In this document: positions 1 through 64,000 of the stretch, one piece after another
How the letters are laid out: each line of letters starts with the position of its first letter
How positions within the stretch are numbered: the stretch's first letter is position 1
From: PVC group bacterium
GTDB lineage: Bacteria > Omnitrophota > Gorgyraeia > B26-G9
Assembly: GCA_024231215.1 (NCBI GenBank)
Contig: JAAEQR010000142.1
Coordinates: 356,593 to 420,592, forward strand
Direction: 5' to 3'
Length of the DNA stretch: 64,000 nt
Notes under the pieces: model-generated
Databases searched by the model: none
Seen by the model: only the letters and a program-made list of their open reading frames with translations
What the model was told of the DNA's origin: nothing
Made by a program: the position numbers and the translations under genes

Positions 1-246
1 CTCACTAGCTGCCAGAGATATCCCCACATACAATGAGCCGCGGATATCATCAATTATTTCATTCATAATTTCTTCAGTAGCAACAAAGCTTTTTAGCGAT
101 GGAGCACGGGAACCCCGAATATATCCGGCATAGCCTAAATGCAAATAATTAACTTCAAATCCGGCCTCCTGCAAACAAGCCCCAATTTGCCGTAAATTTA
201 AACCAAAAAACCCCGGATAAAATGATATTAACGTAACTTTTTCCAT
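1..246 (-). CDS. B12-binding-domain protein, probable class B radical SAM paralog; N-terminal part only (runs off window start)
   Basis: Minus-strand ATG at 246 with GGAGA RBS 10 nt upstream. Translation MEKVTLISFYPGFFGLNLRQIGACLQEAGFEV... resembles the N-terminal cobalamin-binding domain of the neighbouring 570-aa rSAM. No stop before coordinate 1. Confidence 0.45.
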   Translation of the reverse strand, partial: MEKVTLISFYPGFFGLNLRQIGACLQEAGFEVNYLHLGYAGYIRGSRAPSLKSFVATEEIMNEIIDDIRGSLYVGISLAASE

Positions 247-253
247 GTTTTTT

Positions 254-1966
254 CTATTCTCCTGAACATTTTAACATTGATTTTAATTTATTTAGTTTAG
301 CTTGTCGGAGTTTCCTTTTTGTAAACCAGGAAACATCAGACAGTTCATTTTTAACTAAATCTGTTCTCAGCTTAAAAAATCTGACAACCTCATCAGCTTC
401 ATATCCCTTTAAGAAAAGAGGAAAAAAAGAATACATGGGAGAATAATTGTAAATCAAGCCAGCATTCTCAACTCTTAAAATAAATTCCTTGAGTTTTTCT
501 GAAGCGCGCAAAGCATCCATCGTCGGAGTTTTCCACATACAATAATCGTATTTATCTCCAAAATAACTAATATTATGTTTGATTTGTTCATCAAAAATTA
601 TAGACCCCGGCAACATATAAAAACAATAAATCTTATATAACTTCAAGGGGGAATTATTTATCCAATTAATAGTGTTATTGATGCTTTCTTCAGTTTCCCC
701 AGGAAAACCGACCATAAAACTGCCATAAGCAGTGATCTTTTGTTTATCCAAAAGTTCTAAACAGCGCATATTTCCGTCAACCGTAGTCATCTTATTCATT
801 AATTTAAGCATCCGATCATCGCCACTTTCTATACCAATATTGACAATTTTACATCCTGATTTTTTCAAAAGCACTACATTCTCTTCTGTGATTGAGCTTG
901 AACGAATACCGGCAAACCACTTAAAATCAAATTTCTCATCAATCATCATCTGGCAAATTTGCTCAATCCGTTTAGGATGGACAGCGAAATGATCATCGGT
1001 AAAAGCTAAATACTCTATCCCCGATTTTTTAATCTCTCTTAATTCATCACGCACACTTTCTAAAGAACGCTGCTCCAGCTTCATTGCTGCTTTTTGGAAA
1101 GTACAGAATTTACAACGAAAAGCGCATCCCCGGCTAGTTCGGACAAAAGCTATCCCTTTAGTAAGCTCGGTTATTCTCGACCAATCAGGAAAAATATTAT
1201 TAAAATCAACAAAATCTATCTTGCGCTTAGAATACTCAACTTTTTCTTTATTTCTAAAAACAAGATTATCTATGTCATTAACTGATTGTTTATTTTTCAA
1301 ACATCTGAATAATTTATCTAAGGTAGGCAATCCATTCTCTTCCAGAATACAATAGATATTCTCATCGATCAAAAGCTTTTCAAATTCTAAATGCAACTTA
1401 CCCTCATCGGTCAGCTTACTTAATAACACACTACTGCCAATAACAATAGGTACTTCCTTATTTAATTTTCTGACAATTATTATTAATTCTTCAATTTCTG
1501 AAGCATTCATAAAATAAGTCGCAGAAATCACAACTGCCAGAGGGTTATTCTCCAATTTATCTTTCAGCTCTCTTTCATATAAAGCAATATTATCCATACT
1601 AATCGGACAATAACCCTTTCTTAATAAAAACTCATAAATATACACAGCTGTTATTGTGGGAATCCCTGTTGGGTTGAAAAATCTCTCATCATATTGTGGC
1701 TGATAAACATATTTTTTATCATTTAAGACAAAATTAAGTAACTCAAAAATTCCAAAACGCCAATTATTAATCCATTCGGGAATTTCGATATTGTAAAGAA
1801 TTCTCGCTTTTATTTTTTTAACACTCTTCAGCTTTGAAATGTTTTTTAGAAAATATTTATTTTTAATATTGTATAAATTTAAAAAAAGACGCTTAATGAA
1901 AGATTTTTTTGTATCTATTGCCGGGATCCTATTCCTGCAAATTATGATTACCTCATCGTTCTTCAT
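254..1966 (-). CDS. B12-binding radical SAM protein (class B rSAM)
   Basis: CxxxCxxC motif (RGCAFRCKFCTF) with an N-terminal B12-binding-like domain; 570 aa. Lies inside the glycan/isoprenoid operon. Confidence 0.75.
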   Translation of the reverse strand: MKNDEVIIICRNRIPAIDTKKSFIKRLFLNLYNIKNKYFLKNISKLKSVKKIKARILYNIEIPEWINNWRFGIFELLNFVLNDKKYVYQPQYDERFFNPTGIPTITAVYIYEFLLRKGYCPISMDNIALYERELKDKLENNPLAVVISATYFMNASEIEELIIIVRKLNKEVPIVIGSSVLLSKLTDEGKLHLEFEKLLIDENIYCILEENGLPTLDKLFRCLKNKQSVNDIDNLVFRNKEKVEYSKRKIDFVDFNNIFPDWSRITELTKGIAFVRTSRGCAFRCKFCTFQKAAMKLEQRSLESVRDELREIKKSGIEYLAFTDDHFAVHPKRIEQICQMMIDEKFDFKWFAGIRSSSITEENVVLLKKSGCKIVNIGIESGDDRMLKLMNKMTTVDGNMRCLELLDKQKITAYGSFMVGFPGETEESINNTINWINNSPLKLYKIYCFYMLPGSIIFDEQIKHNISYFGDKYDYCMWKTPTMDALRASEKLKEFILRVENAGLIYNYSPMYSFFPLFLKGYEADEVVRFFKLRTDLVKNELSDVSWFTKRKLRQAKLNKLKSMLKCSGE

Positions 1967-4367
1967 TCTCTTCTCCTTCTAAAACATAGATCATTCCACT
2001 ATCGGCATCGACAAATATTTTTTGTCCGGTTTTAATTTTCTGGGTTGCTGTAAATAAATTGCCTACAGCCGGTATACCTATTTCCCGAGCAACAATCGCT
2101 CCGTGCGACAAATAATTCCCCATATCAGTTACAATCGCACCGGCAATTGCAAACAATGGCGTCCAACTTGGATTAGTTGAAACTGCCACTAAAATCTCAC
2201 CGGCCTTTAAAAGCCCCATATCTTTTTTGCTCTTTATCACTCTGGCAATGCCTGTATAAGTTCCACTGCTTAAGGCTAATCCCTGCATGCTTAATCCCGG
2301 GGACTGTTTATAAGCGATTTTTTCTTCCCTTCCACTTTTGTAAATCCTTATTTGTTCAAAAGACTCCTGCTGGGATAAACGTTCCCAATCTAGTTTTCTT
2401 TGATCAATACACTCCTGTTCTATCTGAAAATCTTTTGTGCAAACCTCATCTAATGTCTTAAAAAAAATATCATTTACAGTCTTAAAATTATTTTTTTGTG
2501 AAAGTGAAAGTGCCTGTTTGCGAATTTGAAACATTATCCTAACAATATTTTGCTTTATAGCCTCTCTCCAGATACTACACTTCTGAATATGACGAATTAA
2601 AACCTTAACTGGCAACCGAAAGAATAAAGGAATACTTTTCAATACAAGATCTTCCGTTTTAACTCGTCTCTGGATACGAGAATCTCTTTCTTTTTCAAAA
2701 TTGATCTCTGTTTTTTGTTCAATATAATGCTTAAGTGTTATCTCGACAAAACTATGATCCTCAGCCCAACGAGGATAAACTAACTCAAATTCTTTTAAGG
2801 ATTGATGCCCGAATTTTTCCAGAAAAACATCCCACTTTTTCGCAGAATCTGCTCCATACTTAGAAATCAAAGTGTGCAAAGAACCTTGGGAATTTTTTAT
2901 TTTCGCTAATAAATGGTCTTCTTTGCGTATAAAAGAAGCCAATTCCCATAAAGCTTCGCTTGCTGCTGTACTCTCGATTTTTCCCAGCCCGGTAACTAAT
3001 CCATCCATCATCACTGATACTTTTTCACCTGGCATATTTTCTTTAATCAATCCACCTATAATTATGGTGCCTAGTTCAAAGAAAATAGCTACTTTAACAT
3101 GTATTCTCATGTTTTGTTCTAAAAGTTCTCTTAAATCTTTTAACGCTTCTTTTTCTGTCAAAGTCATTATTTTACTCAATCTCCGAGAAAATCGCTTTTG
3201 AGCTACTTGCACAAAAAAAGGTAACGTTATAAAAGACACAAAATAAAAAAATAAAACTTTAAACAGTATAAAAGGCTTTTGTTTTTTAATATCCTGCACA
3301 TTATAAATTTGTTTAAATGCTGTTTGGTTACAATAAGCTCTGCCGTCAAAAAGAGAAAATAAATCATGCTCAAGGGGTATTAGACCTAGGCTTGTTACCG
3401 CATTTTTAAAACCTTGATTCGTCGCCTTATTCACAACTGACCAAGTGAACGGAGTTACAACGTCCGGGATAACATCTGCTACATTATCTCTAGTCCACAA
3501 AATATATTCATCATGTTTGATCTTACCTATCGTGATTGGCCTTACCTGCAAAACATACAATTTATTATTTTGATAAGCCCATTCGATATCTACTGGATAT
3601 TTAAACAACTTTTTTAGCTTTTGAGCTAATCGGGAAATTTCTTCTATCTGTTCATTATTTAAAACAGGATGATTAGATAATTTATCCGGCAGTTTGCTTA
3701 ATTCTTGCGGATTCTCAGGAGAACGCCAATATCTTTGCTTTCCGGTAATCACATGATTTATATTTCCACTATCTATATCAAGCTCATATTGATCGGATAC
3801 CGCTTCCCCGCTTACTAATGCCTCAGCCAGACCACAAACTGCATTAATAATGATAATTTTTTTTTCGGGCTGGTTAGGATCTTGGGTGAAGCATACTCCC
3901 GAACTAATTGGAGAAAGTACTTTTTGAATAAGCAGAGCCATTCTCTTGGGCTTATCCATCTTATTCGCCTGAATCCCCTGTTCATAGGATTTAACATGCG
4001 GAGAATCACCAGATTGCCAACAAGCCTGACATGCATTCTTAATTTCAGAAATCTCGTTTTTACAAATCAAAGACAGATACTGCCCCGCGTAAGAAGCCTG
4101 GGCGCTATCCTCTGATTCTCCTGATGACCGGACAATCAGCAAACAATTATCAAAAAAATATTTTCTTATATCCGAATAAAGCTGTTCTAAATTTTCTTTA
4201 TTATTGAAAGCAGTATAAGCTTGAAAATTTAAAATCACCCCTTCAGGCACAACAAACCCCGCTTTATAGCAAATCGCACAATTAAACGCCTTTGCCCCCA
4301 CAAAGGGCAATCCTTCAGCATAAGATTGATCGTATGTGTGAATAAATTTATTAAGCACCAAAAACAA
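1953..4367 (-). CDS. PEP-utilising / pyruvate-phosphate-dikinase-N family phosphotransferase (PEP-synthase / rifampicin-phosphotransferase-like architecture)
   Basis: C-terminal swivel phospho-His motif GNYLSHGAIVAREIGIPAVG and a PPDK-N ATP-grasp-like N-terminus. Ends with the mobile domain and has no TIM barrel. 14-nt overlap with the upstream rSAM. Confidence 0.7.
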   Translation of the reverse strand: MFLVLNKFIHTYDQSYAEGLPFVGAKAFNCAICYKAGFVVPEGVILNFQAYTAFNNKENLEQLYSDIRKYFFDNCLLIVRSSGESEDSAQASYAGQYLSLICKNEISEIKNACQACWQSGDSPHVKSYEQGIQANKMDKPKRMALLIQKVLSPISSGVCFTQDPNQPEKKIIIINAVCGLAEALVSGEAVSDQYELDIDSGNINHVITGKQRYWRSPENPQELSKLPDKLSNHPVLNNEQIEEISRLAQKLKKLFKYPVDIEWAYQNNKLYVLQVRPITIGKIKHDEYILWTRDNVADVIPDVVTPFTWSVVNKATNQGFKNAVTSLGLIPLEHDLFSLFDGRAYCNQTAFKQIYNVQDIKKQKPFILFKVLFFYFVSFITLPFFVQVAQKRFSRRLSKIMTLTEKEALKDLRELLEQNMRIHVKVAIFFELGTIIIGGLIKENMPGEKVSVMMDGLVTGLGKIESTAASEALWELASFIRKEDHLLAKIKNSQGSLHTLISKYGADSAKKWDVFLEKFGHQSLKEFELVYPRWAEDHSFVEITLKHYIEQKTEINFEKERDSRIQRRVKTEDLVLKSIPLFFRLPVKVLIRHIQKCSIWREAIKQNIVRIMFQIRKQALSLSQKNNFKTVNDIFFKTLDEVCTKDFQIEQECIDQRKLDWERLSQQESFEQIRIYKSGREEKIAYKQSPGLSMQGLALSSGTYTGIARVIKSKKDMGLLKAGEILVAVSTNPSWTPLFAIAGAIVTDMGNYLSHGAIVAREIGIPAVGNLFTATQKIKTGQKIFVDADSGMIYVLEGEENEER

Positions 4368-5397
4368 ACCTCTCTAATTTTCCATATTTTTTATCTTGGA
4401 TTTCTCCATTAATTGACATTTGGGCTTTGACAACTGTTTGTAAATATTGCCCCTTACCTAAGAGTGACTTTAACCATTTCGGATATGATCTTACCCTTAA
4501 TAGATAAAACAAACTCACTAATAATGTATTTAACCGGTTATTCTTTGTCATTCCTAAAGGAAAATCCTGAGACACAGACTTACAATCAGAAATTAAGCTG
4601 ATCTCATATTGTTTCTCAGCCGTAAAATTCAGTTTCATATTGTATTGTACTCCACTTCTTATACTATCATTCTCTTCTTCACTAACTTTCAAATCAATAG
4701 CATTAATTTGTTTACCGTTTTTATCCAACAAACATAAAATCCTAAGTTTTTCTGCCTTCCCTTTTAGTTCAATTTCAGAAAATATAAATGTAAAATCCGC
4801 AAAAAACACTCGGATCCAAACCCAGCCCTTAAACTCTCGAGCGATATTAAGGTTACCCCAATTATGGTCATGATACGCGATGCCCTCAATATTTATTTTT
4901 TTCTGATCAATTTCAATCTTCCCTGTTGCTTGCGCCCGGGGTAAAGGAACAATCCAATTAAACAACTCCTTATTTTTTTTATTTTCATAGACACATTCAC
5001 TTTTGTTACAAAAAAAAGGCAATTTACGTTTTAAAGTTAAATCAACTGCAACATCTTTCTCCTTAACAAAAATTTTATAATCCCCATTATTTTCTTCTAT
5101 TCTCCCACCCGGAAAAATAATTTTGCAGCAATTTTTATCTTGAACAACCTCTGCCCGCGAATAGCGTAAAACCCGCACTGTCGATTGAACCGGATCATTA
5201 TTGTTTTTATTAAGATTTTCATATATCCGAATAACTAAAAGGCATAAATTATTTCTCAGACTAAAGACTGGAGACTGCCATTCTATATATACATTTCTCC
5301 CATCTTCTAAATCAAAATCAAAATACCACCATTCGAAAAACTTACTCTGATCTTCTATATAAGAGCCATCATGCCGCAAAGATTTTACTTGATCCAT
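4351..5397 (-). CDS. hypothetical protein, possibly CrtC/AttH-like lipocalin hydratase family
   Basis: EWWYFDFDLEDGRNVYIEW N-terminal signature, reminiscent of hydroxyneurosporene-synthase-like proteins. Weak. Confidence 0.35.
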   Translation of the reverse strand: MDQVKSLRHDGSYIEDQSKFFEWWYFDFDLEDGRNVYIEWQSPVFSLRNNLCLLVIRIYENLNKNNNDPVQSTVRVLRYSRAEVVQDKNCCKIIFPGGRIEENNGDYKIFVKEKDVAVDLTLKRKLPFFCNKSECVYENKKNKELFNWIVPLPRAQATGKIEIDQKKINIEGIAYHDHNWGNLNIAREFKGWVWIRVFFADFTFIFSEIELKGKAEKLRILCLLDKNGKQINAIDLKVSEEENDSIRSGVQYNMKLNFTAEKQYEISLISDCKSVSQDFPLGMTKNNRLNTLLVSLFYLLRVRSYPKWLKSLLGKGQYLQTVVKAQMSINGEIQDKKYGKLERFVFGA

Positions 5398-5486
5398 AGA
5401 TTCCCTTTTTTAAAAATTACAACTTATTTTGGTTAACAATTAATCTCCCGCACCTGCTCCGATAATTATTAACAGCATCTTATTTA

Positions 5487-6488
5487 TCATATTCCCCCCA
5501 CAGTTTTCAAGCGGTTATTACACAACACCAGCAAGGGGAAAAATATTCTTTTAAAAGTAATTTTCGTAGACATGTCCTGCAATAACTTTTTAGTATAAAA
5601 ATTCCTCGTCATTCGGGAAAATTCCTTTCGGGCAAACTTTTCATTAATAAAATAATCTGAAACAATTTTCCCTGACAAAAGCGCTCCAGAAATCCCATTT
5701 AAATAAAATGGATCGATCATTCCGCTCATCGTTCCCGCTAAAACTATCCCCTCTTTTTCTATGTTTTTATTCTGGGGAATACATCCGGAAGAAAATGTCC
5801 AGGTTTCAAAGGAAATCTTTTCTTTTTCCCAAATAAAATCTTCAAATCTTTTTAAGCTATCGCTATTCATTGAATTACGTGAGAATAGAAGCCCAAACAT
5901 ACAATCATCATATGATGCAAGATAAGCAAACTCTCCGTTTGTATAATCACCAAAACAAGATACTGCGATATTTTTATTTGGAGTAATTCCTGAAGCCCTA
6001 AACCCATGAATCATCTTATATTTGATACCGCATATTTGATAAGCCGGAATCTCTAATCCGCAGGAGACTATAGCTTTTGATCTGTCTTTTTTAAGAATAC
6101 TTAAAGTTTCCTGATCAAGCGGCTGATCATAAATAAACTTCACTCCTAAGCCACAAGCAATTTTATAAAGATACTTTTCAATTGAATTTTCATGGCCGCC
6201 TTTTAAACACAAAAAAGCATTCGGAGGGTTAACCGCATGAGTTTTTTTGTCATAAAAATATATCGAATGGCTTACCGCCCGGCGAAAACACCGCGATATA
6301 TCAATGCCAATGTATTCCGAGGTACGGTCAATATCCATATATTGCAAATGAACAGACGGATGCCATTTAGGATCACCTCCTACTGTTTTTCTGCTTTCAA
6401 TGATTTCGGCTTCAAAACCTGCCTTGGCTAAATTTATACCGGCAACCAATCCGGAAATGCCTGCTCCATAAATTTTAATTTTTTCCAC
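5487..6488 (-). CDS. FAD-dependent oxidoreductase, geranylgeranyl-reductase-like
   Basis: N-terminal dinucleotide fold IYGAGISGLVAGINLAKAGFEAEIIE; 333 aa; sits among isoprenoid genes. Confidence 0.55.
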   Translation of the reverse strand: MEKIKIYGAGISGLVAGINLAKAGFEAEIIESRKTVGGDPKWHPSVHLQYMDIDRTSEYIGIDISRCFRRAVSHSIYFYDKKTHAVNPPNAFLCLKGGHENSIEKYLYKIACGLGVKFIYDQPLDQETLSILKKDRSKAIVSCGLEIPAYQICGIKYKMIHGFRASGITPNKNIAVSCFGDYTNGEFAYLASYDDCMFGLLFSRNSMNSDSLKRFEDFIWEKEKISFETWTFSSGCIPQNKNIEKEGIVLAGTMSGMIDPFYLNGISGALLSGKIVSDYFINEKFARKEFSRMTRNFYTKKLLQDMSTKITFKRIFFPLLVLCNNRLKTVGGI

Positions 6489-6548
6489 TTTTAAATCCTT
6501 ATTGATTTTAAGCTAATCTTAAAACTTTATTATTTAAACATTTACTTA

Positions 6549-8027
6549 TTAACGCGTTACTTTTAATAAATTTAAAATTTCAGAAATTTTTTCTATTTTT
6601 AGTTCGCCAAACATAATCAGAAAAATAAAATAACAAAATAAACCCACAAAAAACGGGATCAGGAAAAACATATCTTTCAGGAAAAATATTATTCCTCCGG
6701 CCAAAACAGCGGCGAAAGCAGGCTTAAATATTAAACTGATCAAACTGGGACTGTTTTTAAACGACTCCCTGAATAAACGCGATTTCATTATGAGCACGAG
6801 GAAACCGCAAAAAACAGTTGTCGCACTTGCACCAATGTAGCCATATTGGGGAATCAAAATAAGATTTAAGATGAAATTTGCGCAGATTATAAGCAATGAG
6901 CCCAGCATTAAGATTTTAAGTTTTTCTTTCTGCACAATCAAAAACAGCCCCATTGGCCCGGCAAAATGATTCAACAAGAAAGACCAGATTAAAATCCTGA
7001 AAACCTGAGAACTAAGGGCAAATTCCTTTCCGAAAACAAATGGCACAATTTGCCCGGAAAGCAAAAATAGTGCTACCGTCAAAAAACTGGAAAAAATTAT
7101 CATTACTCTCATTGATTTAAGATATATTGGGTATGTATTTTCTAAAGAGCTCTTACTTTGGGATGATATAAATGGCAACATCGCACCCATAAAACAACCG
7201 GTTGCCACACCTAAAGCTTCATTCAGTTGAACCGCCACCCCATATATTCCTACATCCTGCATAGTTTTCATTTTAGAAAGCATGATAATATCCATTCTTC
7301 TTAATAAAATGCTTAAACCAATAAGAGCAAAAAGAGGAAAAGCCTGTTTTAAAAGACTATTTACTATCTTCCGATCAAATCTGGGTTTAAATTTGACAAA
7401 ATCCTTTTGAACAATGTAAAAAAGCACAAGTGAAGTAACTCCTGTGCCCAAGATCATCAGCAATATCATTCCGCCAAGATTTAAACCTAACCGAAGAAAT
7501 AAAATACCCAATATCGTAAAAAAAACAGAAAGAACTACCCCCACAACAGAAAAGATTTCCATTTTCTCAAATCCACTCAGAATTGCCGTTAACCGACTAA
7601 TTACTGAATTAAAAAAAATGGTAAACCCAGATAAAACTATTAAAAACATCATCTGTTTAGAGTAACCTAAATAGAAAGCTATAATTACCATCCCTATCCA
7701 AGCCAACAATGAAAAACCGATGGACAGAAAGATTGAATTACCGTAAAGCTCTGGAGCTTTTGTCTTGTCTTTGGCAATTTCCCGGGTGACGACAGTTGAT
7801 AAGCCAAAATCCGCAAAAATATTAGCAAAAGCAAGAAAAGCTAAAATAGTGGAAAACATTCCGAAGCCGTCCTGAGAAAGATATCGAGCCACGCAAGAGA
7901 TGAAAATTAGATTTATTACCCCGGTTAACACTTTATTCCCGAGTAAAGCAATCGTATTTTTAAGAACTCTAAATAGATTTGTTTTTTTGAATTCCATTTG
8001 TTTCCGCTTGATCCTCAACTGAAGCAA
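6549..8027 (-). CDS. MOP-superfamily polysaccharide/oligosaccharide flippase (Wzx-like)
   Basis: 492 aa, about 12-14 predicted TM helices with a typical polysaccharide-biosynthesis-protein layout. Confidence 0.7.
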   Translation of the reverse strand: MLQLRIKRKQMEFKKTNLFRVLKNTIALLGNKVLTGVINLIFISCVARYLSQDGFGMFSTILAFLAFANIFADFGLSTVVTREIAKDKTKAPELYGNSIFLSIGFSLLAWIGMVIIAFYLGYSKQMMFLIVLSGFTIFFNSVISRLTAILSGFEKMEIFSVVGVVLSVFFTILGILFLRLGLNLGGMILLMILGTGVTSLVLFYIVQKDFVKFKPRFDRKIVNSLLKQAFPLFALIGLSILLRRMDIIMLSKMKTMQDVGIYGVAVQLNEALGVATGCFMGAMLPFISSQSKSSLENTYPIYLKSMRVMIIFSSFLTVALFLLSGQIVPFVFGKEFALSSQVFRILIWSFLLNHFAGPMGLFLIVQKEKLKILMLGSLLIICANFILNLILIPQYGYIGASATTVFCGFLVLIMKSRLFRESFKNSPSLISLIFKPAFAAVLAGGIIFFLKDMFFLIPFFVGLFCYFIFLIMFGELKIEKISEILNLLKVTR

Positions 8028-8039
8028 CCTCCAGCCCGG

Positions 8040-9209
8040 CTACTCCTTATCTCTCTGTTCCGATGATTTTTTCTGCAAAGATTGCGCATGCTGAATCTTT
8101 TTCTTTAATAGGTTAAATATTCGCGAGTTACTCCCCTTAGGATAAAAAATTACAAAAAGGGATGATAAATGTTCCCTTGTGCTGAAATCGGAATAATTAA
8201 AATTAATAAAAAATAGTAATGTTGTGAATATAATTAAAAAGGGAGAATAATTAAAAGTCATAATTAATGTGAGATATATCGGCAATATTACATGGGGGAA
8301 ATAAACGTGTAAAAGATTGTAAGGACTCGTCCATTCTCTTAATTCCCATCTATAATACGGATCATAAAAATCCTTTTTCTTTAAATTATTTATATCTAAA
8401 TAGACTGTCCGTAAAAGCAGCACCGCAAACAAAAAAACAATCGGTAAAACAGGCGAAAAAGTATAATAAAATGACATGGGCGGTACTTTTACTAAAATAA
8501 TCATCATAAATACAGCCCATGAGATTCTTTCAGTGAAAAGCGCTTTTCTGTAAAACTTTGTCATTCTTTCCACGCCTATTTTAGACCCAAGGGTCAAGGT
8601 TCCTGATTTAGCATCATTAACCGAATCAAATGCTTGATGACCTATTTCCTTGGCAAGACCAACTACGGTGGCACAGCAAGCAATTGCCCACATATCCCAT
8701 CCTCCGAATACTCCAAAAGCTGAAAACAAAAGCATTATCGGCAAAGGAGACTGAGCAAAACAAGCTGCTACTATTCCCAAACTTCTCCTCTCTTTAAACC
8801 TTATTGGTTTCAGAGAATAAAAAGTGGCTAGAAATAACTGTGTCATCCATAAATAAATAAAATAGCTTTTCCCGACAAACAGTATTCCTGTCAAGATTGT
8901 TAGCAAAAAAAGAATGCTCAGAATAGATACAGCTTTAGCATTACTAATATTTTTAAAAGTATTACTCTTGCCCTCTTGCGTATCCGGTTCCTTATCTCCG
9001 AATTCATTGACTAAGTACCCATAAAGACTAGATATGGAGGCAAAGGCAATAAAAACAAAAAAATCCCTGATAAATATAAGTGAGTACGTAGAATATGCCA
9101 AACAAATGTAGAAACATGTAATACAAAAAAAAGGCAATTTATCCGTAGCCCAATCTGTCCAGCGAAGAGTTTTAAGAATTTTTGCTTTTTCCCACATAAT
9201 TACTTCCAT
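8040..9209 (-). CDS. UbiA-family prenyltransferase-like integral membrane protein
   Basis: Polytopic. Motif NEFGDKEPD (N-D/E-xx-D-xxx-D type) after the second TM region and DSVND (DxxxD) about 125 aa later, as in UbiA/DGGGP-synthase/DPPR-synthase enzymes. The track ORF starts at 9344 but overlaps the upstream GT2 by 145 nt; the internal ATG at 9209 (MEVIMWEK) or 9197 is the likely start. Confidence 0.5.
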   Translation of the reverse strand: MEVIMWEKAKILKTLRWTDWATDKLPFFCITCFYICLAYSTYSLIFIRDFFVFIAFASISSLYGYLVNEFGDKEPDTQEGKSNTFKNISNAKAVSILSILFLLTILTGILFVGKSYFIYLWMTQLFLATFYSLKPIRFKERRSLGIVAACFAQSPLPIMLLFSAFGVFGGWDMWAIACCATVVGLAKEIGHQAFDSVNDAKSGTLTLGSKIGVERMTKFYRKALFTERISWAVFMMIILVKVPPMSFYYTFSPVLPIVFLFAVLLLRTVYLDINNLKKKDFYDPYYRWELREWTSPYNLLHVYFPHVILPIYLTLIMTFNYSPFLIIFTTLLFFINFNYSDFSTREHLSSLFVIFYPKGSNSRIFNLLKKKIQHAQSLQKKSSEQRDKE

Positions 9210-10117
9210 TCCAAATTTTGAGTGTTCACTTCTCGCAATAACAACCCATCTCGCAACCCTCGCATCTTCGCAAATATGGGTTTTTTGTAACCAAAAAGTA
9301 TTTTTTTCATCACAACCCACAGGAATTCCGCAACGATAAAGCATATAAATTTAATAAGGTTACACAAAGAAGCATTCTTCCGGACAAAGACCGCAGAGCC
9401 CCTTCCCATTAAATAATACCAACGCGGATTACGGTCTCCTCCTGTGCTTGCTGCAACACTATGCCATATCTTTGCTTCTGGCACATGGATTATCTTATAT
9501 CCCTTAGCTCTTGCGCGTACGCACCAATCAACATCTTCGAAATAGGAAAAATATACGGGGTCAAGCAACCCTATTTCATCAATAACTTTTTTCTTAATAA
9601 GCAATCCACACCCAATTATAAAATCAACTTCTCGAATATGATCATATTGCCCATCATCCTTGTTATTACAGGCGAGCGATTCAATCACATATTCCCGAAA
9701 ATTAATTTTGCCTCCAATTGAGTATAGATACCCGGGATGCAGTTCTAAGTGGTACATTTTGGGTCCTAATATCCCTATCTGCGCATTCTTTTCTCCCTCA
9801 GCAACAAGATGATCCAAAACAAAACTATCTACCATCGTGTCATTATTGAGCAAAAAGATATAGTCTGCCCCATTTTTAAGAGCATAACGCATGCCGACAT
9901 TATTGCCTTCGCTAAAACCAAGGTTTGTTTTGTTTTGAATTATTTCAATGTCCGGGAAATTTTCAGAGATACAAGACACTGACCCGTCAGTAGATCCATT
10001 ATCAACAAAAATCACTTCGTAATTAGGATACTTTAGCTGTCTGATACTATAAAGACATTTCAGGCTGTCTTGTTTACCATTCCAATTTAATATAATAATC
10101 GCTACTTTAGGATACAT
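9200..10117 (-). CDS. family 2 glycosyltransferase
   Basis: VAIIILNWNG...YEVIFVDNGSTDGS and DVDWCVRA motifs. Confidence 0.75.
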   Translation of the reverse strand: MYPKVAIIILNWNGKQDSLKCLYSIRQLKYPNYEVIFVDNGSTDGSVSCISENFPDIEIIQNKTNLGFSEGNNVGMRYALKNGADYIFLLNNDTMVDSFVLDHLVAEGEKNAQIGILGPKMYHLELHPGYLYSIGGKINFREYVIESLACNNKDDGQYDHIREVDFIIGCGLLIKKKVIDEIGLLDPVYFSYFEDVDWCVRARAKGYKIIHVPEAKIWHSVAASTGGDRNPRWYYLMGRGSAVFVRKNASLCNLIKFICFIVAEFLWVVMKKILFGYKKPIFAKMRGLRDGLLLREVNTQNLEWK

Positions 10118-11096
10118 TTTGCTCTTTTCGTTTATTTGTAAGCCGCATCAAAAATTTTCGGGACCGAAACCCCTCATTTTGAGCCTGCGCCATAAGATGG
10201 GAATAAATGTACCACTGAAAAGATTCTTTTTTTATGAATTTAGAAATAATCCAAAGCCATAAAGGTAAAACTTTACTGTTAAAAAACAATTCCCGAAGAA
10301 CTTCTTTGATAATTTTCTCCAATGACGAATAATCACGTAAACCAAATTCAAACAAAACATTTCTTTCATCAGTTAATTTTGATTCCCAGATTGCCAGTGC
10401 CGCCCCCAGCCTTTTATTATGCAAGATAAAGGGCTTGGGATCCTCAAAAATATGATAATGATAAACACAAGCATTAGGGTTATACTTAATACGCAGCCCT
10501 TTTTTTCCCAGGCGATGTCCTAACTCTCTATCTTCGTGAGCAGCATAAGGAAAATCTTCATCGAACAGCCCGTTATTTATTAAAAAATCTTTCTTGGCCG
10601 AAATATTACAGGTTATGAAATCAATCGGTCTAGCTTCCTCTAACCCTTTTATTTTATCAAACTCACCAATTAAATAGTGACTGGCAAATATAGGCACTGG
10701 AATACCCTCAGCCCAGGTAGCATATCCTAAGATTGCTATGTTTTCATCAGGCCATTTTTTATGGCAAATAACATGTTGTTCGAGAAAATCATCGGCCGGG
10801 ATAGTATCATCATTGATAAAAAGAACCAGAGGATATTTTGCTTCTTTAATACCTCGATTTCTGGCAATAGCTGGGCCCTTATTTTCCTGAAATAAGTAGC
10901 GTATGCTAATCTTGCACGACTGGCAATACTGCAAAATGCTCTCTCTGGTCCCGTCAGTAGAACCATCATCGACAATAATTATTTCAAAATTTGAAAGAGA
11001 AAAAGTCTGCCTATTAAAAGCATCCAGGACACGAAATAATACATCTTTTCGATTATAAGTCGGCATAATTACTGTAAGCATATCAAACCTCAACAT
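10107..11096 (-). CDS. family 2 glycosyltransferase
   Basis: LTVIMPTYNR...EIIIVDDGSTDGT. Confidence 0.7.
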   Translation of the reverse strand: MLRFDMLTVIMPTYNRKDVLFRVLDAFNRQTFSLSNFEIIIVDDGSTDGTRESILQYCQSCKISIRYLFQENKGPAIARNRGIKEAKYPLVLFINDDTIPADDFLEQHVICHKKWPDENIAILGYATWAEGIPVPIFASHYLIGEFDKIKGLEEARPIDFITCNISAKKDFLINNGLFDEDFPYAAHEDRELGHRLGKKGLRIKYNPNACVYHYHIFEDPKPFILHNKRLGAALAIWESKLTDERNVLFEFGLRDYSSLEKIIKEVLRELFFNSKVLPLWLWIISKFIKKESFQWYIYSHLMAQAQNEGFRSRKFLMRLTNKRKEQNVS

Positions 11097-11126
11097 TAAG
11101 ATTGTCTCAAAAAATTATATTGAAAA

Positions 11127-12011
11127 TCAAATAGGCGAAGAACTATCACAAATAAAATCAGCTAATTGGCAAAGCAACCCCGGAGATTCTAAAGCGCCTA
11201 CAGAATTCTTGGCCAAGGATATCTTTTTACGCGCCATTTTACGGACTTTTCTCTGTCCATGAACAGCAACATAAGACATTTTTCTCTGTTTTTTATCTTC
11301 ATCCGTTACTGTACTAATTTTTTTCTTGAATTCGGCAGCATCCAGTAAATCATCAAATATTTGGACAGCTATTGCAATATTTTTAGCATACGTTGTCAAA
11401 GCTTCTAACTCATTTTCATTTGCACCTGATACAATGGCTCCGCTTTTAACAGCAACATTGATCAATTCTCCTGTTTTATGAGAGCATATGTATTCAAGAA
11501 CATCCTTATCCATGAATTTTCCCCTGGAAAACATATCAACCACTTGACCGGCAATCAAACCTGTCATCCCGATAGATTTTGAGAGTTCCTGCATCAAATG
11601 TAACGCCAATGTAGCTTCCTTATAGCCATTGCTTACAAGTGCAAAAGCAGAACTTAATAAGCAATCACCCGCAACAACAGCCATATTTTCCCCGTACACT
11701 TTATGATTAGTGAGTTTTCCATAACGATAATCTCTATTTCCTGTTGCTGGCAAATCTTCATGAATAAAAAAGCCTGTATAAATGAGTTCAATTGCACAGG
11801 CAACAGGCATAAGCATTTCTGCCTTGCCTCCAATAATCTGGCCGGTAGCAATACATAGTAGTGCCGGCCTGAGGCGTTTACCACCGGCAAATATACTATA
11901 GCGCATTGCTTCAATCAGAATTTTTGGAATTCCTGCTTTTGGTTGAAGATATTCGTCCAAAGCTCTATCGATATCATTTTGTGTATTATCTAAATATGTT
12001 ATTATTTCCAT
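11127..12011 (-). CDS. polyprenyl diphosphate synthase (trans-IPPS) with a degenerate first Asp-rich motif
   Basis: GGKRLRP and KLTNHKVYGE motifs with an intact second motif QIFDDLLD. The first motif reads FIHEDLPATGNRDYRYG instead of the canonical IHDDLPxMDNDDLRRG. Confidence 0.7.
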   Translation of the reverse strand: MEIITYLDNTQNDIDRALDEYLQPKAGIPKILIEAMRYSIFAGGKRLRPALLCIATGQIIGGKAEMLMPVACAIELIYTGFFIHEDLPATGNRDYRYGKLTNHKVYGENMAVVAGDCLLSSAFALVSNGYKEATLALHLMQELSKSIGMTGLIAGQVVDMFSRGKFMDKDVLEYICSHKTGELINVAVKSGAIVSGANENELEALTTYAKNIAIAVQIFDDLLDAAEFKKKISTVTDEDKKQRKMSYVAVHGQRKVRKMARKKISLAKNSVGALESPGLLCQLADFICDSSSPI

Positions 12012-12045
12012 TTTTAAACCTTTTGCCTCCCCAATTATTTAAAAA

Positions 12046-12981
12046 TTAACTCTTTTTATATATGCCAATAGCAAAGCCAATTCCCCAATAAACTAAACCC
12101 ATTGCAAACAATACCAATACCAAAGGCCTTTTTGTGATTACTTGTGGCTGATATCTTAAAAAAACGATACCTGTTCTGATAAATTTTACAACCGCTAAAA
12201 GTGGAACCAGCAATAGCCCGAGCAAAGAATTGCGCGCGATAAACGAACCTTCCAGGTTAACTACTTTCATCACTTTCGCGGTTATTTCCCCGATTTTCCG
12301 CTGATGAACGAAAAATTCTTTTAAATTAGACCGATGCAGATGCCTGACCTGAATATCTGGTGAAAAAATAATTTTCTCACCCTTCTGCCGTAAATTATAA
12401 TTAAAAACCAGATCTTCTTGAGGATAGTACTTTCCGTCAAAAAATCCAAACTTCTCAAAGATGTCTTTTTTATAGGAAATATTACACGTTGGTATATGGA
12501 CTGCCTCATGTCTGGGGGCTCCGGGAAGAAACTCACGAAATTCCGCAATATACCCAGCCCAGCCAATCAGATCACTTTCCTCATTAGCTATATCTACCGC
12601 ACCTCCTACAACATTATACCCTTGATCATAAGCAGTTTCTATGTTTTTCAGCCAATCATAACTGGCAATACAATCCGAATCAATAAATGCAATAATTTCC
12701 CCTTTAGCTTTCTCTATTCCCAAATTACGAGCAGTCCCCGGATCTGTTTTTTCTTCTAAGTGGGTCAATTTAGTATCAGGATATTCTTGTCTTACAATAT
12801 TCGGAGTATTATCATCAGAACTATCCACTAGAATTATTTCATATTCGTTTTCATAGGATTGGTTTTTGAGAGAATCAATACATTTTCCAATCGTCTGCTC
12901 AGAATTATATGAAGGAATAACTATTGAAATCACTTTTTTGACTCCTTTGGAGCAAAAATTAAATACTGATGATGTGCCCAT
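12046..12981 (-). CDS. family 2 glycosyltransferase
   Basis: ISIVIPSYNSE...YEIILVDSSDDNT. The 52-nt overlap with the upstream gene suggests a GTG start at 12933 (GTGA overlap) rather than 12981. Confidence 0.7.
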   Translation of the reverse strand: MGTSSVFNFCSKGVKKVISIVIPSYNSEQTIGKCIDSLKNQSYENEYEIILVDSSDDNTPNIVRQEYPDTKLTHLEEKTDPGTARNLGIEKAKGEIIAFIDSDCIASYDWLKNIETAYDQGYNVVGGAVDIANEESDLIGWAGYIAEFREFLPGAPRHEAVHIPTCNISYKKDIFEKFGFFDGKYYPQEDLVFNYNLRQKGEKIIFSPDIQVRHLHRSNLKEFFVHQRKIGEITAKVMKVVNLEGSFIARNSLLGLLLVPLLAVVKFIRTGIVFLRYQPQVITKRPLVLVLFAMGLVYWGIGFAIGIYKKS

Positions 12982-13763
12982 AGTTTTTGGATAAGATACG
13001 GCGAATTTTCAAGCCAAGAATGTTTCATTATTTCTATTTCCATCTGCGGGTTCTTTCCGCTAAAATAATCAAGAATACACAAATAATCATTCTGCCCTAA
13101 GCTATCTTTCTTAGGTTTAATACCTATCTTAGCTAAAAGTTCCTCTTTTTTCATAGCAATATCAGGCCACCAAGGAGTATCTAAATACCCCTGTTTTTGC
13201 AAATTCCAGCCTAAGTTCTTTAAAAAACTTTTTATCTTATTCGCATCTATATGCTCTGGATATGGAATACCCTCTTGCTTAGCATCTTTCATCCTCATTT
13301 TACAAAATACATTTGATTTATTAGGAATACAAATAAAAATGACTTTTCGGCTTACCCGGCTCAACTCCCTTAAAAAATTATCAAGCTTCGAGATATACCA
13401 CAAAGCCGCAAAATTCCAGCTTAGATCAAAAGCCTTATCATCAAACGGTAAAACTTTATTATCAATAGCACAATGTTCAATATGTACAGCTAAAGCTACT
13501 TCTTGCCAAACATCCTTGATCTTATGAATCCTTTCCTCATCAAAATCAGTAATAGTCACTGGAATTTTCTTAGCTACCCACCATAGGCTATTAATGCCAG
13601 AAACTCCCGTCATCCCAAAGCTAGGTGTTTCGAGAACATTCTCAATCCCATATTTATTTTTCATATCTTCAAAATAACCATGCAAAATAAATCGTTCATA
13701 AGTCGATCCCAAACCCTCATGATGGTTTTTAAAATAATCACCCCAAGTAGTGCTAATTGCCAT
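12930..13763 (-). CDS. hypothetical protein, possibly class I SAM-methyltransferase-like
   Basis: Gly-rich loop LETPSFGMTGVSG followed by an acidic ITDFDEE strand, like MTase motifs I/II. Weak. Confidence 0.35.
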   Translation of the reverse strand: MAISTTWGDYFKNHHEGLGSTYERFILHGYFEDMKNKYGIENVLETPSFGMTGVSGINSLWWVAKKIPVTITDFDEERIHKIKDVWQEVALAVHIEHCAIDNKVLPFDDKAFDLSWNFAALWYISKLDNFLRELSRVSRKVIFICIPNKSNVFCKMRMKDAKQEGIPYPEHIDANKIKSFLKNLGWNLQKQGYLDTPWWPDIAMKKEELLAKIGIKPKKDSLGQNDYLCILDYFSGKNPQMEIEIMKHSWLENSPYLIQKLWAHHQYLIFAPKESKK

Positions 13764-13775
13764 ACTTGCCTCTTT

Positions 13776-15317
13776 CTAGTTTTTTATTCGATATACCGGA
13801 CATAATGGCGAATCAATAATTTTCTCAAACTCAGCTCCATCCCCCATAAGTTTTTTAGCGAGACTGTTCGCCTGAGAAAGCGTTCTATTTAATAGTTGTT
13901 TTTTTTGAATACGCTCCGCCCCCCATAACTTCTTAGCTAGCGGTGAGGGCCAATAAAGACTTTCTGAAAAATAAACTGTCCTTCCTTTGAAAAGCTCCTC
14001 AGCCGAATCAACTAAATTAAAAAAATCTCTAACATTTGATGACCAGTTTAGCCAAAAACTTTCCTCTAACCTATTAATTGTCTGCTTATTTGGATACCGA
14101 GTGTCTCGGATAAGCATATTCGGCCGGCCGCTAAGAATAAAAATGTTTTCTTTGTCATTTACTGAATACCAGTAGCAAACACCGAAATTATATTTTGAGA
14201 ACATTATCGCTCTAGGCTCATATATTTCATGTAACTCTGCTACAACTCTCTGTATTTCTACAGCATTCCTTTTTTCCTCAGATACTAACATATTCAATGA
14301 CACCACTAAATAAAAAAACAACACAACTGCAACAAGTGCCTTCCCCTGATTCTTTTTCTTAAACAGTTTAATAATTCCTTCAGACGCAAAAAAACTAACT
14401 GGTATAAATGTTATTATGAGATGGTCTCCGGAAAGCAATCCTAAGTTAAAAATATATAATAAAAACGGCAAGAACCAGGCCCCAAAGAAAATTAATACTT
14501 TTCTGTTTTCTTTTAACAAAACAACCACTCCCCCTAAAGCAAACAGGGAAATTATGTTAAAAGAAACGCCATACACTTTAGCCAACTCAAAAAAAACATA
14601 TCCGCTTATCTCAAAAAAATTAACTGTTTTCACAAAAAGTTCCGGAACAAAAACAGCCGCTGCAAAAACCTCCACAACCCTTTCCGGTTTACACAAGAAT
14701 AAAACTGCTAAAATCAAAAAAGGCAATAAAAACTTAAATAGCCCTATTTTCCCAGCTTTCTTTTGCACCACGAGACATCCCAAAGGAAACAATGCCAATA
14801 ATGAGGTAGGCGTTATAGAACAAGCGACAACTTCAAATAAACCGGCCGCCAAGAAATGTCCCTTAAGGATTAAAATTGCTGCCAACATTATCACAGCCAA
14901 CTGCGGGATATATACCTCCCCATGCAAAGAAAACAACATAAATGTTCCAGAAAATAATAAGATAAATGCGGCAATCAGACTTTGCAAACGATTATTCGTA
15001 AAATTAAGCGTCAGCATATACATACAAACAACACAAATAGCCGAAGCCAACACGGAAAGATATCCGAGAGTAAGCAAGGAACTAGCCCCCCCCATTCTCA
15101 TAAAAAAATGCATAATTGCCCCAATAACATAATAACCAAAATGGACAACCGTAGCATCAAAGCTCGACAAACTGCGAGCATATGTATAGGTATCACCATT
15201 TGCCGGCGGATGAATCATAAAAAATGGCAAAACAACAAGTACCCCTAGGAATAGAAGGGTTTCTATTTTATGTTTTTCCCAATTCTTTTTTAAAAATTTA
15301 GAGATTTTATTTTTCAT
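13776..15317 (-). CDS. GT-C-type membrane glycosyltransferase-like protein (ArnT/PMT/DUF2723-like)
   Basis: About 9-11 N-terminal TM helices with an early periplasmic-loop motif HPPANGDTYTY. Soluble C-terminal domain; 513 aa. Confidence 0.4.
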   Translation of the reverse strand: MKNKISKFLKKNWEKHKIETLLFLGVLVVLPFFMIHPPANGDTYTYARSLSSFDATVVHFGYYVIGAIMHFFMRMGGASSLLTLGYLSVLASAICVVCMYMLTLNFTNNRLQSLIAAFILLFSGTFMLFSLHGEVYIPQLAVIMLAAILILKGHFLAAGLFEVVACSITPTSLLALFPLGCLVVQKKAGKIGLFKFLLPFLILAVLFLCKPERVVEVFAAAVFVPELFVKTVNFFEISGYVFFELAKVYGVSFNIISLFALGGVVVLLKENRKVLIFFGAWFLPFLLYIFNLGLLSGDHLIITFIPVSFFASEGIIKLFKKKNQGKALVAVVLFFYLVVSLNMLVSEEKRNAVEIQRVVAELHEIYEPRAIMFSKYNFGVCYWYSVNDKENIFILSGRPNMLIRDTRYPNKQTINRLEESFWLNWSSNVRDFFNLVDSAEELFKGRTVYFSESLYWPSPLAKKLWGAERIQKKQLLNRTLSQANSLAKKLMGDGAEFEKIIDSPLCPVYRIKN

Positions 15318-16293
15318 CAGTAATCGCCTCTAAATATGCAGTAAATTTTTTTTCTGTGTCGGAAAACTCGAAATTATTTCCAGAATCAGGCTGCGTCGGC
15401 AAATAATACCAATCTTTTGACAACAACTGCATCCTAACACTCCACTTTTCATTTTTTATAAATTTAAAAATCAAATTAGCGACAGAAAAACATATATCTG
15501 GGATCTTCAACATTCGGGGATATTTCTTCTTATAAAAATTAAAATAAATCAAATCTGCTAATCTGCTTAAAATGATAGATTGCTTATCGGCAATAACAAA
15601 CACGTTACTTTTTTTAATATCAGCTGATAAAAAAAAGCTGAAAACTTCTGCTAGTTTTTCCACATCAAGAAGATGGATTTTAGTATCGTGTGAAGGAAGA
15701 ACCAACATCCTCCTTCGTATCAGCTTTATTAAAATAGAAGAGAATCCGTTATCATTCTTTCCGTAAGTTATTGTCGGTCGAATAATTACCGCATCTAACC
15801 CCTTTTTTACAAACTCCTGCACCGTCTGCTCAGCTTTAGCCTTAGAATTATGATAATCATTATCCGGAGCTAATACCGTATCTATATCCGCCGGAACCTT
15901 TTGGGGGATAGTTCCCAACACTCCGACCGAACTACAAAAAATAAACCGCTTAATCCGATGTTCTAATGAAGCTTCAAGTAAAATTTGCGTACCTTTAACA
16001 TTGACTTGCTCATAGAGATGCTGCAGTCCTGCTCCGGTCCCGCGTAATGCAGCACAGTGAATAACATAAGCTATGGGGAATTTTTCAAATATATCTAAAA
16101 CTGTTTTCTTATTATGGAATTCTCCTTTTACAAGAATAACTTCTTTTGTTTTTAATTGCTCTGTATTTTTATAATTAACATCCTCCCGAACAATAGCAAC
16201 AATATTATATATATTTTGTTCTATTAACTTTTCCGCAATATGAGAACCTATAAATCCAGTTGCTCCAGTTATAAACACACATTCTTTATTCAT
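15307..16293 (-). CDS. NAD-dependent epimerase/dehydratase (SDR extended family)
   Basis: VFITGATGFIGSHIAEKL Rossmann motif; 328 aa. Confidence 0.75.
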   Translation of the reverse strand: MNKECVFITGATGFIGSHIAEKLIEQNIYNIVAIVREDVNYKNTEQLKTKEVILVKGEFHNKKTVLDIFEKFPIAYVIHCAALRGTGAGLQHLYEQVNVKGTQILLEASLEHRIKRFIFCSSVGVLGTIPQKVPADIDTVLAPDNDYHNSKAKAEQTVQEFVKKGLDAVIIRPTITYGKNDNGFSSILIKLIRRRMLVLPSHDTKIHLLDVEKLAEVFSFFLSADIKKSNVFVIADKQSIILSRLADLIYFNFYKKKYPRMLKIPDICFSVANLIFKFIKNEKWSVRMQLLSKDWYYLPTQPDSGNNFEFSDTEKKFTAYLEAITDEK

Positions 16294-16294
16294 T

Positions 16295-17383
16295 TCATCT
16301 TAACCTCAAAAAATTCCATCCTACCCGGCATAATGTCTTTGCATGATGCAAAATATTCGTATAGCTGGCATTAGCCAATGGACAATAGCATTCTTTGTTC
16401 TTAATACACTTTCGTGCTTTATTCGCCTCTTCAGAAAACCAGACCTTTTTAAAATCGTAATCCGCTTCTCTCAGGTTACCAATACATTTTGCTGTTATAC
16501 AACACATCCAGACATCACCCTCAGGCGCTACCTGCGCGGAAGCAAAACCAGCAAAACACGGGATAACCTGACGATGCTCCCGTAAAATCTGTTTCACCAT
16601 GCGATAATACTCAATGCGAAACACTCTAGTAATTTTCCCTGCTTTACTAAAATCACCGGTTTTCAGTTTGTCGCTAAGGAAATCTACAGCTTTTGCATAT
16701 TCCTGATAATCAGGAGAAATTCCGGCATTCATGGTTCCAAGCTCCTGACGCTCTTCGGCAATTTCCGTAACATAGGAATCCGGCTTCAATGCACTTAAAT
16801 GCTCGTAAATTTCCGGAATACGCGAAACATTAAATCTCGAAATTACAGTGTGAATACCCACGGAAAGATTCGGTAGTTTAAGCGCTTTCAAAGCAAAAAA
16901 TGTCTTTTTAGCCTTTTCATAATTTCCCGGAACTCCGCGAATAACATCATGCCTTTCTCCGATATCGTCGATAGAAACATTAATCACTATCTGAGACTTC
17001 TTGCAATACTCAGCAATCGTTTTAACCAAATCCGGGATTTTATCTGCCAGCAAACCGTTTGTAGGGATATTAATAATTGCCGGGCCACAATCCTGATATA
17101 AAGAACATACAATCTGTTCGATATCACTGCGAAGAAACGGTTCTCCCCCGCTTATTGTTACCCATACAACACTTTTGCCAAATTTTTTAATTATTTTTTT
17201 CCACTCTACCAGGGATAATTCCTCAGACTTTTTTTTGTATATATTACAGGTTTTACAACTTGAGTTACACTGATAACTGAGACTAAGGGTAAGATTCATC
17301 GGCAGTTTACGAGGATAACTAAACAAGCGAAATAAATAGTATCCAGGAATTTTTGAAATTACTTTCAGCATATTTAATCCCAC
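16295..17383 (-). CDS. radical SAM protein with C-terminal SPASM/twitch-like Cys cluster
   Basis: CNSSCKTC (CxxxCxxC) at the N-terminus. C-terminal cysteines VIPCFAGF...VWMCCITAKCIGN...CIKNKECYCPLA. Confidence 0.7.
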   Translation of the reverse strand: MGLNMLKVISKIPGYYLFRLFSYPRKLPMNLTLSLSYQCNSSCKTCNIYKKKSEELSLVEWKKIIKKFGKSVVWVTISGGEPFLRSDIEQIVCSLYQDCGPAIINIPTNGLLADKIPDLVKTIAEYCKKSQIVINVSIDDIGERHDVIRGVPGNYEKAKKTFFALKALKLPNLSVGIHTVISRFNVSRIPEIYEHLSALKPDSYVTEIAEERQELGTMNAGISPDYQEYAKAVDFLSDKLKTGDFSKAGKITRVFRIEYYRMVKQILREHRQVIPCFAGFASAQVAPEGDVWMCCITAKCIGNLREADYDFKKVWFSEEANKARKCIKNKECYCPLANASYTNILHHAKTLCRVGWNFLRLR

Positions 17384-18264
17384 TTCTTAGTTGAAGTGGA
17401 AATCTCCCATATAAAGGGATTGTTCTTACGAACATAGAAATCATAATACCCTAGAGCTCGGCTATAAAGCTCTAAGCATATAGCTCCTATAGCCCACATA
17501 TTCTTTTTCATATCCCACCAATATTTTTTCTTTAAGATAAGCTCAATCATGCTTCTTGCCGGATTCTGAGTGCTTACTTTGTAATTTCGTGTCTTTTTCA
17601 AATACTCATGTCCGGCAGTTATCCGTCTTCTTTGTCTAATAAAATCACGTATCGTCTCTGGGCCTTTATTATAAACAATCGCGTCCTCAACATACGCAAG
17701 GTTATATCCTTCTTTTCTTACAATAGATTCAATACTTGCTTCGTCCACTGCCGTATCATTAGATATGGATCTGACAAAATTTCTAAACGCCACCAATTCT
17801 CCCAACTTTGGAGTTATAAGTGCCACCTGATGGTGTTTCAACCAGAGGAAATGAACTGTAAAACCTATAAAGGTATCCTGAGAATTAACTGGAATCGAAC
17901 GAGCCCCTGTCATTCCGATAGAAGAATCTTTGAACGGAGCAATCAGTTTATTGAAGGTTCCTTTCGCAGGAACCGTATCCGCACTTTCTAGAATAAATAT
18001 GTCTCCTGAGGCATCAGCAAGAAAAAGATTTATTGCCGATGCTTTCCCTTGCCGTGTTGGCTGGGAAATAAGTCTAATACTCTTATCTTTAGCAATAAAA
18101 GAACGGACAATATCTTCAGTACTGTCTGTACATCCTGATGCAACAACAATAATTTCCTTCAGAACAGCATCGCACAATTCCTGTGCTAATGCTGTCTCTA
18201 GCAAGCGACCAATGTTGCCTTCCTCATTATAAGCCATTATTCCTAAAGATACATTCGTCATCAT
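17374..18264 (-). CDS. family 2 glycosyltransferase-like
   Basis: SLGIMAYNEEGNIGRLLE N-terminus; GT-A fold features; 296 aa. Confidence 0.55.
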   Translation of the reverse strand: MMTNVSLGIMAYNEEGNIGRLLETALAQELCDAVLKEIIVVASGCTDSTEDIVRSFIAKDKSIRLISQPTRQGKASAINLFLADASGDIFILESADTVPAKGTFNKLIAPFKDSSIGMTGARSIPVNSQDTFIGFTVHFLWLKHHQVALITPKLGELVAFRNFVRSISNDTAVDEASIESIVRKEGYNLAYVEDAIVYNKGPETIRDFIRQRRRITAGHEYLKKTRNYKVSTQNPARSMIELILKKKYWWDMKKNMWAIGAICLELYSRALGYYDFYVRKNNPFIWEISTSTKKWD

Positions 18265-19040
18265 TTGTCTTCATTTTGGGAACCACTAGCTACAAATTCA
18301 TCATAATTTTTAAAAAGATACGACAAATGCTTAATTATTTTCTTAAATGGCGCACGAAAGCGTAACGTTATCCAAAATGCTTCTTTTACAACATTACGGG
18401 ATATTTTAGAATCACCATGTTTTCTCTCTTTAAAAAGAATCGGAATTTCGTGAACACTGAAGTTGTTTTTGAATGTCAAATGTATCATCTCTATCTGAAA
18501 AGCATAACCATCTGACTTTATGCTATCAAGATCTATCTTTTCCAACACTTTCCGATTATAACATCTATATCCAGCAGTAAAATCCCATATTGGTTTGACC
18601 ATTACATACGAAACATACATATTTGCAAATTTGCTAAGCAACAGCCTTCGGAATTTCCATCCCTCGACCCTTACCCCATTTACATACCTGCTTCCAATAA
18701 TTAAATCATACTTCTTTGCTGCCTCAAGAAAATCCTGTAGATACTTGGGATCATGAGAAAAATCCGCATCTATTTCAAAAATCAGATCAGCTTCCTTCGC
18801 CAGAGCTACCTTAAACCCTGTTACATACGCTGTACCCAGTCCCATTTTTTCGGGACGATGTAATACATTTATTCGGGGATCCTGTTTGGCCAGATTATCA
18901 GCAATATCTCCGGTACCATCCGGTGAATTATCATCAACTATGATTAGATTAAATTCAGGCTGAAGCGCAAAAATCTGCGTAACAAACTCTTCAAGATTTT
19001 TAGCTTCATTATATGTTGGAATAACCGCAAACACTTTCAT
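18261..19040 (-). CDS. polyprenyl-phosphate hexosyltransferase (Dpm1-like GT2; dolichyl/polyprenyl-phosphate mannose or glucose synthase family)
   Basis: VIPTYNEAKNLEEF...IIVDDNSPDGTGDIA...HRPEKMGLGTAY. First gene of the long minus-strand operon. Confidence 0.75.
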   Translation of the reverse strand: MKVFAVIPTYNEAKNLEEFVTQIFALQPEFNLIIVDDNSPDGTGDIADNLAKQDPRINVLHRPEKMGLGTAYVTGFKVALAKEADLIFEIDADFSHDPKYLQDFLEAAKKYDLIIGSRYVNGVRVEGWKFRRLLLSKFANMYVSYVMVKPIWDFTAGYRCYNRKVLEKIDLDSIKSDGYAFQIEMIHLTFKNNFSVHEIPILFKERKHGDSKISRNVVKEAFWITLRFRAPFKKIIKHLSYLFKNYDEFVASGSQNEDK

Positions 19041-19427
19041 ATAAATTTCTCACTTTTTCATCAACACATTGAAAGTACTTATGTTAAACATTTTACATCA
19101 TATACAGATAAGTAACAAGTGATTTTAAAATATATCATGATTCCTTATAGGTTGCAAATATACTCGCAAATTATTATGCGATTTCTTTACAAATTTCGAT
19201 ATATCAACTCACAACACATTAAAAACAAAGAGCTTGAAAGAAATCTGCCCACTAATCAAAAATTGTAGATTCTTTATAACCGGTACAAAAAATAACTCTG
19301 CAGGATATTTAATAAATAAGCGTTCACACCCAAAAACCAACAAGCTAATTCCTTTTATTTCAATATTTTAGCAGTAAATATTTTTTCTTTCTTTATCTCT
19401 CAATCGTTATAAGATATAATAAAAATT

Positions 19428-20195
19428 ATGAAGATATTGAAAATACTCCTCTTATGCTTAATTTTAAGTTATTTTAGGCCGGTCCTCCTAGGAGCAGATG
19501 TTATCTATTTAAAAAACGGCAGAACCATGGAAGGCTTGATAAAAAAAGAAACTCCTGAATATATAGAGTTAGAGCTGGGGTTTGGAATAACTAAACTAAA
19601 AAAAAGCAAAATTAAAAAAATCAAACGCTCTCAGGGAAAAGAGATCGAACTCATGCAGGAAACATGGGAAGTAGAAGCCAAAGAACGCCAACTAAAAAAA
19701 GCAGAGTATCTTGAAGCAGAAGCAAAACGAAACACCGAACAAGCAGTAAAAAGAAACGCAGCAAAGAAAATCGATACAATTGTAAAAAAAATATCCAAAA
19801 AAAGTGTCGTTCAATATATAGAAAAAAGAAACAGTATCGGAGTAAACGCGCTGATAAATGAAGAACTTCGCGCAAAATTAATTGTCGATACAGGCGCTAC
19901 AAGTATACTCTTAACCCTAGAATTCGCCGAGCAGTTAAACATCGATCTCTATAATGCAAAAGAAATCAAGATAAAACTTGCAGACGGCCGCATCTCAAAA
20001 GCAAAAGCCATAACATTAGATAGTGTGAAAGTTCAGGATATGGAGGTCAAACGGGTAGATGCTGTTATTTTACTCGAAGAAGACACTTTTTCATACTGGG
20101 ACGGATTATTAGGCATGTCTTTCCTGAATAATTTCATCTTCCGGATAGATGCTCAAAACAAACAATTAATACTGGAAACAGAAGTGGATAAGTAA
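19428..20195 (+). CDS. retropepsin-like (clan AA) aspartic protease with signal peptide and Lys/Glu-rich coiled coil
   Basis: LIVDTGATSILLT active-site motif and C-terminal GLLGMSFLNNF; N-terminal hydrophobic leader. Confidence 0.6.
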   Translation: MKILKILLLCLILSYFRPVLLGADVIYLKNGRTMEGLIKKETPEYIELELGFGITKLKKSKIKKIKRSQGKEIELMQETWEVEAKERQLKKAEYLEAEAKRNTEQAVKRNAAKKIDTIVKKISKKSVVQYIEKRNSIGVNALINEELRAKLIVDTGATSILLTLEFAEQLNIDLYNAKEIKIKLADGRISKAKAITLDSVKVQDMEVKRVDAVILLEEDTFSYWDGLLGMSFLNNFIFRIDAQNKQLILETEVDK

Positions 20196-20197
20196 CT

Positions 20198-20455
20198 CTA
20201 CTGCTTTTTCAAGTGGATAAAAAGGCGCCCCCAGTTTTTACTGTCCTTATCGATCCGGTGATACATCTTACGGATATGTTTTTGATCAAGAAAACGCAAT
20301 ACATGTTTTTTAAGCTGTCCGCTCCCCTTCCCCGGAATTATCTCAATAAGCCTGATCCCTTTCTCCACAGCTTCATCAAGTACACGCATAAGCTCTGCAT
20401 CTATTTTTTTGCCTTTATTAAAAATATCGTGTAAGTCTAGTTTTAGTTTAGCCAT
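20198..20455 (-). CDS. Smr-domain protein
   Basis: LDLHD...IEIIPGKGSGQLKKHVLRFL matches the Smr LDLHG...IIHGKG pattern; 85 aa. Confidence 0.6.
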   Translation of the reverse strand: MAKLKLDLHDIFNKGKKIDAELMRVLDEAVEKGIRLIEIIPGKGSGQLKKHVLRFLDQKHIRKMYHRIDKDSKNWGRLFIHLKKQ

Positions 20456-20469
20456 TATTCACTACTTCT

Positions 20470-20706
20470 CTAATAATTAAAAAGATCTTTCAGTTTATAC
20501 TCTTTACCTGTAGCTTGATTTAAAGCCCTGAGAATCTTAGATTTGACATTCGGGGTCAATCTTCTGCCCTTTACCGCACGCGATATCATCTTATGCGTAA
20601 TTTGTTCTGTTGAATTAGCCACAAGATCATTCGGTTTTAATTCATGTTCTACTATTATCCCGGCAATCGGCTGTTCCCCAAGGTCTCTTTTAATATCATT
20701 ATTCAT
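20470..20706 (-). CDS. small hypothetical protein (possible DNA-binding)
   Basis: 78 aa. Start overlaps the upstream epimerase stop by 4 nt (ATGA). Confidence 0.3.
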   Translation of the reverse strand: MNNDIKRDLGEQPIAGIIVEHELKPNDLVANSTEQITHKMISRAVKGRRLTPNVKSKILRALNQATGKEYKLKDLFNY

Positions 20707-21119
20707 TTAATCCGCTTAGCTCTCTTATCTGTATCTATAAGCTCAATATTCATACCTTGTTTAGCAAAGATAAACGCTATATTCTCATTATCAAACGCTT
20801 CTCCCGGCTGAGGAGCAGCTAATACTCTTAGCCCCAAATCTTTGACTCTGTCTATCTCTTTATCAAGATCAGGACATTTAAAACACAAATGATGCAATCC
20901 CCCGCCCCTCTGCGCAAAAATATAAACCGGAGAAGTTGAGTCTGTCGGCTCAATCAATTTCACAGGCAAAGATCCCTCTTTTTCAAGAAACACAACGTTT
21001 ACCTTCTGTCGTGTATTAGTAACGATTTCAGTCATTTGCTCATACCCAAACACCTTTTTCCAGTGTTCTATCCCTGAATCCAAAGATCTTACGGCAATAC
21101 CTATATGGTCGATATTCAT
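20703..21119 (-). CDS. VOC-family protein, methylmalonyl-CoA epimerase-like
   Basis: MNIDHIGIAVRSLDSGIEHW; 138 aa. Confidence 0.65.
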   Translation of the reverse strand: MNIDHIGIAVRSLDSGIEHWKKVFGYEQMTEIVTNTRQKVNVVFLEKEGSLPVKLIEPTDSTSPVYIFAQRGGGLHHLCFKCPDLDKEIDRVKDLGLRVLAAPQPGEAFDNENIAFIFAKQGMNIELIDTDKRAKRIK

Positions 21120-21270
21120 ATTTTACTGCTCCTTTCTAAGTTCTATCCATACTACTCCTGCGACGCATCTATATAGATAACTATACTTTATATACACAAT
21201 ATTTGTCAACACCTTGCATGCAGTTAGAAGTCATTTCTACCTAATATTATAAAAATGAGTTAATATCCCC

Positions 21271-21298
21271 TTGAAATAAACAAACCTTATGGTATACT
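21271..21298 (+). promoter_or_regulatory. sigma70-like promoter (TTGAAA, 16-nt spacer, TATACT) for the 725-aa rSAM gene
   Basis: Hexamers read directly; AAGGA RBS before the GTG start at 21342. Confidence 0.35.
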
Positions 21299-21341
21299 TT
21301 AATACATTTTCTTAAAAAAATTAACAAAAAAGGAAAAAATA

Positions 21342-23519
21342 GTGAAAAAAATAAATAAGATATTACTGAATCTGAAAATATTAATTATAGTCCAAGCTAT
21401 ATTATTTGCAAATATTGCCACTGCTGATTTTGCACAATCTAAAGATTATAATACATCCCAAAACAGTATAATCGACACAACCCAACTATCCCCTCGACTT
21501 TTTGTAAACAATCAAGGACTTATCAATTTATTTTCAACAACTACGAATATCACAGAACCTTCGATTATCAATAATAAATATCTTCATGCCTCAGATTCTA
21601 CTAAAATCACATCTTCTATTGTTATTGCCCTAAATAATTCCCCACGTGAAGACAGAGTACTTTTAGAACAAGGTTTAATAGATTGCCCAGATATTCTCAA
21701 AAAGTCATTAATTGCTTTTGTAAAACACGGAGAACTTGCCCGTAATGACATTTTGCAAATATCTATTAATCAGGGTAAAACCTTTGAAATCAACAAGAAA
21801 CACCGCCATTTAACAATAACCTATCCTGAAATCATTTCTTCTCAAAGAATTATCTATGAATTGGAATCGGTATTAGAGACATCCAAAGAAACAATTACTC
21901 AAGTTATTAGTCTTCATCCAGATTTAATAGAAGATGGGTTTTATACAAGCAACTCATTTCCAAATAGAGCATTTAATAATCCACATATCTGGAGACAACT
22001 TATAACCTCAAAAGTCCAAATAGCTCCCCTAGAATTATATACCGGCAAATCTATTTCCTGTGTCTTCCTAACAAAATTTTGCCCTGTGGGCTGTAAACAT
22101 TGTTTTTTTAAATCCCCTCGCCCTGGAACAAGAAAAAATCAAGATGATGCATTAACCCCTGAAGGTGTCAATCGATTAATAGATTTTTTAAACAAAGCAA
22201 ATACAGGATATTTGCTCATTTCTGGCGGAGGAGATCCTTTCATGGAACTCAAAGCAATTGAAAAAATAGCAGAACATGTCAAAGCTAATAAGATCGTGCT
22301 TGTTACAAGCGGCTTTTGGGCTAAAGATTTTAATACCGCTAAAAAAATAATGCAAAAAATATATACTGCTTTCAATAAAAGACCGGCAAATCGGCCAGAA
22401 ATAGTATTGCGCTTAAGTCTAGATTCCGGACATGCAGAAAATGTAGGCATAACTCCTGCCATAAATTTAATACGACTTTTTCAAAAACATTATAAGGATG
22501 AACAAAATTTCAAACTTCAGATGCATTCACTATTAGGCGATACAACAATCAATAATGTATTAAAACATTTTGAAGTCAAAGAAATGTTTTACTCCAATGA
22601 ATCTTTTTCAGACTTAATCAAACAGAAACATCAAAACCATATTATAAAAATAAGTTCCCAAAAACTAGAAACAACCTTATCCGATGGTTTTAAACTTATA
22701 ACTGGTTTTGCAAAGTTATTCAATGCTAATTTCGAAGTCGACCTACATGACCCAGAGATTGTCAAAAAAAACACAGCAGTTTTCGATCATGATATACTAG
22801 AAAATGAAGCCGATAATACTGCTGTCTCTTTCAATTGCAACGGAGAAAAAGGATTGGATTTCACGATCACATACGACGGCATTGTAAGAGTATGGGGCGC
22901 AAATTCACCCCATAGAGTAAACTCCCTTTATAAAGATGACTATGAAGCAATCATCGATCAAGCGTTTAATGATATCAACAGTCTGGCTTACATAGAAAAA
23001 GGATATTCCTATCGTGAACGCATTATTAATGAAGTTAATCCATTAGCTGCAATCAGGACAAAAGCAATTAATATACGTGATTATATCGGAGATATAATCA
23101 ACGAGGAAGCAAAAACAAGACTTTACTTGTCAATAAGAATTATACAGGATTATATTCGCGAAGGAAGAATTGATTCCAGCCAAGTCAAATCTTGGCCTGT
23201 GGCATTACAAAAACTCGTTTCTCTACCGAAAAAAGACCTTATCAAAGCCTACAATGAAGCTGAATTTTCTATTGTAGACCAATATATTAAAACCCCCAAT
23301 ATTCAGTTAAACGATTTATTAAAACTATACCGGTTGATTAAACGCGGACATTATGATGCAACTATTCAAGAACTAAGCGATAAAATATCGGCAAGCAAGC
23401 AATTATCTGAAACCATGAAAAAACAATTCTTCGAAGCTATTGCTCAAAAACAAACAGACTGCAAAAAAAACAACTCTGAGAACTTCACCCTAGACCAATT
23501 ACTTGCTGTTAGCATCTAA
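21342..23519 (+). CDS. large radical SAM protein with N-terminal signal-peptide-like segment
   Basis: CPVGCKHC (CxxxCxxC) at about residue 245, followed by ISGGGDPF and VLVTSG. N-terminus MKKINKILLNLKILIIVQAILFANIATADFAQS. About 230-aa domain of unknown type before the core and about 300 aa after it. Confidence 0.6.
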   Translation: MKKINKILLNLKILIIVQAILFANIATADFAQSKDYNTSQNSIIDTTQLSPRLFVNNQGLINLFSTTTNITEPSIINNKYLHASDSTKITSSIVIALNNSPREDRVLLEQGLIDCPDILKKSLIAFVKHGELARNDILQISINQGKTFEINKKHRHLTITYPEIISSQRIIYELESVLETSKETITQVISLHPDLIEDGFYTSNSFPNRAFNNPHIWRQLITSKVQIAPLELYTGKSISCVFLTKFCPVGCKHCFFKSPRPGTRKNQDDALTPEGVNRLIDFLNKANTGYLLISGGGDPFMELKAIEKIAEHVKANKIVLVTSGFWAKDFNTAKKIMQKIYTAFNKRPANRPEIVLRLSLDSGHAENVGITPAINLIRLFQKHYKDEQNFKLQMHSLLGDTTINNVLKHFEVKEMFYSNESFSDLIKQKHQNHIIKISSQKLETTLSDGFKLITGFAKLFNANFEVDLHDPEIVKKNTAVFDHDILENEADNTAVSFNCNGEKGLDFTITYDGIVRVWGANSPHRVNSLYKDDYEAIIDQAFNDINSLAYIEKGYSYRERIINEVNPLAAIRTKAINIRDYIGDIINEEAKTRLYLSIRIIQDYIREGRIDSSQVKSWPVALQKLVSLPKKDLIKAYNEAEFSIVDQYIKTPNIQLNDLLKLYRLIKRGHYDATIQELSDKISASKQLSETMKKQFFEAIAQKQTDCKKNNSENFTLDQLLAVSI

Positions 23520-23520
23520 T

Positions 23521-23600
23521 GTTCTATTAAATCCTTTTCAAAATCTAATAACTCTTTCTTTAAATCAGTTCCTAGGGCATACCCACCCAGGGAATAACAG
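23521..23600 (-). pseudogene. diverged duplicate of the ogt 3-prime end (encodes ...GGYALGTDLKKELLDFEKDLIEH*)
   Basis: Reverse-complement translation matches the Ogt C-terminus GGYALGVKLKKELLDFERDL. About 75-90 bp at roughly 80 percent nucleotide identity to 24322-24400. Confidence 0.45.
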
Positions 23601-23624
23601 GGTCAGACTAAACTTCCCCTGAAC

Positions 23625-24191
23625 TCAGCCCCGCGTTGTTACCCCTCTATTGGTTGACATCTCGTCCTTGACATCAAACACAAAGCCGTGATTACGAAGG
23701 AATTCCCCTATTTCTTCCAAGAGAATGGCTTTTTGCTTTGGGTGGACAAAAGATGCCAAGATAATTCTCTTGGGACAAACTCCGGGCTTTTGGAACAGAT
23801 TGAGCGTATAGACCGATTCCAATTCGAATCCATCATCATAATGCTCAAGCGTCAGAGCGGCGAGATCTTGTTTGTCTATCCATACGCTGGACGTAGGCAA
23901 AAAACCGGTTCCATAGACAACAAGGGATTCTCCATCCACCTCAAGAATATGCTTCCTATTTCTCTTAAGTAGGGTGTATGGAATAAAGCATACCCCTACA
24001 TAGCCAAATATCAGCCAAATCAAAAAGAAAGGGGAGGGGTCCACTAAAGCCGCAACCGTGATAAAGATCGTCAGTGGTACCCATATCAGCCAAAATAGAA
24101 TCAGGAATCCGGTAAAAAACCAATCTTTCCTATATTTTCGCGGATTTATTGCATACTTTGTATTGTTTTTATTCGTCTTCATTGCATCCAT
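23625..24191 (-). CDS. hypothetical membrane protein (bacterial PH-like / DUF304-like)
   Basis: Two adjacent TM helices then a soluble domain; 188 aa. Odd GC-rich tail ...NRGVTTRG. Confidence 0.4.
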   Translation of the reverse strand: MDAMKTNKNNTKYAINPRKYRKDWFFTGFLILFWLIWVPLTIFITVAALVDPSPFFLIWLIFGYVGVCFIPYTLLKRNRKHILEVDGESLVVYGTGFLPTSSVWIDKQDLAALTLEHYDDGFELESVYTLNLFQKPGVCPKRIILASFVHPKQKAILLEEIGEFLRNHGFVFDVKDEMSTNRGVTTRG

Positions 24192-24276
24192 CTTCTGCCA
24201 ACATCATAATCACCTACTGGGTTGACCCCGTTATTCTGTCTGCTAGCAACCAACTTCTAAAGTGGAGGTCTGACCC

Positions 24277-24310
24277 CTTGCTTACCTTGCTTACTTGCTT
24301 ACTTGCTTAA
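24277..24310. repeat. short tandem repeat (CTTGCTTAC) x about 4
   Basis: cttgcttac cttgcttac ttgcttac ttgcttaa read directly, 12 bp downstream of the ogt stop. Confidence 0.6.
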
Positions 24311-24321
24311 TATGCTTTTCC

Positions 24322-24639
24322 CTACAAATCTCTCTCAAAATCCAATAACTCTTTCTTTAACTTCACTCCTAAGGCATATCCGCCTATTTTCCCGCCGCTG
24401 GCAATAACGCGATGGCAAGGGATAAGTAACGGCAAAGGGTTTTTCTTGAGCGCCTGGCCTACTGCACGCTGTGAATTTGGCCGGCCAATACGTTCAGCTA
24501 TCCACTTATAGGTCCTGACCTGGCCGGGTTTAATCTCACACGCCGCTTTTAATACCGCGCGTTCAAATACCGTAAAATCGCGCAGAATCATATCTATACT
24601 CTTTGGAACATCTAATGTTATCTTTTTTTGTTTTTTCAT
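24322..24639 (-). CDS. ogt: methylated-DNA--protein-cysteine methyltransferase, minimal single-domain form
   Basis: LIPCHRVI active-site motif and winged-helix DNA-binding region; 105 aa. Start overlaps the uvrC stop (ATGA). Confidence 0.75.
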   Translation of the reverse strand: MKKQKKITLDVPKSIDMILRDFTVFERAVLKAACEIKPGQVRTYKWIAERIGRPNSQRAVGQALKKNPLPLLIPCHRVIASGGKIGGYALGVKLKKELLDFERDL

Positions 24640-25889
24640 TTCTTCTTCGAAATCTTGGCCGGAAACATCTCTTTTTTCCTTCTTAATCGATGATAAGAAA
24701 CCGCAAACCTGTGAGCTTCATCTCTTACACGCATAAGCAAATGTAGTGCCTTAGAATCGCGCGGCAAAGCTATTGGGGTTTCCTGCCACTGTACATAGAT
24801 ATGTTCAAATTTTTTAGCGATACTCGCCACCGGGATATTAACCCCAGCTTTTAAGAGTTTCCGGCAGGCACATTCTAAATGCCCCTTTCCTCCGTCAATT
24901 AGTATTACGTCCGGTAATTCCAGTTTTTTGGCTAAACTTCCCTGATAACGCCGCCCTACAACCTCTTCAATCATCGCATAATCATTAATTCCGTCTACAG
25001 TTTTTATCTTAAACCGACGATAGTTTTTTTTCTCCGGCTTACCATTTTTAAACCGCACCATTGATCCCACTGCTTCGTTACCAAATATATTTGATATATC
25101 AAACCCTTCGATAATATTCGGTCTATTTTTCAGCCGCAGTACAGATTGCAAAGCCGCAACCTGATCTGAGACCTTCCCCTTTGAATACTTTGACGGCACA
25201 GTACTCAAACTTTCTATTTCATCACGCAATCTTAATGCTCGTTCAAAATCATACTCTAAAGAAGCTGCTTTCATCTCACTAGACAGTTTATTAATAAGAG
25301 CTGCTTTTTTACCGTTTAAAAATAATAGAAGATTATCAAGTACACGCGAATATTCCTTTTTATCACTTTTGTTAATACATGGGCCCAGACACTGATCAAG
25401 GTGATAATTCAAACAGACTGATTTTGGCATTACACGGCAAGTACGAAGCGGGAAAATCCGGCGCATAAATGCAAGCGCCTGACGCAAGAGCCGCACAGAA
25501 GTATAAGGCCCAAAATAACTAGCCCCATCATTCTTACGACGGCGGACAATAACTAAACGCGGATATTTTTCATTAAAAGTTAATTTTAGTAAAGGATACG
25601 CCTTATCATCTTTAATCGCGGTATTGTATTTTGGTTTATACTCTTTAATCAAGCCAGATTCAAGAATCAGTGCTTCAGCTTCTGTAGTGGTAGTAATACT
25701 ATCTATATCTTTAATGTTATTTACTAAAGCTTGCTGTTTTACGTTCTTAGTTGTTTTACTGAAGTATGAGCCTACCCTCTTTTTTAAAGAAGAAGCCTTG
25801 CCGATGTAAATTATCCCACCGGAGCTATCCTTCATTAAATACACCCCGGGATTATCCGGTAATGTTTTCACCTTGTCTATCAGCTTCAT
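24636..25889 (-). CDS. uvrC: excinuclease ABC subunit C, short form lacking the C-terminal (HhH)2 domain
   Basis: GIY-YIG N-terminus (PGVYLMKD...IIYIGKA), UVR motif (FERALRLRDEIESL) and an RNase-H-like endonuclease region (IEGFDISN...VGSMVRF...DEAHRF). Ends after the nuclease domain at 417 aa. Confidence 0.7.
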   Translation of the reverse strand: MKLIDKVKTLPDNPGVYLMKDSSGGIIYIGKASSLKKRVGSYFSKTTKNVKQQALVNNIKDIDSITTTTEAEALILESGLIKEYKPKYNTAIKDDKAYPLLKLTFNEKYPRLVIVRRRKNDGASYFGPYTSVRLLRQALAFMRRIFPLRTCRVMPKSVCLNYHLDQCLGPCINKSDKKEYSRVLDNLLLFLNGKKAALINKLSSEMKAASLEYDFERALRLRDEIESLSTVPSKYSKGKVSDQVAALQSVLRLKNRPNIIEGFDISNIFGNEAVGSMVRFKNGKPEKKNYRRFKIKTVDGINDYAMIEEVVGRRYQGSLAKKLELPDVILIDGGKGHLECACRKLLKAGVNIPVASIAKKFEHIYVQWQETPIALPRDSKALHLLMRVRDEAHRFAVSYHRLRRKKEMFPAKISKKK

Positions 25890-27411
25890 GTTTTAGCTTC
25901 AGAATTCCCATTCGCCAGGATGTTAAAAGAAAAAATGCTATACCCGCAATTATAGCAATAAATAAACTTGCCCAATTAGGCAAGAACCCGATAAAAAAAT
26001 TATAAGTATACCAGCAAAGCACCCCCATAATGGCTGAAACAACGATTGTTTCGAGAACCACCTTTAACAAGCGCTTAAGATGAATCTCCCCTATTTTACG
26101 GCGCAGAAAAAATAATAGTAGGAAAAAGTTAGTAGCAGAAGAAATCGCAGTAGCTAGAGCAAGTCCGCCAGCTCTTAACGGCTTCATCAAAACAAAATTT
26201 AATACGATATTCAAAACAACACAAATAGCCGTAATCTTTACCGGAGTAACCGTGTCCTGCAATGCATAAAAACAAGAAGTCGTTACTTTTACTCCGCTAT
26301 ATGCAAATAGGCCGAATGAATAAAACATTAATGCAGTTGCTGTCATATATGCCGAAGCTGTATCAAACTGCCCCCGCTCAAAAACAAATTTAACAATCGG
26401 CAGAGAAAGAACGATTAGTCCCACGGCCGAAGGAATAAGTAATACAAGTATTGAACGCAAAGAAAACAATAAAGTCTCCTTTAATTTTTCAATGTCTTTG
26501 GCTGCAGCCTGCCGCGACATTGTCGGCAAACAAGCAGTAGCTACAGAAATACCAAATATCCCGGTAGGAAACTGAACAAGTCTGGTACCAAAGTACAAAG
26601 CAACAACCGCTCCCTCACCTACAATGCTGCCTAAGCTGGCAAATATCGTATCTGCGAAAATATTAAGCTGATAAATACTAGAGCCTACCATTCTCGGCAC
26701 AAGCAATTTAGCAATGCGTTTTGCCGCTGGATGATAAAAGTGCCGAGGAAACCGGAACCGAAACCCTTTTTTAACTAAAACCGGTATTTGTACAGCAAGC
26801 TGTAAAAAACCGCCGATCAATACCGCAATCGCCATACCCATAATCGGTTCTGATAAGCGATGACAAATAAAAAGTCCAAATATGATCATACTAATATTTA
26901 AAAAACAGGAACTTACGGCAGAAGCTACAAAATGCTTTAATGTATGAAGAACTCCCATTACATAAGAAGATAGGCCGATAAACACAATGAACGAAAACAT
27001 CAAACGAGTCAACTTTATCGTTAACGCCATTTTTGCTTCATCCCCGGCAAAACCAAACGCGATAATTCTCACAATAAACGGAGCTAAAAGCGTTCCCAGA
27101 ATAGCCAGCGAGATCAAAGCCACAGCAAAAATATTAAGCAAAACCGTAGTCAGCCGCCAAAATTCTTTTTCATCGCCTTTTTCCAGATATTCACTAAGTA
27201 CCGGGATAACCGCAGCATTGGTAGCCCCTTCCCCCACCAGATTACGCAGGGTATTCGGAATACGAAAAGCAACGACAAAAGCCTGAGCCGGAACACTAGT
27301 TCCAAACAAAAACGCAATGATCACATCCCGAAGAAATCCTAAAATACGACTCATCAGGGTGAAGAATCCAATAGTTCCAGCAGATTTAAATAAGTTCTTA
27401 TGTTCTTTCAT
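25852..27411 (-). CDS. murJ: lipid II flippase MurJ
   Basis: FFTLMSRILGFLRDVIIAFLFGTS...AFRIPNTLRNL; 14 TM; 519 aa. Confidence 0.8.
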   Translation of the reverse strand: MKEHKNLFKSAGTIGFFTLMSRILGFLRDVIIAFLFGTSVPAQAFVVAFRIPNTLRNLVGEGATNAAVIPVLSEYLEKGDEKEFWRLTTVLLNIFAVALISLAILGTLLAPFIVRIIAFGFAGDEAKMALTIKLTRLMFSFIVFIGLSSYVMGVLHTLKHFVASAVSSCFLNISMIIFGLFICHRLSEPIMGMAIAVLIGGFLQLAVQIPVLVKKGFRFRFPRHFYHPAAKRIAKLLVPRMVGSSIYQLNIFADTIFASLGSIVGEGAVVALYFGTRLVQFPTGIFGISVATACLPTMSRQAAAKDIEKLKETLLFSLRSILVLLIPSAVGLIVLSLPIVKFVFERGQFDTASAYMTATALMFYSFGLFAYSGVKVTTSCFYALQDTVTPVKITAICVVLNIVLNFVLMKPLRAGGLALATAISSATNFFLLLFFLRRKIGEIHLKRLLKVVLETIVVSAIMGVLCWYTYNFFIGFLPNWASLFIAIIAGIAFFLLTSWRMGILKLKHEADRQGENITG

Positions 27412-27515
27412 TATTCCTCTTATAATTCAATTAATATTACACTATATAATAACACAACTTATAGTTTTTGCCACAACTAATACAAGATCCTTTGACTCCG
27501 CTCAGGATAAATTAC

Positions 27516-27545
27516 TTGACAAGCAAGTCTCCTCTATGGTATATT
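27516..27545 (+). promoter_or_regulatory. sigma70-like promoter (TTGACA, 18-nt spacer, TATATT) for rpsT
   Basis: Hexamers read directly; AGGAG RBS at 27565-27569. Confidence 0.45.
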
Positions 27546-27577
27546 TTTTAAAATTCATTGAGAAAGGAGTTTGTTAT

Positions 27578-27907
27578 ATGCCTTCAAAGAAATCAGGAAT
27601 TAAAGCACTAAAACAATCGAAAAAAAAGCAACAGGTTAATATCGTATTGAAAAAGGCCTTAAAGAAGGAAGAGAAGAAAATTGCTTCCTTGATCGCCGAA
27701 ATTGCCGACAATGATGTTAGTAAGGTTAAAACGGAATTAGCCGGATTCTTTTCGCGGGTCGATAAGTCAGCAGCCAGAGGAATCATTCATAAAAATAAAG
27801 CCTCTCGCAAAAAAGCACGTCTTGTAAAAAAGATCAATAAGCTGGCAACAATTAAGAAAAAGCCCGCGGTAAAGACAACTAAAAAAGCAGCAAAAGCAGC
27901 AAAATAA
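27578..27907 (+). CDS. rpsT: 30S ribosomal protein S20 with Lys-rich C-terminal tail
   Basis: ARGIIHKNKASRKKARLVKKINKLA matches the S20 core. The track ORF (27317..) is over-extended upstream into the promoter and murJ; the true start is the ATG at 27578 with a good RBS. Confidence 0.7.
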   Translation: MPSKKSGIKALKQSKKKQQVNIVLKKALKKEEKKIASLIAEIADNDVSKVKTELAGFFSRVDKSAARGIIHKNKASRKKARLVKKINKLATIKKKPAVKTTKKAAKAAK

Positions 27908-27908
27908 G

Positions 27909-28910
27909 TCACACATTTTTGCAAAGTCGAACAATTAAGGTCTCAAGAGTCCATAACGGATTTTTGAGACCTTTTTTTATCATTAAATCAGACTCCAATA
28001 AATATCTAAAGCCCTTTTCTATCTCTTCTTTTTTAAAGCGAGATGCCTGTTTTTGAACAATATTAACAACATAGGGGCTCATCTTAAGCTGTCGTGCCAT
28101 TTCCGATTGGGGACACCCCTGTTCGCTAAGCTGTTTGACAGCCTCAACCCTTTTTAACTGCCAATTTATAAGACCAATTATATCTGTAACATGCTTACCA
28201 TCTCCGGCAAGCTCATTAGCAATTATTAATGCCCTATCCACCCGTTTATACATCAAGGCATCTAAAAGAGCAAACCGGCTATCCGTAGTTGTCTTGGAAA
28301 CCAACTCTATTACCGCCTTTTCATCTATTTGTTTTGCCGTACGACTATAAACTAAAAGTTTATCCAAAGCATTCGCAACAGCATCCAGGTCAGAACCGAT
28401 GTTCTCAATCAACAAAGTTACCGCACTCAATGATATCTTCTTTCCCCTAATTTTAGTATAATTATTGACCCATTTTCTTAAACCTGATTCATCGAGACAC
28501 GAAAAAATAATCGGACGAACAAACTTCACAATCTTTTTTATAAATTTGTCACCTAATTTCTTATCTGTTTCTAAGATAAGACAACTATTCTGTATTGGAC
28601 GGCTTAAAAACGCAAGAAGATCTTTTTCAAATGCGGAAAATTTCTCAACATTCTTCACAATCACTAATCTGCGGCTAGTCATAAATGGCTGAGTTGTAAC
28701 AGCGTCTAAGACTGCATTAAAATTACCTTCTTCAGCATAAAAAACATTGAAGTTAAAATGAATTGATTCTGCGGGGACAAGGACTTTCTTTATTTCCTCT
28801 TCTATGGAGCGTTTTAAAAAAATTTCTTCGCCGGCAAATAAATACAGCGGCTCGATGCGGCCTGATGAAATATCTGATTTAACATCCCAATAGCTAAAAG
28901 ACTTTACCAT
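27909..28910 (-). CDS. holA: DNA polymerase III delta subunit
   Basis: YLFAGEEIFLKRSIEEEIKK N-terminus; 333 aa; located after lptE as usual. Confidence 0.75.
   Translation of the reverse strand: MVKSFSYWDVKSDISSGRIEPLYLFAGEEIFLKRSIEEEIKKVLVPAESIHFNFNVFYAEEGNFNAVLDAVTTQPFMTSRRLVIVKNVEKFSAFEKDLLAFLSRPIQNSCLILETDKKLGDKFIKKIVKFVRPIIFSCLDESGLRKWVNNYTKIRGKKISLSAVTLLIENIGSDLDAVANALDKLLVYSRTAKQIDEKAVIELVSKTTTDSRFALLDALMYKRVDRALIIANELAGDGKHVTDIIGLINWQLKRVEAVKQLSEQGCPQSEMARQLKMSPYVVNIVQKQASRFKKEEIEKGFRYLLESDLMIKKGLKNPLWTLETLIVRLCKNV
27939..27978 (+). terminator. Rho-independent terminator after rpsT
   Basis: ggtctcaa...ttgagacc stem followed by TTTTTTT; overlaps the convergent holA 3-prime end. Confidence 0.5.
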
Positions 28911-29407
28911 AATGTAAGTATTTTATTCAGCATACGACGCGAAAGATCAGCTAAAGCATCCTGACGAGCGTTAGCCTCAGATGTCGCCAAACTACCACTC
29001 AGATAAAAAGTAGCATCTCCGGTAAGATTGTTTTCTCGAACAATAATTTCATTTTTCATCACATCATTAAATGCAAAACTAACGGTTATAGTTAAACGAT
29101 ATTCGCGTATTTCATCATCATTCGTATACCGTAAAGCACTCCGATTATAGCCAATCAACGATCCCTTTAAAACCGCATCCGCATCTTCTGAAGATGAAAT
29201 GCTTAAATTTCCATCATCCTGAACTATAGCGATAAGATTTGTCCGGAATTCATTTTCCAAATTAGGCTGGTCTGTTTGGTTAGAAAATGTATCAATATAA
29301 ACTGACTTTATATGTGTAGGTAAAAAATTTGCTTTGGTCGCATATCCACACCCGAAAATAAAAATAAAACTAAATATTAAACAATGTAGAGCTATTCTCT
29401 TTTTCAC
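28904..29407 (-). CDS. LptE-like lipoprotein
   Basis: Lipobox-like FIFGCGYA; conserved neighbour of holA. Likely GTG start at 29407 overlapping the upstream stop (GTGA) rather than the ATG at 29455. Confidence 0.4.
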   Translation of the reverse strand: MKKRIALHCLIFSFIFIFGCGYATKANFLPTHIKSVYIDTFSNQTDQPNLENEFRTNLIAIVQDDGNLSISSSEDADAVLKGSLIGYNRSALRYTNDDEIREYRLTITVSFAFNDVMKNEIIVRENNLTGDATFYLSGSLATSEANARQDALADLSRRMLNKILTLW

Positions 29408-30318
29408 CTTTGAGCCCTTAAGCGTTCTAACTTCGGTTTGGCTTGTAGGGCCCATGTGGTTTTTTCGTAACTATACACAAGCTCCTCATAATATTTTAAT
29501 GCAGCATATGTTTTTCGCAGTTTTTCATAAAATCGCGCAGTTTTAAAAAGCTTCTCCGCTTTTTTATTAACCAGCTTATTCTTTAAGCTTTCTGCTTTAG
29601 CCACATATTCACTTGTCGGAGCCCGGGCAAGAAAATTATTCAAATCACCATGTGCCCTATCAAGAATTTCTTCGTCATAGTCTTTAATTAATGAAGATAT
29701 TTTAAATGAACATAAAGCGCTATAATATCCAGCATCGTCCAAATACGGGCTAAAAGAATAGTTTTCCGAAATTTTATCAAATTCATCCCGCGCTTCATTA
29801 AACCGCCGCAACCTGAACGAACATAGGCCTATTTTATACTGTGCAACATCAGCCACCTTGCTATAAGGAGAATTTAATAATGATTTTTGAAAAATCTCTT
29901 CCGCTAACTCGTATTTTCTACGCTTAAAATACACTTCTCCAATAAGATACTGCTGTTCCACAATTGATTCCAACCGATCATTCAAAGGATAGATATCAAT
30001 AACTTCCTGATAAATTTTAAACGCGTGATAATGCCTTCCTCTTTTTTCTTCGCAAAGTCCCATGAAATACTTTGCTTCCGGAGCATATTCGGTTTTTGGG
30101 AATTTTCTAAGAATCTTTTTGAACTCATAAATTGCTTTTCGATAATCCCCGGCATCAAAATAACGTTTTGCCCAGTCAAACTGTTCTTGAGGAGTATCAA
30201 ATGTTTTATAAAGAGGGTTGACCCATTTTTGGGTCCCTGGGGTCCATACCCAGTAGGCAAAGCATACCTGGATATTTGTAACAAACAATAAAAGTAAGAT
30301 AACAATGGTTTTCTTCAT
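29404..30318 (-). CDS. TPR-repeat outer-membrane assembly lipoprotein, BamD-like
   Basis: Signal peptide; YFDAGDYRKAIYEFKKILRKFPKTEYAPEAKYFMGLC TPR pattern; 304 aa. Confidence 0.45.
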   Translation of the reverse strand: MKKTIVILLLLFVTNIQVCFAYWVWTPGTQKWVNPLYKTFDTPQEQFDWAKRYFDAGDYRKAIYEFKKILRKFPKTEYAPEAKYFMGLCEEKRGRHYHAFKIYQEVIDIYPLNDRLESIVEQQYLIGEVYFKRRKYELAEEIFQKSLLNSPYSKVADVAQYKIGLCSFRLRRFNEARDEFDKISENYSFSPYLDDAGYYSALCSFKISSLIKDYDEEILDRAHGDLNNFLARAPTSEYVAKAESLKNKLVNKKAEKLFKTARFYEKLRKTYAALKYYEELVYSYEKTTWALQAKPKLERLRAQR

Positions 30319-30378
30319 AATTTAATCCTTGAGGGAGTACTATATCACAAGAAAAACTTTATGTCAAATAGTGGTTCA

Positions 30379-30780
30379 TTAAGTGGCTAGTTGGGGCATT
30401 GGGGATTCTGCTTGCTTATTGGAAGAAATCGTTTTAGCAACTACGTCTCTGAATTGGAAACGAGCCTCTTGACTCAAATCTTCAAAGTGAACACCAAGTT
30501 TAAACCGCTCCTGGTAGGGAAATTGCTCTACCCATACTACCTTACCCATAACCTTCACTGGTTCCGCTCCAGCCGATAGTGAAGCTTCTAATAAAAGTTT
30601 GGACTTGACCGGATAAAAATAAAAAGACGAAAGCTGTATCCCTGTTTCGCTTATATCTTTAGAGAAAGAATTGTTAATTTGGACAGAAAGTCCCGGAGAA
30701 ACCTGTTTGAGTTTAACAGGAAAATCAGAATTTGCGCGTAAAAATCCTCTTCTTTCGTATATCATCCTTGTATCATTCAT
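30379..30780 (-). CDS. PilZ-domain protein
   Basis: RRGFLR...DISETGIQL (RxxxR / DxSxxG). Confidence 0.6.
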   Translation of the reverse strand: MNDTRMIYERRGFLRANSDFPVKLKQVSPGLSVQINNSFSKDISETGIQLSSFYFYPVKSKLLLEASLSAGAEPVKVMGKVVWVEQFPYQERFKLGVHFEDLSQEARFQFRDVVAKTISSNKQAESPMPQLAT

Positions 30781-30893
30781 GATCCATCATACTCCTCTTT
30801 TAACTGTCAATTCTAGCATATTATAAAATATTATATCTGTCAAGAAAAAACCTTCTTGAAATAAAATATTATTTCCTTATAATATAACATATC

Positions 30894-33800
30894 ATGATAA
30901 AGAAATTTATTCTTTTTTTCCTACTATCTATTATCGTTTTAATTGTCGGGGGATATTTTTATATTAACCTTATCCTGCTGCCGCGCCAGGTAATTCCTCA
31001 AATAACAACTCAGGTTCAAGAACAATTGCAAAGAAAAATCAGTATTAATAGTATTTATCTAGCCCCCACCGGCAAAATTAGCATAAGAGGCATAACTTTT
31101 TATAATCCAGATGAAACTCCCTTGCTGCGATGCAAAAACATTAAGATAAGTCCTTCCTATCGGGGCACTTATAACGCATGGAAGAAAAACAAGGACTTGC
31201 TGCATATACCGCTTAATATTAAGCTTAAAGATATTAACCTCCGTCAAGATCCTCTCGCTATCTCTGGTAATGCTGATTCTTACATTTCAATAACCTTAGA
31301 TTTAAAAAATTCCAAAAACATTGACTGGAAAGGCAATATAACCCTTCAGGATTTTATAGTTGCCAACATCCCATTTTTTGGTGATATTGAAGACCTCCAT
31401 GGAACCATAAAAGTCACTCCAAGCGGAGCATCAACTGAAGGAATTGAAGGCACTATAAATCATGCTCCGGCTGATTTAAAATTCACCTTGACCGATTTTA
31501 GTGCCCCGCACCTGGAATTAAACACAACCCTTACACCCCTTTCTCTGGCACTGAAATGTTCTTTGGTCGAAAACATGCTTACTCTAGACAAAGTTGATGC
31601 CGCATATAATAATATTAATCTGGATTTATCCGGATCGATAAAAGATGTTTCCACCAATCCCACCTCAAATATATTCGCAGATATCACTATTGACTTAGAA
31701 GACTTAAGTAAACTTCCCTTAGAAATAAAAACTCTCATGTTAAAACTTAACCCTAAAGGAATTATTTCATCTAAAATCAATATTGAAGGGCCATTAAAAA
31801 ATCTTGCTGCAATACAAGTAGATGTCGAGCTGGAATCTCCGGAAGTCTCTTGTCTTAACTATTCAATAAAAAATATTGAGATAAACGCTGCCTTGAAAAA
31901 AGGAATACTTAATTTAGAAAATTGTTATGCCTCTATATTTGATAATGACACTATAATCAATGCAGAGTGTAATATAATAGATCCAGCAATGCCCTTTACT
32001 ACAGATATAAAATTAAAAAAATGGTTGATAAAAAAAATCCTCATTAATTTAGATCTTGAACAGGAAATTTCCGGCAACTTTGATGCCGATATCTTAGTTA
32101 AAGGCAACATTAATGATTTAAATAATATCGAAATATCTTATAAAACGATATTAAATAATATTAAATATGAAAATTCCTTATTCCCTCCGGAAATTCAGTC
32201 CAACGGCAGACTTGCCTTTCAAAATCTTAAAGATATAACTATTAAAGATATAACTATTGAAGATACAATTAGTGAACTCGATATTAAAGGCATGATCTCT
32301 GATCTCTTATCTCCTTATTTTAATCTCTCCATTAAATTACAATGTGATATTAGCAAACTAGCCGACTATAAAATGATTTCCCTGCCGGTAGGCCTAACTT
32401 TATCCGGCTTACTCAGAAGCAACTTTAGCCTAAAAGGCCCTGCAACCTCAATCAATACTATCGGCATCCCCTTTGAAATAACTTCCGATACAATTACGAT
32501 CAATCAATCTTCACTAAATACATTTGAATTAAAGGGATTTTTTGAAGCAATGAAACTAACTATTTCTTCCTTAGATACTAAGATATATGACGGAGAATGT
32601 AATATAGTCGGTACAGTAGATATCACAGACCTGAAAACCCCTGTTTTCCAAACAACCACACAAATTAAGGACATCAACCTGGAAACATTACTAAAAAGCA
32701 ACAATATTACCAATGTACAACTTAAAGGTCTACTTTCTTCGAATTTAGAAATATCCGGAGAAGGAAGCACCCCGGAAACCTTACAAGCCAAAATCTCACT
32801 AGCTACACAATTAAACAAAGTTAATGTTCAAGATATCGCCTTAAAAGGCGCACAATTATTCACTGATTTAAACTATACAAAGACAGATATTAATATTACC
32901 CGATTGGATTTAATATATAACAGCATTACCATCAACTCAAAAGCTACGATTACTTCCTTATTGAACAAACCACAAATTGAACTAACCCTAAACAGCAATC
33001 TGGAACTTGAAGATTTAGACAAACTACCTATAACTTTACCTGAAAACGTGCAGGACTTAAATCTATCCGGTATTATTAACACAGTAGTTACTGCAAATGG
33101 TCCTTTTTCCGCTAAGGAATGGACACAGATACAAATGATTACAAGTATTACATCGGACCAGATCACGATCAAAGGCATTATTATTGAAGACCTTGATATT
33201 TCAACTAATCTTAAAAATAAAATTTTAGATATAAAAGCAGAAACAAATACATATACCGGTAATCTTGCTGCCGAAGCTAATGTCGATCTTCTCGTCTTTC
33301 CTCAAAATTTCAGATACCAGGGTAATCTAAAAATAGACACTGTAGATATCGGCCAGCTTATTGAAGAATCAAAAATAGTACAACAAAAACACAAAGGAAT
33401 TTTTTCGGCAAAAGCCAATTTTTCCGGCCAGGGAGTAAGCCATAACACCGTTAAAGCCGATGCACGGTTTGATCTTACGGATGCTAAATTAGACGGTCTC
33501 CAAATACTTCATTCTATTGGAAATATATCCGGAACAACCTTCCTTTCCGACTTTGAGGTCAGCCAAGGAAGCGGTACATTTAAAATCGAAAATAACGAAG
33601 TTCGCACTCAAGATACTATGCTCATCGGAACTGATGCCACGATCACAGCAAAAGGAGCAATTGACTTTTTCCAGAATTTCAAGGATTTCGAGGTAATGTT
33701 GGTATTATCAGACAGCGGAGTAGACAAAACTAACCCAAATTTATTAAAAGAATTCTTCATTTTTGAAAACGATAAGTACTGCAGAACTATTCCCATAAAA

Positions 33801-33920
33801 GGATCCTTAACCAATCCCAAACCTGATTTGGATAAAATAATCAAGGAAGAAGCTGGAAGACAAGCGAAAAAGATTATTAATAAGCAACTGGATGGTCTTT
33901 TAGAAGGTTTATTTAAATAA
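30894..33920 (+). CDS. AsmA/TamB-like large envelope protein
   Basis: N-terminal TM anchor followed by about 950 aa of repetitive beta-rich sequence with a conserved C-terminus; 1008 aa. Confidence 0.5.
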   Translation: MIKKFILFFLLSIIVLIVGGYFYINLILLPRQVIPQITTQVQEQLQRKISINSIYLAPTGKISIRGITFYNPDETPLLRCKNIKISPSYRGTYNAWKKNKDLLHIPLNIKLKDINLRQDPLAISGNADSYISITLDLKNSKNIDWKGNITLQDFIVANIPFFGDIEDLHGTIKVTPSGASTEGIEGTINHAPADLKFTLTDFSAPHLELNTTLTPLSLALKCSLVENMLTLDKVDAAYNNINLDLSGSIKDVSTNPTSNIFADITIDLEDLSKLPLEIKTLMLKLNPKGIISSKINIEGPLKNLAAIQVDVELESPEVSCLNYSIKNIEINAALKKGILNLENCYASIFDNDTIINAECNIIDPAMPFTTDIKLKKWLIKKILINLDLEQEISGNFDADILVKGNINDLNNIEISYKTILNNIKYENSLFPPEIQSNGRLAFQNLKDITIKDITIEDTISELDIKGMISDLLSPYFNLSIKLQCDISKLADYKMISLPVGLTLSGLLRSNFSLKGPATSINTIGIPFEITSDTITINQSSLNTFELKGFFEAMKLTISSLDTKIYDGECNIVGTVDITDLKTPVFQTTTQIKDINLETLLKSNNITNVQLKGLLSSNLEISGEGSTPETLQAKISLATQLNKVNVQDIALKGAQLFTDLNYTKTDINITRLDLIYNSITINSKATITSLLNKPQIELTLNSNLELEDLDKLPITLPENVQDLNLSGIINTVVTANGPFSAKEWTQIQMITSITSDQITIKGIIIEDLDISTNLKNKILDIKAETNTYTGNLAAEANVDLLVFPQNFRYQGNLKIDTVDIGQLIEESKIVQQKHKGIFSAKANFSGQGVSHNTVKADARFDLTDAKLDGLQILHSIGNISGTTFLSDFEVSQGSGTFKIENNEVRTQDTMLIGTDATITAKGAIDFFQNFKDFEVMLVLSDSGVDKTNPNLLKEFFIFENDKYCRTIPIKGSLTNPKPDLDKIIKEEAGRQAKKIINKQLDGLLEGLFK

Positions 33921-33931
33921 CCGGGAGTAAC

Positions 33932-34270
33932 CTACAACACCGACTCATAGGAACATTCTTTAACTTTCTCGCCTTCGAAGGTAACAAGAATCGCGATAAA
34001 ATTATTAGTATCCTGCGGATAATATATCCACAATTCACCATCACTTTTTCCGGTATTTTTGACTCGTGCAGGAGTTCCTAACATGTCCCTCACCTCAGAT
34101 CTTGTCTTTCCAACAAGATCTTCTGATTCCATAGGAAAACGCACACTAACAAAAGAAGTCTGTTTTTCCATAGAATCATAACGGTTCGTTATAACAGATG
34201 GTGTTTTATGCTTAGGAGCACATCCGCATAAGATTAAGGTAAGAAATAAGATAAAGGCCTGCTTTACCAT
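33932..34270 (-). CDS. small lipoprotein (possibly BamE-like)
   Basis: LTLILCGCA lipobox; 112 aa. Confidence 0.35.
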   Translation of the reverse strand: MVKQAFILFLTLILCGCAPKHKTPSVITNRYDSMEKQTSFVSVRFPMESEDLVGKTRSEVRDMLGTPARVKNTGKSDGELWIYYPQDTNNFIAILVTFEGEKVKECSYESVL

Positions 34271-34467
34271 TTGACTTTCAATGTATCATATCTGCTATTT
34301 TCTGTCAATGAAATTAAAATAGCCTTGCCAAAAGCTTGCATTACAGCAGGGTTTATGGTATTATTAGATTTGCAGCGGAATTATAGGCATTAAGTCTCGG
34401 CTTAAAGCAATTATCGCGTCGGTGCGCTCGGCAAAGATAAAAATATTCCGCTGTTTTTTTATAGCGG

Positions 34468-35202
34468 TTAAATTACTTTTATTAGTCTTTGTGGAAAACT
34501 TATATCAGACACTACTACTTTTCCACTCTGCCTTTTCCCCTTACCCTTAAAAAACCCTTTTTTTGCTGCGCCGAAAGTAACTGTAGTATGAGCACATATA
34601 CATGTGCTGAAAATTTTCCCCGTATCTGCACAAAGGCCACTCGGAATATCTAACGCAATTACAGTTTTTTTAGCCCGATTAATAACGTCAATTACATCTT
34701 TAAATATTCCACCAATATCTTTATTTAAACCAATACCAAAAATTCCGTCAACAACTAAACCCGTACTTTTAAGTGCAGGTTTGATTCTTTTCAGATTTTC
34801 TAAAGAGTTGACCTGTTCTATATCCGTTTTCATTTTGCGCAAAATATTAAAATTAATCAAAGCATCCCCTTTAATCTTACTTTCATCAGCCAAAAGAAAT
34901 ATCTTTACCTTAAATTTATTATTCAAAAGATGCCGGGCCACAACAAATCCATCACCCCCGTTATTCCCCGGGCCACAAAAAATCAATGTTTTTTTACTCT
35001 TTCTCTTCTTTAATAGTTCAATCGCCACTTCAGATGCGCGTAATCCGGCATTTTCCATTAAAATCAAGCCCGGAATCCCATACTCCTCTTGAGCTTTTCT
35101 ATCCAACTCTTTCATCTGCTGCGCATCAACTTTAATCATACAACTTTTCTCCATTAAACCCAAAATTTGCCTTAGATCGTGGCGAAGAGCACCAATCTTC
35201 AT
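34468..35202 (-). CDS. nnrE: NAD(P)H-hydrate epimerase (YjeF N-terminal domain)
   Basis: LIFCGPGNNGGDGFVVARHL. Confidence 0.7.
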   Translation of the reverse strand: MKIGALRHDLRQILGLMEKSCMIKVDAQQMKELDRKAQEEYGIPGLILMENAGLRASEVAIELLKKRKSKKTLIFCGPGNNGGDGFVVARHLLNNKFKVKIFLLADESKIKGDALINFNILRKMKTDIEQVNSLENLKRIKPALKSTGLVVDGIFGIGLNKDIGGIFKDVIDVINRAKKTVIALDIPSGLCADTGKIFSTCICAHTTVTFGAAKKGFFKGKGKRQSGKVVVSDISFPQRLIKVI

Positions 35203-35281
35203 CCATATCTAGTGCAAAATCTGGGTTAAAAAAATGCGGGGTAATCCCCGCGTTTTTATAACTATATATATTTATTGCTAT

Positions 35282-36238
35282 TTACTCGTCCCATACTCCT
35301 ATAGATCTAAACTTATTATAGCGTTTTTCCAATAATTTATTTTTAGATATCCTGGTTAAATTCGCCAGATTTTTCTTTAAACTCGCTTTCATCGCCTGCG
35401 CTGCTGCTGCCGTATCACGATGCGCACCACCTAAAGGTTCAGGAATGATCTCATCGATTATCTTCAATTTCAATAAATCATTTGCCGTTATCTTTAAAGC
35501 TTGAGCCGCATCCGGAGCATGTTTGCGATTGCGCCAGAGAATTGCTGCACAACCTTCCGGAGAAATTACCGAATAATAAGCATTTTCAAACATACACACC
35601 CGGTCACCAACTCCAATACCCAAGGCCCCACCAGAACCACCCTCACCGATAACCACAACAATAATCGGCACAGCAATCTGAGACATCTCACGCAGATTAT
35701 AAGCAATTGCTTCTGCCTGTCCGCGTTCTTCAGCGTCAATCCCCGGATAAGCTCCGGGCGTATCAATAAAAGTCACAACCGGTACTTTAAACTGCTCAGC
35801 TAAGCGCATTAGCCGCATCGCCTTACGATACCCTTCAGGATGAGGACTTCCGAAGCTACGATATAGATTCTCGTTGGTATCTCTGCCTTTCTGATGACCA
35901 ATAACCATTACCTTCTGATTGTCAATCATAGCCAAACCGCAAATAATTGCCGGATCATCCCGAAATGCCCGATCCCCTTTTAATTCGATGAAGTCTGTCA
36001 TAATCATATTAATGTAATCAAGTGTATATGGCCGTTTGGGATGTCGCGCAATTTGCACCTTTTGCCAGGACGTCAGATTACCAAAAATCTCCTTCTTCAA
36101 CCCTTCTAATTTATCTTCAAACTGCTTAATTTCTGTAGATAAATCAACCTTCCGTTCTTTGGAAAAATTTTTAATCTCACTGATCTTTTGTTCTAATTCC
36201 AAAATCGGCTTTTCAAAATCCAATCCTGTTCCGTTCAT
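35282..36238 (-). CDS. accA: acetyl-CoA carboxylase carboxyltransferase alpha subunit
   Basis: [11 protein letters not shown]...[11 protein letters not shown]...GHQKGR...GAYPG. Confidence 0.85.
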
Positions 36239-36257
36239 CTTTTAGGCTCTTTCTCCA

Positions 36258-37187
36258 CTAATCGATAATAACAACTTCTGTTTCTCCGGGAACAATCACA
36301 AACAACTCTTCCACTTCTTTATTTTTCATGCGAACACACCCTTGAGTCGCCTGAGTTCCGATAGAGTCAGGCATTGTTGTTCCATGAATCCCATATCCTG
36401 GTTCTGATAACCCCAGCCAGCGTGTACCGAGAATATTCTCCGCACTTCCCGGAGGAACAATCGCCCCGGTCTTATACCAAACCGGGTCTTTAATCCGATG
36501 ACCGGTTAATATTTTAAATGTCCCCACCGGAGTACAGTTATCTTTACCCGTTGCAATGTTATAAATCTTAACAATTTCATTTTCTGTTTTTAAAACAAGG
36601 ATATTATCTGACTTGTCTACATTTATTTTAAATACCGCTTTATTTACTTTTAATTTCATCCCCGGCTTAATCAGAGAGCCTGTAAGACTATTACTCTTCA
36701 TCAGCAGATCAACCGTAGTATGATGATTTTTGGCTATTTTGTATAAGCTATCTCCCGGCTGAACCGTATAGACAAAGCTATCTTCTGTCTGAATAGGTGA
36801 ACCCAATATGCTGATATTTAAATCCCATAATTTCTGTTTAGCATTAGCCGCTGGTTCGCTATCCAAATAACTATTTACCAATTGCTTTAAAGCAGCTTTT
36901 TGCTTCAATTTGTCATTCCCTGCCTCATGTATCTGCGCAATTTGCACAAGTGCCATCGCAGCTTGCAAACTTTCCGGATATTCAGCTAAAATCTGTTCAA
37001 ATTTAGCCAATGCATCTGCTTGAGATTTAAGCTTCAGCTTTTCTGCTTGCTTGTATAAGTTTTTTGCCGGAGAAGAAACCGATATTTTTCGAGGTTCCGA
37101 AGATATACGTTTATTACTACTCATCCGGACAACGAGAAATACCGCCACTACTCCAATCAAAACATATAAAAATACCCTTCTTCGCAT
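36258..37187 (-). CDS. LysM-domain L,D-transpeptidase
   Basis: LysM YTVQPGDSLYKIAKNHHTTVDLL; YkuD catalytic HGT...TQGCVRM. Confidence 0.75.
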   Translation of the reverse strand: MRRRVFLYVLIGVVAVFLVVRMSSNKRISSEPRKISVSSPAKNLYKQAEKLKLKSQADALAKFEQILAEYPESLQAAMALVQIAQIHEAGNDKLKQKAALKQLVNSYLDSEPAANAKQKLWDLNISILGSPIQTEDSFVYTVQPGDSLYKIAKNHHTTVDLLMKSNSLTGSLIKPGMKLKVNKAVFKINVDKSDNILVLKTENEIVKIYNIATGKDNCTPVGTFKILTGHRIKDPVWYKTGAIVPPGSAENILGTRWLGLSEPGYGIHGTTMPDSIGTQATQGCVRMKNKEVEELFVIVPGETEVVIID

Positions 37188-37211
37188 TTTATCCCCCTTT
37201 AATGAAGCGAA

Positions 37212-37676
37212 TTATAATGTCACCACAAATATAGCGATCACTATCCCTAAAAACGCTCCCATAAATACCTCAATTAGTGTATGACCAACCAGTTCCCTTA
37301 AACGCTCTTGCTTTATCCCTCGTTTTAAATAAATATCTTCAATAATCCTATTCAAAGCCTCAGCCTGTAATCCAGTATTTCTCCGTAATCCTTGGGCATC
37401 AAACATGATTATAAGCGCAAAAATCGCTGTAATTGCAAATACAATCGTATCAAAACCATTGTATAAGCCAACTGCGGTTGCCAAAGCACTTACCCCGGCT
37501 GAGTGCGCGCTGGGCATGCCGCCAGTGCCCATAATCCACTTAAAATCAAAACGCCTCTCTTTTATTAATCCGGAAATTACTTTTATAAGCTGGGCTATAC
37601 CCCAGGAACAACACGAGGCCCAAATAACCCGGTTGCTCGCAATTTCTTTAAAAAAATCGGTTGTCTGTATATACAT
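37212..37676 (-). CDS. divergent PAP2-family membrane protein (DUF212)
   Basis: GGMPSAHSAGVSALA signature; 154 aa. Confidence 0.6.
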   Translation of the reverse strand: MYIQTTDFFKEIASNRVIWASCCSWGIAQLIKVISGLIKERRFDFKWIMGTGGMPSAHSAGVSALATAVGLYNGFDTIVFAITAIFALIIMFDAQGLRRNTGLQAEALNRIIEDIYLKRGIKQERLRELVGHTLIEVFMGAFLGIVIAIFVVTL

Positions 37677-37790
37677 ATTGCAATAATTATAATATAGATC
37701 TAATGAAAAATCAATTTTTTATTAGGATAATTTATTTTTGATCAACTAGATATGGACATAAAGCAAGATGATTCAATGCATTACAATAAA

Positions 37791-39242
37791 TCAAAGTTCC
37801 CACCAACCATAAATCTGGTTTTTCCCTTTTTCCTTAGCTTTATATAATGCCTGGTCTGCCTTTTCGATAAGCTTAACAATGTCATCTGAATTTTCCGGAT
37901 AAATTGCTACCCCTATACTAATACCTACAAAAAATTTTGAATCTTCAAAAAGAGGGCCGGTATTCTGAACAGTCTCTATTAAGCGTTTTCCCAGCTGAAT
38001 TGTATCTTTAGGATTCAAATTATGCAGGCAGGTCATAAATTCATCCCCACCATAACGACAAGCAAAATCTGTCTGCCTTAATATACCTTTTATTTTAGCA
38101 GCAATTGTTTGCAAAACTTTATCGCCGGCAGGATGTCCGTAAGTATCATTTATTGTCTTAAAATCGTCAATATCAATCAAAAAAAGCGCCATTTTTGTGC
38201 CGTATCGTTTACAGCGATACGCCTCTGTTTTAAGCCGATCTTTAAAATGCCGGATAACATACAACCCTGTCAAGCTATCGGTTATGGACAATTCTTCTAC
38301 TTTTTCAAAAAGCCTTGCATTTTCTACGGCCATAGCAATTTGCCCGGCAAAAGACTGAATTGTCTGAACTTCTTCTGAATTTATCCGCTGTTGACTCAGG
38401 ATATTATCTACAACCAATAAACCAACAACAACGTCTTTAATCAACAACGGAACAAAAACAACTACGTCATGAAAACTTCTCTGAATAAGATTATCTCCTT
38501 TACCAAAAAGATAATCAACCAATGGATGCACATTTGGTTTTAATGGATATTGCTCTTTCTCCAAAGAAGTAATTGTACCTCTTAAATCATAAGCTACTTC
38601 TCCTTTAAGCATCTCCTGCTTACGATCTACTAGATAAAGCCGAACCCGGTCAAACCCCATATGAGTTACAATGCTCTTAACGATAAACTTCAGCAATTCG
38701 TCAAGATGTAAACTCTTTACAATATTTGACGATATTTCAAAAGAAGCCCGTAATTGCCGAACATGTCTTTCGTTCTGCAAAAAAATCTTTAGATTCTTAA
38801 TCGCAATCGTCAATTCCGTACAGAACAAACGGATCGAAGACAAATTGCCATTAGAAAAACGATGTCCGGTAAGCCTAGTTATTCGGAGCATTCCTAAAAA
38901 CTCATCATCATTTCTCAAAGCTACACAAATACTAGCCTGGTTTTGTTTATCAATAACCAAATCTGTAATTCCGAAACTCAACCCCCACAAAGGAGAATCC
39001 TTAGTAACAATAATAACTTCATCGCCGTCCTGCAAAATATCTGTCCTTATTACTTTTTGCGAACGCAGAACTTTTTCCTTAGGCTCCCAGATAAAAACAG
39101 CTGCTTCAACACGGCCCAGAGCCTGAGCTAAAATTAACAAGGAATGGGAAAATAAAGAATCCGTGTCCTTATCATGACTGATACTATGCCACAGTTTATT
39201 TAAAATAGCATTTTTATCTGTTTTTTTCTTCTTTTTAACCAT
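37791..39242 (-). CDS. diguanylate cyclase with tandem GAF domains
   Basis: GGDEF core RYGGDEF; LFLIDIDDFKTINDTYGHPAGD. Confidence 0.8.
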   Translation of the reverse strand: MVKKKKKTDKNAILNKLWHSISHDKDTDSLFSHSLLILAQALGRVEAAVFIWEPKEKVLRSQKVIRTDILQDGDEVIIVTKDSPLWGLSFGITDLVIDKQNQASICVALRNDDEFLGMLRITRLTGHRFSNGNLSSIRLFCTELTIAIKNLKIFLQNERHVRQLRASFEISSNIVKSLHLDELLKFIVKSIVTHMGFDRVRLYLVDRKQEMLKGEVAYDLRGTITSLEKEQYPLKPNVHPLVDYLFGKGDNLIQRSFHDVVVFVPLLIKDVVVGLLVVDNILSQQRINSEEVQTIQSFAGQIAMAVENARLFEKVEELSITDSLTGLYVIRHFKDRLKTEAYRCKRYGTKMALFLIDIDDFKTINDTYGHPAGDKVLQTIAAKIKGILRQTDFACRYGGDEFMTCLHNLNPKDTIQLGKRLIETVQNTGPLFEDSKFFVGISIGVAIYPENSDDIVKLIEKADQALYKAKEKGKNQIYGWWEL

Positions 39243-39260
39243 TTATCACTCGTCACTTAA

Positions 39261-40511
39261 TTACGTGTACATCGAAAAAATATAGTTAGCTTCCATTGCC
39301 GCCTGATCTATTTCCTTATTCAGAAAATTATCTGAATACTTTCCGGAACGAATAGTCTTCAATACCCGGTCACAAAACGCATTTATAATTCTCTCTAAGG
39401 TACCTAAAAGAGGAGAAGCCGGTAAAGACTTTCCATTTTTAAGCGTAGCTGATATAACTTCATATTCCTGTTTAGAATCTTTAAAATACTTTTTTAATAG
39501 TGACGTCCGGGAAGGAAAAACCCCGATCCGGTAACCATGCCGCATTTGAGATTCAGAAGAAACCAAAAAACGTATCCACTCCGCAGATTCTTCCGGATAA
39601 CGACTCCATTTCGGAACAGCAAGACTACTCCCGCCAATAAACTGGTACTTACCTTTTGGTCCTTCCGGGAAAGAAATAACCCCGTAATTCTTAGCCACCT
39701 TGCGCGAATAATTTGAATGCTTTAAATTGGAAAGATTATATAGCGGGGACTTTCCGATAATTTCCATCGCATATCTTCCGGAAAAAAAAGTTCCGGCAGG
39801 AATAACTCCATATCGTTTTTTACTGTTTTGCCCGCCATAAAGCCCGTTAACTAAATCAAAATACCAGCGAATGGCCTTTTTAGCTTTAGGACCATCAAAA
39901 GCAACTTTGGTAAGATCCGGTGATAAAAAATCACCGCCCATCCCCCATATCCAGGGAGCTAAATCATGAATAAGAATAACCTCGCTATGTCCGGAAAGTC
40001 TAAAAGGAAATTTATCCTGTATGGATTTTCTTTTATTTTGAATCGTAAGACATACGTTCTTAAAAAGGTCAAACGTCTTAAGATCTTTAGGTTCAAAACC
40101 AAATGACTTTAAAATATCACTACGATAATAAAGCATCCGGATATCCGCCAACCAAGGCATCCCCGCCAAACCATCACTGTCCAACGAACGCGAGGCTTCT
40201 TTTAACGGCACAATAAGATCAGCCTTTACCTCTTCATCAAAAAAGCTGCTTATATCTCTCAAAACCCCAAGATAAGACAGTGTAGATACCCAGGTAGTAC
40301 CAATTTGAATAATATCAGGTGGGACAAGCTCGCTCTGATGCTTATGCACATTCATCAGACGATCCCAGGCATGACTCCAGGGAATAATTGTAGGTTCAAT
40401 CCGAATATTAGCATGCCACTTTTCGAAATTAGCAATTTCTTTCTCGATCACATTCAAAGTATCGAAATCACCGTTAGGCATCAACCAAAAATTTAATTTT
40501 ACAGGAGACAT
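39261..40511 (-). CDS. extracellular-solute-binding-protein (family 1)-like protein without signal peptide
   Basis: SBP-fold features start at residue 1 (MSPVKLNFWLMPNGD...). No hydrophobic leader or lipobox; an in-frame stop lies 5 codons upstream of the ATG. Confidence 0.55.
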   Translation of the reverse strand: MSPVKLNFWLMPNGDFDTLNVIEKEIANFEKWHANIRIEPTIIPWSHAWDRLMNVHKHQSELVPPDIIQIGTTWVSTLSYLGVLRDISSFFDEEVKADLIVPLKEASRSLDSDGLAGMPWLADIRMLYYRSDILKSFGFEPKDLKTFDLFKNVCLTIQNKRKSIQDKFPFRLSGHSEVILIHDLAPWIWGMGGDFLSPDLTKVAFDGPKAKKAIRWYFDLVNGLYGGQNSKKRYGVIPAGTFFSGRYAMEIIGKSPLYNLSNLKHSNYSRKVAKNYGVISFPEGPKGKYQFIGGSSLAVPKWSRYPEESAEWIRFLVSSESQMRHGYRIGVFPSRTSLLKKYFKDSKQEYEVISATLKNGKSLPASPLLGTLERIINAFCDRVLKTIRSGKYSDNFLNKEIDQAAMEANYIFSMYT

Positions 40512-40681
40512 AGTAAACCTATTTCTTCCTTATAACGCCACTTATTCTCTTACATTAATCACATATACTATCATCAAATATAATACATGTAAATACTATT
40601 TTTGACATCATGGAAATTTAATCCGAATCTAACTTAGATCCTTATTGGGAAGAAATATGGATTGCAATTATGGCAGGTATT

Positions 40682-40851
40682 TTAACTCAGATTTTGCATT
40701 AGACACAGATAAAGAGTGCTAAGATTTTTGAGATTAAACAGTTACAAAAAACACAGACATACCTACTGGGTACGTCGAGGCTTTTTGTAACTTGTTTAAA
40801 CCAAAAAAATTAGTGCTATTTGCTGTGGGCTAATGCAAATTCTGGGTTTAA
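40682..40851. mobile_element. MITE-like palindromic element, long copy (about 170 bp)
   Basis: Imperfect terminal inverted repeats ttaactcagattttgcattag (40682-40702) and ctaatgcaaattctgggtttaa (40830-40851). Internal agtgcta direct repeats. The right end overlaps the stop codon of the PEP-CTERM gene. Confidence 0.5.
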
Positions 40852-41651
40852 CTGCGTTTGCGCATTGTATAAAAACCAAAAACTCCGCTTAAAAACATAA
40901 GTACAGTGGAAGGTTCTGGAATAACAGTTATCGGATTAACATATGTAGCCGATGATACACCCCAAGCATATTGACTACTCGTCCCTTGAAATTCATACCA
41001 ACCTACAGTTTCCGCTTCATGCCAAGTAGTATATAAACCATACCACCGACCGTCAACGCCACGATCATCATAGCCAAAAACTGGAACAGAATGATCAACG
41101 GAACCATCTCCGTCACTATCTACAGAAAATAACATCGGGCATCCGGCATCAATTTCCGCAACAAAATCATTCCAGGAAAAACTACCAAACCCAACTCTCC
41201 AGGAGACAAAATCATAACCTCTATAGGCAGCATAATCTTCAAACCCATCATCAATTTCACTACCATATGTCCCGCCATACCCACGAGGGTCCACAGAAGT
41301 ATACATAAAATCAGCAATACTTGTATACGGGGGTGTAGGTAAATTAGGATCATCTGGATCTGAATCATATTTTGCATTATGCGCCGGGCTGGATATTTGA
41401 TCCTGAACATTTACTGTCCATCTTATATTTTCCCAGCCATTAGCATCAAATAAATTCGAATACCCTTTCACATCCCAGTATCCAAAAACAGAACCAGCCG
41501 CAGTCGGAGAGCAACCATGATACCAGTCATATGAAGGCACATCATCTATAATATATGCATCCGCGAAAAGCGGTGCAGCTAGACTCAAGACAAATATTAC
41601 AGTTAATAATAAGATCGTTTTTCTGGACATAATATGTATAAATCCTTTCAC
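40848..41651 (-). CDS. PEP-CTERM-anchored secreted protein with peptidase C39-like (papain-fold) domain
   Basis: Signal peptide. Cys motif WYHGCSPTAAG and His motif DHSVPVFGYDD. C-terminal VIPEPSTVLMFLSGVFGFYTMRKRS PEP-CTERM sorting signal. Confidence 0.6.
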   Translation of the reverse strand: MKGFIHIMSRKTILLLTVIFVLSLAAPLFADAYIIDDVPSYDWYHGCSPTAAGSVFGYWDVKGYSNLFDANGWENIRWTVNVQDQISSPAHNAKYDSDPDDPNLPTPPYTSIADFMYTSVDPRGYGGTYGSEIDDGFEDYAAYRGYDFVSWRVGFGSFSWNDFVAEIDAGCPMLFSVDSDGDGSVDHSVPVFGYDDRGVDGRWYGLYTTWHEAETVGWYEFQGTSSQYAWGVSSATYVNPITVIPEPSTVLMFLSGVFGFYTMRKRS

Positions 41652-41794
41652 ATTTTAAAAATATATAATATATAAATATAAAAACCCTTAAAATTATACC
41701 ATATTATTTGATTTTCGCAAGGGCATGAGATAAAAATAGACATTTATCCGTAACAGCTTGATAAATAAAGAGTTGCGGGTTTGGTTTCGTGGAA

Positions 41795-42571
41795 TTACTT
41801 TTTTTTCATTTTTATCATTTGCAACGCTTTTACAGCTGCCTCACGCACATAATCATTTTCATCTTCCGATGCCTTTTTCAAGACCGTTACGGCGCTTTCA
41901 TCAGCTATTTTTCCCAACCCCTGCGCTGCTAAACATCTTTCTCCTTCCCCCATTTTTTTATTCTTCAAGACCTTAATCAATCCGGGAACTGCCCTCGGAT
42001 CCATTATTTCCCCTAATGCCTTTATTACTCGCCAACGCATGTCACTATCCGTATAAGTTAACATAGAAATCAAAGAAGTTGCTGCTGGCTCACCTATTTT
42101 GATAAGTACAACAAAAGTCCTTTCCCTGATCTCCATATCTCCGGTTTTTATAATATCAATCAGAACCGGTACTGCCTTTTCTCCAATATCCGATAAAGCC
42201 TTAGCTGCTTTTGAGCAAACAGTCTCTTCGGAATCATTACACATACTTTGAATTAAAGCCTCAACTGCTTTATCTGCCCGGAGCACACCTAAAGCTTCTG
42301 CAGCTTTCCAGCGTAAATTTGAATAATTGCTTTTCCTCAGAATACGCAAAAGCATTTCAATCCCGTATTGCTCCATATAAATAAGATCCTGGATCGCGCT
42401 TTCACGCACACGCCAGTCTACATCCTTCAATTTCTCAGAGATTTTTTTTAATTGATGTTTTACGTTTAGGCGTTTTTTAATAAAGGCAAGTCCTTTTGTC
42501 CCTAAAATAAGCACGATGATAATATATACTGCGGGTAAAATGTATGGCGATTCTAATATAAATTCTTTCAT
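41795..42571 (-). CDS. HEAT/PBS-lyase-like repeat protein with N-terminal TM anchor
   Basis: Repeated VRE(S/A)A..AL modules (VRESAIQDL, RWKAAEALG, VREAAVKAL). Confidence 0.6.
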   Translation of the reverse strand: MKEFILESPYILPAVYIIIVLILGTKGLAFIKKRLNVKHQLKKISEKLKDVDWRVRESAIQDLIYMEQYGIEMLLRILRKSNYSNLRWKAAEALGVLRADKAVEALIQSMCNDSEETVCSKAAKALSDIGEKAVPVLIDIIKTGDMEIRERTFVVLIKIGEPAATSLISMLTYTDSDMRWRVIKALGEIMDPRAVPGLIKVLKNKKMGEGERCLAAQGLGKIADESAVTVLKKASEDENDYVREAAVKALQMIKMKKK

Positions 42572-42647
42572 CCATATCCTAAGTTAAAATATATAAATAA
42601 ATGATACTCCTATAGATAAAATATGTCAACAACAAACCGGGCCAGCA

Positions 42648-43172
42648 TTAATCTTCAAGCCATAATCCACGCTTTTGCTGTTTAGCTTCATTTTGGAGTT
42701 TCAATAATTCTTGTTCATACTTTATATTTGGCGGGATAATATAAACAGTAGCGTATCCGTCCTCGACCAGGCTGGCATTAAGAAACGTACCATCTTTTAA
42801 GTAGACATAGGCCAGTAATCGATCATATGTATCAAAGCGCTGTTTATCAAACTCCAGTTGTACTCGCTTACCCTCTACTAGTTTCTTTGTATATTGATAA
42901 GACGCATAGCCCATCTTTTGAATCGTTTTAATATCTTTTTTTAATCTACGGCTGTCCCTGTACAGTTTATCTGATTCATGGTATTCCGGAGTATCTATCC
43001 CCAAAAGTCTTACTCTTTGTTTGTTTTCCAGTTTCAAAGTATCACCATCTACAACTCTACGAACTAAAACATTATCATAATCAACCTGTTTTTTTATTAA
43101 TCCAGACGTAAAGAAAAAAATAAAAACACAGGATATAATAAATGTAATTGTAAGAACAACACGTTTTATCAT
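42648..43172 (-). CDS. thermonuclease (SNase-like), membrane-anchored/secreted
   Basis: VVDGDTLKL...RVRLLGIDTPE. Confidence 0.7.
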   Translation of the reverse strand: MIKRVVLTITFIISCVFIFFFTSGLIKKQVDYDNVLVRRVVDGDTLKLENKQRVRLLGIDTPEYHESDKLYRDSRRLKKDIKTIQKMGYASYQYTKKLVEGKRVQLEFDKQRFDTYDRLLAYVYLKDGTFLNASLVEDGYATVYIIPPNIKYEQELLKLQNEAKQQKRGLWLED

Positions 43173-43181
43173 AGCACCTTC

Positions 43182-43820
43182 TTACTCTAAATCCGGAAAC
43201 CTGATCATAATTGTATCCATTATATGTTTAAACAAAAGAGCTTTTGAGTCATATATTGTTTTATTACAGCTAACATGAAACACTGCGACATAAGAATTAT
43301 TCTCAGTAGAGTGAAAAAGATATGTTAACATTTTCCTCCCATTATTAAGATCAAAATCTGTAACTAAAGCCTGCATCCCGTTAAATTCATCCTTGCTCAT
43401 TTCTCCTTTTTTGATAAGTCTGCGACTTGTAGCCATCTGAATCCGGGCTTCCCCGTCTTTTTCCATCTGATCCACATACATTTTTGCCTCTTTAACATTC
43501 ATAACAATAGCTACCAAAGACACTGCCCTTTGAGGAGCAAAAAAACCAGTAACATGAGTTGTATCCCATTCCAGTTTACTAAACTCCTCTATATTCCCGT
43601 TATATCGTAAAAACATCTCTTTACGCTGCTTCTCATAACTGTGATGGAATACTTGTTTTTCCTCATGATTAAATTCCCCCCAGTCAAAGGGAACTTCAAA
43701 GGACAACATTTCGTCGTTGTATTTTTTAAATGTTATCTTTTCCTCAGCAAACACAACCCCGCTCAAACTCAAAACAATAAAACTTATTAAAACACCTACT
43801 TTGATGGTGGTTCTTATCAT
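43182..43820 (-). CDS. hypothetical secreted protein
   Basis: Signal peptide; 212 aa; no recognisable motif. Confidence 0.4.
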   Translation of the reverse strand: MIRTTIKVGVLISFIVLSLSGVVFAEEKITFKKYNDEMLSFEVPFDWGEFNHEEKQVFHHSYEKQRKEMFLRYNGNIEEFSKLEWDTTHVTGFFAPQRAVSLVAIVMNVKEAKMYVDQMEKDGEARIQMATSRRLIKKGEMSKDEFNGMQALVTDFDLNNGRKMLTYLFHSTENNSYVAVFHVSCNKTIYDSKALLFKHIMDTIMIRFPDLE

Positions 43821-43830
43821 AATATCCTCC

Positions 43831-44733
43831 TTATTCTCCCAATTGGCTCATCATCTGCTGTGCTTGCTTACCCATTGGTGATTCCGGAGCAATCTTTATC
43901 ATCTCTTTCAGCTGACCAATCGCCAGGATCTTCTGCTTGGTATTAAAATACACACCTCCCAAATTCCAACGTGCATTAAGATTTTTAGGCGCTAAGCTAA
44001 CTGCTGTCTCAAGCGGTTGTTTAGCATCCTGCATTCTACCAAGCCCAAGATAGTAACTACCAAAATTAAACCATGCCGCAGAATCTTGATCATCAAGTTC
44101 TATTGCTTTTTTAAGATGCACCTCTGCCTCGGAAATTTTGTTTTGCAGTAAAAAAGCAACCCCTAGATTTGTATGGGCCGCAGAAGTTGGTCTTATAGCT
44201 ATAGCCTTTTCTAACGTTTGCACTGCACGATCAAGTTTACCTTGGGCTCCGTAGGCTGACCCCAAACCAGCTAAGATATACACATTTTTCGGGGCAATAG
44301 CAGCAGCCTTCTCAAAATATTCCACAAAGATTTCGATATCACCACCTGCTTTAGGCGAAGCTAACATTCCGTTCAAGATAATAATGTTAGCACTTTTAGG
44401 AAATTTCGAAAGAGTTGTCTCTGCCCAGGAACGAAGCGATTTTAGCGCTGCAGGATCAGAGAAAGGAAAGTCAAATCCTGTAAGCTGTATCTGAGTTCTA
44501 TCTTCCAAAACATCGGCCGCAAGATCAGCCACATAAGCCGCCATCTCATTCTCAGGATGATCAGTACTTACCCTGCGAGATATCTCCAGTGCTTTTTTCC
44601 AATTATTTTGTTCTATTGCCCCAACCAAAGACGCGTTTGTCGTCCCAATAATTTCCTCTTTTTCCTGGGCCTGAACTATTGGACACAAAAATAAACTAAT
44701 AATAAACATTGCACAAATAAATTGACGTAACAT
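43831..44733 (-). CDS. TPR-repeat secreted protein
   Basis: Signal peptide plus multiple TPR units (AYGAQGKLDRAVQTLEKAIAIRP...). Confidence 0.6.
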   Translation of the reverse strand: MLRQFICAMFIISLFLCPIVQAQEKEEIIGTTNASLVGAIEQNNWKKALEISRRVSTDHPENEMAAYVADLAADVLEDRTQIQLTGFDFPFSDPAALKSLRSWAETTLSKFPKSANIIILNGMLASPKAGGDIEIFVEYFEKAAAIAPKNVYILAGLGSAYGAQGKLDRAVQTLEKAIAIRPTSAAHTNLGVAFLLQNKISEAEVHLKKAIELDDQDSAAWFNFGSYYLGLGRMQDAKQPLETAVSLAPKNLNARWNLGGVYFNTKQKILAIGQLKEMIKIAPESPMGKQAQQMMSQLGE

Positions 44734-44760
44734 CGCATTTCCCTCCTATGTATTCTAAAA

Positions 44761-45723
44761 TTATATTACTAATTTTGGTTTATCAGAAAAAAACTTCTCC
44801 ACCAGGAATGAATATTTACCAAGACTTCTCGTTCTTGAAACCGCCTTCAAAATCTTATCGCCGCCAACAAAAGCTTTTGCCCAATATTGCCATATCTCCT
44901 TCAACTTATCTGTTATATGCGCCGGCCCGCTTAATTCCTTTTGATAAGCCGCAAATATCTCATCATGAAAACTGATGAAACGATCAAGTTTTTCCTGCTC
45001 TGTACTGTTAGTCAAATTCTTTATTTGTTCTGGTAAAAATGGATTAGTAATACCTCCTCGACCAATCATCCACTGACTAATCATCGGCAAACGCTTAACC
45101 AGTTTTTTAAACGTTGCGAGCGAATCGATATCTCCGTTATAAACAATTGTATGTTTGGTCAAAGAAACACTTTCCTCAAAAGCAGATATATCTACTTTCC
45201 CTTCATACATCTGCGTTCCCAAACGAGGATGAATAATAATATTTTCCAAAGGAATTGCATCAAGCTTCGGTAGCAGATCAAAAAGCTCTTTATTATTTTC
45301 CTTGCCAAGCCTGACTTTAAGAGATATCTGATTAGGAACAGCCGGGATAACTTCTTCTAAGAACTTAATAATTCTATCGGTAAAAGGAAGCAACCCAGAT
45401 CCCCTTATCTTATTTCTGACCTTTTTATTCGGACATCCGAGATTCCAGTTCACAGTCTTATAACCTAAATCAAACGTAGCTTTAGCCACAGAAATAAAGT
45501 CCTTAGGCGTATTACTCAAAACTTGAGGAATTAATTCAAAACGCGTGTTATTCCTCTTCAGGAAAAGATCCCGTAAAACATTACTCTCACTGCTGTCAAC
45601 ATGACAACTCCGAATAAACGGAGTAACCGCATAATCATATCCCTCAAAAAATTTGGAATATACATTTCGATACACACAGCCGGTCACACCCTGAATCGGG
45701 GCCATATATAAAACTGGTTTCAT
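44761..45723 (-). CDS. tRNA-dihydrouridine synthase
   Basis: YMAPIQGVTGCVYRNV...NLGCPNKKV (Dus family). Confidence 0.75.
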   Translation of the reverse strand: MKPVLYMAPIQGVTGCVYRNVYSKFFEGYDYAVTPFIRSCHVDSSESNVLRDLFLKRNNTRFELIPQVLSNTPKDFISVAKATFDLGYKTVNWNLGCPNKKVRNKIRGSGLLPFTDRIIKFLEEVIPAVPNQISLKVRLGKENNKELFDLLPKLDAIPLENIIIHPRLGTQMYEGKVDISAFEESVSLTKHTIVYNGDIDSLATFKKLVKRLPMISQWMIGRGGITNPFLPEQIKNLTNSTEQEKLDRFISFHDEIFAAYQKELSGPAHITDKLKEIWQYWAKAFVGGDKILKAVSRTRSLGKYSFLVEKFFSDKPKLVI

Positions 45724-45743
45724 AATATCCTTGCAAATATATT

Positions 45744-46061
45744 TTAAGATTTAATCATCGTTAGCATCATTTTGAATTTTTCTATTGCTTTTAAAGCATG
45801 CGGCTTATTTGCCGGCATTATAACCATCTCGCCGGCATTAACGGTCATTGGACTACCGTCAATTGTGATTTCTGCTTGTCCGTCAATGATATTGACCATA
45901 GCATCAAACGGAGCGGTATGTTCGCTTAATCCCTGATCTTTATCAAAGGCAAATACAGTCACGGTTCCCGTTTCTTTTTTTATTAAGGTTTTACTAACCA
46001 CAGCCCCAGCCTGATAATCAATTAATCCCTCTAAATTATTCACATAATTTTCCTGAGACAT
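45744..46061 (-). CDS. cupin-domain protein
   Basis: 105 aa; conserved-barrel motif GEMVIMPANKPHAL. Confidence 0.5.
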   Translation of the reverse strand: MSQENYVNNLEGLIDYQAGAVVSKTLIKKETGTVTVFAFDKDQGLSEHTAPFDAMVNIIDGQAEITIDGSPMTVNAGEMVIMPANKPHALKAIEKFKMMLTMIKS

Positions 46062-46070
46062 ATTTTCTCC

Positions 46071-47987
46071 TTATTTTGCCTTTTCAGAAACAGTTTTTTT
46101 CTGAGTAAAAAGTGAAACCACGATCAAAGTTATAAAACTCAATGGGATCGAAACAATCCCCGGATTACTAAAAGGAATTAGCGCAGTTGACGGATCCAAT
46201 CCATATTTTACATACATGCTAGGACTAATCAAGATCAGTCCTACTGCCGCAATAATACCAACCACAATTGAAGCAACAATCCCCGAAGATGTAGTCTTCT
46301 TCCAGAATAAAACCATTAATATCGCCGGTAGATTTGCCGAAGCAGCTACCGCAAAGGCCCACCCTACCAAAAATGATACATTCATGCCTTTGAAAATAAT
46401 CCCCATAATTATCGCAATTATCCCAACAACAACAGCCGCTACTTTCCCGGCAAACACCTGCTGCTTGTCACTTTTGATCACACCGGCAAACCGATCCAAA
46501 ACATCATGCGCCACAGCACCTGAAGCAGCTACAATCAATCCGCTAACAGTCCCGAGTACAGTAGCAAAGGCAATCGCTGAAATCATCGAGAATAAAAATG
46601 TCCCGAATGTCCGTGCTAAAAGCGGCGCCGACATATTACTGCTGGTCACATTTAATACACCATTTGCCATTGCGCCTAAGCCCATAAATAACGTCAGAAT
46701 ATAGAAAAACCCTATCGCAGCAATTGCTACAATCGTTGATTTTCGAGCACATGCTGGGGTTTTAACCGTATAATAACGAATTAAAATATGAGGTAATGCC
46801 GCTGTTCCAAAAAACAAAGCCAGCATTAAAGAAATAAAATCCAGTTTTTCTAAAGGCGTACCTTCAACTTTAAATTTCACCCCAGGACGCATAATCTTAT
46901 TACCCGGTGTCTCTACAGGATAATACACTGTTACCTGATCCCCATTGTTTTTGAATTTTTCCTTTTTCCATCGTTTAACAACCGTATCTTTATCTGAGAA
47001 ATATGATAAAAATTCAAACACTCCCACCGGCCCGGTCTTAGCCTCTTCTCCGGTTTTACCCTTGATCCTTACCAGGTTTCCCACCTGACGCAATTGATTC
47101 TCTTTAGAAGCCAGCGCACCATTAATCCATGCTTTTCCATCAACAGTTTTAACTTGCGACTGGGATTCCTTTAATACAAGACCCGCATTTTCAGATATTT
47201 CTTTTAACCACCAATTTTTAGACCCATCTTTTAAAAGTTCTACAAATGTATGCCCATGAGCATCAATCTGGCGCAAATACTTAAATGATGCATCTGCCGG
47301 AATCACCTTATCCCCTGCCATCGCCGCATTGATTGTCGCATACTTATAAAAAGGAACTTCACCATTCTGATCCGGAGTAGTAGTTAAGCCGCGATTAAAA
47401 AGCGCAATACAAAGGATTGTAGAAAAAACAATCAACAAAGCTCCTTTTAAAAACTGAACGTAGGTAGTCGAAGCCATCCCAGCCGTAGCAACAATTGTAA
47501 TTACAATCGCACCCACCATAATAACACCAACATAATGAGGCAATCCTAAGAGCGGCGTAACCAAAACGCCTGCACCCACCATCTGAGGTATCAAATAAAA
47601 CAAAGAAACAACCAAGGTACTAACTGCAGCAGCTAAACGAATCCCTTTAGAACCAAATTTTGAATCAAGCGCATCTGCAAAAGTGTACTTTCCCAATCGT
47701 TTCATAGGTTCAGCCACGACAAACAATGCAACAACCCAGCCGGCTAAGTATCCAATCGAATATAGAAACCCGTCATACCCGACTGTAGCGATCATTCCGC
47801 AAATCCCTAAAAAAGATGCCGCTGACAAATAATCACCGGCAAAAGCAATCCCGTTAACCGCCCAATGGATTTCACCACCTGCAGCAAAATACCCTTTAGA
47901 TGACGTGGTTTTTTTTGCAAAATAAAAAGAAACAAATAAAACAATTCCGACAAAAAGCACAAATAAAAAAACAGGAAGCAATGCCAT
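46071..47987 (-). CDS. sodium:solute symporter (ActP-like) with a large soluble insertion
   Basis: SSS-family TM core; 638 aa including an insert of roughly 150 aa (KYATINAAMAG...VKFKVEG) between TM regions. Confidence 0.75.
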   Translation of the reverse strand: MALLPVFLFVLFVGIVLFVSFYFAKKTTSSKGYFAAGGEIHWAVNGIAFAGDYLSAASFLGICGMIATVGYDGFLYSIGYLAGWVVALFVVAEPMKRLGKYTFADALDSKFGSKGIRLAAAVSTLVVSLFYLIPQMVGAGVLVTPLLGLPHYVGVIMVGAIVITIVATAGMASTTYVQFLKGALLIVFSTILCIALFNRGLTTTPDQNGEVPFYKYATINAAMAGDKVIPADASFKYLRQIDAHGHTFVELLKDGSKNWWLKEISENAGLVLKESQSQVKTVDGKAWINGALASKENQLRQVGNLVRIKGKTGEEAKTGPVGVFEFLSYFSDKDTVVKRWKKEKFKNNGDQVTVYYPVETPGNKIMRPGVKFKVEGTPLEKLDFISLMLALFFGTAALPHILIRYYTVKTPACARKSTIVAIAAIGFFYILTLFMGLGAMANGVLNVTSSNMSAPLLARTFGTFLFSMISAIAFATVLGTVSGLIVAASGAVAHDVLDRFAGVIKSDKQQVFAGKVAAVVVGIIAIIMGIIFKGMNVSFLVGWAFAVAASANLPAILMVLFWKKTTSSGIVASIVVGIIAAVGLILISPSMYVKYGLDPSTALIPFSNPGIVSIPLSFITLIVVSLFTQKKTVSEKAK

Positions 47988-48292
47988 TATTTGCCTCCTT
48001 TCTTTTTACTCTTCTTTTCGGATAGACCATTTACACGATTTTCTTCTTTTGCACACATCGCGTTATAAATCAACGCCAGAACCAACGCAAATATAATCAA
48101 TCCAAAACCATAAACAACGGCCAGATTTAATCCACTAAAAATAATTTTCTCCATTAATACCGGTTTGACAATATTAATCACGACAAATCCAGCATAGATC
48201 AACCCGTACAATGCAAACATATACGCGCCAACACGCATCTTATATTCCGAAGCATTATCTGGGCCTGAACTTGCTGCAGGCTTATGTAACAT
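47987..48292 (-). CDS. DUF485 membrane protein (YjcH-like partner of ActP)
   Basis: 2-TM 101-aa protein directly upstream of and overlapping the symporter start. Confidence 0.6.
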   Translation of the reverse strand: MLHKPAASSGPDNASEYKMRVGAYMFALYGLIYAGFVVINIVKPVLMEKIIFSGLNLAVVYGFGLIIFALVLALIYNAMCAKEENRVNGLSEKKSKKKGGK

Positions 48293-48399
48293 ATCTTTTT
48301 CCTTTCAAGTTATATTGCTAAAAATAACTCGTCCCACCAGTCTCCAGCCAAACTGGATTCGGTTATTATATCATATTTTGTAATAATACCAAGAATTTA

Positions 48400-49980
48400 T
48401 CAATTAAGGATTACTTCAACCGCTTTTATCCCGTCAAGGGCCGAAGAAACAATTCCACCGGCATATCCAGCCCCTTCTCCAATCGGGAAAAGCCCTTTTA
48501 CATTACTACAATATCTCTCGTCTCTTGATATCCGGACAGGAGAAGACGTTCTTGTCTCCACCCCGGTCAATACCGCATCCGGGAGGGAAAACCCTCTAAG
48601 CTTCTTATCAAAAGAACCTAACCCTTCTTTTAATGTTTCTATTACAAATTCGGGCAGACATTCATTTAAGTCACCAAGAACAATCCCCGGACAATATGAA
48701 GGTTTAACACTCCCCAACACGGTTGATCTTTTTCCTTTTAAAAAATCACCAACCAGCTGTGCCGGAGCCATAAAATCACCGCCTCCTACCTTAAATGCCA
48801 GCCTTTCCAATTTACGCTGAAACTCAATCCCGGCAAGCGGACCATCTGATCCAAAGTCACCGGGTTTAACCCCGACAACAATTGCGCTGTTTGCATTCTC
48901 TTTATCTCTGGTGAATTCGCTCATTCCATTTGTAACAATACCGCCATTTTCCGAGGCTGAAGCCACAACAGTTCCCCCCGGACACACACAGAATGAATAT
49001 GCCGACCGACCGCTTTTTGAATGATGCACAAGTTTATATTCAGCTGGCCACAGCCGCGGATTATTGAAAAATTTTCCGTATTGCGCTTTATTGATCAGAA
49101 TTTGAGGATGTTCTATTCTAACTCCCACAGAAAACGCCTTTGACTGCATAGCCACACCTTTTTTAAATAATAGCTCAAAGGTACCCCTGGCACTCCCGCC
49201 TAAAGCCAAAATAATTATGTCGGATTGAAACGTCTCCCCTGAGGCGCTAACCACTTCGACAACTTTTTCATTCTCGATTTTAAAATCTGTGATTTTTGTA
49301 TTAAATTTTATTTCTCCGCCTAATGAAATAATCTTCTTTCGTATATTTTTCACAACTTCTCGTAGCTTATCCGTACCAATATGCGGTTTTGCGCTATATA
49401 ATATCTCAGGCGGTGCCCCGGCTTCAACAAATACATCAAAAACTTTTTTTGTCCGCTTATCATTTATCAAAGTATACAGTTTTCCGTCAGAAAAAGTACC
49501 TGCCCCGCCTTCCCCAAACTGGATATTAGACTGTTCATTCAGTTTCCCCTCAGAAAAAAAGCTTTTAACATCTACGGCTCTAGCCTCAACATCTTTTCCC
49601 TGTTCTAAAATTATAGGGGAAGCTCCAGCTTCGGCTAAAAGTAAAGCTGAAAAAAGTCCGGCAGGTCCGGCGCCGATAATAATCGGCCGAGCATTCATCT
49701 TCTTCATTTTTTTCGGAAGATTGTAACCATACGGCTCATAATTCAAAATATTCTTGTTATCAACCTCTACCTTTACAGAAACACTCTCATTCACAGTTAC
49801 AGCAATAGAGTAAACAAAACAAATCCTGTTTTTTGAGCGAGCATCAATAGATTTGCGTTTGATCTGAAATTGTTTAATATCATCGATATTAACTTTTATT
49901 TTTCCTGCAATCTCTTTTTTTAAATCATCCTCAGAATGATCAAAAGGCAGTTTTAAATTTTGAATTAAGAACATACACAC
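48400..49980 (-). CDS. FAD-dependent oxidoreductase (COG2509-like)
   Basis: PIIIGAGPAGLFSALLLAEAG after an N-terminal extension of about 95 aa. Confidence 0.65.
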   Translation of the reverse strand: MCMFLIQNLKLPFDHSEDDLKKEIAGKIKVNIDDIKQFQIKRKSIDARSKNRICFVYSIAVTVNESVSVKVEVDNKNILNYEPYGYNLPKKMKKMNARPIIIGAGPAGLFSALLLAEAGASPIILEQGKDVEARAVDVKSFFSEGKLNEQSNIQFGEGGAGTFSDGKLYTLINDKRTKKVFDVFVEAGAPPEILYSAKPHIGTDKLREVVKNIRKKIISLGGEIKFNTKITDFKIENEKVVEVVSASGETFQSDIIILALGGSARGTFELLFKKGVAMQSKAFSVGVRIEHPQILINKAQYGKFFNNPRLWPAEYKLVHHSKSGRSAYSFCVCPGGTVVASASENGGIVTNGMSEFTRDKENANSAIVVGVKPGDFGSDGPLAGIEFQRKLERLAFKVGGGDFMAPAQLVGDFLKGKRSTVLGSVKPSYCPGIVLGDLNECLPEFVIETLKEGLGSFDKKLRGFSLPDAVLTGVETRTSSPVRISRDERYCSNVKGLFPIGEGAGYAGGIVSSALDGIKAVEVILN

Positions 49981-49983
49981 TCC

Positions 49984-51198
49984 TTAACTTAATCTGCCAG
50001 CTATAAACGCAGTGGTCCAAGCAGCCTGAAAGTTATAACCTCCGGTAATTCCGTCAATATCCATTATTTCTCCGGCAAAATACAGATTCTTACACACTTT
50101 GCTCTGCATGTTGTTAAAATCAATACTGCTTAGACTAATACCGCCACAAGTCACAAACTCTTCTTTAAATGACGTCTTTCCCTTTACTGAATAAACATCA
50201 TTCGTCAATACACGCACCAATTTATTAACTCCCGTCTTTCCAAGCGCTCCCCACTTCTTAACCTTAGGCAAATCAATTTTCTTAAGCAAATAAACCCATA
50301 ATCTTTCCGGCAGCAGATACGGTCTGACATTTGAGAGAATCTTATTTGAATGTTCATTAACAATGCATTCCAACTCATCCAAAACAAGATCATTATTATT
50401 TACATTAACCCAATTCACCTGAACTTTAAATTCATATCCTTTTTCACTTAATAATCTCGCACCAAACGCCGATAATTTCAAAGTCGCCGGTCCGCTCATT
50501 CCCCAATGCGTGATAAGCAAAGAACCTTTGGATTTAAGTTTTGTTCCCTGGATACTTACCAGAGTCTTTTCCACCGCAATTCCCATTAATTTGGTAATTG
50601 ATTCCTTCGGCATATTAAAGGTGAACAAGGAAGGAACCGGATTTGCAATTTCATGGTTTAATTTTTCAAGCCACTCTAAGCCTTTTCGAGTAGGAGAACC
50701 ACCAGTTGCAACAATTACCTTATCAAACACTCTCGGCTCAATTTTTCCATCGATAAAATTTAATTCCAGCTTAGCATCAATCTGCTTAATCTCTTTTATA
50801 CCTCGACTTAATTCGATTTTAATCTTTAATCTTTTTATTTCTTTTAAAAAGCAATCGATTATAGTCTGAGAACTTCCCGACACCGGAAAAACACAATTAT
50901 CAGCTTGAATCACCAAAGGAACGCCTCTAGACTTAAACCATTGCATTGTGTGTTGATTATTAAAAACAAGGAAAGATTTTTTTAAAGCTCTCCCGCCTCG
51001 GGGATAAGCTTCAGCTAGTTCTTTTATAGATGCGCAAGCATTGGTAAGATTACAGCGTCCGCCGCCTGAGACTTTGACTTTGGCTAGGAGATTGCTTGTT
51101 TTTTCAAAAATAACAACTTTAGCATCCGGATAATTCTCCTTTACTGTAATTGCTGAAAAAAAACCAGCTGCCCCGCCTCCGATTATTGCAATTTTCAT
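49984..51198 (-). CDS. HI0933/YhiN-like flavoprotein (aminoacetone-oxidase family)
   Basis: MKIAIIGGGAAGFFSA...ATGGSP...GGYNFQAAW. Confidence 0.7.
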   Translation of the reverse strand: MKIAIIGGGAAGFFSAITVKENYPDAKVVIFEKTSNLLAKVKVSGGGRCNLTNACASIKELAEAYPRGGRALKKSFLVFNNQHTMQWFKSRGVPLVIQADNCVFPVSGSSQTIIDCFLKEIKRLKIKIELSRGIKEIKQIDAKLELNFIDGKIEPRVFDKVIVATGGSPTRKGLEWLEKLNHEIANPVPSLFTFNMPKESITKLMGIAVEKTLVSIQGTKLKSKGSLLITHWGMSGPATLKLSAFGARLLSEKGYEFKVQVNWVNVNNNDLVLDELECIVNEHSNKILSNVRPYLLPERLWVYLLKKIDLPKVKKWGALGKTGVNKLVRVLTNDVYSVKGKTSFKEEFVTCGGISLSSIDFNNMQSKVCKNLYFAGEIMDIDGITGGYNFQAAWTTAFIAGRLS

Positions 51199-51232
51199 TT
51201 TAATCTCTCATAACTTTTATTTATATTGTCTA

Positions 51233-53818
51233 TCACCAGTCAATTGGAAAGTAATCCTTCAAAAACTTCCCACACCAGTGCTTACCGCTATTTATTCCAT
51301 CAAAAAAAGGATCACATACCCGCGCTGCCCCGTCAACAATATCCAAAGGAGGCTGAAAATCATGCAAATCCTGTTTAAGCTTAGATAATTGGGCTGGATC
51401 CTCATCAGTCACCCAGCCGGTATCTATTGCATTTATAAAAATACCATACTCGGCAAACTCACTAGCTGAAGTATGGGTCAACATATTTAGAGCTGCTTTT
51501 GCCATGTTCGTATGCGGATGGCGTTCTCCTTTTTTAAAACGCATAAACTTACCTTCCATAGCTGAAACATTTACAATATGTTTTTGCCCGGTATTATCTT
51601 TTTTCATTAAAGGAGCCAGCTTATTGCATAAGACAAACGGTGCAACCGCATTCACTAATTGTATCTCAAGCATTTCCGTAGTCTGAATCTCCCCCAATCT
51701 AAGTCTCCAGCTATTGGTAATCCTTAAATCCACTTGCTGTAAATCAGCATCCAATTCTCCCTTGGGAAATACAGTTTCTGTAGATAACGTATTATCATAA
51801 GCATAAGGAATCTGAGATAATTTAGCAGACTCTCTTAATCCTATCCCAGGCAATTTCCCATGCCAAGTAACAGGGAGAGCCTTTTCTGATGCCAGCTTAG
51901 GAGTAGTTAAAGACATTAGCTTATTATTACAAATTTGATAATTCTGCATAAGCTTCTGAGCATTTTCAGGAAGCTCATGTAAGGCTTTAGTCTCATTGTG
52001 CATTAAATGGGCGTAGAATCCCGGCGGACGACGTACTGTTTGAGCTGCATTATTGATCAAAAGATCCAATCGATGATAAGTCTGTTCGATATGACTGCAA
52101 AATATTTCCACACTAGGTGTATGCCTTAAATCCAAGCCATAGATATGTAATCGATTCCCCCATTCTTTAAAATCATTTTCTTTAGCATACCTTAAGGCCG
52201 AATCCACAGGAAAACGAGTAGTAGCAATAACCGTAGCGCCAGCCCTTAACATCATTAAGGTTGATTGATAGCCGATTTTCAAGCGAGACCCGGTAATCAA
52301 AGCTACCTGTCCTTGTAAATTTGCACTCTGAAAACGTTTTTGATAGTTCAATTCTGCACACCCAGGACACAAAGCATCATAAAAGAAATGCAGCTGGGTA
52401 TACTCTGCTTTACAAATATAACAATTGCGGGGAGACTTTAATCCCCTAGGTGTCTTTTTAGAATCAGTATTGTCTGTGATCTTTTGCGGAGCCGTAAATA
52501 CTGCTGTCTCTCTGGCCGCGCGAATTCCAGTCGCAGCTCTTGCTTTTCGTTCTGCATTAACAATGTTTTGTTTTTTCATTTTACCGATTGCTTTATTCTG
52601 TTGTTTTATTTGATGCCGAGTAGGACGGGACAGCTGTCCTGCAGTTTTCATCAGTTCAATTTGCTGTGCTTTTGGTAATGCAACAAAATCATCATGATTA
52701 TTTACCAGATGATTAAGTATATTAATACAATGATCTATTTCCTTTGATGAATACTGTTTGTCTTGTTCTTTATTATTTTCTTCTAAGACTTGAACATATC
52801 CTTTTTTTAATTCTTCCCAGGTTAGTGCAGAGAGATCAGGCACAGGCAGCGATGTTTTGAAACACTGTTCTATATGCTCAGCTAGTTCTTTTGGCGTAGA
52901 TCCATAGAGATATTCTTTTGAGAACCATTGGGGATAGCTTAATCGTGCTGGAACTATAGGAACAGCTCCCATCTGCACTCCATCCATTATAGCCAATCCT
53001 TGGAATTCATGGATTGAGGTTGAAACTATCACTTCCCCCTTTTTAAGCCACTTCAGATAATCATCTCTTTTCTGTTCCCCCCAGCAAAGTATTTGCGCAG
53101 CAAACGTTTCTTTTATTTCATTAAATATTTCCGGAGAATTTCTAAACTGCAACCCCATCATTATAAGTTTAAAATCTACTCCCTTAGCTTTTAATATTTT
53201 AAGAGCTTCATAGAAATCTTCCGGGTTTTTATCATATTCCCATCTATGATTCCAGATAATACTATTCTTAATTGTTTCTTCAGTCCGCTCTTCTTGATTA
53301 CAAATAGGCACAGCTAAAGTCCTGCTTTTGATCTTAATATCATCCAAAACACTGACTGGACTAAGATCATTAATTCCTTTGAGCAAACTTATTGCTCCGG
53401 AAAAGAAACTATCCCTGTTATACTCACTATTAAACACCACCCTATCCGCACAAAGCGCCGAATACAAGTTCACCATCATCAGATCTGTACTCGGTTGAGT
53501 TGCATTTTCAGATAAAGGATAATCAAACTGATTTTCATGAAAATAGATGATCTTATATACTTTTCCCAGATGAGGAAACAACCCAATAAGTGCCGCTAAA
53601 TCGACCATAGATGTAGCCAAGATAACATCATAACCCCGCCTGAGAACATCCTGATTATCTCCATACCAGCTAATTCCATTCCCCCTAATCCGCCAATAAA
53701 ACTTTCGAGCTGGTAAAGACAAAAAAGTCCAATCATAATCCCCCAATTTATCTATCAAAAGATTACACCAATAGTTATGACTGTGTGAATTATATGCAGA
53801 TAATAATAGTATTTTCAT
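51233..53818 (-). CDS. fusion protein: N-terminal DUF3524/GT4-like glycosyltransferase plus C-terminal SDR oxidoreductase with CxxC...CxxC knuckle
   Basis: GT-B-like N-terminal half. Linker with CYICKAEY...CPGCAE. SDR Rossmann [30 protein letters not shown] and INNAAQ. 861 aa. Confidence 0.55.
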
Positions 53819-53828
53819 AGTATTTGTT

Positions 53829-53887
53829 TTAACCCCGATTTTACCTTAGACGCAGATGAAGAGTGCTAATGCAAATTCTGGGTTTAA
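53829..53887. repeat. MITE-like palindromic element, compact copy (about 59 bp)
   Basis: ttaaccccgattttacctta + gacgcagatgaagagtgcta + atgcaaattctgggtttaa. Aligns at about 37/43 with the left half of the 40.7-kb copy and is identical over the right arm. Ends 11 bp upstream of the GT-SDR ATG. Confidence 0.5.
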
Positions 53888-53952
53888 GTACTAAATATGC
53901 AGGGACAGACTTCTGTGCCTGCCCCTATATATTTAATTATTTTTTTTAATTT

Positions 53953-54405
53953 TTATTTTTCCCAAACTTCTGGGATCATAGTGCCTGGATTGTTAAATTC
54001 TACACGGTAGGGCTCTATAATCATAATTGCATAGCTGGGATCTTCCGGTCCTTTAAAAATAGCTGAAAGCATTTCAAACCAATAATTATTCTTTTCCTGT
54101 TGATCCGTAGTTATTTTTGCTGTTCCCTGGATCTGAATATACGGTTTATTTAAATCTTGAGGATCATTAATCCCAAAAGTTAAATGCACTTCAGGATTTT
54201 TTTCAATCTGTTTAATTTTTCTTGAATCAAGACAAACCGCAGAACGAATATTAAAATCATTATCTGATTGAATCATAATATAACGAGTCCAGGGTTTTCC
54301 ATCCAAAGTTATCGTTGCCATGCTGGATAGTTGCGGTAATTGTAACATTTCAATAACTTTTTGCTTAATCTCTGACATCTCGTTCCTTTCTAGGCCGCGG
54401 GCCAA
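53953..54405 (-). CDS. pyridoxamine-5-prime-phosphate-oxidase-like FMN-binding split-barrel protein
   Basis: 150 aa; general-stress-26-like pattern. Confidence 0.5.
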   Translation of the reverse strand: MARGLERNEMSEIKQKVIEMLQLPQLSSMATITLDGKPWTRYIMIQSDNDFNIRSAVCLDSRKIKQIEKNPEVHLTFGINDPQDLNKPYIQIQGTAKITTDQQEKNNYWFEMLSAIFKGPEDPSYAIMIIEPYRVEFNNPGTMIPEVWEK

Positions 54406-55061
54406 TGGTTACTATGTTTAAATTGCTGATGCGTTGTATCGTCAATATCGTCGTCTGTTCCAGAAACACCATCCGGCCCTGATGACCAAACATGAGGAAT
54501 AAGCATATCATTCCTATTAGGATTTTTATCCAAACGATAATTGTATGGTCTTCCCCAAGGATCTATTATTAAAACTGGTTGCCCCATAAAGTTGGTCTGG
54601 ATCTCTTTTAATCCTTGTTCTTCGGAAGGCCATTCATTATGTTTGTTATAGAACATATCAAGTTCTATTTGGATAACTTTTACCTGAAAACAAGCTTTGT
54701 TATGTCTTTCCAAGCCCCGGAGATAAAAATGATCTTGAAGAAAGAAGAAACAAGGAATAGAAAGTATTACCGCATAAATCGCTAATCCCGCCATCAAATA
54801 CTTGAATTTTCCAGGAAGCTGCAAATCGCGGTATATAACTAAACACTTTATAAATCTAATAAACCCTGCAACTGAAAACCAGCTTACCATGACAGTAAGG
54901 AAAAGACACATCATCAAATGCTCTTCTTGCAAACCATCTGCGGTCATTATACCAAGAACTATCAATATAACAAGAGTAATCATAGGAAACCGCCAAAAAT
55001 TAATAAGCAGCAACCTATTTTTTCCTTCTAAGTCCATACCTCTACCATTAGTATCCATCAC
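54390..55061 (-). CDS. membrane protein with T2SS GspG-like pseudopilin C-terminal domain on a 3-TM anchor
   Basis: DPWGRPYNYRLD...VWSSGPDGVSGTDDDIDD matches the GspG C-terminal signature. No prepilin leader (no G-FTLIE); three TM segments instead. Confidence 0.5.
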   Translation of the reverse strand: MMDTNGRGMDLEGKNRLLLINFWRFPMITLVILIVLGIMTADGLQEEHLMMCLFLTVMVSWFSVAGFIRFIKCLVIYRDLQLPGKFKYLMAGLAIYAVILSIPCFFFLQDHFYLRGLERHNKACFQVKVIQIELDMFYNKHNEWPSEEQGLKEIQTNFMGQPVLIIDPWGRPYNYRLDKNPNRNDMLIPHVWSSGPDGVSGTDDDIDDTTHQQFKHSNHWPAA

Positions 55062-55101
55062 TAGCTCCTAGCTCTCTCCATAGCAAATTGTTAGCATTTT
55101 A

Positions 55102-55863
55102 TTATTTTTCTGCTACTACTAGCATTTCAAAATCATCAGTTGTCAGCTTATCATTTCGGCTGAAAGCACCGAGTTTTGCACCCAATATATCTATAGTTTT
55201 AAAATTCAATGATTTCAATAGCCAGGTTATTTCCGACGGGACATAGAACCTTTCATTGCACTTAAGAGATTTTTTATTTCCAGAGTCATCTATAATCTCT
55301 GTAATGTTATGGTCGCGAAACGTCATCAAATTAAAAGTATTATCTTTATATGCGGCAACACCGTCTTTTTTTTCTGCAGCAAGAAAGTCTTTCACAGAAT
55401 GAAATAACGGGAATAAGCCATTTAGAGTTGTAAATATCAATTTCCCATTGGATTTTAATGCATTGGCAGCATTTTTAAGGATCAGGAAGTTCATCTCGTC
55501 GGTTTCCATCAATGAGAACCCACCCTCGCATAGCATAATTGCTAAATCAAACTCATTTGAAAAATGAGGGTTTCTTGCATCATGCTTTTGGAAGTCAATT
55601 TTAAGTGATTGTGTAGATGCTTTTTCTTTTGCATGCTCCAATTGTGATTCAGATAAATCAATACCAATAACAGAATAGCCCCTTTTAGATAGCTCTATTG
55701 AGTGCCTACCAGTACCACATCCAATATCAAGAATTTTTATTGCTTTATCATGATTGCTCTCTTTTTCTATAAAATCACATTCTCCGATTGTTCCCTTGGT
55801 AAATTCTTCAGCATCGTAAGTTTGAGCGAAATTTTCAAATAATTCTTCATACCATTGTTTCAT
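55102..55863 (-). CDS. class I SAM-dependent methyltransferase
   Basis: ILDIGCGTGRHSIELSKRGYSVIGIDLSE. Confidence 0.7.
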   Translation of the reverse strand: MKQWYEELFENFAQTYDAEEFTKGTIGECDFIEKESNHDKAIKILDIGCGTGRHSIELSKRGYSVIGIDLSESQLEHAKEKASTQSLKIDFQKHDARNPHFSNEFDLAIMLCEGGFSLMETDEMNFLILKNAANALKSNGKLIFTTLNGLFPLFHSVKDFLAAEKKDGVAAYKDNTFNLMTFRDHNITEIIDDSGNKKSLKCNERFYVPSEITWLLKSLNFKTIDILGAKLGAFSRNDKLTTDDFEMLVVAEK

Positions 55864-55981
55864 TTTTTTATCCTTTCCATACTAACATTTGAACTCCACT
55901 GACTGATGAAGCGCCGGTCTTATTTAATTATAAATATTATACTCCTCCCCTCTATCCCTGTCAAAATTATATAAATTTGTT

Positions 55982-56009
55982 TTGAAAAATATACTGTTTG
56001 ACGTATAAT
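55982..56009 (+). promoter_or_regulatory. sigma70-like promoter (TTGAAA, 16-nt spacer, TATAAT), near-leaderless
   Basis: The -10 ends 10 nt before the ATG at 56020, so the predicted 5-prime UTR is only a few nt. Confidence 0.45.
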
Positions 56010-56019
56010 ACTATTAAAA

Positions 56020-57402
56020 ATGACACAGGAAAATCTTAAAACAACCTTCGAACAAGTATTTAGTTTTCGGCTTAACCATAATCAATACAATGAGTTAGAG
56101 CGGATGACACATGAGATATCTCAGCGGGATGGAATCTCTGAAGCCAAACTCATAGATATGCTGAAGTCTGACCAGCGCATTATAGATAGCACCGGCAAGA
56201 ATAAGTTCTCCGCTATAAAACAGCATCTTATCAAACTGCGTTTTCCTCTTACTTGCCAACAGCAAAAAATAAACCCCAAGGATGTGTTTCTCTCTGAACT
56301 TAAAAACCCGCTTAAAGATACTACTGTTTGCACCAAAGAATTTACGCCGGAAAAGATATTTATAGAGAAAAGCGCCCGGGACAGCTACCTGGCAAATAAA
56401 TTTAAAAATTACTTCCCTGACTGCCCTACAGAAGAATTGAATCATACCTGGGAATATATTCAAAAGAATAAATTCTCTCTAAAAGATTTGAAAAAACCTT
56501 TGGTCTTTATTGTAAATGAACATTGGGATTTTATAAAACCCTGCCCCTGCACTAAAAACCATATTGGCTGTAATTACTGGATTTTCAATTTAGGCTTTGG
56601 CTGTCCGTTTGACTGCTCTTACTGCTATCTTCAGCAGTATACTAATTTCCCGGGTACGGTATTGCCGGCAAATTTAGATGATTTTTTCAATAAGTTCGAT
56701 AATTTTTATAAAAAGATCAATCGCCCGATACGTATTGGTACCGGCGAATTTTGCGATTCTCTGGCTTTGGATCATATTACCGGCTATTCCTCTCAATTAA
56801 TAGATTTCTTCCGGGATAAACCGGTATTATTCGAATTAAAGACCAAAAGCGATAATATAGACAATATCCTAAAATGTAAAGGCAGTGAAAATATTATCAT
56901 CTCCTGGTCGCTTAATCCCCAGGAAATTATTAATGATGAAGAATGCTGTGTCGCATCTTTAAAACAGCGACTTAAAGCCGCACAAAAAGTCCGGGATCAG
57001 GAATTTTCTTTGTCATTTCACTTTGACCCGGTCATTCACTCCCCTAACTGGGAAATACTGTATAAAAAGACTATTGATGAATTATACCGCCAACTAAAGC
57101 CTCCGTTTAAGTGGATAAGCATTGGCACCCTGCGCGGCACAAGAAAGCTCAAAAACGCCGCAGAACAGCGCTTTAGCCAAAGTAATATATGGTACGGCGA
57201 GCTTCTCCTGGGTGATGATAAAAAACTGCGTTATCCGAAATTTTTAAGAAAAGATATATATAGTAATATGGTTAAGTGGATCCGAGAGTATGATAAACAT
57301 ACTCCTGTATATCTGTGTATGGAAGATGAAGACTGCTGGGAAGTTATGGATAAGCCTTTGACTTCAGCTAAGCAAGTCGAGTCATATCTGATAGATAAAT
57401 AA
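56020..57402 (+). CDS. radical SAM protein, spore-photoproduct-lyase / DNA-repair-photolyase-like (COG1533)
   Basis: FGCPFDCSYCYLQ (CxxxCxxC followed by Y-L); 460 aa with an N-terminal extension of about 180 aa. Confidence 0.6.
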   Translation: MTQENLKTTFEQVFSFRLNHNQYNELERMTHEISQRDGISEAKLIDMLKSDQRIIDSTGKNKFSAIKQHLIKLRFPLTCQQQKINPKDVFLSELKNPLKDTTVCTKEFTPEKIFIEKSARDSYLANKFKNYFPDCPTEELNHTWEYIQKNKFSLKDLKKPLVFIVNEHWDFIKPCPCTKNHIGCNYWIFNLGFGCPFDCSYCYLQQYTNFPGTVLPANLDDFFNKFDNFYKKINRPIRIGTGEFCDSLALDHITGYSSQLIDFFRDKPVLFELKTKSDNIDNILKCKGSENIIISWSLNPQEIINDEECCVASLKQRLKAAQKVRDQEFSLSFHFDPVIHSPNWEILYKKTIDELYRQLKPPFKWISIGTLRGTRKLKNAAEQRFSQSNIWYGELLLGDDKKLRYPKFLRKDIYSNMVKWIREYDKHTPVYLCMEDEDCWEVMDKPLTSAKQVESYLIDK

Positions 57403-57473
57403 TCTATCAGGAAAATATTTGACATCTTTTTATTTTTGTGTTAGATTATCTTAATGCTATTTTTTATACTATT

Positions 57474-57549
57474 GCCGGGGTAGCTCAGGTGGTAGAGCGA
57501 GGGACTGAAAATCCCTGCGTCGGCGGTCCGACTCCGTCCCCCGGCACCA
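57474..57549 (+). tRNA. tRNA-Phe (anticodon GAA)
   Basis: Cloverleaf by hand: acceptor GCCGGGG/CCCCGGC; D-arm GCUC-AGGUGGUA-GAGC; anticodon arm AGGGA-CUGAAAA-UCCCU; CCA encoded. The T-loop reads UCCGACU (C at position 55). Confidence 0.8.
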
Positions 57550-57554
57550 TAAAA

Positions 57555-57587
57555 CTCTCTTATCTTAATTGATAAGGGAGTTTTTTT
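57555..57587 (+). terminator. Rho-independent terminator after tRNA-Phe
   Basis: 10-bp stem ctctcttatc/gataagggag, loop ttaatt, then TTTTTTT. Confidence 0.6.
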
Positions 57588-57621
57588 ATAGGTAAATATT
57601 TGGTCTTATTAACCAATAGGT

Positions 57622-58485
57622 CTAAATATTCCCCAAATAAACATATTTTAACTTTTTCTTGGCTATATACTCGGCACGTTTTAATGTTTCCAGGGACGTA
57701 GGCGGGATATTAAGCTCAAAACACGGAAAATAGCGGGATAAATGTAAAGGAGTATCTGCGCCGGTGTTTTCAAAAATCCAGTTAGTAAGCCTTTCAAAAT
57801 GCTTGTCTGAATCGTTTACCGTAGGAATAACCAAATTGGTGATTTCAATATGACAGCTCTGTTTTGCCCTTTTAATTGTATTAAATACCGGTTCTATAAT
57901 CGCCTCACACAATGTTTGATAAAATTCATTATCCATACTCTTTAAATCAATATTCATCGCTCCGATATACGGCAGGAGCTCTTCTAAAGGCTCCGGATTT
58001 ACATACCCGTTGGTAACCAGTACATTTTCAATACCTTTGGACTTGGCCAGCTTTGCGGATTCTAAAACAAATTCATACCAGATAAACGGCTCATTATACG
58101 TATAAGCAATCCCGAAAGAATTCATCCTCTCTGCCTCATTAACCAACTGCGCCGGGGTGATATCCTGCAAATATGTGTCCGGGTTTTGGGAAAGATGCCA
58201 ATTTTGACAAAAAGCACAGCGAAAATTACAGCCGCGCGTACCTAAGGAAAGAATAACTTGATTGGAATGGAAATGATATAAAGGTTTTTTTTCGATCGGG
58301 TCTAAGGAAATACCGCTTGTCTTACCGTAAATCAGAGAATACAGCTTACCTTTTATATTACTGCGTGCTTTACAAAACCCTGTCTTGCCTTTGGCTATAA
58401 CACAGTTTTTAGGGCAAAGCACACAACGTACAGTCTGTCTTTTTAGCTTTTCATAATATAGGGCCTCGCGATACTCGCTCTCCAT
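57622..58485 (-). CDS. radical SAM enzyme, AmmeMemoRadiSam-system-like (AmrS-like)
   Basis: N-terminal Cys cluster RCVLCPKNCVIAKGKTGFCKAR preceding GCNFRCAFCQNW and DPIEKKPLYHF; 287 aa. Confidence 0.5.
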   Translation of the reverse strand: MESEYREALYYEKLKRQTVRCVLCPKNCVIAKGKTGFCKARSNIKGKLYSLIYGKTSGISLDPIEKKPLYHFHSNQVILSLGTRGCNFRCAFCQNWHLSQNPDTYLQDITPAQLVNEAERMNSFGIAYTYNEPFIWYEFVLESAKLAKSKGIENVLVTNGYVNPEPLEELLPYIGAMNIDLKSMDNEFYQTLCEAIIEPVFNTIKRAKQSCHIEITNLVIPTVNDSDKHFERLTNWIFENTGADTPLHLSRYFPCFELNIPPTSLETLKRAEYIAKKKLKYVYLGNI

Positions 58486-58500
58486 GATCCCCTATTTCTA

Positions 58501-59229
58501 TTATATACCGCGCAAAAAACAATTTTTTACATGCTCACCGGCAAGCTTGGACATTATCTTCAGCTCCCCAATGGAATATGGCTTTATTTGACTTAGATCT
58601 TTATCCAACGTTTCTTTTGCTTCAAACTGCTGCAAAACATAACGCTTAGCTCCGCCGATAGATTCGGCTATATTCAAAATATCTTCCCGATTAATAAAAG
58701 AAGGCACTACCGTAGTTCTAAATTCATAATCTATTTTGCTGGCAAGTAAAATAGCAATGCTCTCACGAATACTCATAATATCTACAGCCGTACCAACTGC
58801 CTTTTCATAACGCGATTGTTCCAGCGGCGCTTTTATATCCATGGCTATATAATCTGCCAGATTATAATCTATAAGATCCCGGATTACGTCGGGATTGCTT
58901 CCATTTGTATCTACTTTTACTAACAATTCGTTTTTTTTCAACTCCGTTAAAAGCGGGCACAAATTTTTATTCAACGTGGGTTCTCCCCCTCCGATGACAA
59001 CTGCCTCTATCCAACCTTTTTTTTCGCTGAAAAACTTCACAATATGGTCAAAAGGAACGTCCGGAAGCTCTTGAGGCTCTGTAACTAAACTGCTTGAATG
59101 GCAGAAAGGACAACGGAAATTACATCCGGGAAGATAAATCACGCTGGAAAGTTTGCCTTCCCAGTCGATAAATGTAGACGGATTAAATCCTTTTATCGCA
59201 TATTCCATAATTACTAATACTCCCTTCAA
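58501..59229 (-). CDS. nrdG: anaerobic ribonucleoside-triphosphate reductase activating protein
   Basis: IDWEGKLSSVIYLPGCNFRCPFCHS...GGEPT. Confidence 0.7.
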   Translation of the reverse strand: MKGVLVIMEYAIKGFNPSTFIDWEGKLSSVIYLPGCNFRCPFCHSSSLVTEPQELPDVPFDHIVKFFSEKKGWIEAVVIGGGEPTLNKNLCPLLTELKKNELLVKVDTNGSNPDVIRDLIDYNLADYIAMDIKAPLEQSRYEKAVGTAVDIMSIRESIAILLASKIDYEFRTTVVPSFINREDILNIAESIGGAKRYVLQQFEAKETLDKDLSQIKPYSIGELKIMSKLAGEHVKNCFLRGI

Positions 59230-59268
59230 TTAAGATAGTTCCTATCTTAACACAAAAACAAGAAAAAA

Positions 59269-59326
59269 TAAACCCAGAAATTGTATTAGATACATATGAA
59301 AAATACTAATACAATTTCTGGGTTAA
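59269..59326. repeat. MITE-like palindromic element, minimal copy; hairpin with T-run on minus strand
   Basis: Perfect 19-20 bp inverted repeat taaacccagaaattgtattag / ctaatacaatttctgggtt around a 16-nt loop. On the minus strand it is followed by tttattttttctt. Lies between the grx-like gene and nrdG. Confidence 0.5.
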
Positions 59327-59375
59327 AGACACTGGAAATTAATTCATATTGCCAGAGCCCCTAAAAATCATTGAA

Positions 59376-59675
59376 CTATTTCGTCAAAAGGTGTTCTTTT
59401 ACCTTATCGGAATGAGGAACTTCCCCGTCCCAGCGGTCAAGAATTTCTTCGTTCTTCTCAATGATTGTAGTCGGGATCTGCATAACATCGTGATATGCTC
59501 CTTCGGCCATCCCATCAACCGTATCCATATCATGAAAAGTAATATCTACTTTATCTTCAACTTCCCATTTTGTTACAAAGAAGTTTATTTTATTTTTCGT
59601 AGTTTCACACTTAGCACATTCATTTTTTCCGAAAATCTTTATCTGCATACTACAACCCCCTCCTTTGTTGAACAA
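59376..59675 (-). CDS. glutaredoxin/NrdH-like small redox protein
   Basis: CAKC dithiol motif; 99 aa; sits between nrdD and nrdG. Confidence 0.5.
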   Translation of the reverse strand: MFNKGGGCSMQIKIFGKNECAKCETTKNKINFFVTKWEVEDKVDITFHDMDTVDGMAEGAYHDVMQIPTTIIEKNEEILDRWDGEVPHSDKVKEHLLTK

Positions 59676-59678
59676 GCA

Positions 59679-62102
59679 TTATTTTGAAGCAACTTTATAA
59701 TCCCCTTTATGCCGATCATCTAATTCGGCAAGCTTTGAAGGGTTCCAATTATTAACCCGGCTGAAATATCCCACAATCCGAGTGATATTATAAATATCAC
59801 TTGAATCACAATGTCCGCAATTATCTTCCATGCCCCTGGTTGTTTTTGAACAGGAATTACAAACTGTGAATTCCGGAGATATAGTGATCTGGGCTGCCTG
59901 TGTACTATCAAACGTCTTTTTCACCAAACTTAAAATTGAATCAGGATGCGGTTTCTGTTCACCGACAAAAGCGTGAATAATCGCTCCGGATTCGATCATC
60001 GTATGAAATTTGCTTTGCTTCTGTATCCGGGTAATTAAATCCAGAGATGCATCCGCACGAAAATGTATACTATTGGTGTAATAATAGCGGTCACTGTCAA
60101 TATCTCCCTTTATTACGTCCGCAGCTTGCGGAAACTGTCTCATATCTACCTTCGGCAAACGCCGGCAAGCAGACTCTGCAGGAGATTCTTCCAAAGAAAA
60201 TTTTAACCCGTATTTTTTCTGATACTCTTTTGTTTTCTGATGCATAAACGCAACAACCTTTAATCCCTGTTTAAAAGTTGTTTCTGATTCATGCAGTTCT
60301 TTTCCCGTTACATACTGCATACATTCATTAAGGCCGATCAATCCTATAATATATGTGCCCTTTTCCAAATCGATATAGGGCCGGCCGTCCTTGGCCGGTT
60401 TACCCATTTCCCACATAGGCATTCCTGGTTCCTGCATAATCTGGGTAATAAATTCTTTTTTCTCTAGATGAGCCGCTACTGCCAAATCCATCGCGTACCC
60501 AATCTCTTTGAACAGTTTATCAAAGTTGTCTTTTCCAGAACGATATCCTGCCTGCGGCAGATTTATAGTTACATTCTGGAAGCCGCAAAATCTCATACTC
60601 TCCGGATGTTCGATCATATAACGATCATCTATTTTCTGACGCAAACGACAGCACTGAGAAAGCACAGCTTCATCACCCCGGTCAAACACAAAATAAGTTG
60701 TGCCGTTTTCACTAGCAACAAGACAGGCATATTTCAATAATTCAAGCTGACGCGGATCTTCAAAAGATTCATTGCTGATATGGAAATCGCATTTCGGAAA
60801 AGCAAAGACACGTCCGTCCTTATCTCCGTCACGCCAAACATCCATCATCGCCTTGGCAAATTTTATTGCTGATTCCTCATAATCACCATAAGTTCTGCCC
60901 GTATATTTACCGTTGGCACCTATTGCCGGAATATCTTTAAGATAGTTCGGCACGCCGGTATGTACGTTAAAATCAATAAACAAACTCTGACTGCCGCGTG
61001 AAAATGCATTTTGTGAAGCAGAGAATATTAAATACTGTGCTTCCTGCTTCATTTCCTTTTCAGTCATATTTTCTACATACGGAGCATATAATATATTCAC
61101 ATATCCAATTCCCAGAGCTCCGGCATAATAGGCCTGAAGTGAAGCAAGAAATGTGTTCAAATGTCCCGTAAGTGTCCTTGCATATTTTGCCGGTCCGCTG
61201 GAAGTAAACAAATTACCCAGCTCAAGCCCGTATTTCTTAATATATTCTAAAGAATGAGAACTGCAATACGCTCTTGGATATCCTAAGTCATGAACATGAA
61301 TAACACCACGTAGATGAGCATTACCAACTTCTTCTGAAAATACTTTCTGCAGCATATACTGTTTTAATATTGTTTCAGCAATCGATAAATTTACAGCTTC
61401 CGGATTATTCGCGGCAATATTAGAGTTTTCACAGCTTTTAGAAAAAAGAAGTTGTTCCAGATCAAATGTCGGCATACCGATAATGCTCTGCCGGGTTAAA
61501 CTTTTATCCAACCCGCGTTCGAAAAGTTCATTATCAACCAATTCTCGGATAAGCGCGGTAGAAATCCTGGACAACCCGGAATTAAAAACTTTCTTTTCAA
61601 CGCTGGAAGCGATTTCCATAGCTACATCTTCAGCGATATTCGCCTCTTTCTGCAAAGCCAGGGCAATCCTGCCCTTATCCCAGCTTAATATTTCATCTTT
61701 TGCCAATGGGGTAACCAACAAAGCCAAATCTGTTGAACTAGAAGTCTTATGCACTCTTTTTCTTACCTTAAGACTAGTGCGAATTTTACTTCTTTTATCC
61801 CGATAAAGGATATATACTTTTGCAGTCTGAGCGTGTCCGGTTTCAATTAAAACCTTTTCCACCATATCCTGAATTTGTTCGATTGTGGGACTAGTTTCCA
61901 CAAAATTCTTCTCTAAAAATAACACAACAGCATTAGCAAGCTCTTCCGCCAAAAGTTTATCCTCTCCGCCGACAGCCTGCGCTGCTTTAAAAATAGCTTG
62001 TGTGATTTTCTTTTTATTAAAAGGTACTACCCTGCCATCTCTCTTGGTCACATATTGAAGACCAGCTCCCTCCATGGAATTTTTCTTGTCCTGTGCTAAC
62101 AT
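59679..62102 (-). CDS. nrdD: anaerobic ribonucleoside-triphosphate reductase (class III)
   Basis: N-terminal ATP cone. Zn ribbon CNSCSKTT...CGHCDS. C-terminal glycyl-radical motif TRIVGYFSRVNNWN. Confidence 0.85.
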   Translation of the reverse strand: MLAQDKKNSMEGAGLQYVTKRDGRVVPFNKKKITQAIFKAAQAVGGEDKLLAEELANAVVLFLEKNFVETSPTIEQIQDMVEKVLIETGHAQTAKVYILYRDKRSKIRTSLKVRKRVHKTSSSTDLALLVTPLAKDEILSWDKGRIALALQKEANIAEDVAMEIASSVEKKVFNSGLSRISTALIRELVDNELFERGLDKSLTRQSIIGMPTFDLEQLLFSKSCENSNIAANNPEAVNLSIAETILKQYMLQKVFSEEVGNAHLRGVIHVHDLGYPRAYCSSHSLEYIKKYGLELGNLFTSSGPAKYARTLTGHLNTFLASLQAYYAGALGIGYVNILYAPYVENMTEKEMKQEAQYLIFSASQNAFSRGSQSLFIDFNVHTGVPNYLKDIPAIGANGKYTGRTYGDYEESAIKFAKAMMDVWRDGDKDGRVFAFPKCDFHISNESFEDPRQLELLKYACLVASENGTTYFVFDRGDEAVLSQCCRLRQKIDDRYMIEHPESMRFCGFQNVTINLPQAGYRSGKDNFDKLFKEIGYAMDLAVAAHLEKKEFITQIMQEPGMPMWEMGKPAKDGRPYIDLEKGTYIIGLIGLNECMQYVTGKELHESETTFKQGLKVVAFMHQKTKEYQKKYGLKFSLEESPAESACRRLPKVDMRQFPQAADVIKGDIDSDRYYYTNSIHFRADASLDLITRIQKQSKFHTMIESGAIIHAFVGEQKPHPDSILSLVKKTFDSTQAAQITISPEFTVCNSCSKTTRGMEDNCGHCDSSDIYNITRIVGYFSRVNNWNPSKLAELDDRHKGDYKVASK

Positions 62103-62105
62103 CGC

Positions 62106-62567
62106 CTATGCCCTCCTCTTGTTTAAAAGATCTTTAAGTTCCCCTAAAAATTGATTAATGTCTGTAAACTGACGATACACTGAAGCAAACCGTACATAAG
62201 CAACTTCATCGATATCATGTAATTGATGCATTACCATCTCTCCGATATCTTTGCTGTTAACCTCTTTGTCATAGGTCCGCTGTAAAGCACGTTCAATCGC
62301 GTCTACTAATTCTTCTACTGTCTTCATGCTTACCGGACGTTTTTCACACGCCTTTAAAAGACCTGACAAAATTTTGTTTCTGTCAAACGGTTCTCTGCGT
62401 CCATCAGTTTTAATAACCATGAGTGTTGTCTTTTCAATATATTCATAAGTTGTAAACCGGCGTTGGCATTTTAAACACTCACGTCTTCTTCTAATTGCAT
62501 CACCCTCAGATGAAATACGAGAATCTACTACTTTATCTTCGATATTACCGCAAAATGGACATTTCAT
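62106..62567 (-). CDS. nrdR: transcriptional repressor NrdR
   Basis: [17 protein letters not shown]...[12 protein letters not shown] zinc ribbon plus ATP cone. Confidence 0.85.
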
Positions 62568-62628
62568 AAGGAAAGATTTTTTACCAATATTTTAAGCCGT
62601 TTATACATCATCTTGTAGTTACACTCTT

Positions 62629-62659
62629 GTTATACACCATATATAGTGTGGGTGTCAAA
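62629..62659 (-). promoter_or_regulatory. nrdR promoter (TTGACA, 18-nt spacer, TATAAC on minus strand) with embedded NrdR box
   Basis: Plus-strand acaccatatatagtgt at 62634-62649 fits the near-palindromic NrdR-box consensus acaCwAtATaTwGtgt. It lies between the -35 (62654-62659) and the -10 (62629-62634). Confidence 0.5.
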
Positions 62660-62735
62660 CCTTTTTTTTGCCAAAAAATGGAAGGAATTAGGGGTTTTAA
62701 CCAGCTGTTCGGCTGATTACATCAAAAAACTTCTA

Positions 62736-63224
62736 TTATATAGTTTTTTCGACTATCACTAACTCGATCAGTGCTTCTTTTAAAATTTTTTTTGCGTTTT
62801 CATCCGGATAATTAGCCGCAATTACGATCTTTTTTATTCCGGCATTTACAATCATTTTAGCGCAAATAATACATGGCTGCAAGGTACAATAAAGAATACC
62901 CTCTTTTACACTAATACCATAATGAGCTGCCTGTAAAAGTGCGTTCATTTCCGCGTGTAAGGCCCGGCAAAGTTCATGCCGTTGGCCGGAAGGAACTTTC
63001 AACTCTTCCCGCAAACATCCAATATCCTGACAATGTTTAAGTCCGGAAGGAGCACCGTTATACCCTGTGGTTAAAATTCGTTTATCCTTTACAACCACCG
63101 CGCCAACTTGCCTTCTTAAACATGTAGACCGCTGCGCCACCAATTGGGCAATGCCTAAAAAATACTGATCCCAGCTTGGACGATTATCTATCATTTTCTT
63201 TTTTCTACTTATTTTTTTCTTCAT
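62736..63224 (-). CDS. dCMP/cytidine deaminase family (ComEB-like)
   Basis: HAEMNALL...[13 protein letters not shown] zinc motifs. Confidence 0.75.
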
Positions 63225-63228
63225 AATA

Positions 63229-64000
63229 TTACTTATATAAAGGAAAGCGTTTTGCTAACACATTCACTCTACTTTTAAACTTTCTGATTTCTGCCGCAGA
63301 TAGATCCGCATCTTTGATTAAAGCATCATCTAAAATTGCCGCGATTTGATTCATTTGAGTTTCTTTCATACCCCTGGTTGTTACTGCAGGCGTCCCTAAA
63401 CGAATTCCGCTGGTTACCATGGGAGACTTTGCATCAAACGGAATCAAGTTTTTATTTATCGTTATATTTATTTTCCCCAATAATGCCTGAGCATCTTTAC
63501 CTGTAATCTCCCGGCTGTTTAAATTAACCAGCATAAGATGAGTATCAGTCCCGCCGGCAACAATACGAAAACCTCTTTTTGTCAAAGCACCGGCTAAAGC
63601 TTTAGCATTAGCTACCACCTGCGCTTGATATTTTTTAAATCCAGGGTTTAAGGCTTCTTTTAAAGCTACTGCCTTGGCTGCAATTGTATGCATTAACGGG
63701 CCTCCCTGCATCCCGGGAAAGACATTAAGATCAACTTTTTTAGCAAATTCTTTTCTGCATAATATCATGCCACCGCGCGGCCCTCGTAATGTTTTATGCG
63801 TAGTCGTAGTTACAAATTCAGCATATTTTATCGGAGACATGTGAACTCCTGCTGCAACCAGTCCGGCAATATGCGCCATATCTACTAAAAGATATGCTCC
63901 TACACTATCACATATTTTACGAAATTTTTTAAAATCAATTTTTCCAGGGTAAGCCGAAGCTCCGGCTAAAATCAGTTTTGGTTTATACTTTTTTGCCTTT
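63229..64000 (-). CDS. glyA: serine hydroxymethyltransferase, C-terminal part (continues beyond window end)
   Basis: [12 protein letters not shown] and upstream in-frame [16 protein letters not shown]. The reading frame stays open through coordinate 64000; the M at 63879 is internal. Confidence 0.85.

Follow-up and report, generated by a model that had tools for sequence, protein, structure and literature searches.

What product calls for isoprenoid-lipid enzymes, radical SAM enzymes and a dikinase to be encoded beside a glycan assembly line? The window analysed here, a stretch of 64,000 nucleotides from a PVC-group (Omnitrophota-like) MAG of an anaerobe, as judged by NrdD, opens with such a set of genes.

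Operon layout and recurrence across phyla

ORF listing and translation place 16 complete and one partial minus-strand ORFs in positions 1-19040. An earlier note on this DNA had counted about 19 genes; the number is 17, which is also the total of the items it named. Its description of short gaps and overlaps holds, with intergenic distances from -52 to +89 nt, and ~99% of this stretch is coding. Families were called with Pfam and NCBIfam HMM scans, and the GT-C and geranylgeranyl-reductase (GGR)-like calls were obtained via structure models. All family calls of the earlier note were reproduced, these two only with the models. The features are as follows.

1..246, minus strand: second class-B (B12-binding) radical SAM enzyme, first 82 codons, off the window edge (translation)
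254..1966, minus strand: radical SAM enzyme, class-B-like, 570 aa (PF04055, 98 bits)
1953..4367, minus strand: ATP-dependent dikinase of the rifampin-phosphotransferase (Rph/PigC) type, 804 aa (PPDK_N, 151 bits; PEP-utilizers swivel domain, 74 bits)
4351..5397, minus strand: AttH/CrtC-like lipocalin-fold protein, candidate isoprenoid hydratase, 348 aa (PF07143)
5487..6488, minus strand: FAD flavoprotein with a GGR-like fold, 333 aa (structure model)
6549..8027, minus strand: Wzx-type MOP-family flippase, 492 aa (Polysacc_synt, 94 bits; Polysacc_synt_3, 69 bits)
8040..9197, minus strand: divergent UbiA-family membrane transferase, 385 aa (identity to P0001, motifs, family profile)
9200..10117, minus strand: GT2 glycosyltransferase, 305 aa (PF00535, PF13641)
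10107..11096, minus strand: GT2 glycosyltransferase, EpsD-like, 329 aa (PF00535, 99 bits; NF041875, 170 bits)
11127..12011, minus strand: short-chain trans-isoprenyl diphosphate synthase homologue, 294 aa (PF00348, 131 bits)
12046..12981, minus strand: GT2 glycosyltransferase with a hydrophobic C-terminal tail, 311 aa (PF00535, 113 bits)
12930..13763, minus strand: SAM-dependent methyltransferase, 277 aa (Methyltransf_11, 31 bits)
13776..15317, minus strand: GT-C-fold membrane glycosyltransferase, 513 aa (AF2 model, Foldseek)
15307..16293, minus strand: NAD-dependent SDR epimerase/dehydratase-family enzyme, 328 aa (PF01370, 121 bits)
16295..17383, minus strand: radical SAM/SPASM enzyme, 362 aa (PF04055, 59 bits; PF13186, 30 bits)
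17374..18264, minus strand: GT2 glycosyltransferase, 296 aa (PF00535, 78 bits)
18261..19040, minus strand: DPM1-type polyprenyl-phosphate glycosyl synthase, 259 aa, the operon's first gene (PF00535, 114 bits)
19041..19427, no strand: upstream intergenic stretch that reaches to a divergent plus-strand gene and presumably holds the promoter (ORF map)

The operon's 5' boundary lies at 19040 and is followed by a 387-nt gap and then the divergent plus-strand gene. Several sigma-70-like matches fall on the minus strand at 19090-19200, in a scan that as a whole was not above shuffled expectation. The window edge cuts off the 3' end. In the closest relative (L001; 77% identical), the operon runs on into the rest of the second B12 radical SAM gene, a GT1/UDPGT-type glycosyltransferase gene and a PMT_2 GT-C gene. 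Therefore, the window probably cuts the operon short.

The gene set recurs, largely in the same order, in MAGs of at least five phyla, represented by Omnitrophota (L001/L074 and L073), Calditrichota (~30 MAGs), Caldisericota (Caldisericaceae L017), Anaerolineae and Desulfobacterota, and the loci that show it include those of Syntrophorhabdus (L028) and Desulfatiglans (L077) and additional metagenome contigs. It has no cultured carrier and is known from uncultured anaerobic bacteria. The recurrent core consists of the divergent UbiA, whose subfamily has fusions elsewhere to the SPASM radical SAM family of the operon, the rifampin-phosphotransferase-type dikinase, the AttH/CrtC-like protein, the DPM1-type synthase, GT2s, SDR, methyltransferase and GT-C. 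Related clusters almost always include a GT1 (UDPGT/EryCIII-like), a kind of enzyme by which lipophilic alcohols are glycosylated. Since the gene set is conserved between phyla, the arrangement is not due to chance. The operon is a real, uncharacterised and conserved functional unit. All 17 genes point the same way, no gap between them exceeds 89 nt and the set recurs across phyla, which bears out the proposal that the isoprenoid-lipid enzymes and the polyprenyl-phosphate-sugar, GT-C and flippase line belong together. Literature searches turned up no published account of the operon, in keeping with the earlier statement that it was not recognised as a described system.

Glycan assembly and export

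The operon encodes five GT2 enzymes, one of them DPM1-type. The best solved relative of the DPM1-type synthase is the P. furiosus dolichol-phosphate-mannose synthase (5mlz, E 2.7e-32), followed by ArnC, and its top NCBIfam matches are AglJ and PpgS. In Calditrichota and Caldisericota, the GT2 at 17374..18264 is fused to the DPM1-type enzyme (568-583 aa, plus a probable 565-aa fusion). This GT2 and the one at 12046..12981, which keeps 42-58% identity across phyla, are the cluster's most conserved genes, and the GT2 at 9200..10117 is present only in the window and L001 among the loci compared in the presence/absence table. Methyltransferase identity is 38-48% in Calditrichota, Caldisericota and Syntrophorhabdus and 25-31% in Anaerolineae. 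The GT-C protein has no Pfam, NCBIfam or PDB sequence match. Its layout comprises ~12 transmembrane helices and a soluble C-terminal domain, and the 36 best Foldseek PDB matches of its AF2 model (pLDDT 86) are all GT-C enzymes (STT3/PglB, ArnT, ALG9, AftA, Emb, Pmt). In addition, it aligns with the PMT_2-type GT-Cs of related loci with an hhalign probability of 83%, and its loop 1 carries the nearly invariant motif 'NGDTYTYA'.

One could take the operon for an ordinary locus of the exopolysaccharide or O-antigen type that happens to have unrelated isoprenoid genes as neighbours, since such loci typically contain GT2s (five here), an SDR, a methyltransferase and a Wzx flippase. However, the UbiA, Rph-like dikinase and AttH/CrtC genes travel with the glycan genes in conserved order through at least five phyla, and none of the 17 operon genes (0/17 by Pfam/NCBIfam) encodes an initiating phosphoglycosyltransferase, a Wzy polymerase or a chain-length regulator. 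An ordinary polysaccharide locus is thus the least credible kind of explanation and we regard it as very improbable; the operon is not the routine O-antigen or capsule locus that the earlier note had named as its refuter.

Proposed isoprenoid supply and modification

The prenyl synthase homologue scores 264 bits with the CrtE-GGPPS and 260 bits with the FPPS model of NCBIfam. In the window, its first Asp-rich motif is degenerate, 'IHEDLPATGNRDYRYGK' as against the canonical 'DDLPYMDDSQLRRGKP' of the Calditrichota, Caldisericota and Syntrophorhabdus orthologues, and in L001 both Asp-rich motifs are destroyed, which makes that protein certainly non-canonical. Canonical CrtE-like GGPP synthases adjoin UbiA in Calditrichota, Caldisericota and Syntrophorhabdus, and polyprenyl-synthase genes take the same position in the Desulfatiglans locus and in L078, where a DXP synthase gene follows. 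The Anaerolineae loci and L073 have no prenyl synthase gene. Therefore, with the synthase degenerate here, non-canonical in L001 and absent from these other loci, a cluster-encoded prenyl supply is not universal.

Several proteins may modify the lipid. According to its structure model, the flavoprotein at 5487..6488 has the GGR fold, and an oxygenase role is disfavoured since the organism is an anaerobe. The AttH/CrtC-like protein carries the CrtC N-terminal domain PF07143 above the gathering cutoff (35.3 versus 22.5 bits), its family profile matches AttH (2ich, E 7e-4), and orthologues are present in most related loci. UbiA is accompanied in related loci by AttH/CrtC and up to three isoprenoid-type flavoproteins, namely GGR-like, CrtD/amine-oxidase-like and lycopene-cyclase-like. 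The 82-codon fragment at the window edge shares 89% identity with the N-terminal part of an L001/L074 protein of 488 aa that has PF02310 and PF04055. The 570-aa radical SAM enzyme contains the CxxxCxxC motif 'CAFRCKFC', has a 53%-identical orthologue in an Anaerolineae locus and aligns over nearly its full length with the class-B PhpK-family model TIGR04479 (288 bits, cutoff 600), followed among NCBIfam matches by HpnJ and the ladderane B12 radical SAM. It is probably a methylase or a C-C-forming tailoring enzyme, and a lipid-tailoring role for the class-B radical SAM enzymes, as the earlier note had proposed, is plausible. Against the equivalog models of the families after which they are named, the AttH/CrtC-like protein, the class-B radical SAMs and the GGR-like protein all score far under cutoff. 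The isoprenoid seems to serve as a stoichiometric substrate, beyond a recycled carrier, since CrtE-like synthases adjoin UbiA, DXP synthase follows in L078, and flavoproteins, AttH/CrtC and GT1 accompany the set.

A CrtE-like synthase with lycopene-cyclase-like, CrtD-like and CrtC-like proteins, GT1 and DXS also resembles the tailoring set of a terpenoid glycoside cluster, with a diffusible or membrane-inserted product. UbiA-type intramembrane terpene synthases exist (PMC9835599), and the operon's UbiA-type protein would act as such a synthase or cyclase on GGPP. The scaffold would be reduced, hydrated, methylated, phosphorylated and then glycosylated by GT1 and GT2 enzymes, giving either a membrane modulator of the hopanoid or sterol kind or a phosphoglycolipid similar to moenomycin. 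Several proteins have hopanoid side-chain families (HpnA, HpnJ, HpnH, HpnB/I, HpnE) as best or near-best weak NCBIfam matches, the SDR giving 103 bits with HpnA, but every Hpn match is far under cutoff. In addition, scans of the operon and of the window's annotated parts revealed no squalene-hopene cyclase or phytoene/squalene synthase, and the combination of a DPM1-type synthase with Wzx and one or two GT-Cs suggests periplasmic handling of a lipid-phosphate-linked glycan, which is unusual for small-molecule glycosides. We consider a terpenoid glycoside improbable.

The earlier note had read synthase, UbiA and reductase as the core of archaeal-type ether-lipid synthesis, and/or the operon as a route to saturated dolichol-like phosphate carriers for Agl-like glycosylation. 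The haloarchaeal Agl pathway does parallel the GGR-fold reductase, UbiA, DPMS/AglJ-like synthase, AglG-like GT2 matches, methyltransferase, Wzx and GT-C of the operon. However, scans of the operon and ~30 other window ORFs found neither G1P dehydrogenase nor GGGPS, and the UbiA does not belong to the DGGGPS type, as only one of six family members matched DGGGPS models, weakly; the ether-lipid core is therefore not upheld. The dolichol analogy is weak because the synthase is of the short-chain trans type (CrtE/FPPS-like), and degenerate here, and is not a dolichol-making cis-prenyltransferase. No STT3/AglB-type oligosaccharyltransferase was recognised by sequence, and the GT-C resembles STT3 at fold level only, beside ArnT, ALG9 and Emb. 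The ether-lipid and dolichol reading holds only in part, and an archaeal-type product has, in our view, little chance of being correct.

The UbiA-family enzyme, its partners and the proposed product

The UbiA protein is identical to P0001 (NCBI name "UbiA family prenyltransferase"); in-frame start codons upstream give a longer, artefactual ORF that extends to 9344. A Pfam scan of the window protein gave no match, and the earlier family call is rescued by motifs, relatives that carry PF01040 and a family profile. The motifs NxxxDxxxD (N64/D68/D72) and DxxxD (D191/D195) are invariant. The profile matches chlorophyll synthase (E 2e-6), and chlorophyll synthases, which O-prenylate a carboxylate with GGR acting afterwards, are the nearest characterised relatives of the subfamily. 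Some of its ~3,000 representatives are fused to an rSAM-SPASM domain, a TPR-GT41 or a CBM. Distant members in Lachnospiraceae sit among GT2s, UDP-glucose dehydrogenase and NUDIX genes, and cyanobacterial plasmid copies lie within glycosyltransferase and sulfotransferase loci. The subfamily is divergent and, judged from its GT2 neighbours and its CBM and GT41 fusions, glycan-associated. The SPASM enzyme gives full-length alignments with a UbiA-adjacent enzyme of Faecalicatena (E 8e-16) and with the rSAM-SPASM half of P0230, a UbiA fusion protein (E 3e-15); its family is thus fused or adjacent to the UbiA subfamily in distant taxa. In most loci that carry it, the SPASM gene adjoins the SDR gene.

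These partnerships bring to mind a published, reportedly widespread system in which a UbiA-family polyprenyl phosphoribose synthase (DPPRS; solved structure 8j8j) works with a flippase, a GT-C and an auxiliary epimerase (PMC11127046). All four component types occur in the operon. In a DPPRS/PPPRS-like three-component periplasmic glycosylation, UbiA would move an activated phospho-sugar such as PRPP onto polyprenyl phosphate, and SPASM and SDR would epimerise the lipid-linked sugar by oxidation and then reduction, as an anaerobic counterpart of DprE1/DprE2. Wzx would flip it, the GT-C(s) would add it to an envelope glycan or protein, and the Rph-like kinase, GGR-like reductase and hydratase would serve only in the synthesis or recycling of a special isoprenyl-phosphate carrier that is short and saturated. 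The SPASM-SDR adjacency, the P0230 fusion and the glycan contexts of distant UbiA members fit this scheme. However, the UbiA profile that matches chlorophyll synthase misses 8j8j at E<=10, and no DPPRS model is among the family's NCBIfam matches. The operon and the related loci examined showed no phosphatase of the HAD or PAP2 type that could act on the 5-phosphate, and a recycled carrier leaves GGPP synthase, DXP synthase, three flavoproteins, class-B radical SAMs and GT1 unexplained. Such a system seems to us unlikely, though it is the chief rival of the reading favoured next.

We tentatively favour a cell-envelope glycoconjugate with a geranylgeranyl-type isoprenoid, dedicated to it and tailored, as its lipid part. 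This would be an isoprenoid-based glycolipid or lipoglycan of bacteria and neither a routine polysaccharide nor an archaeal diether. The glycan ties of the UbiA subfamily, the flippase, the GT-C and the SDR fit this glycolipid and the DPPRS-like scheme about equally. The product would most likely be a new kind of cell-envelope glycolipid.

For the dikinase, the earlier label of a PEP-type phosphotransferase applies in name only: the Pfam scan found no PEP/pyruvate-binding barrel, and the architecture is that of rifampin phosphotransferases. The best solved relatives are the Listeria enzymes 5hv1/5fbs (E 3e-49), orthologues carry Rph_4th, and the gene adjoins UbiA in several phyla.

For the glycolipid, a pathway of six steps can be proposed. 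A C20 prenyl diphosphate would be supplied, in most related loci by the cluster's canonical CrtE-like synthase and in this window probably by a housekeeping enzyme, since the local homologue is without key catalytic residues. UbiA, together with the SPASM radical SAM enzyme, its occasional fusion partner, would then join the lipid to a polar group, probably through a C-O bond in which the oxygen is that of a carboxylate, a hydroxyl or a phosphate. From its architecture, the Rph-type dikinase might draw on ATP and, by way of its swivelling histidine, place a phosphate on a hydroxyl of a hydrophobic intermediate, providing a lipid phosphate for DPM1-type glycosylation or a nucleophile or leaving group for the UbiA step. 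By fold and family, the GGR-like flavoprotein may saturate double bonds, the AttH/CrtC-like protein may hydrate one, and the two class-B radical SAMs may methylate or cyclise unactivated carbons. The DPM1-type synthase would form a lipid-phosphate sugar, and the glycan would be extended by four GT2s and tailored by the SDR and methyltransferase. Finally, the product would reach the periplasmic face through the Wzx flippase, and there the GT-C would transfer or extend the glycan; a second GT-C is probably encoded just past the window edge.

The operon and its conservation across lineages

The operon runs from 19040 to 1 on the minus strand, with 16 complete open reading frames and the first 82 codons of a 17th. 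The earlier note had described one continuous minus-strand run of about 19 genes; the run is as described, and the count is 17, which is also the number in that note's itemised list. Intergenic distances range from -52 to +89 nt and coding sequence makes up ~99% of the stretch. Most of the family calls made earlier were reproduced by Pfam and NCBIfam, and those for UbiA and the GT-C enzyme required further work. The same searches assign the glycan genes to five GT2s, a Wzx-type flippase, an SDR epimerase-family enzyme and a class-I methyltransferase. The other genes that matter below, and Wzx, are as follows.

1-246, minus strand, second class-B radical SAM enzyme, N-terminus only
254-1966, minus strand, class-B-like radical SAM enzyme (570 aa)
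1953-4367, minus strand, dikinase
4351-5397, minus strand, AttH/CrtC-like protein
5487-6488, minus strand, flavoprotein
6549-8027, minus strand, Wzx
8040-9197, minus strand, UbiA-family enzyme
11127-12011, minus strand, prenyl synthase homologue
13776-15317, minus strand, GT-C enzyme
16295-17383, minus strand, SPASM radical SAM enzyme
18261-19040, minus strand, DPM1-type GT2

A scan of the genome collection with the UbiA alignment returned 69 loci. All window proteins were mapped onto these loci by tblastn and HMM, and the contigs were also looked up. In two further Omnitrophota MAGs, ~30 Calditrichota MAGs and one Caldisericaceae MAG the same genes recur, all pointing one way and with their order mostly kept. 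The same gene set, with its order largely kept, is also present in many Anaerolineae MAGs, in Syntrophorhabdus and Desulfatiglans MAGs and in unassigned metagenome contigs. Among the loci found, none carries the full cluster in a cultured organism. In the Omnitrophota locus L073, the cluster lies in the same MurJ-UvrC neighbourhood as in the window. The recurrence of the same co-directional genes in largely the same order across lineages argues that the operon is a functional unit.

Some genes are nearly constant across these loci: UbiA and the Rph-like dikinase, which are often direct neighbours; the DPM1-type GT2, in many cases fused with the GT2 after it; two more GT2s; the SDR; the methyltransferase; the AttH/CrtC-like protein; and a glycosyltransferase of the GT1/UDPGT type. 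A GT-C enzyme is near-constant as well, either of the window type or of the PMT_2 type, and L073 has both. Others vary from locus to locus, namely Wzx, the class-B radical SAMs, the SPASM radical SAM, GGPP synthase, the GGR-like flavoprotein, a lycopene-cyclase-like flavoprotein, a CrtD-like amine oxidase, an O-methyltransferase, GH26, a polysaccharide deacetylase and, in Calditrichota, a set of secreted paralogues that carry type-IX secretion tails. The earlier note would have given way to a routine O-antigen or capsule locus. When the 17 genes are searched with Pfam and NCBIfam, Wzx stands alone, with no initiating phosphoglycosyltransferase, Wzy polymerase or chain-length regulator, and the locus is not of the Wzx/Wzy type. 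An ordinary polysaccharide locus with isoprenoid genes as chance neighbours would fit the GT2s and the flippase, and we regard it as extremely improbable.

The UbiA subfamily and the putative tailoring enzymes

The window UbiA protein gives no Pfam match at E<=0.01. It is a polytopic membrane protein with the two Asp-rich motifs of the UbiA superfamily, NxxxDxxxD and DxxxD, in which N64, D68, D72, D191 and D195 are invariant in a 6-member alignment. PF01040 is detected in the relatives P0002-P0006 and in all but one of the fusion proteins scanned. Against the PDB sequence set, the family profile matches chlorophyll synthase (200 residues aligned, E 2e-6) and no other UbiA-family structure. The earlier UbiA call is upheld by the motifs, the relatives and this profile match, and not by Pfam on the window protein. 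In NCBIfam, the subfamily is nearest to uncharacterised archaeal 'prenyltransferase' models and chlorophyll synthases. In a full HMMER scan covering 1.84 billion representative proteins, only 3,009 passed E<=1e-3, and 190 passed E<=1e-30. These comparisons indicate that the subfamily is a distinct divergent clade, not generic UbiA. Chlorophyll synthases (ChlG/BchG) are the nearest characterised relatives, and the logic of ChlG/BchG and ChlP/BchP is alike: O-prenylation with GGPP is followed by geranylgeranyl saturation by a GGR-fold flavoprotein. However, the UbiA enzyme scores only ~20-30 bits against chlorophyll synthase cutoffs of >200, the hosts are non-phototrophic anaerobes without tetrapyrrole genes, and the context is one of glycan genes.

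Proteins of the subfamily are fused with radical SAM/SPASM, TPR plus GT41, CBM_4_9, P450 and TPR domains (P0230, the radical SAM/SPASM fusion, and P0229, P0276, P0256 and P0240). Such fusions may serve as 'Rosetta stone' links to radical-SAM chemistry and glycans. The window SPASM enzyme (PF04055, 58.6 bits, and PF13186, 29.8 bits, both above the gathering score) aligns end to end with the radical-SAM half of a UbiA fusion. It also aligns with UbiA-adjacent enzymes of cultured Lachnospiraceae, whose neighbours are GT2s, UDP-glucose dehydrogenase and NUDIX. Therefore, the fusion and the UbiA-adjacent SPASM enzymes indicate that UbiA and SPASM are functionally coupled, and the fusions together with the Lachnospiraceae glycan-gene neighbours tie the subfamily to glycan metabolism.

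The dikinase consists of a PPDK_N ATP-grasp domain and a PEP-utilizers His swivel domain, with the swivel histidine in 'LSHGAIVARE', and its orthologues carry Rph_4th. Its best PDB matches are the Listeria Rph structures 5hv1 and 5fbs. There is no PEP/pyruvate-binding barrel, so the PEP-type, PEP-synthase-like label given earlier is replaced by what is, judged from its domains, a rifampin-phosphotransferase architecture. Rph and the prodigiosin ligases PigC and RedH share this layout of ATP-grasp, central substrate-binding (Rph_4th) and swivelling His domains, likewise without a PEP barrel. The scores are far from those of these enzymes, at 232-298 bits against cutoffs of 883-1350 (231.8 bits against 999 for the Rph equivalog NF041857), and here the gene lies within a biosynthetic operon beside UbiA.

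The flavoprotein has a GGR-type PHBH-fold structure. Against TIGR02032 it reaches 30.5 bits with a cutoff of 158.8, only the C-terminal 80 residues being aligned, and PDB sequence searches matched nothing but the Rossmann motif. The GGR-like call is thus retained for the fold and lost for the TIGR02032 equivalence. The protein belongs to a small GGR-fold flavoprotein family, of which a word-index search found ~170 clusters. The AttH/CrtC-like protein, called a possible hydratase earlier, scores 35.3 bits with PF07143 (gathering 22.5), and its family profile matches AttH 2ich. Membership of the Pfam family is therefore sustained, whereas the CrtC hydratase equivalog NF045922 is not reached (20 bits, cutoff 400).

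In the prenyl synthase homologue, the first Asp-rich motif reads EDLPATG...RYG in place of the expected DDLPxMD...RRG (general form DDxxxxD...RRG). The second motif, FDDLLD of the DDxxD type, is intact, and the Pfam score is well above threshold despite the altered first motif. Both motifs are lost in the orthologue (7191-8069) of L001, the closest related locus (AGLAATG.., FNDLRD). The aligned orthologues from Calditrichota, Caldisericota and Syntrophorhabdus are nearly all canonical and CrtE-like (HAASLIMDDLPYMDD...RRGKP). Since the motifs are degenerate in the Omnitrophota copies while other orthologues are canonical, these copies are probably not ordinary synthases. The pattern points to a pseudo-enzyme or an altered function.

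The class-B-like radical SAM enzyme at 254-1966 has the CxxxCxxC motif, and PF02310 is undetected in it; the orthologue of the gene at 1-246 bears PF02310. Lipid-modifying radical SAM enzymes, including GrsA/B, HpnP/R, HpnJ, HpnH and Cds, are reviewed in PMC13459092, and the likeness to them is that class-B and SPASM/auxiliary-cluster enzymes stand in a lipid or glycolipid locus. HpnJ, HpnR and HpnH are among the weak best matches of the operon radical SAMs, with no equivalog cutoff approached. In contrast to those lipid enzymes, the complete class-B enzyme best matches the PhpK P-methyltransferase family (288 bits, nearly full length, below cutoff). A phosphonate or phosphinate pathway, brought up by this match and by the 'PEP' enzyme, was rejected: neither the operon genes nor the related loci examined include a PEP mutase, and a PEP-binding domain is missing from the dikinase. 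Mycofactocin-like chemistry, to which MftF-like and MftC-like matches might point, was set aside as well, the scores being far under the cutoffs and no precursor-peptide or MftB-like gene being annotated in the operon.

A candidate isoprenoid glycolipid pathway and its alternatives

For every operon protein there is a known superfamily to which it belongs or whose fold it shares. The best solved relative of the DPM1-type enzyme is the Pyrococcus dolichol-phosphate-mannose synthase 5mlz (E 2.7e-32), followed by ArnC; the enzyme is DPMS/ArnC/GtrB-like, and the NCBIfam equivalog cutoffs are unreached. In several lineages this GT2 and the next one form a single protein of ~570 aa, and the fusion implies that the two probably catalyse consecutive steps.

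L048, 4382-6088, DPM1-GT2 fusion
L007, 3073-4788, DPM1-GT2 fusion
L017, 3930-5681, DPM1-GT2 fusion
one JGI contig, probable DPM1-GT2 fusion

For the membrane protein at 13776-15317, Pfam and NCBIfam gave no sequence-family assignment, PDB sequence searches had no useful match, and pairwise BLASTP against PMT_2-type proteins of related loci was not significant. The assignment was resolved only by profile-profile comparison and structure prediction. By hhalign, the probability of a match with the PMT_2-type neighbours is 83%, and the top 36 Foldseek matches of the AF2 model (pLDDT 86) are all GT-C enzymes. D42 in 'NGDTYTYA', in the first periplasmic loop, is nearly invariant. According to this model, the protein has a GT-C fold.

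The glycan half resembles the systems that combine a lipid-phosphate sugar, a flippase and a GT-C enzyme, namely Gtr, Arn, DPA and Agl. The literature searched does not describe its conserved coupling to the divergent UbiA and SPASM enzymes, the Rph-type dikinase, the AttH/CrtC-like protein, the class-B radical SAMs and the isoprenoid flavoproteins, GGR-fold and others, nor does it describe the cluster. Our preferred reading, held tentatively and falling a little short of probable, is an isoprenoid glycolipid or lipoglycan pathway that consumes a C20 prenyl diphosphate stoichiometrically, as a building block. Several observations point to a stoichiometric isoprenoid: the CrtE-like synthase in most clusters, the DXP synthase after one cluster, the presence of up to three isoprenoid-type flavoproteins and AttH/CrtC, and the near-constant GT1, of the kind that glycosylates lipophilic alcohols.

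The operon enzymes are placed by family or fold, and from these we infer all substrates and the order of the steps. UbiA and its SPASM partner would form the bond between lipid and head group, and the Rph-type dikinase might phosphorylate a hydroxyl on a hydrophobic intermediate. The GGR-fold enzyme would saturate double bonds; an oxygenase role is unlikely because the organism is an anaerobe. The AttH/CrtC-like protein may hydrate a double bond, and the class-B radical SAMs may methylate or cyclise. Glycan assembly would fall to the GT2s and the DPM1-type synthase together with the SDR and the methyltransferase; Wzx would flip the product, and the GT-C enzyme or enzymes would complete it in the periplasm.

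Kelly et al. 2024 (PMC11127046) described three-component periplasmic glycosylation, notably the mycobacterial DPA pathway and PPPRS-MATE-GT136 pentofuranose systems, in which a UbiA-family polyprenyl phosphoribose synthase, a flippase, a GT-C enzyme and an epimerase add pentofuranoses in the periplasm. A pentofuranose-type system of this kind is the strongest rival to the glycolipid pathway, and is itself unlikely. Judged by gene family and fold, the operon shares with these systems a UbiA-family enzyme, a MOP-superfamily flippase, one or more GT-C enzymes and an auxiliary SDR-type epimerase in one locus, with a DPM1/GtrB-type polyprenyl-phosphate sugar synthase also present, and the rival accounts well for the UbiA, SDR, SPASM, Wzx and GT-C genes and for the glycan-linked fusions. 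However, the UbiA subfamily is not detectably nearer to DPPRS than other UbiA enzymes are: the solved DPPRS (8j8j) is unmatched by the family profile at E<=10, and no DPPRS model is among the NCBIfam hits. Phosphoribose 5-phosphatase (HAD PRP domain or PAP2) is absent from the operon and the related loci examined. The operon's extras are the Rph-type dikinase, AttH/CrtC, the GGR-like and other isoprenoid flavoproteins, the class-B radical SAMs and GT1, with GGPP synthase in its relatives; to our knowledge, no described three-component system contains these. A recycled carrier would leave GGPP synthase, DXS, the multiple isoprenoid flavoproteins, the class-B radical SAMs and GT1 unexplained.

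The earlier note had also seen the core of archaeal ether-lipid synthesis here. This part is not supported: DGGGPS models match weakly in one of the six UbiA members only (NCBIfam), and G1P dehydrogenase and GGGPS are absent from the 17 operon genes and ~30 other window ORFs scanned. Its dolichol side finds a parallel in the haloarchaeal Agl pathway (AglJ/AglD, AglG/I/E, AglP, AglR, AglS), with a DPMS-like synthase, several GT2s acting on a lipid-phosphate sugar, a SAM methyltransferase, a Wzx-like flippase, a GT-C enzyme using lipid-phosphate sugar and a GGR-fold reductase, which saturates dolichol in Agl. In contrast, the operon is bacterial and lacks both a cis-prenyltransferase and, by sequence, an AglB/STT3 orthologue; its UbiA, dikinase and radical SAMs have no Agl counterpart. 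We consider an archaeal ether-lipid or dolichol system very unlikely.

A terpenoid-glycoside natural product made with a UbiA-type terpene synthase is distinctly unlikely. Carotenoid end-group tailoring (CrtC hydratase, CrtD desaturase, CrtF O-methyltransferase and the UbiA-type lycopene elongases LyeJ/CrtEb) is among the closest known systems, and with it the operon shares a CrtC-family protein, a CrtE-like synthase and a UbiA-family enzyme; L001 adds a CrtD-like amine oxidase and an O-methyltransferase, and other relatives a lycopene-cyclase-like flavoprotein. However, phytoene desaturase was not found, and neither the operon nor any of the other window ORFs scanned encodes phytoene/squalene synthase or squalene-hopene cyclase.

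Returning to the isoprenoid glycolipid, a broader claim is possible, though on the unlikely side: in several phyla, uncultured anaerobic bacteria from sediment and groundwater may make a new class of membrane or envelope lipid, geranylgeranyl-derived, saturated, hydrated and radical-SAM-modified, with a methylated oligosaccharide head group attached via the UbiA/SPASM radical SAM/Rph-type trio. If so, the lipid would be a bacterial counterpart, in function, of archaeal glycolipids or of extended hopanoids, and some orphan isoprenoid biomarkers of anoxic sediments might derive from it; for such orphan lipids the cluster would offer geochemistry candidate genes. The UbiA, SPASM and dikinase chemistry would then be a new route to lipid-glycan linkage. 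If our reading is correct, this locus sets out a testable pathway for the synthesis of an isoprenoid glycolipid in bacteria, with concrete candidates in a cluster widespread among abundant, uncultured anaerobes. The carrier lineages (Omnitrophota, Calditrichota, Anaerolineae, Caldisericota and Desulfobacterota) are abundant in anoxic sediments and have almost no assigned lipid chemistry. The analysis gives a working context to the UbiA subfamily (~3,000 representatives at 50% identity), its partner SPASM radical-SAM family, the biosynthetic (not resistance) Rph-type dikinases and the small GGR-fold flavoprotein family. For glycobiology, pentofuranose addition would no longer be the only setting of the 'UbiA plus flippase plus GT-C' theme.

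Surroundings of the operon and variation among related loci

No exact match to a window protein was found in the contig index, and gene context was taken from relatives. In L001 (77% identical), the operon runs on past the second B12 radical SAM into GT1 and a PMT_2 GT-C, so the operon is almost certainly cut by the window edge. The window gaps at 5398-5486 (89 nt) and 8028-8039 (12 nt) are the exact sites of two extra L001 genes, the CrtD-like amine oxidase and a Methyltransf_3 O-methyltransferase, which indicates recent gene loss or gain inside the operon. The window has a G+C content of ~36% and a GC skew that is negative throughout. Promoter and terminator scans stayed at shuffled expectation and are uninformative on operon structure. 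The following features lie outside the operon.

19428-20195, plus strand, retropepsin-like (gag-asp_proteas) aspartyl protease, divergent from the operon beyond a 387-nt gap above 19040
21342-23519, plus strand, 725-aa radical SAM protein with Fer4_12 and Radical_SAM domains and otherwise a weak YydG-like match alone, 2.3 kb upstream of the operon
57474-57549, plus strand, tRNA-Phe (GAA)
57622-58485, minus strand, AmmeMemoRadiSam-system radical SAM enzyme
59679-62102, minus strand, anaerobic ribonucleotide reductase NrdD

The predicted NrdD is consistent with an anaerobic organism. Most of the other genes scanned beyond the protease have housekeeping roles (UvrC, MurJ, DNA polymerase III delta subunit, LptE, AccA and others), and BamD-like and AsmA-like proteins are also among those scanned upstream of the operon.

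The Calditrichota and Caldisericota clusters contain 2-3 paralogous secreted proteins of ~460-740 aa without a Pfam core domain, with equivalents of the L007 set in L017 and L048.

L007, 8311-9849, paralogous secreted protein
L007, 11035-12924, paralogous secreted protein
L007, 12963-15173, paralogous secreted protein

In each locus, at most two of the paralogues terminate in a type-IX secretion sorting domain. The paralogues may be targets of glycosylation or enzymes that process the glycan. Elsewhere, a gene for DXP synthase, the entry enzyme of the MEP pathway, directly follows the cluster in L078 (19216-21011), and one for a NUDIX hydrolase follows it in L077 (20587-21014); NUDIX also adjoins UbiA in Lachnospiraceae loci (L070). 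The Anaerolineae locus L022 has a second, shorter UbiA paralogue (2682-3563) in its sugar half, at the methyltransferase position of other loci. A tblastn search of plasmids with the UbiA protein gave only two matches, both to distant cyanobacterial multidomain proteins.

L075 (Nostoc sp. C052 plasmid), 8134-11790, protein with a distant UbiA-like domain
L076 (Oscillatoria acuminata plasmid), 8089-11415, protein with a distant UbiA-like domain

These host proteins of ~1,100-1,200 aa are annotated as a TPR protein and a phytanoyl-CoA dioxygenase family protein, and their plasmid surroundings are rich in glycosyltransferases and sulfotransferases.

Follow-up and report, generated by a model that had tools for sequence, protein, structure and literature searches.

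The gene at positions 21342 to 23519 of the window (the whole 64,000-nucleotide stretch of Omnitrophota DNA that was analysed) very probably codes for a radical SAM enzyme, predicted from its motifs to be catalytically intact, that belongs to an undescribed family of ~500 residues with nucleotide-linked partners and carries a lineage-specific leader. The family is described in no database. No specific model in Pfam, NCBIfam or PADLOC scored above its cut-off with the window protein, and our literature search found no report on the family, nor one on a radical SAM enzyme that is exported or bound to the membrane. We hold with equally high confidence that the family has a single CxxxCxxC site, a barrel most like that of the SPASM/twitch group but devoid of auxiliary-cluster cysteines, and a beta/helical C-terminal domain of its own, and that the Omnitrophota lineage gained ~205 N-terminal residues made up of a Sec-type leader, a Ser-, Thr- and Asn-rich linker and an orphan domain. 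The sequence evidence predicts export of the window protein, whereas its enzymology demands the cytoplasm. The features of the gene are as follows.

21271..21298, + strand: promoter-like TTGAAA-16-TATACT with a TG-extended -10 (10/12 matches), in a 222-bp intergenic gap
21331..21334, + strand: Shine-Dalgarno AGGA, 7 nt 5' of the GTG start, read directly from the sequence
21342..23519, + strand: 725-aa ORF with a GTG start, comprising leader, linker, orphan domain, radical SAM core and family-specific C-terminal domain
21342..21425, + strand: residues 1-28, Sec-type leader with basic n-region MKKINKILLNLK, h-region ILIIVQAILFANI and c-region ATA followed by DF
21426..21641, + strand: residues 29-100, low-complexity linker rich in Ser, Thr, Asn and Gln (47%), identified from its composition; pLDDT 25-45, no secondary structure
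21642..21956, + strand: residues 101-205, N-terminal orphan domain without homologues, its reading frame maintained by selection
21957..22631, + strand: residues 206-430, partial (beta/alpha)6 radical SAM barrel of six beta-alpha units, pLDDT >90
22080..22103, + strand: CPVGCKHC, the CxxxCxxC [4Fe-4S] site (C247, C251, C254), its three Cys 100% conserved in 91 representatives
22224..22238, + strand: GGGDP, residues 295-299, glycine-rich SAM-binding motif; G295-G297 96-99% conserved, P299 90%
22632..23471, + strand: residues 431-710, family-specific C-terminal domain, with a beta-hairpin subdomain (440-517) and a helical bundle (534-706)

The ORF is exactly as given in the preliminary description, and the adjoining ogt-duplication scar reported there was found as a 59-nt copy at 23529-23587, 80% identical to the 3' end of ogt (24326-24384). 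The gene is located in a variable region flanked by two syntenic blocks, and the upstream gene diverges from it across the intergenic gap. The promoter also ascribed to it is present as a site, but the region is not enriched in promoter-like matches (14 against 11.5 +/- 3.2 expected from shuffles), and its role as the promoter of the radical SAM gene is thus only plausible.

An annotation artefact, in which a wrong start, the fusion of two genes or read-through of a pseudogene would have added 205 residues that are not part of the enzyme, appears very improbable. A public gene-call collection that contains MurJ of the same genome has no entry for the exact 725-aa product, and the lack of a homologue of the N-domain would also fit such an artefact. 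However, the first 204 codons are free of stops (P ~2e-7 at the given composition), while the other five frames contain 10-23 stops each. No in-frame ATG or GTG is found before the core, the only other candidates being TTG138 and TTG174, neither of which has a Shine-Dalgarno sequence; the GTG start, for its part, is preceded by a good Shine-Dalgarno and the promoter-like site. Furthermore, independent relatives show the same design of a leader followed by the core. On the coding-frame evidence a wrong start or fused genes were rejected, and the first 204 codons are really coding, their frame held open by selection.

The radical SAM core lies in the middle of the protein, as initially noted, with CPVGCKHC at residues 247-254, GGGDP at 295-299 and VLVTSG at 319-324. 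Two Pfam models scored above their cut-offs, Fer4_12 (35.1 bits, cut-off 22), which covers the N-terminal part of the core only, and Radical_SAM PF04055 (32.4 bits, gathering score 29.5), which covers residues 243-327 only. The AlphaFold2 model has pLDDT values >95 for the core and the C-terminal domain, and the top-ranking structures in Foldseek, with EpeE/YydG, BlsE and anSME as the best, all belong to radical SAM enzymes. Thus, the CxxxCxxC motif, the PF04055 score and the barrel fold with its glycine-rich motif place the protein in the radical SAM superfamily. No Cys residue outside the CxxxCxxC motif is conserved among the 91 representatives, and there is no match to SPASM (PF13186); the auxiliary-cluster cysteines that define the SPASM/twitch enzymes are therefore lacking. 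The ~300 residues that follow the core had been regarded as an unknown flanking domain. They are found in all ~90 full-length representatives, with an invariant G513 and conserved W518, E564, L594, Y595, R599 and Q602, and together with the high pLDDT this makes them part of the enzyme, although no Pfam model corresponds to them.

The family comprises ~90 full-length representative clusters, and ~164 representative clusters were collected at E<=1e-30. Its members are distributed among Legionellaceae, Chlamydiae, Paracaedibacteraceae, Omnitrophota, gut Clostridia and Acinetobacter, with one Bathyarchaeota MAG. Some are fused to NUDIX (five representatives), adenosine deaminase, dCTP-deaminase-like, histidine phosphatase or DUF386 domains, and in two alphaproteobacterial lineages a CYTH gene overlaps the start of the radical SAM gene. 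Among 77 co-directional neighbours at 35 loci, we counted NUDIX (14), thymidylate kinase (5), RmlD/epimerase (4), dNK (3), adenosine deaminase (3) and GFO/IDH/MocA (3) genes. These fusions and operon partners point to a nucleotide, a nucleoside phosphate or a nucleotide sugar as the family substrate. No gene for a nucleotide enzyme is present next to the window gene itself. A number of family members are in defence-island settings, beside SIR2/PDC-S25, DarT or Gabija-like genes. No family of the PADLOC-DB 2.0 defence models matched the window protein, and a known anti-phage defence protein was rejected on this basis. Phage-encoded relatives were also sought; there are none in IMG/VR, and BFVD yielded generic folds only.

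The closest characterised relative by far, in profile and in fold, is the radical SAM peptide epimerase YydG/EpeE of Bacillus subtilis (PDB 8ai1-8ai6; TIGR04078). It shares the CxxxCxxC motif and the radical SAM barrel with the window family (Foldseek E 3.5e-8, TM 0.60 on the target), and gave both the best profile match, with E 3e-15 along ~180 positions from the start of the core, and the best partial hit in NCBIfam. Hence the window protein might be a YydG/EpeE-like modifier of peptides or proteins, for instance an epimerase, possibly acting at the membrane on giant or envelope-bound proteins that are about to be exported or in transit. The next fold matches, which include the peptide maturases anSME, SuiB, SkfB and ChlB, are consistent with this proposal, as is the absence of a nucleotide-enzyme neighbour at the window locus. 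Nevertheless, we consider a peptide substrate rather improbable. The window protein scores 33.4 bits against an equivalog cut-off of 300 for TIGR04078, and the two groups have only ~15% identity. The window family has neither the auxiliary [4Fe-4S] cysteines nor a conserved Cys that could serve as H-atom donor, and it has an additional ~200-aa helical C-terminal domain. Its fusions and partners are nucleotide enzymes rather than the RiPP precursor and exporter of YydG/EpeE, and the census revealed no prominent partners of RiPP type, such as a precursor peptide, a protease or an ABC exporter.

Viperin and pVip offer another comparison. Their genomic grammar, including nucleotide kinases, resembles that of the window family, as does the location of some members in defence islands. 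In the PADLOC searches, pVip matched three relatives over ~80 residues (E 1e-4 to 9e-8) but not the window protein, and the latter reaches 19 bits with the Viperin model (cut-off 180), over the cluster-binding segment only. The C-terminal domains of the two groups also differ. Eukaryotic viperin is a membrane-anchored radical SAM enzyme, with an N-terminal membrane-binding helix. The leader of the window protein, by contrast, is uniformly hydrophobic and not amphipathic (muH <=0.26), which rules out a viperin-like in-plane helix.

This leader contains the three parts of a signal peptide, in agreement with the preliminary description of a Lys-rich n-region, a hydrophobic core and an ATA-DF site. 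By a rule-based test, it conforms to the pattern of Sec-type (SPase I) signals, which have a basic n-region, an h-region of 7-15 residues and a polar c-region with small residues at -3 and -1. Its net charge is +5 before an uncharged run of 16 residues and -1 in the C-flank, and the c-region is A26-T27-A28 followed by DF. The leader is the sole hydrophobic segment of the 725-aa protein, and the AlphaFold2 model has a helix at residues 2-33. A Tat or lipoprotein signal was ruled out. The leader has no arginine at all and hence no twin-arginine motif (S/T-R-R-x-F-L-K), and no lipobox Cys is available, residues 1-114 being devoid of Cys. Other proteins with a single leader are encoded in the window, namely LptE, BamD, a YhdP-like protein, an L,D-transpeptidase, an SNase and a PEP-CTERM protein. 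Similar sites (LFA-DA, VFA-EE, VQA-QE) are found in these envelope-type leaders, and the leaders of the radical SAM family look like those of bona fide envelope proteins of the same genome in their sequence features. The three other radical SAM proteins of the window have no leader.

Between leader and core, only residues 29-205 appear to be truly unmatched, a true orphan as judged by database searches. For residues 101-205, no homologue was found among 5.8 billion proteins and no match in Pfam. The pre-core region of the window protein has no significant similarity to those of the clade members, and an N-domain common to the clade was discarded for these reasons. As a CYTH gene of the same size as the N-domain directly precedes and overlaps homologues, a divergent CYTH domain was also considered; it was rejected at the sequence level (BLASTP E = 26, no Pfam match), the AlphaFold2 confidence in that region being too low for a fold test. 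Of the ~230 residues before the core initially reported as unrecognised, the orphan segment thus stands, but the shared core begins at ~205-208, not at 230.

Leaders show a bimodal distribution in the family. They were found in 15 of 91 representatives, namely the nearest relatives of the window protein and three other lineages, whereas the remaining 76 have no hydrophobic N-terminus. The absence of such an N-terminus from homologues was to remove the case for export according to the preliminary description; most of the family does lack it, yet the nearest relatives and three further lineages carry a leader. In 99.2% of bootstrap resamples the nearest relative bears a leader, and in 93.6% at least four of the five nearest do so; the chance that all five nearest relatives bear leaders is 4.6e-5. 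We used this nearest-neighbour statistic, which is independent of topology, in place of a six-member clade of the leader-bearing nearest relatives, whose strict monophyly was set aside at a bootstrap support of only 16%. Leader and core are separated by segments of 20-400 aa that are unrelated among relatives. The core of this family also occurs within larger proteins of 1,148-6,629 aa, which include most of the members that begin with a leader; like the 725-aa window protein, relatives of 570-583 aa consist of one leader and one enzyme. In one case (L039), the same leader-plus-module is found ahead of a family member and also of a cargo unrelated to it. The N-flanks have net charges of +2 to +7 in 14 of the 15 leaders, with C-flanks from -4 to +2; none has an RR motif, and five have h-regions too weak to count as transmembrane helices. 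In place of a leader, P0076, the sister of two giants that bear one, shows a hairpin of two helices flanked on either side by basic residues; the predicted location of its bulk is therefore cytoplasmic. This distribution indicates that the leader is a lineage-specific addition and that the enzyme is of cytoplasmic type in the family at large.

Radical SAM enzymes require an Fe-S cluster, SAM and a low-potential reductant. Turnover in the periplasm is therefore not expected, and an exported enzyme would act only after reaching the cytoplasm of another cell. We lean, tentatively, towards real export with activity in another cell, and infer that the signal would be cleaved and the protein delivered there. 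The leader would function as a Sec-type signal that takes the polypeptide to and across the inner membrane, N-in/C-out. These nanobacteria are host-dependent, and the enzyme would become active, and modify nucleotides, only inside the cytoplasm of their prey or host. In a more elaborate and unlikely version, the leader-bearing branch would consist of offensive viperin-like effectors, exported through Sec as apo enzymes and delivered into a prey or host cell, where they would obtain their cluster from the Fe-S assembly machinery of the victim and, with its SAM and reductant, turn a nucleotide into an analogue that is toxic or terminates chains. Sec-secreted toxins with ADP-ribosylating or adenylate cyclase activity similarly combine a Sec signal with an enzyme that is useless outside the cytoplasm and acts after cell entry. 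For these toxins, soluble co-substrates of the host such as NAD or ATP suffice, whereas in the case of a radical SAM effector an Fe-S cluster would also have to be built in the target cell, for which we know of no precedent.

Several observations argue against export. We know of no exported or periplasmic radical SAM enzyme, and none was found in the full-text literature search. Fe-S proteins known to be exported, such as hydrogenase small subunits and NapG/NrfC-type ferredoxins, share with the window protein an N-terminal export signal; they carry a twin arginine and cross the membrane folded with their clusters via Tat, unlike the 15 leaders described here. To our knowledge, none of these Tat substrates is a SAM-dependent radical enzyme. 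Moreover, the leader-bearing relatives also contain SAM methyltransferase, PHP, P-loop-like and B12-radical-SAM domains, all of cytoplasm type, the P0076 hairpin predicts cytoplasmic bulk, the 76 leaderless members have cytoplasmic partner enzymes, the exact six-member leader clade is poorly supported, and the window gene has no genes for secretion or delivery beside it. As for the nucleotide part of the proposal, it is drawn from gene association only, and the peptide substrate of YydG argues against it.

Ranked close behind export, and possible in our view, is a tether facing the cytoplasm. An uncleaved leader would then attach an otherwise ordinary cytoplasmic enzyme to the inner membrane through a long, flexible linker, with the Fe-S machinery, SAM and reductant of the producer at its disposal. 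The enzymology, the intact catalytic residues, the leaderless majority with its cytoplasmic partners, the cytoplasm-type domains of leader-bearing relatives (SAM methyltransferase, PHP, B12-radical-SAM) and P0076, which meets the membrane by its hairpin and leaves its bulk in the cytoplasm, are all consistent with a tether. So are the precedent of viperin and the Omnitrophota preprints, in which membrane-anchored cytoplasmic enzymes are considered plausible. The dilemma between export and an uncleaved anchor, raised in the preliminary description, is thus real, but an anchor fits the positive-inside rule poorly. In 14 of the 15 leaders, the basic N-flank and neutral or acidic C-flank predict the opposite orientation. 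Several h-regions are too short or too weak for stable transmembrane anchors, the c-regions have small residues at -3 and -1 like the cleaved signals of envelope proteins of the same genome, and a viperin-like in-plane anchor is excluded by the non-amphipathic helix. Activity of the exported enzyme in the producer's own periplasm or at its surface, which would need a supply of cluster, SAM and electrons there, would account for the same leader evidence as export to another cell. The anoxic habitats in which an Fe-S cluster could presumably survive outside the cell might also allow it. We nonetheless regard periplasmic activity as improbable, even more so than a peptide substrate. Having no Tat motif, the protein would be translocated in an unfolded state, devoid of its cluster; we know of no periplasmic Fe-S assembly, SAM supply or donor of sufficiently low potential, and the literature search revealed no precedent.

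The same topology paradox has been met in Omnitrophota proteins of 10,000-147,000 aa (two studies). 'Archaeovorin'-type giants of this phylum have an N-terminal signal peptide or transmembrane segment ahead of cytoplasm-type enzymes, including Radical_SAM, NUDIX and methyltransferase domains, and prey-directed roles have been proposed for such long proteins (two preprints). Membrane-anchored cytoplasmic enzyme content was judged plausible there and some predicted outside locations 'highly unlikely', and the habitats include anoxic settings. At that size the topology is not testable. The window protein has only 725 aa, with a single leader, a single enzyme and no other hydrophobic segment, which makes the question answerable by standard reporter fusions.

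Thus, these analyses define a sizeable radical SAM family that databases do not describe, and its NUDIX, nucleotide kinase, deaminase and CYTH partners predict a new radical nucleotide chemistry. The retention of a Sec-type signal on intact radical SAM enzymes contradicts the known limits on where this chemistry runs. Either radical SAM enzymes are exported to other cells, or leaders with basic N-flanks insert against the positive-inside rule. If the unlikely effector version were true, it would provide the first case of a radical SAM enzyme at work outside its producer and the first effector reliant on host Fe-S assembly.

The preliminary description had recognised in the window a radical SAM protein with a Sec-like N-terminus and large flanking domains of no known relationship. 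The open reading frame and its three motifs were all recovered:

21342-23519, + strand, radical SAM ORF, GTG start, 725 aa
7 nt 5' of the GTG start, + strand, Shine-Dalgarno AGGA, read from the sequence
residues C247-C254 of the protein, CPVGCKHC
residues 295-299, GGGDP
residues 319-324, VLVTSG

The match to Pfam Fer4_12 scores 35.1 bits against a cut-off of 22 and that to Radical_SAM 32.4 bits against 29.5; both are above threshold but confined to residues 235-338. NCBIfam gave only partial matches below threshold, among which the YydG epimerase model came highest (33 bits vs a 300-bit cut-off). A word-indexed search returned only 12 relatives, 10 of them of about 500 aa and aligning to query residues ~205-725. 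Exhaustive profile searching yielded 164 representative clusters at E≤1e-30, from which the 91 representatives with a near-complete core were taken as the family sample.

The ~300 residues that follow the cluster motif, described initially as an unknown flanking domain, turned out to be integral to the enzyme, because they are common to the family. They are found in every full-length member, with their own conserved residues (G513, W518, E564, L594, Y595, R599 and Q602), and the structure model, at pLDDT >95 here, shows a beta-hairpin subdomain and a helical bundle; no Pfam model matched them. The only cysteines conserved in the family are the three of CxxxCxxC, and an auxiliary cluster is therefore absent. 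The nearest solved structures are SPASM/twitch-group enzymes, with the peptide epimerase EpeE/YydG on top (Foldseek E 3.5e-8, TM 0.60, 15% identity; E 3e-15 in profile comparison), whereas likeness to viperins and other radical SAM enzymes is limited to the cluster-binding segment. Tests of membership in YydG, SPASM, viperin and any PADLOC defence model were all negative. We assign the window protein to an undescribed family inside the radical SAM superfamily. A separate clade of the family (P0002, P0023, P0030, P0032, P0039, P0057, P0058, P0060, P0067, P0069, P0075, P0078, P0079 and P0084) has a short conserved motif near the N-terminus: WP[IV]E..[HN]P lies inside the initial ~15-55 residues, and many of these members carry C-terminal DUF386 fusions.

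The core is fused to NUDIX domains, at either end, in five representatives, and elsewhere to adenosine deaminase, a dCTP-deaminase-like domain, histidine phosphatase or DUF386. In two alphaproteobacterial lineages a CYTH gene overlaps the start of the radical SAM gene, one of them also having adenosine deaminase. An RmlD-like reductase gene lies 3' of the family gene in Acinetobacter albensis, a Phycisphaerales MAG has a similar gene beside it on the opposite strand, and an RpiB-NUDIX fusion is encoded downstream in a Legionellales-like contig. At 35 genome loci, 77 neighbouring genes are co-directional, and among these we counted NUDIX (14), thymidylate kinase (5), RmlD/epimerase (4), deoxynucleoside kinase (3), adenosine deaminase (3) and GFO/IDH/MocA (3). 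Since it is consistently nucleotide enzymes that are fused to the core or encoded beside it, we infer by association that the family modifies a nucleotide or nucleotide-sugar, a gene-association logic comparable to that for prokaryotic viperins and their kinases. A YydG-like peptide substrate, a question separate from that of localization, is unlikely. Some loci are in defence-island settings (SIR2/PDC-S25 protein, DarT, a Gabija-like pair, a ThsA-type SIR2 fusion). These include:

L049 3547-9707, Gabija-like OLD-TOPRIM ATPase and UvrD helicase directly 5' of leader-bearing P0280
L001 8408-12482 (Acinetobacter albensis), SIR2 protein PDC-S25 and integrase island beside the family gene
L003 8788-14897 (Legionellales-like contig), DarT gene adjoining the family gene

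The ThsA-type fusion is the family member P0031. No family members were found among the viral sequences searched.

The first 204 codons of the ORF contain no stop (chance ~2e-7 at this composition), with 10-23 stops in each of the other five frames across this stretch. The only in-frame alternative starts 5' of the core, TTG138 and TTG174, both lack a ribosome-binding site. This N-terminal part is truly coding, and that the 725-aa, leader-bearing product is an annotation artefact is highly improbable. The promoter-like TTGAAA-16-TATACT proposed initially does occur, and its -10 is TG-extended; matches of this kind, however, are not enriched relative to shuffled sequences. Residues 29-100 are 47% S/T/N/Q and modelled as disordered, and residues 101-205 have weak helical propensity. 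Among 5.8 billion proteins no homologue of the segment was found, and it has no Pfam match and no similarity to the pre-core regions of the protein's own nearest relatives; a CYTH identity was rejected at sequence level for lack of similarity. It is a true orphan whose frame is held open by selection.

The window's MurJ matches that of a 'PVC group bacterium' MAG at 100% identity, and its close relatives are all Candidatus Omnitrophota. The closest available relative genome (L050) shares with the window the blocks YhdP-BamD-LptE-holA-MurJ-UvrC-Ogt and GT2-GT2-rSAM/SPASM-epimerase. Between them it has a T2SSE-like ATPase, in contrast with a ~5.3-kb insert holding the radical SAM gene in the window:

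window 19040-24322, variable region: aspartyl protease, Smr, 78-aa ORF, glyoxalase, radical SAM gene, ogt remnant, 188-aa gene
L050 13223-15250, variable region: T2SSE/PilZ-like ATPase, 119-aa gene
window 23625-24191, - strand, 188-aa two-TM protein gene, between the ogt copy and intact ogt
window 24636-25889, - strand, UvrC gene, 417 aa

The gene's GC at the low end of the window range (z about -1.6 to -1.8) and the patchy taxonomic distribution of the family suggest horizontal acquisition. The duplication scar noted earlier is real: positions 23529-23587, starting 10 nt past the radical SAM stop codon, repeat the ogt 3' end (24326-24384) over 59 nt at 80% identity. The 188-aa gene is clearly foreign in composition (GC3 46.6%, z = +3.6), and its product has no significant Pfam match. 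It looks as if an insertion duplicated the ogt end around this gene. The window's UvrC lacks the C-terminal helix-hairpin-helix domain (PF14520) present in the 467-aa UvrC of L050, and its gene overlaps ogt at its 3' end and murJ at its 5' end; the shortening may be connected with the rearrangement near ogt.

The window protein has exactly one hydrophobic segment, residues 4-31. Comparison with homologues divided the family: 76 of the 91 representatives lack a hydrophobic N-terminus, and the family as such is therefore cytoplasmic-type, but the five nearest relatives of the window protein (P0014, P0028, P0021, P0017, P0001) all bear a leader (chance 4.6e-5). Basic n-regions followed by strongly hydrophobic stretches start 15 of the 91, with a bimodal score distribution. 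Column resampling gave a leader-bearing nearest relative in 99.2% of replicates and four or more leader-bearing proteins among the nearest five in 93.6%. The six-member leader clade exactly as drawn by the single NJ tree has a bootstrap of only 16%, which does not fix the number of leader gains; three other groups with leader-bearing members reach 98-100%. The leader-to-core segments, of about 20 to 400 aa, are unrelated, and the conserved element is the leader rather than the sequence after it. One Omnitrophota MAG encodes P0028 and, next downstream, a protein with which it has a signal-like leader and a ~380-aa N-terminal module in common, the cargos being different:

L039 4759-9039 and 9134-11962, P0028 and its 942-aa neighbour, unrelated C-terminal parts

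The module, without Pfam match, is also in P0064. Both proteins end with a GGIDL-containing region, and the neighbour has an internal twin-arginine-like SRRSFLKF and a hydrophobic stretch.

The N-flank has a net charge of +2 to +7 and the C-flank is neutral to acidic in 14 of the 15 leaders, none of which has a twin-arginine motif; no lipobox was found in the window protein. The h-region is below the TM-helix threshold in five. The window leader is uniformly hydrophobic (muH ≤0.26), which excludes a viperin-like in-plane amphipathic helix. Other single-leader proteins encoded in the window served as internal control: these are classical envelope proteins, namely LptE, BamD/YfiO, a YhdP-like protein, a LysM-containing L,D-transpeptidase, SNase, a PEP-CTERM protein and TPR proteins. 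The c-regions of several (LFA|DA, VFA|EE, VQA|QE) resemble ATA|DF of the window protein. By every rule applied, the leader is a predicted Sec-type signal oriented N-in/C-out. Several leaders have similar Trp-containing ends (FSDIAWA, FADITWA, GWAQG, SWSQS and NWQTPAFA in P0017, P0066, P0014, P0021 and P0072), a hint that they share an origin or a dedicated recognition step and do not carry a generic SPase I site. All three further radical SAM proteins of the window are leaderless:

57622-62102 and 16295-17383, - strand, three further radical SAM genes

Two, of 242 and 287 aa, adjoin an 807-aa ORF, presumably an anaerobic ribonucleotide reductase; they would then be putative NrdG-like and activase-like proteins. 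The third is an rSAM/SPASM enzyme; the glycosyltransferase cluster that contains it is also conserved in the relative's genome.

The evidence here falls into two strong lines that oppose each other. By the rules for membrane proteins, the chain following the leader should cross the inner membrane, whereas radical SAM chemistry depends on SAM, an Fe-S cluster and a low-potential reductant, and all three are cytoplasmic. The dilemma between export and anchoring raised by the preliminary description is genuine and conserved. Tat, the route of known exported Fe-S proteins, is barred for lack of the twin-arginine motif. Both lines would be satisfied if the protein were exported through its Sec-type leader and worked only inside another cell's cytoplasm, a reading that we favour tentatively, at somewhat less than an even chance. 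Sec-secreted toxins that rely on NAD or ATP in the target cytoplasm offer a parallel. Nevertheless, we know of no precedent for an Fe-S-dependent effector, which counts against this reading, and the absence of delivery genes at the window locus weakens it.

More conservatively, an uncleaved leader might tether the enzyme at the membrane's cytoplasmic face, in agreement with the enzymology, the cytoplasm-type co-domains of leader-bearing relatives and the hairpin anchor of P0076. However, 14 of the 15 leaders would then be inserted against the positive-inside rule, and we regard tethering as slightly less likely than export into another cell. Activity in the producer's own periplasm is improbable.

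According to two Omnitrophota preprints, cytoplasm-type domains, among them Radical_SAM, NUDIX and methyltransferase, very often occur together with signal peptides or TM helices in the long proteins of these bacteria; prey-directed functions are proposed there, and the predicted outside locations conceded to be hard to believe. The original observation was upheld and strengthened, its interpretation borne out in part; most members of our family have no leader. What the finding offers is a new nucleotide-linked radical SAM family and, in the window protein, a small, testable case of the paradox of the 'exported cytoplasmic enzyme' in Omnitrophota.

Follow-up and report, generated by a model that had tools for sequence, protein, structure and literature searches.

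In the window analysed here, a 64-kb stretch of DNA that is the only visible part of an Omnitrophota-like ("PVC group") MAG, four copies of a short palindromic element (W0–W3) lie at unrelated sites, 5–13 kb apart, in AT-rich spacers between housekeeping genes. These four are very probably non-autonomous MITEs that descend from one clade within the IS1380 family of insertion sequences. Their anatomy, their target-site duplications, ends identical to those of transposase-bearing IS copies and their dispersal in multiple copies were all observed directly. They represent a known kind of selfish DNA, found here in a poorly studied bacterial lineage. Beyond the ordinary are the compensatory rod-like fold of the 161-bp family and the placement of W3, together with a U-run, where a relative has a terminator-like hairpin.

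All elements are bounded by a 17-bp terminal inverted repeat of the CC...GG type, with the left end (IRL) reading CCCAGATTTTGCATTAG and the right end (IRR) CTAATGCAAATTCTGGG. Position 7 distinguishes the two, as it does in the full-length IS. A previous sequence-only reading of this DNA had defined shared termini of 22 nt. The ends are indeed shared, but each is not a single unit: it consists of the 17-bp inverted repeat and an outer 5-bp target-site duplication. Likewise, the ends had been placed at TTAA/TA, whereas the actual site is a 5-bp duplication of TTTAA/TTAAA. The check for target-site duplications suggested at that time was positive: W0, W1 and W2 carry a faultless 5-bp direct repeat, and in W3 the two flanks agree at 4/5 positions. 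On the strand that runs from IRL to IRR, they read TTTAA...TTTAA in the former three and ATAAA...TTAAA in W3. When MITEs from the window and from other loci are taken together, perfect direct 5-bp repeats flank 12 of 19. Among the 16 elements in which both flanks are TTTAA or TTAAA, 13 have them in direct and 3 in inverted orientation; therefore, the flanks lie outside the inverted repeat. Between the inverted repeats of the window copies there are 16–127 bp of non-coding, self-complementary DNA. Over all elements the interior varies from 16 to >250 bp, and only the ends recognised by the transposase are invariant.

The three copies with shared termini described before are present, with coordinates correct to within 1 nt, but they are not the total. 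With up to 3 mismatches to the 22-mer, 7 arm matches occur in the window compared to 0.00 expected (100 shuffles), and nhmmer finds exactly 8 arms, corresponding to 4 elements. The fourth copy, W0 (35154–35230, minus strand), is located outside the range covered by the earlier description and was detected by BLAST, nhmmer and the 22-mer search. It is inverted with regard to the other three (BLAST; minus-strand nhmmer E-values are 3.8e-08 and 4.8e-06, plus-strand values 0.19 and 0.35). Its core of 67 bp (35159–35225) carries the reverse complements of IRR at 35159–35175 and of IRL at 35209–35225. The duplication reads TTAAA on the plus strand (35154–35158 and 35226–35230) and hence TTTAA on the element's own strand. 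W0 is found between the accA terminator (35236–35251) and the GGAG/ATG (35139) of a YjeF_N gene, 14 nt from this likely start codon.

The full-length copy W1 (40681–40851, plus strand, 22-mer search) has a core of 161 bp (40686–40846) with IRL CTCAGATTTTGCATTAG at 40686–40702 and IRR CTAATGCAAATTCTGGG at 40830–40846, flanked by TTTAA at 40681–40685 and 40847–40851. As had been noticed from the sequence, it overlaps the stop codon of a PEP-CTERM gene (40848–41651): the right duplication supplies the TAA (40848–40850, minus strand). W2 (53828–53887, plus strand, 22-mer search and BLAST) consists of a 50-bp core (53833–53882) between TTTAA at 53828–53832 and 53883–53887; its IRL is degenerate (CCCCGATTTTACCTTAG), its IRR perfect. 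It lies downstream of a terminator-like hairpin at 53900–53927 and 9 nt, not 11 as first given, upstream of the ATG (53818) of a glycosyltransferase/SDR fusion gene. W3 (59268–59327, plus strand, 22-mer search and inverted-repeat match) also has a 50-bp core (59273–59322), with ATAAA at 59268–59272 and TTAAA at 59323–59327. Its arms, CCCAGAAATTGTATTAG and CTAATACAATTTCTGGG, pair without a mismatch and form, with two bases of the flanks, a 19-bp stem around a 16-nt loop, in agreement with the perfect 19–20 bp inverted repeat reported earlier (19 nt, 100%).

Full-length IS1380-family elements are bounded by these 17-bp ends and this 5-bp duplication as well; we found them in contigs of other genomes, namely in L016, L004/L012 and L027 (L numbers denote comparison loci). 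This substantiates both the view of a MITE-like family and the expectation that a parent IS with a transposase exists elsewhere. The IS in L016 extends from 796 to 2184 (1,389 bp) with TTTAA on both sides, IRL CCCAGATTTTGCGATAG and IRR CTAATGCAAATTCTGGG; it encodes a DDE transposase of 441 aa, the stop codon of which is inside IRR. Compared to the repeats of the window copies, L016 and L004 agree at 17/17 positions in IRR and at 15/17 in IRL, and they share the IRL/IRR asymmetry as well as the duplication. The right end of this IS was seen at different sites in L004, L012, L031, L032, L036 and L037. The transposase ORF of L004/L016 scores 225.3 bits with the NCBIfam model NF033539, "IS1380 family transposase" (cutoff 180), and 130.6 bits with Pfam DDE_Tnp_1_4 (PF13701; cutoff 34.7), and has >5,000 homologues. 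IS copies fetched by protein, which are therefore unbiased by the DNA search pattern, show related inverted repeats and flanks that are mostly TTTAA/TTAAA. The parent clade is compact (1.39–1.64 kb, stop codon inside IRR). Within the 64-kb window, a tblastn search with the IS1380 transposase found no transposase, as had been stated before; we therefore regard the window copies as non-autonomous. Since none of them encodes its own transposase, they are derivatives and not IS copies.

W0, W2 and W3, with cores of 67, 50 and 50 bp, derive from the 161-bp form by internal deletion and have kept its ends. W0 has retained ~16 nt of each subterminal region. W2 corresponds to W1 without 111 bp of the core, the deletion joining two GCTAA repeats; the sequence-only reading had recognised this relationship but put the missing segment at ~80 bp. 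Such nested internal deletions are seen for W2 versus W1 and for L010 versus L005. In other MAGs, copies of the 161-bp MITE (L002, L003, L008 and L011) are 77–86% identical to W1, with unrelated flanks. At least two copies per MAG also occur elsewhere (L003/L008, L005/L010 and L013). Related IS copies and MITEs come from MAGs labelled Omnitrophota, Verrucomicrobiota, Patescibacteria, Deltaproteobacteria and Campylobacterota, phylum labels of contigs that mis-binning may affect. Beyond the inverted repeats, the interior of the MITE can be matched to the known IS copies for ~15 nt and no further. The nearest relative, L039 (20.7 kb), carries no arms. Its NrdG is 75% identical and gene order is conserved, but intergenic sequences do not align; no empty site was obtained.

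Presumably, these elements were moved in trans by a DDE transposase of the IS1380 family, the gene for which lies elsewhere in the genome or has since been lost. This enzyme would bind the inverted repeats and integrate the element by a 5-bp staggered cut at TTTAA/TTAAA. The 161-bp form (W1) is the full-length MITE from which shorter copies arose by internal deletion with retention of the ends. Sites of the type TTWAA are common in AT-rich intergenic DNA, TAA stop codons, terminator T-runs and ribosome-binding regions. Surviving copies lie at gene boundaries because the target is common there and coding insertions are selected against. The location beside gene starts and stops is thus explained by the TTWAA target and not by regulation. 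The three copies first described had been seen as parked immediately 5' of minus-strand genes. The location as such is right, but the distances differ from what had been given: besides W2, at 9 nt, the annotated nrdG start (59208) is 59 nt away from W3, and the start of the SBP gene is 169 nt from W1. The arrangement is a by-product of target choice and of selection against coding insertions; the orientation of the four copies is mixed (3:1), and at other loci elements are found on either side of genes.

It may also be considered that these are domesticated MITEs, that is, mainly functional cis-acting RNA hairpins kept for the regulation of adjacent genes, in which the transposon-like ends only indicate the origin. 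We regard this reading, in which the hairpins would serve as terminators, attenuators, 5'-UTR stabilisers or RNase III sites, as unlikely. The folds are nevertheless striking. W1 folds as a single rod (-71.4 kcal/mol, z -11.5), and what had been taken for "agtgcta" direct repeats are instead the two sides of one stem, paired through G-U wobbles. In the 161-bp family, this rod is maintained by compensatory changes at 13 of 66 pairs (slid controls, 1–3; 0 of 500 shuffles), and one U-G pair is fixed in 5/5 aligned copies. Of 19 elements, 13 fold better on the IRL-to-IRR strand. Compensatory upkeep of the interior is not expected of a selfish element that merely decays, and it counts against a reading as MITEs and nothing else. 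However, palindromes can also acquire compensatory changes when repair is templated by the hairpin or when transposition requires them. W0 and W2, 9–14 nt from start codons, must be part or the start of the respective 5' UTRs, and on the gene-sense strand, just past the stop codon, the apex of W1 and its T-run were classed as terminator-like. Against a primary RNA function stand the orientation to neighbouring genes, which is mixed in the window and elsewhere, the variable interior with invariance confined to the transposase-recognition ends, the weak stem of W2 (-15.5 kcal/mol, z -2.5) and the transposase genes bounded by the same ends. At the gathering score, Rfam reports only a tRNA in the window and nothing in six related loci; below threshold, there are generic long-hairpin (miRNA precursor) matches only.

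If the copies are primarily MITEs, their hairpins may still have side effects on neighbouring transcripts. The most plausible of these, judged from sequence and fold, is that W3 and its U-run could act as a terminator or attenuator before nrdG. W3 lies between a thioredoxin-like gene (59376–59675) and nrdG (58501–59208). On the gene-sense (minus) strand its arms, altered compensatorily into the perfect stem, form a hairpin of -27.4 kcal/mol (z -7.5) followed by UUUAUUUUUUCUUGUUUUUG; the T-rich run directly 3' of it spans 59245–59267 on this strand (direct reading and fold). The hairpin and subsequent UUUAUUUUUU were passed over by a consensus terminator scanner owing to the 16-nt loop of W3, as this program accepts no more than 8 nt. 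At the same thioredoxin-like/nrdG junction L039 has a native hairpin (-30.2 kcal/mol) followed by AUUUUUUUGGCUUUUUUUG, which lends indirect support to the idea.

Very unlikely is that the hairpins are substrates of a single-strand recombination system of the REP/RAYT, IS200/IS605, integron attC or Xer/dif-like type. The hairpin, long and imperfect, has a single conserved mismatch (GATTTTG versus CAAATTC), which at first looked strand-selective, and the AAC...GTT-like ends faintly recall the R boxes of attC. Yet this mismatch is the difference between IRL and IRR and is present in the full-length IS too. The associated protein is an IS1380-family DDE transposase, not a Y1/HUH enzyme or an integrase, and 5-bp target duplications, as made by these elements, do not arise in HUH-type or attC recombination. 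These two features contradict palindrome-associated elements of the REP/RAYT or IS200/IS605 type, and a GTAG-type REP head is missing. For attC, the ends misfit the R-box consensus (RYYYAAC...GTTRRRY), the copies are 5–13 kb apart among housekeeping genes instead of cassettes, and no integrase was among ten proteins scanned. Least probable of all, and in effect refuted, is a transcription-factor operator co-regulating the adjacent genes, the alternative that the sequence-only reading itself had named: the sequence is palindromic and three copies are upstream of same-strand genes, but YjeF_N, SBP, GT-SDR and nrdG share no function, W1 sits at a stop codon with the next start 169 nt away, the arms vary in spacing from 16 to >250 bp, are flanked by direct 5-bp duplications and form the ends of transposase genes, and the motif is found beside unrelated genes in MAGs from several phyla and is therefore not a shared operator; its confinement to these three genes, which had been named earlier as speaking against mobile elements, does not apply.

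Among known systems, ISEcp1, with a target duplication of 5 bp, is a close comparison for the ends: its IRL (CCTAGATTCTACGTCAG) is identical to the IRL here at 12/17 positions, whereas its transposase is only ~27% identical to that of the parent clade. The IS1380 family is characterised by CC...GG termini and duplications of 4–5 bp (PMC10045372). The window elements resemble it in their 5'-CC...GG-3' inverted repeats (~14–17 bp; here CCCAG...CTGGG) and short AT-rich target duplication (here 5 bp), but they are without transposase, only 50–161 bp long, and use a defined TTWAA target, not merely an AT-rich one. An outward promoter and one-ended "transposition unit" behaviour are known from ISEcp1 and ISPme1 (PMC9330008); there is no evidence of either in the present elements. 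Our literature search, with ISfinder outside its scope, found no paper describing IS1380-derived MITEs.

The Correia elements of Neisseria, RUP and ERIC/IRU are non-coding elements of ~50–300 bp with terminal inverted repeats and a short AT duplication, dispersed in intergenic, gene-adjacent positions and occurring in nested size classes via internal deletion. They can fold into long co-transcribed hairpins that may terminate transcription or be processed. The elements described here are alike in being small, non-coding, bounded by inverted repeats, intergenic, hairpin-forming and present in nested size classes. They differ by an IS1380 parent instead of an IS630-like or unknown one, by TTWAA with a 5-bp duplication instead of TA as the target, and by their Omnitrophota/PVC host lineage. 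A further comparison is with piggyBac transposons and their MITEs. piggyBac inserts at TTAA; the transposases of piggyBac and IS1380 are probably only distantly related. Published work treats piggyBac as the counterpart of IS1380 in eukaryotes; CC..GG termini are common to both, as are short duplications (PMC10045372, PMC5718144). The clade described here inserts at TTTAA/TTAAA and has CCC...GGG ends; it duplicates 5 bp instead of 4 bp and does so in a prokaryotic host.

The small palindromic elements noticed in the sequence-only reading form a real family, far beyond chance expectation, but there are four of them and not three. Direct reading located the three reported copies (W1–W3) within 1 nt of where they had been placed. 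When the window was searched with the right-hand 22-mer CTAATGCAAATTCTGGGTTTAA, allowing up to three mismatches, seven arm matches were obtained, against 0.00 expected from 100 dinucleotide-preserving shuffles. Two of the seven belong to the unreported copy, W0, at 35154–35230, and an arm profile (nhmmer) recovered exactly the eight arms of these four elements. CCCGAATTTGTAATAGAAA, a possible solo arm on the minus strand (48636–48654) inside the ORF 48400–49980, reached an nhmmer E-value of 0.07 and is probably a chance match. W1 is the full-length copy, with a core of 161 bp (40686–40846) between duplications at 40681–40685 and 40847–40851. The core of W2 measures 50 bp (53833–53882; duplications at 53828–53832 and 53883–53887), as does that of W3 (59273–59322), which is flanked by ATAAA on the left (59268–59272) and TTAAA on the right (59323–59327), matched at four of five positions. 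W0 has a core of 67 bp (35159–35225; duplications at 35154–35158 and 35226–35230). According to both BLAST and nhmmer it is inverted with respect to the other copies, which rules out a single orientation, antisense to the genes, for all four.

Related elements were sought in one representative genome per species with the pattern CTAATRCAAWTTCTGGGTTWAA, which yielded 15 loci. The respective MAGs are labelled as Omnitrophota (five loci in four MAGs), Spartobacteria/Chthoniobacterales, Deltaproteobacteria, Patescibacteria, Campylobacteraceae and Chitinophagaceae; viral contigs gave 0 matches to the end motif. Two further matches of the scan (L001 and L007), which resemble one another over a stretch of 34 nt, each comprise just one arm within apparent coding sequence; they were rejected as elements, treated as unrelated and left out. 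After all elements had been oriented and aligned, the consensus is CCCAGATTTTGCATTAG for the left arm and CTAATGCAAATTCTGGG for the right arm. A single position consistently distinguishes the two arms (GATTTTG versus the complement of CAAATTC), and the interior that they enclose varies in length from 16 to more than 250 bp. The 5 nt outside the arms are the same on the left and on the right, either TTTAA or TTAAA. Since TTTAA is the reverse complement of TTAAA, flanks that continued the inverted repeat would read TTTAA...TTAAA, but the flanks observed are direct repeats: among 16 elements flanked by TTWAA sequences on either side, 13 have them in direct and three in inverted arrangement. Thus, the 22-nt terminus described earlier consists of a true 17-bp terminal inverted repeat (IRL on the left, IRR on the right), and its outer 5 nt are a target-site duplication. 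Such duplications had been proposed as a check on the mobile nature of the family; they are 5 bp long, TTTAA or TTAAA, and perfect direct repeats in 12 of 19 elements. In one Omnitrophota MAG there is also a 31-bp mini-palindrome (L014, 3779–3815, minus strand), in which a truncated IRL abuts an IRR between the flanks ATAAA and TTTAA, directly 5' of an RNase P RNA-like sequence (GAGGAAAGTCCGAGCTCCACAGGGCAG).

At two loci from Spartobacteria MAGs (L004 and L012) a long ORF precedes the right arm and has its stop codon TAA inside it. The deduced protein scores 225 bits (cutoff 180) against NCBIfam NF033539, 'IS1380 family transposase', and also matches Pfam DDE_Tnp_1_4 and DDE_Tnp_1; by this curated model the parent of the four window copies is an IS1380 element. 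A database search gave more than 5,000 homologues of the transposase at E below 1e-20, typically of 434–442 aa and typically on short contigs, as expected for repeats. Among the contigs fetched for an identical 441-aa protein (P0001), L016 holds a complete element of 1,389 bp (796–2184), composed of IRL CCCAGATTTTGCGATAG, the transposase (846–2171) and IRR CTAATGCAAATTCTGGG, with TTTAA on both sides. The same right end lies against different flanks at four other loci (L031, L032, L036, L037), so this IS is multi-copy. Members with 50–70% identity were fetched by protein and are therefore unbiased by the DNA end pattern; they have related inverted repeats (CCCrrATwwTGCrwTAG) and mostly TTTAA or TTAAA flanks. 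In some metagenome copies an rve-type (IS3-like) integrase fragment stands immediately after the IS1380-clade element (L048, L049 and L051 1889–2221), an arrangement which suggests IS-into-IS insertions. When the 64 kb of the window were searched by tblastn with the clade transposase nothing was found, in agreement with the sequence-only reading, and W0–W3 are therefore non-autonomous derivatives, i.e. MITEs of an IS1380 clade. The proposed MITE-like nature is borne out by their small size, absence of coding capacity, terminal inverted repeats, target duplication, multiple copies and ends that are the same as in an autonomous IS.

The 161-bp form is represented by W1 and by four copies elsewhere (L002, L003, L011, L034), plus one with an extra insertion (L008); these copies are 77–86% identical and have unrelated flanks. 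W2 equals W1 minus 111 bp, lost between two GCTAA repeats, and W3 has the same architecture (17+16+17). W0 retains about 16 nt of each subterminal region, and an analogous deletion distinguishes L010 from L005 in another MAG. This Deltaproteobacteria MAG also carries, close to the MITE copies, another repeat family of about 60–210 bp and 89–95% identity (L005 2047–2254 and 5431–5637; L010 6952–7102). Other MITE families have only the inverted repeats in common, with lengths of 220 bp (L006), 281 bp (L009), 180 bp (L015), 256 bp (L026/L029), 160 bp (L033), 185 bp (L035) and 63 and 85 bp (L013), which indicates that the IS clade readily spawns MITEs. A nested element of about 1.9 kb at L009 was considered and ruled out, as separate copies flank an lgt-like gene there. 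No progenitor of the 161-bp interior was found among the available IS copies, with which the likeness reaches only about 15 nt past the inverted repeats: on the left GCATGGATGAAGAG compares to GCATGGGATAACAGAG, and on the right a remnant of the final transposase codons (F-x-x-x-stop) is seen.

W0–W3 do not qualify as REP/RAYT elements, IS200/IS605-type elements or integron attC sites, and no Rfam family came up for the window, for six of the loci or for W1 scanned permissively. The 'T:T mismatch' of GATTTTG/CAAATTC, together with G-U wobbles, suggested a hairpin that is strand-specific as ssDNA or RNA, like those of attC, dif/Xer, IS200/IS605 or REP. This reading was rejected, because the full-length IS has the same difference between IRL and IRR and the flanks are direct duplications.

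A regulatory explanation, in which the elements are an operator shared by the adjoining genes, could draw on their location. W0 lies between the terminator of accA (35236–35251) and the GGAG/ATG (35139) of a YjeF_N gene. W1 follows directly after a PEP-CTERM protein gene, the TAA stop of which is inside the right duplication (40847–40851). W2 follows a terminator-like hairpin and stands 9 nt before the ATG of a glycosyltransferase/SDR fusion, and W3 stands between a thioredoxin-like gene and nrdG. The earlier statement that the copies sit upstream of genes holds insofar as they are at gene boundaries, but this does not point to a shared regulatory role: orientation relative to genes is mixed, in the window as well as at the other loci, and the position is explained by the TTWAA target together with purifying selection. 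Promoter scans around W0, W1 and W2 gave nothing above shuffle expectation, and the distribution of the elements excludes a shared operator. Insertions at gene 3' ends take two forms. Either the TAA of the target is reused as stop codon (W1; L003 4967–4971), or the gene reads through duplication and inverted repeat up to the TAG of the latter, so that the last residues of the protein are replaced (L002 6534–6555, L005 5210–5231).

Some other features of the window were recorded. Nearly all genes (1–64000) are on the minus strand and the GC skew is negative throughout (cumulative -6.1), a pattern consistent with one replichore arm in which genes run in the direction of replication. tRNA-Phe (GAA) at 57474–57549, the sole RNA gene called, is on the plus strand, opposite to almost all protein genes. 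A direct repeat of about 55 bp (23529–23581 and 24326–24378, 83% identity) has one copy in the 3' end of the minus-strand ORF 24322–24639 and the other in the intergenic region below ORF 23625–24191, and may be the remnant of a partial duplication.

In W3, joint changes of both arms have produced a perfect 19-bp stem; read in the sense of the genes, this hairpin (-27.4 kcal/mol) directly precedes UUUAUUUUUUCUUGUUUUUG. The window's NrdG is 100% identical to MCP4650194.1, from a 'PVC group bacterium' MAG, and its best matches after that are from Omnitrophota, with up to 75% identity; the closest relative (L039, GCA_043826565.1) has the synteny nrdR–nrdD–thioredoxin-like–nrdG–radical SAM. Its thioredoxin-like/nrdG junction (9900–9960) holds a native GC-rich hairpin (-30.2 kcal/mol) with a U-run; the loop of this hairpin contains TTTAA, the MITE target sequence. 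The two junctions are too diverged for an empty-site comparison. W3 may thus act as attenuator or terminator before nrdG, as the sequence-only reading had proposed.

The 161-bp family folds as one long rod (W1: -71.4 kcal/mol, z -11.5; opposite strand -63.7 kcal/mol) with an apical hairpin, around which an internal loop (RCRYA / CGAG) is conserved. With five copies aligned, compensatory double changes are seen in 13 of the 66 pairs, versus 1–3 in slid controls, and none of 500 shuffles reached this count; for five related sequences this is suggestive of maintained pairing and not proof. Transposition may require the pairing, hairpin-templated repair may preserve it, or it may serve a role at the RNA level.

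MITEs as such are a well-known kind of element, and existing ideas are not overturned. A literature search for the exact element sequence gave no relevant match, and no paper was found on IS1380-derived MITEs, Omnitrophota MITEs or these sequences, ISfinder being outside its scope. This clade of compact, MITE-producing IS1380 elements, with conserved 17-bp ends, TTWAA target and occurrence in MAGs of several phyla, is apparently undescribed. Conspicuous hairpins of an uncultivated PVC/Omnitrophota genome are here explained as mobile DNA. In annotation, hairpins of this type should not be taken for regulatory sites or RNA genes, and they flag 5' UTRs, stop codons and terminators remodelled by insertion. 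The finding is of modest interest for its piggyBac-like target and ends, the structure-preserving evolution of the rod and the possible co-option of W3.

These aspects can be joined into one bolder reading, which we consider rather unlikely: the rod would be under selection, in a clade that, with its strict TTWAA target and CCC...GGG ends, would imitate the target choice of piggyBac more closely than any other in prokaryotes. Either the IS1380 clade would need a folded (cruciform or single-stranded) substrate for transposition, or the hairpins would have become portable RNA modules through recruitment, and W3 would have taken over the function of the native thioredoxin-like/nrdG terminator. 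If so, the 161-bp family would be more than selfish DNA in decay.

Compared with ISEcp1, as read from an E. coli plasmid, the IRL found here is identical at 12 of 17 positions (CCTAGATTCTACGTCAG in ISEcp1, where IRR is ACGTGGAATTTAGG), and the ISEcp1 transposase is about 27% identical to P0001. IS1380 and piggyBac elements have CC..GG termini and short duplications as stated common hallmarks (PMC10045372; PMC5718144). The TTWAA target and CCC...GGG ends of the present clade are reminiscent of piggyBac, and its compact elements merit some interest, IS1380 being the counterpart of piggyBac in prokaryotes.
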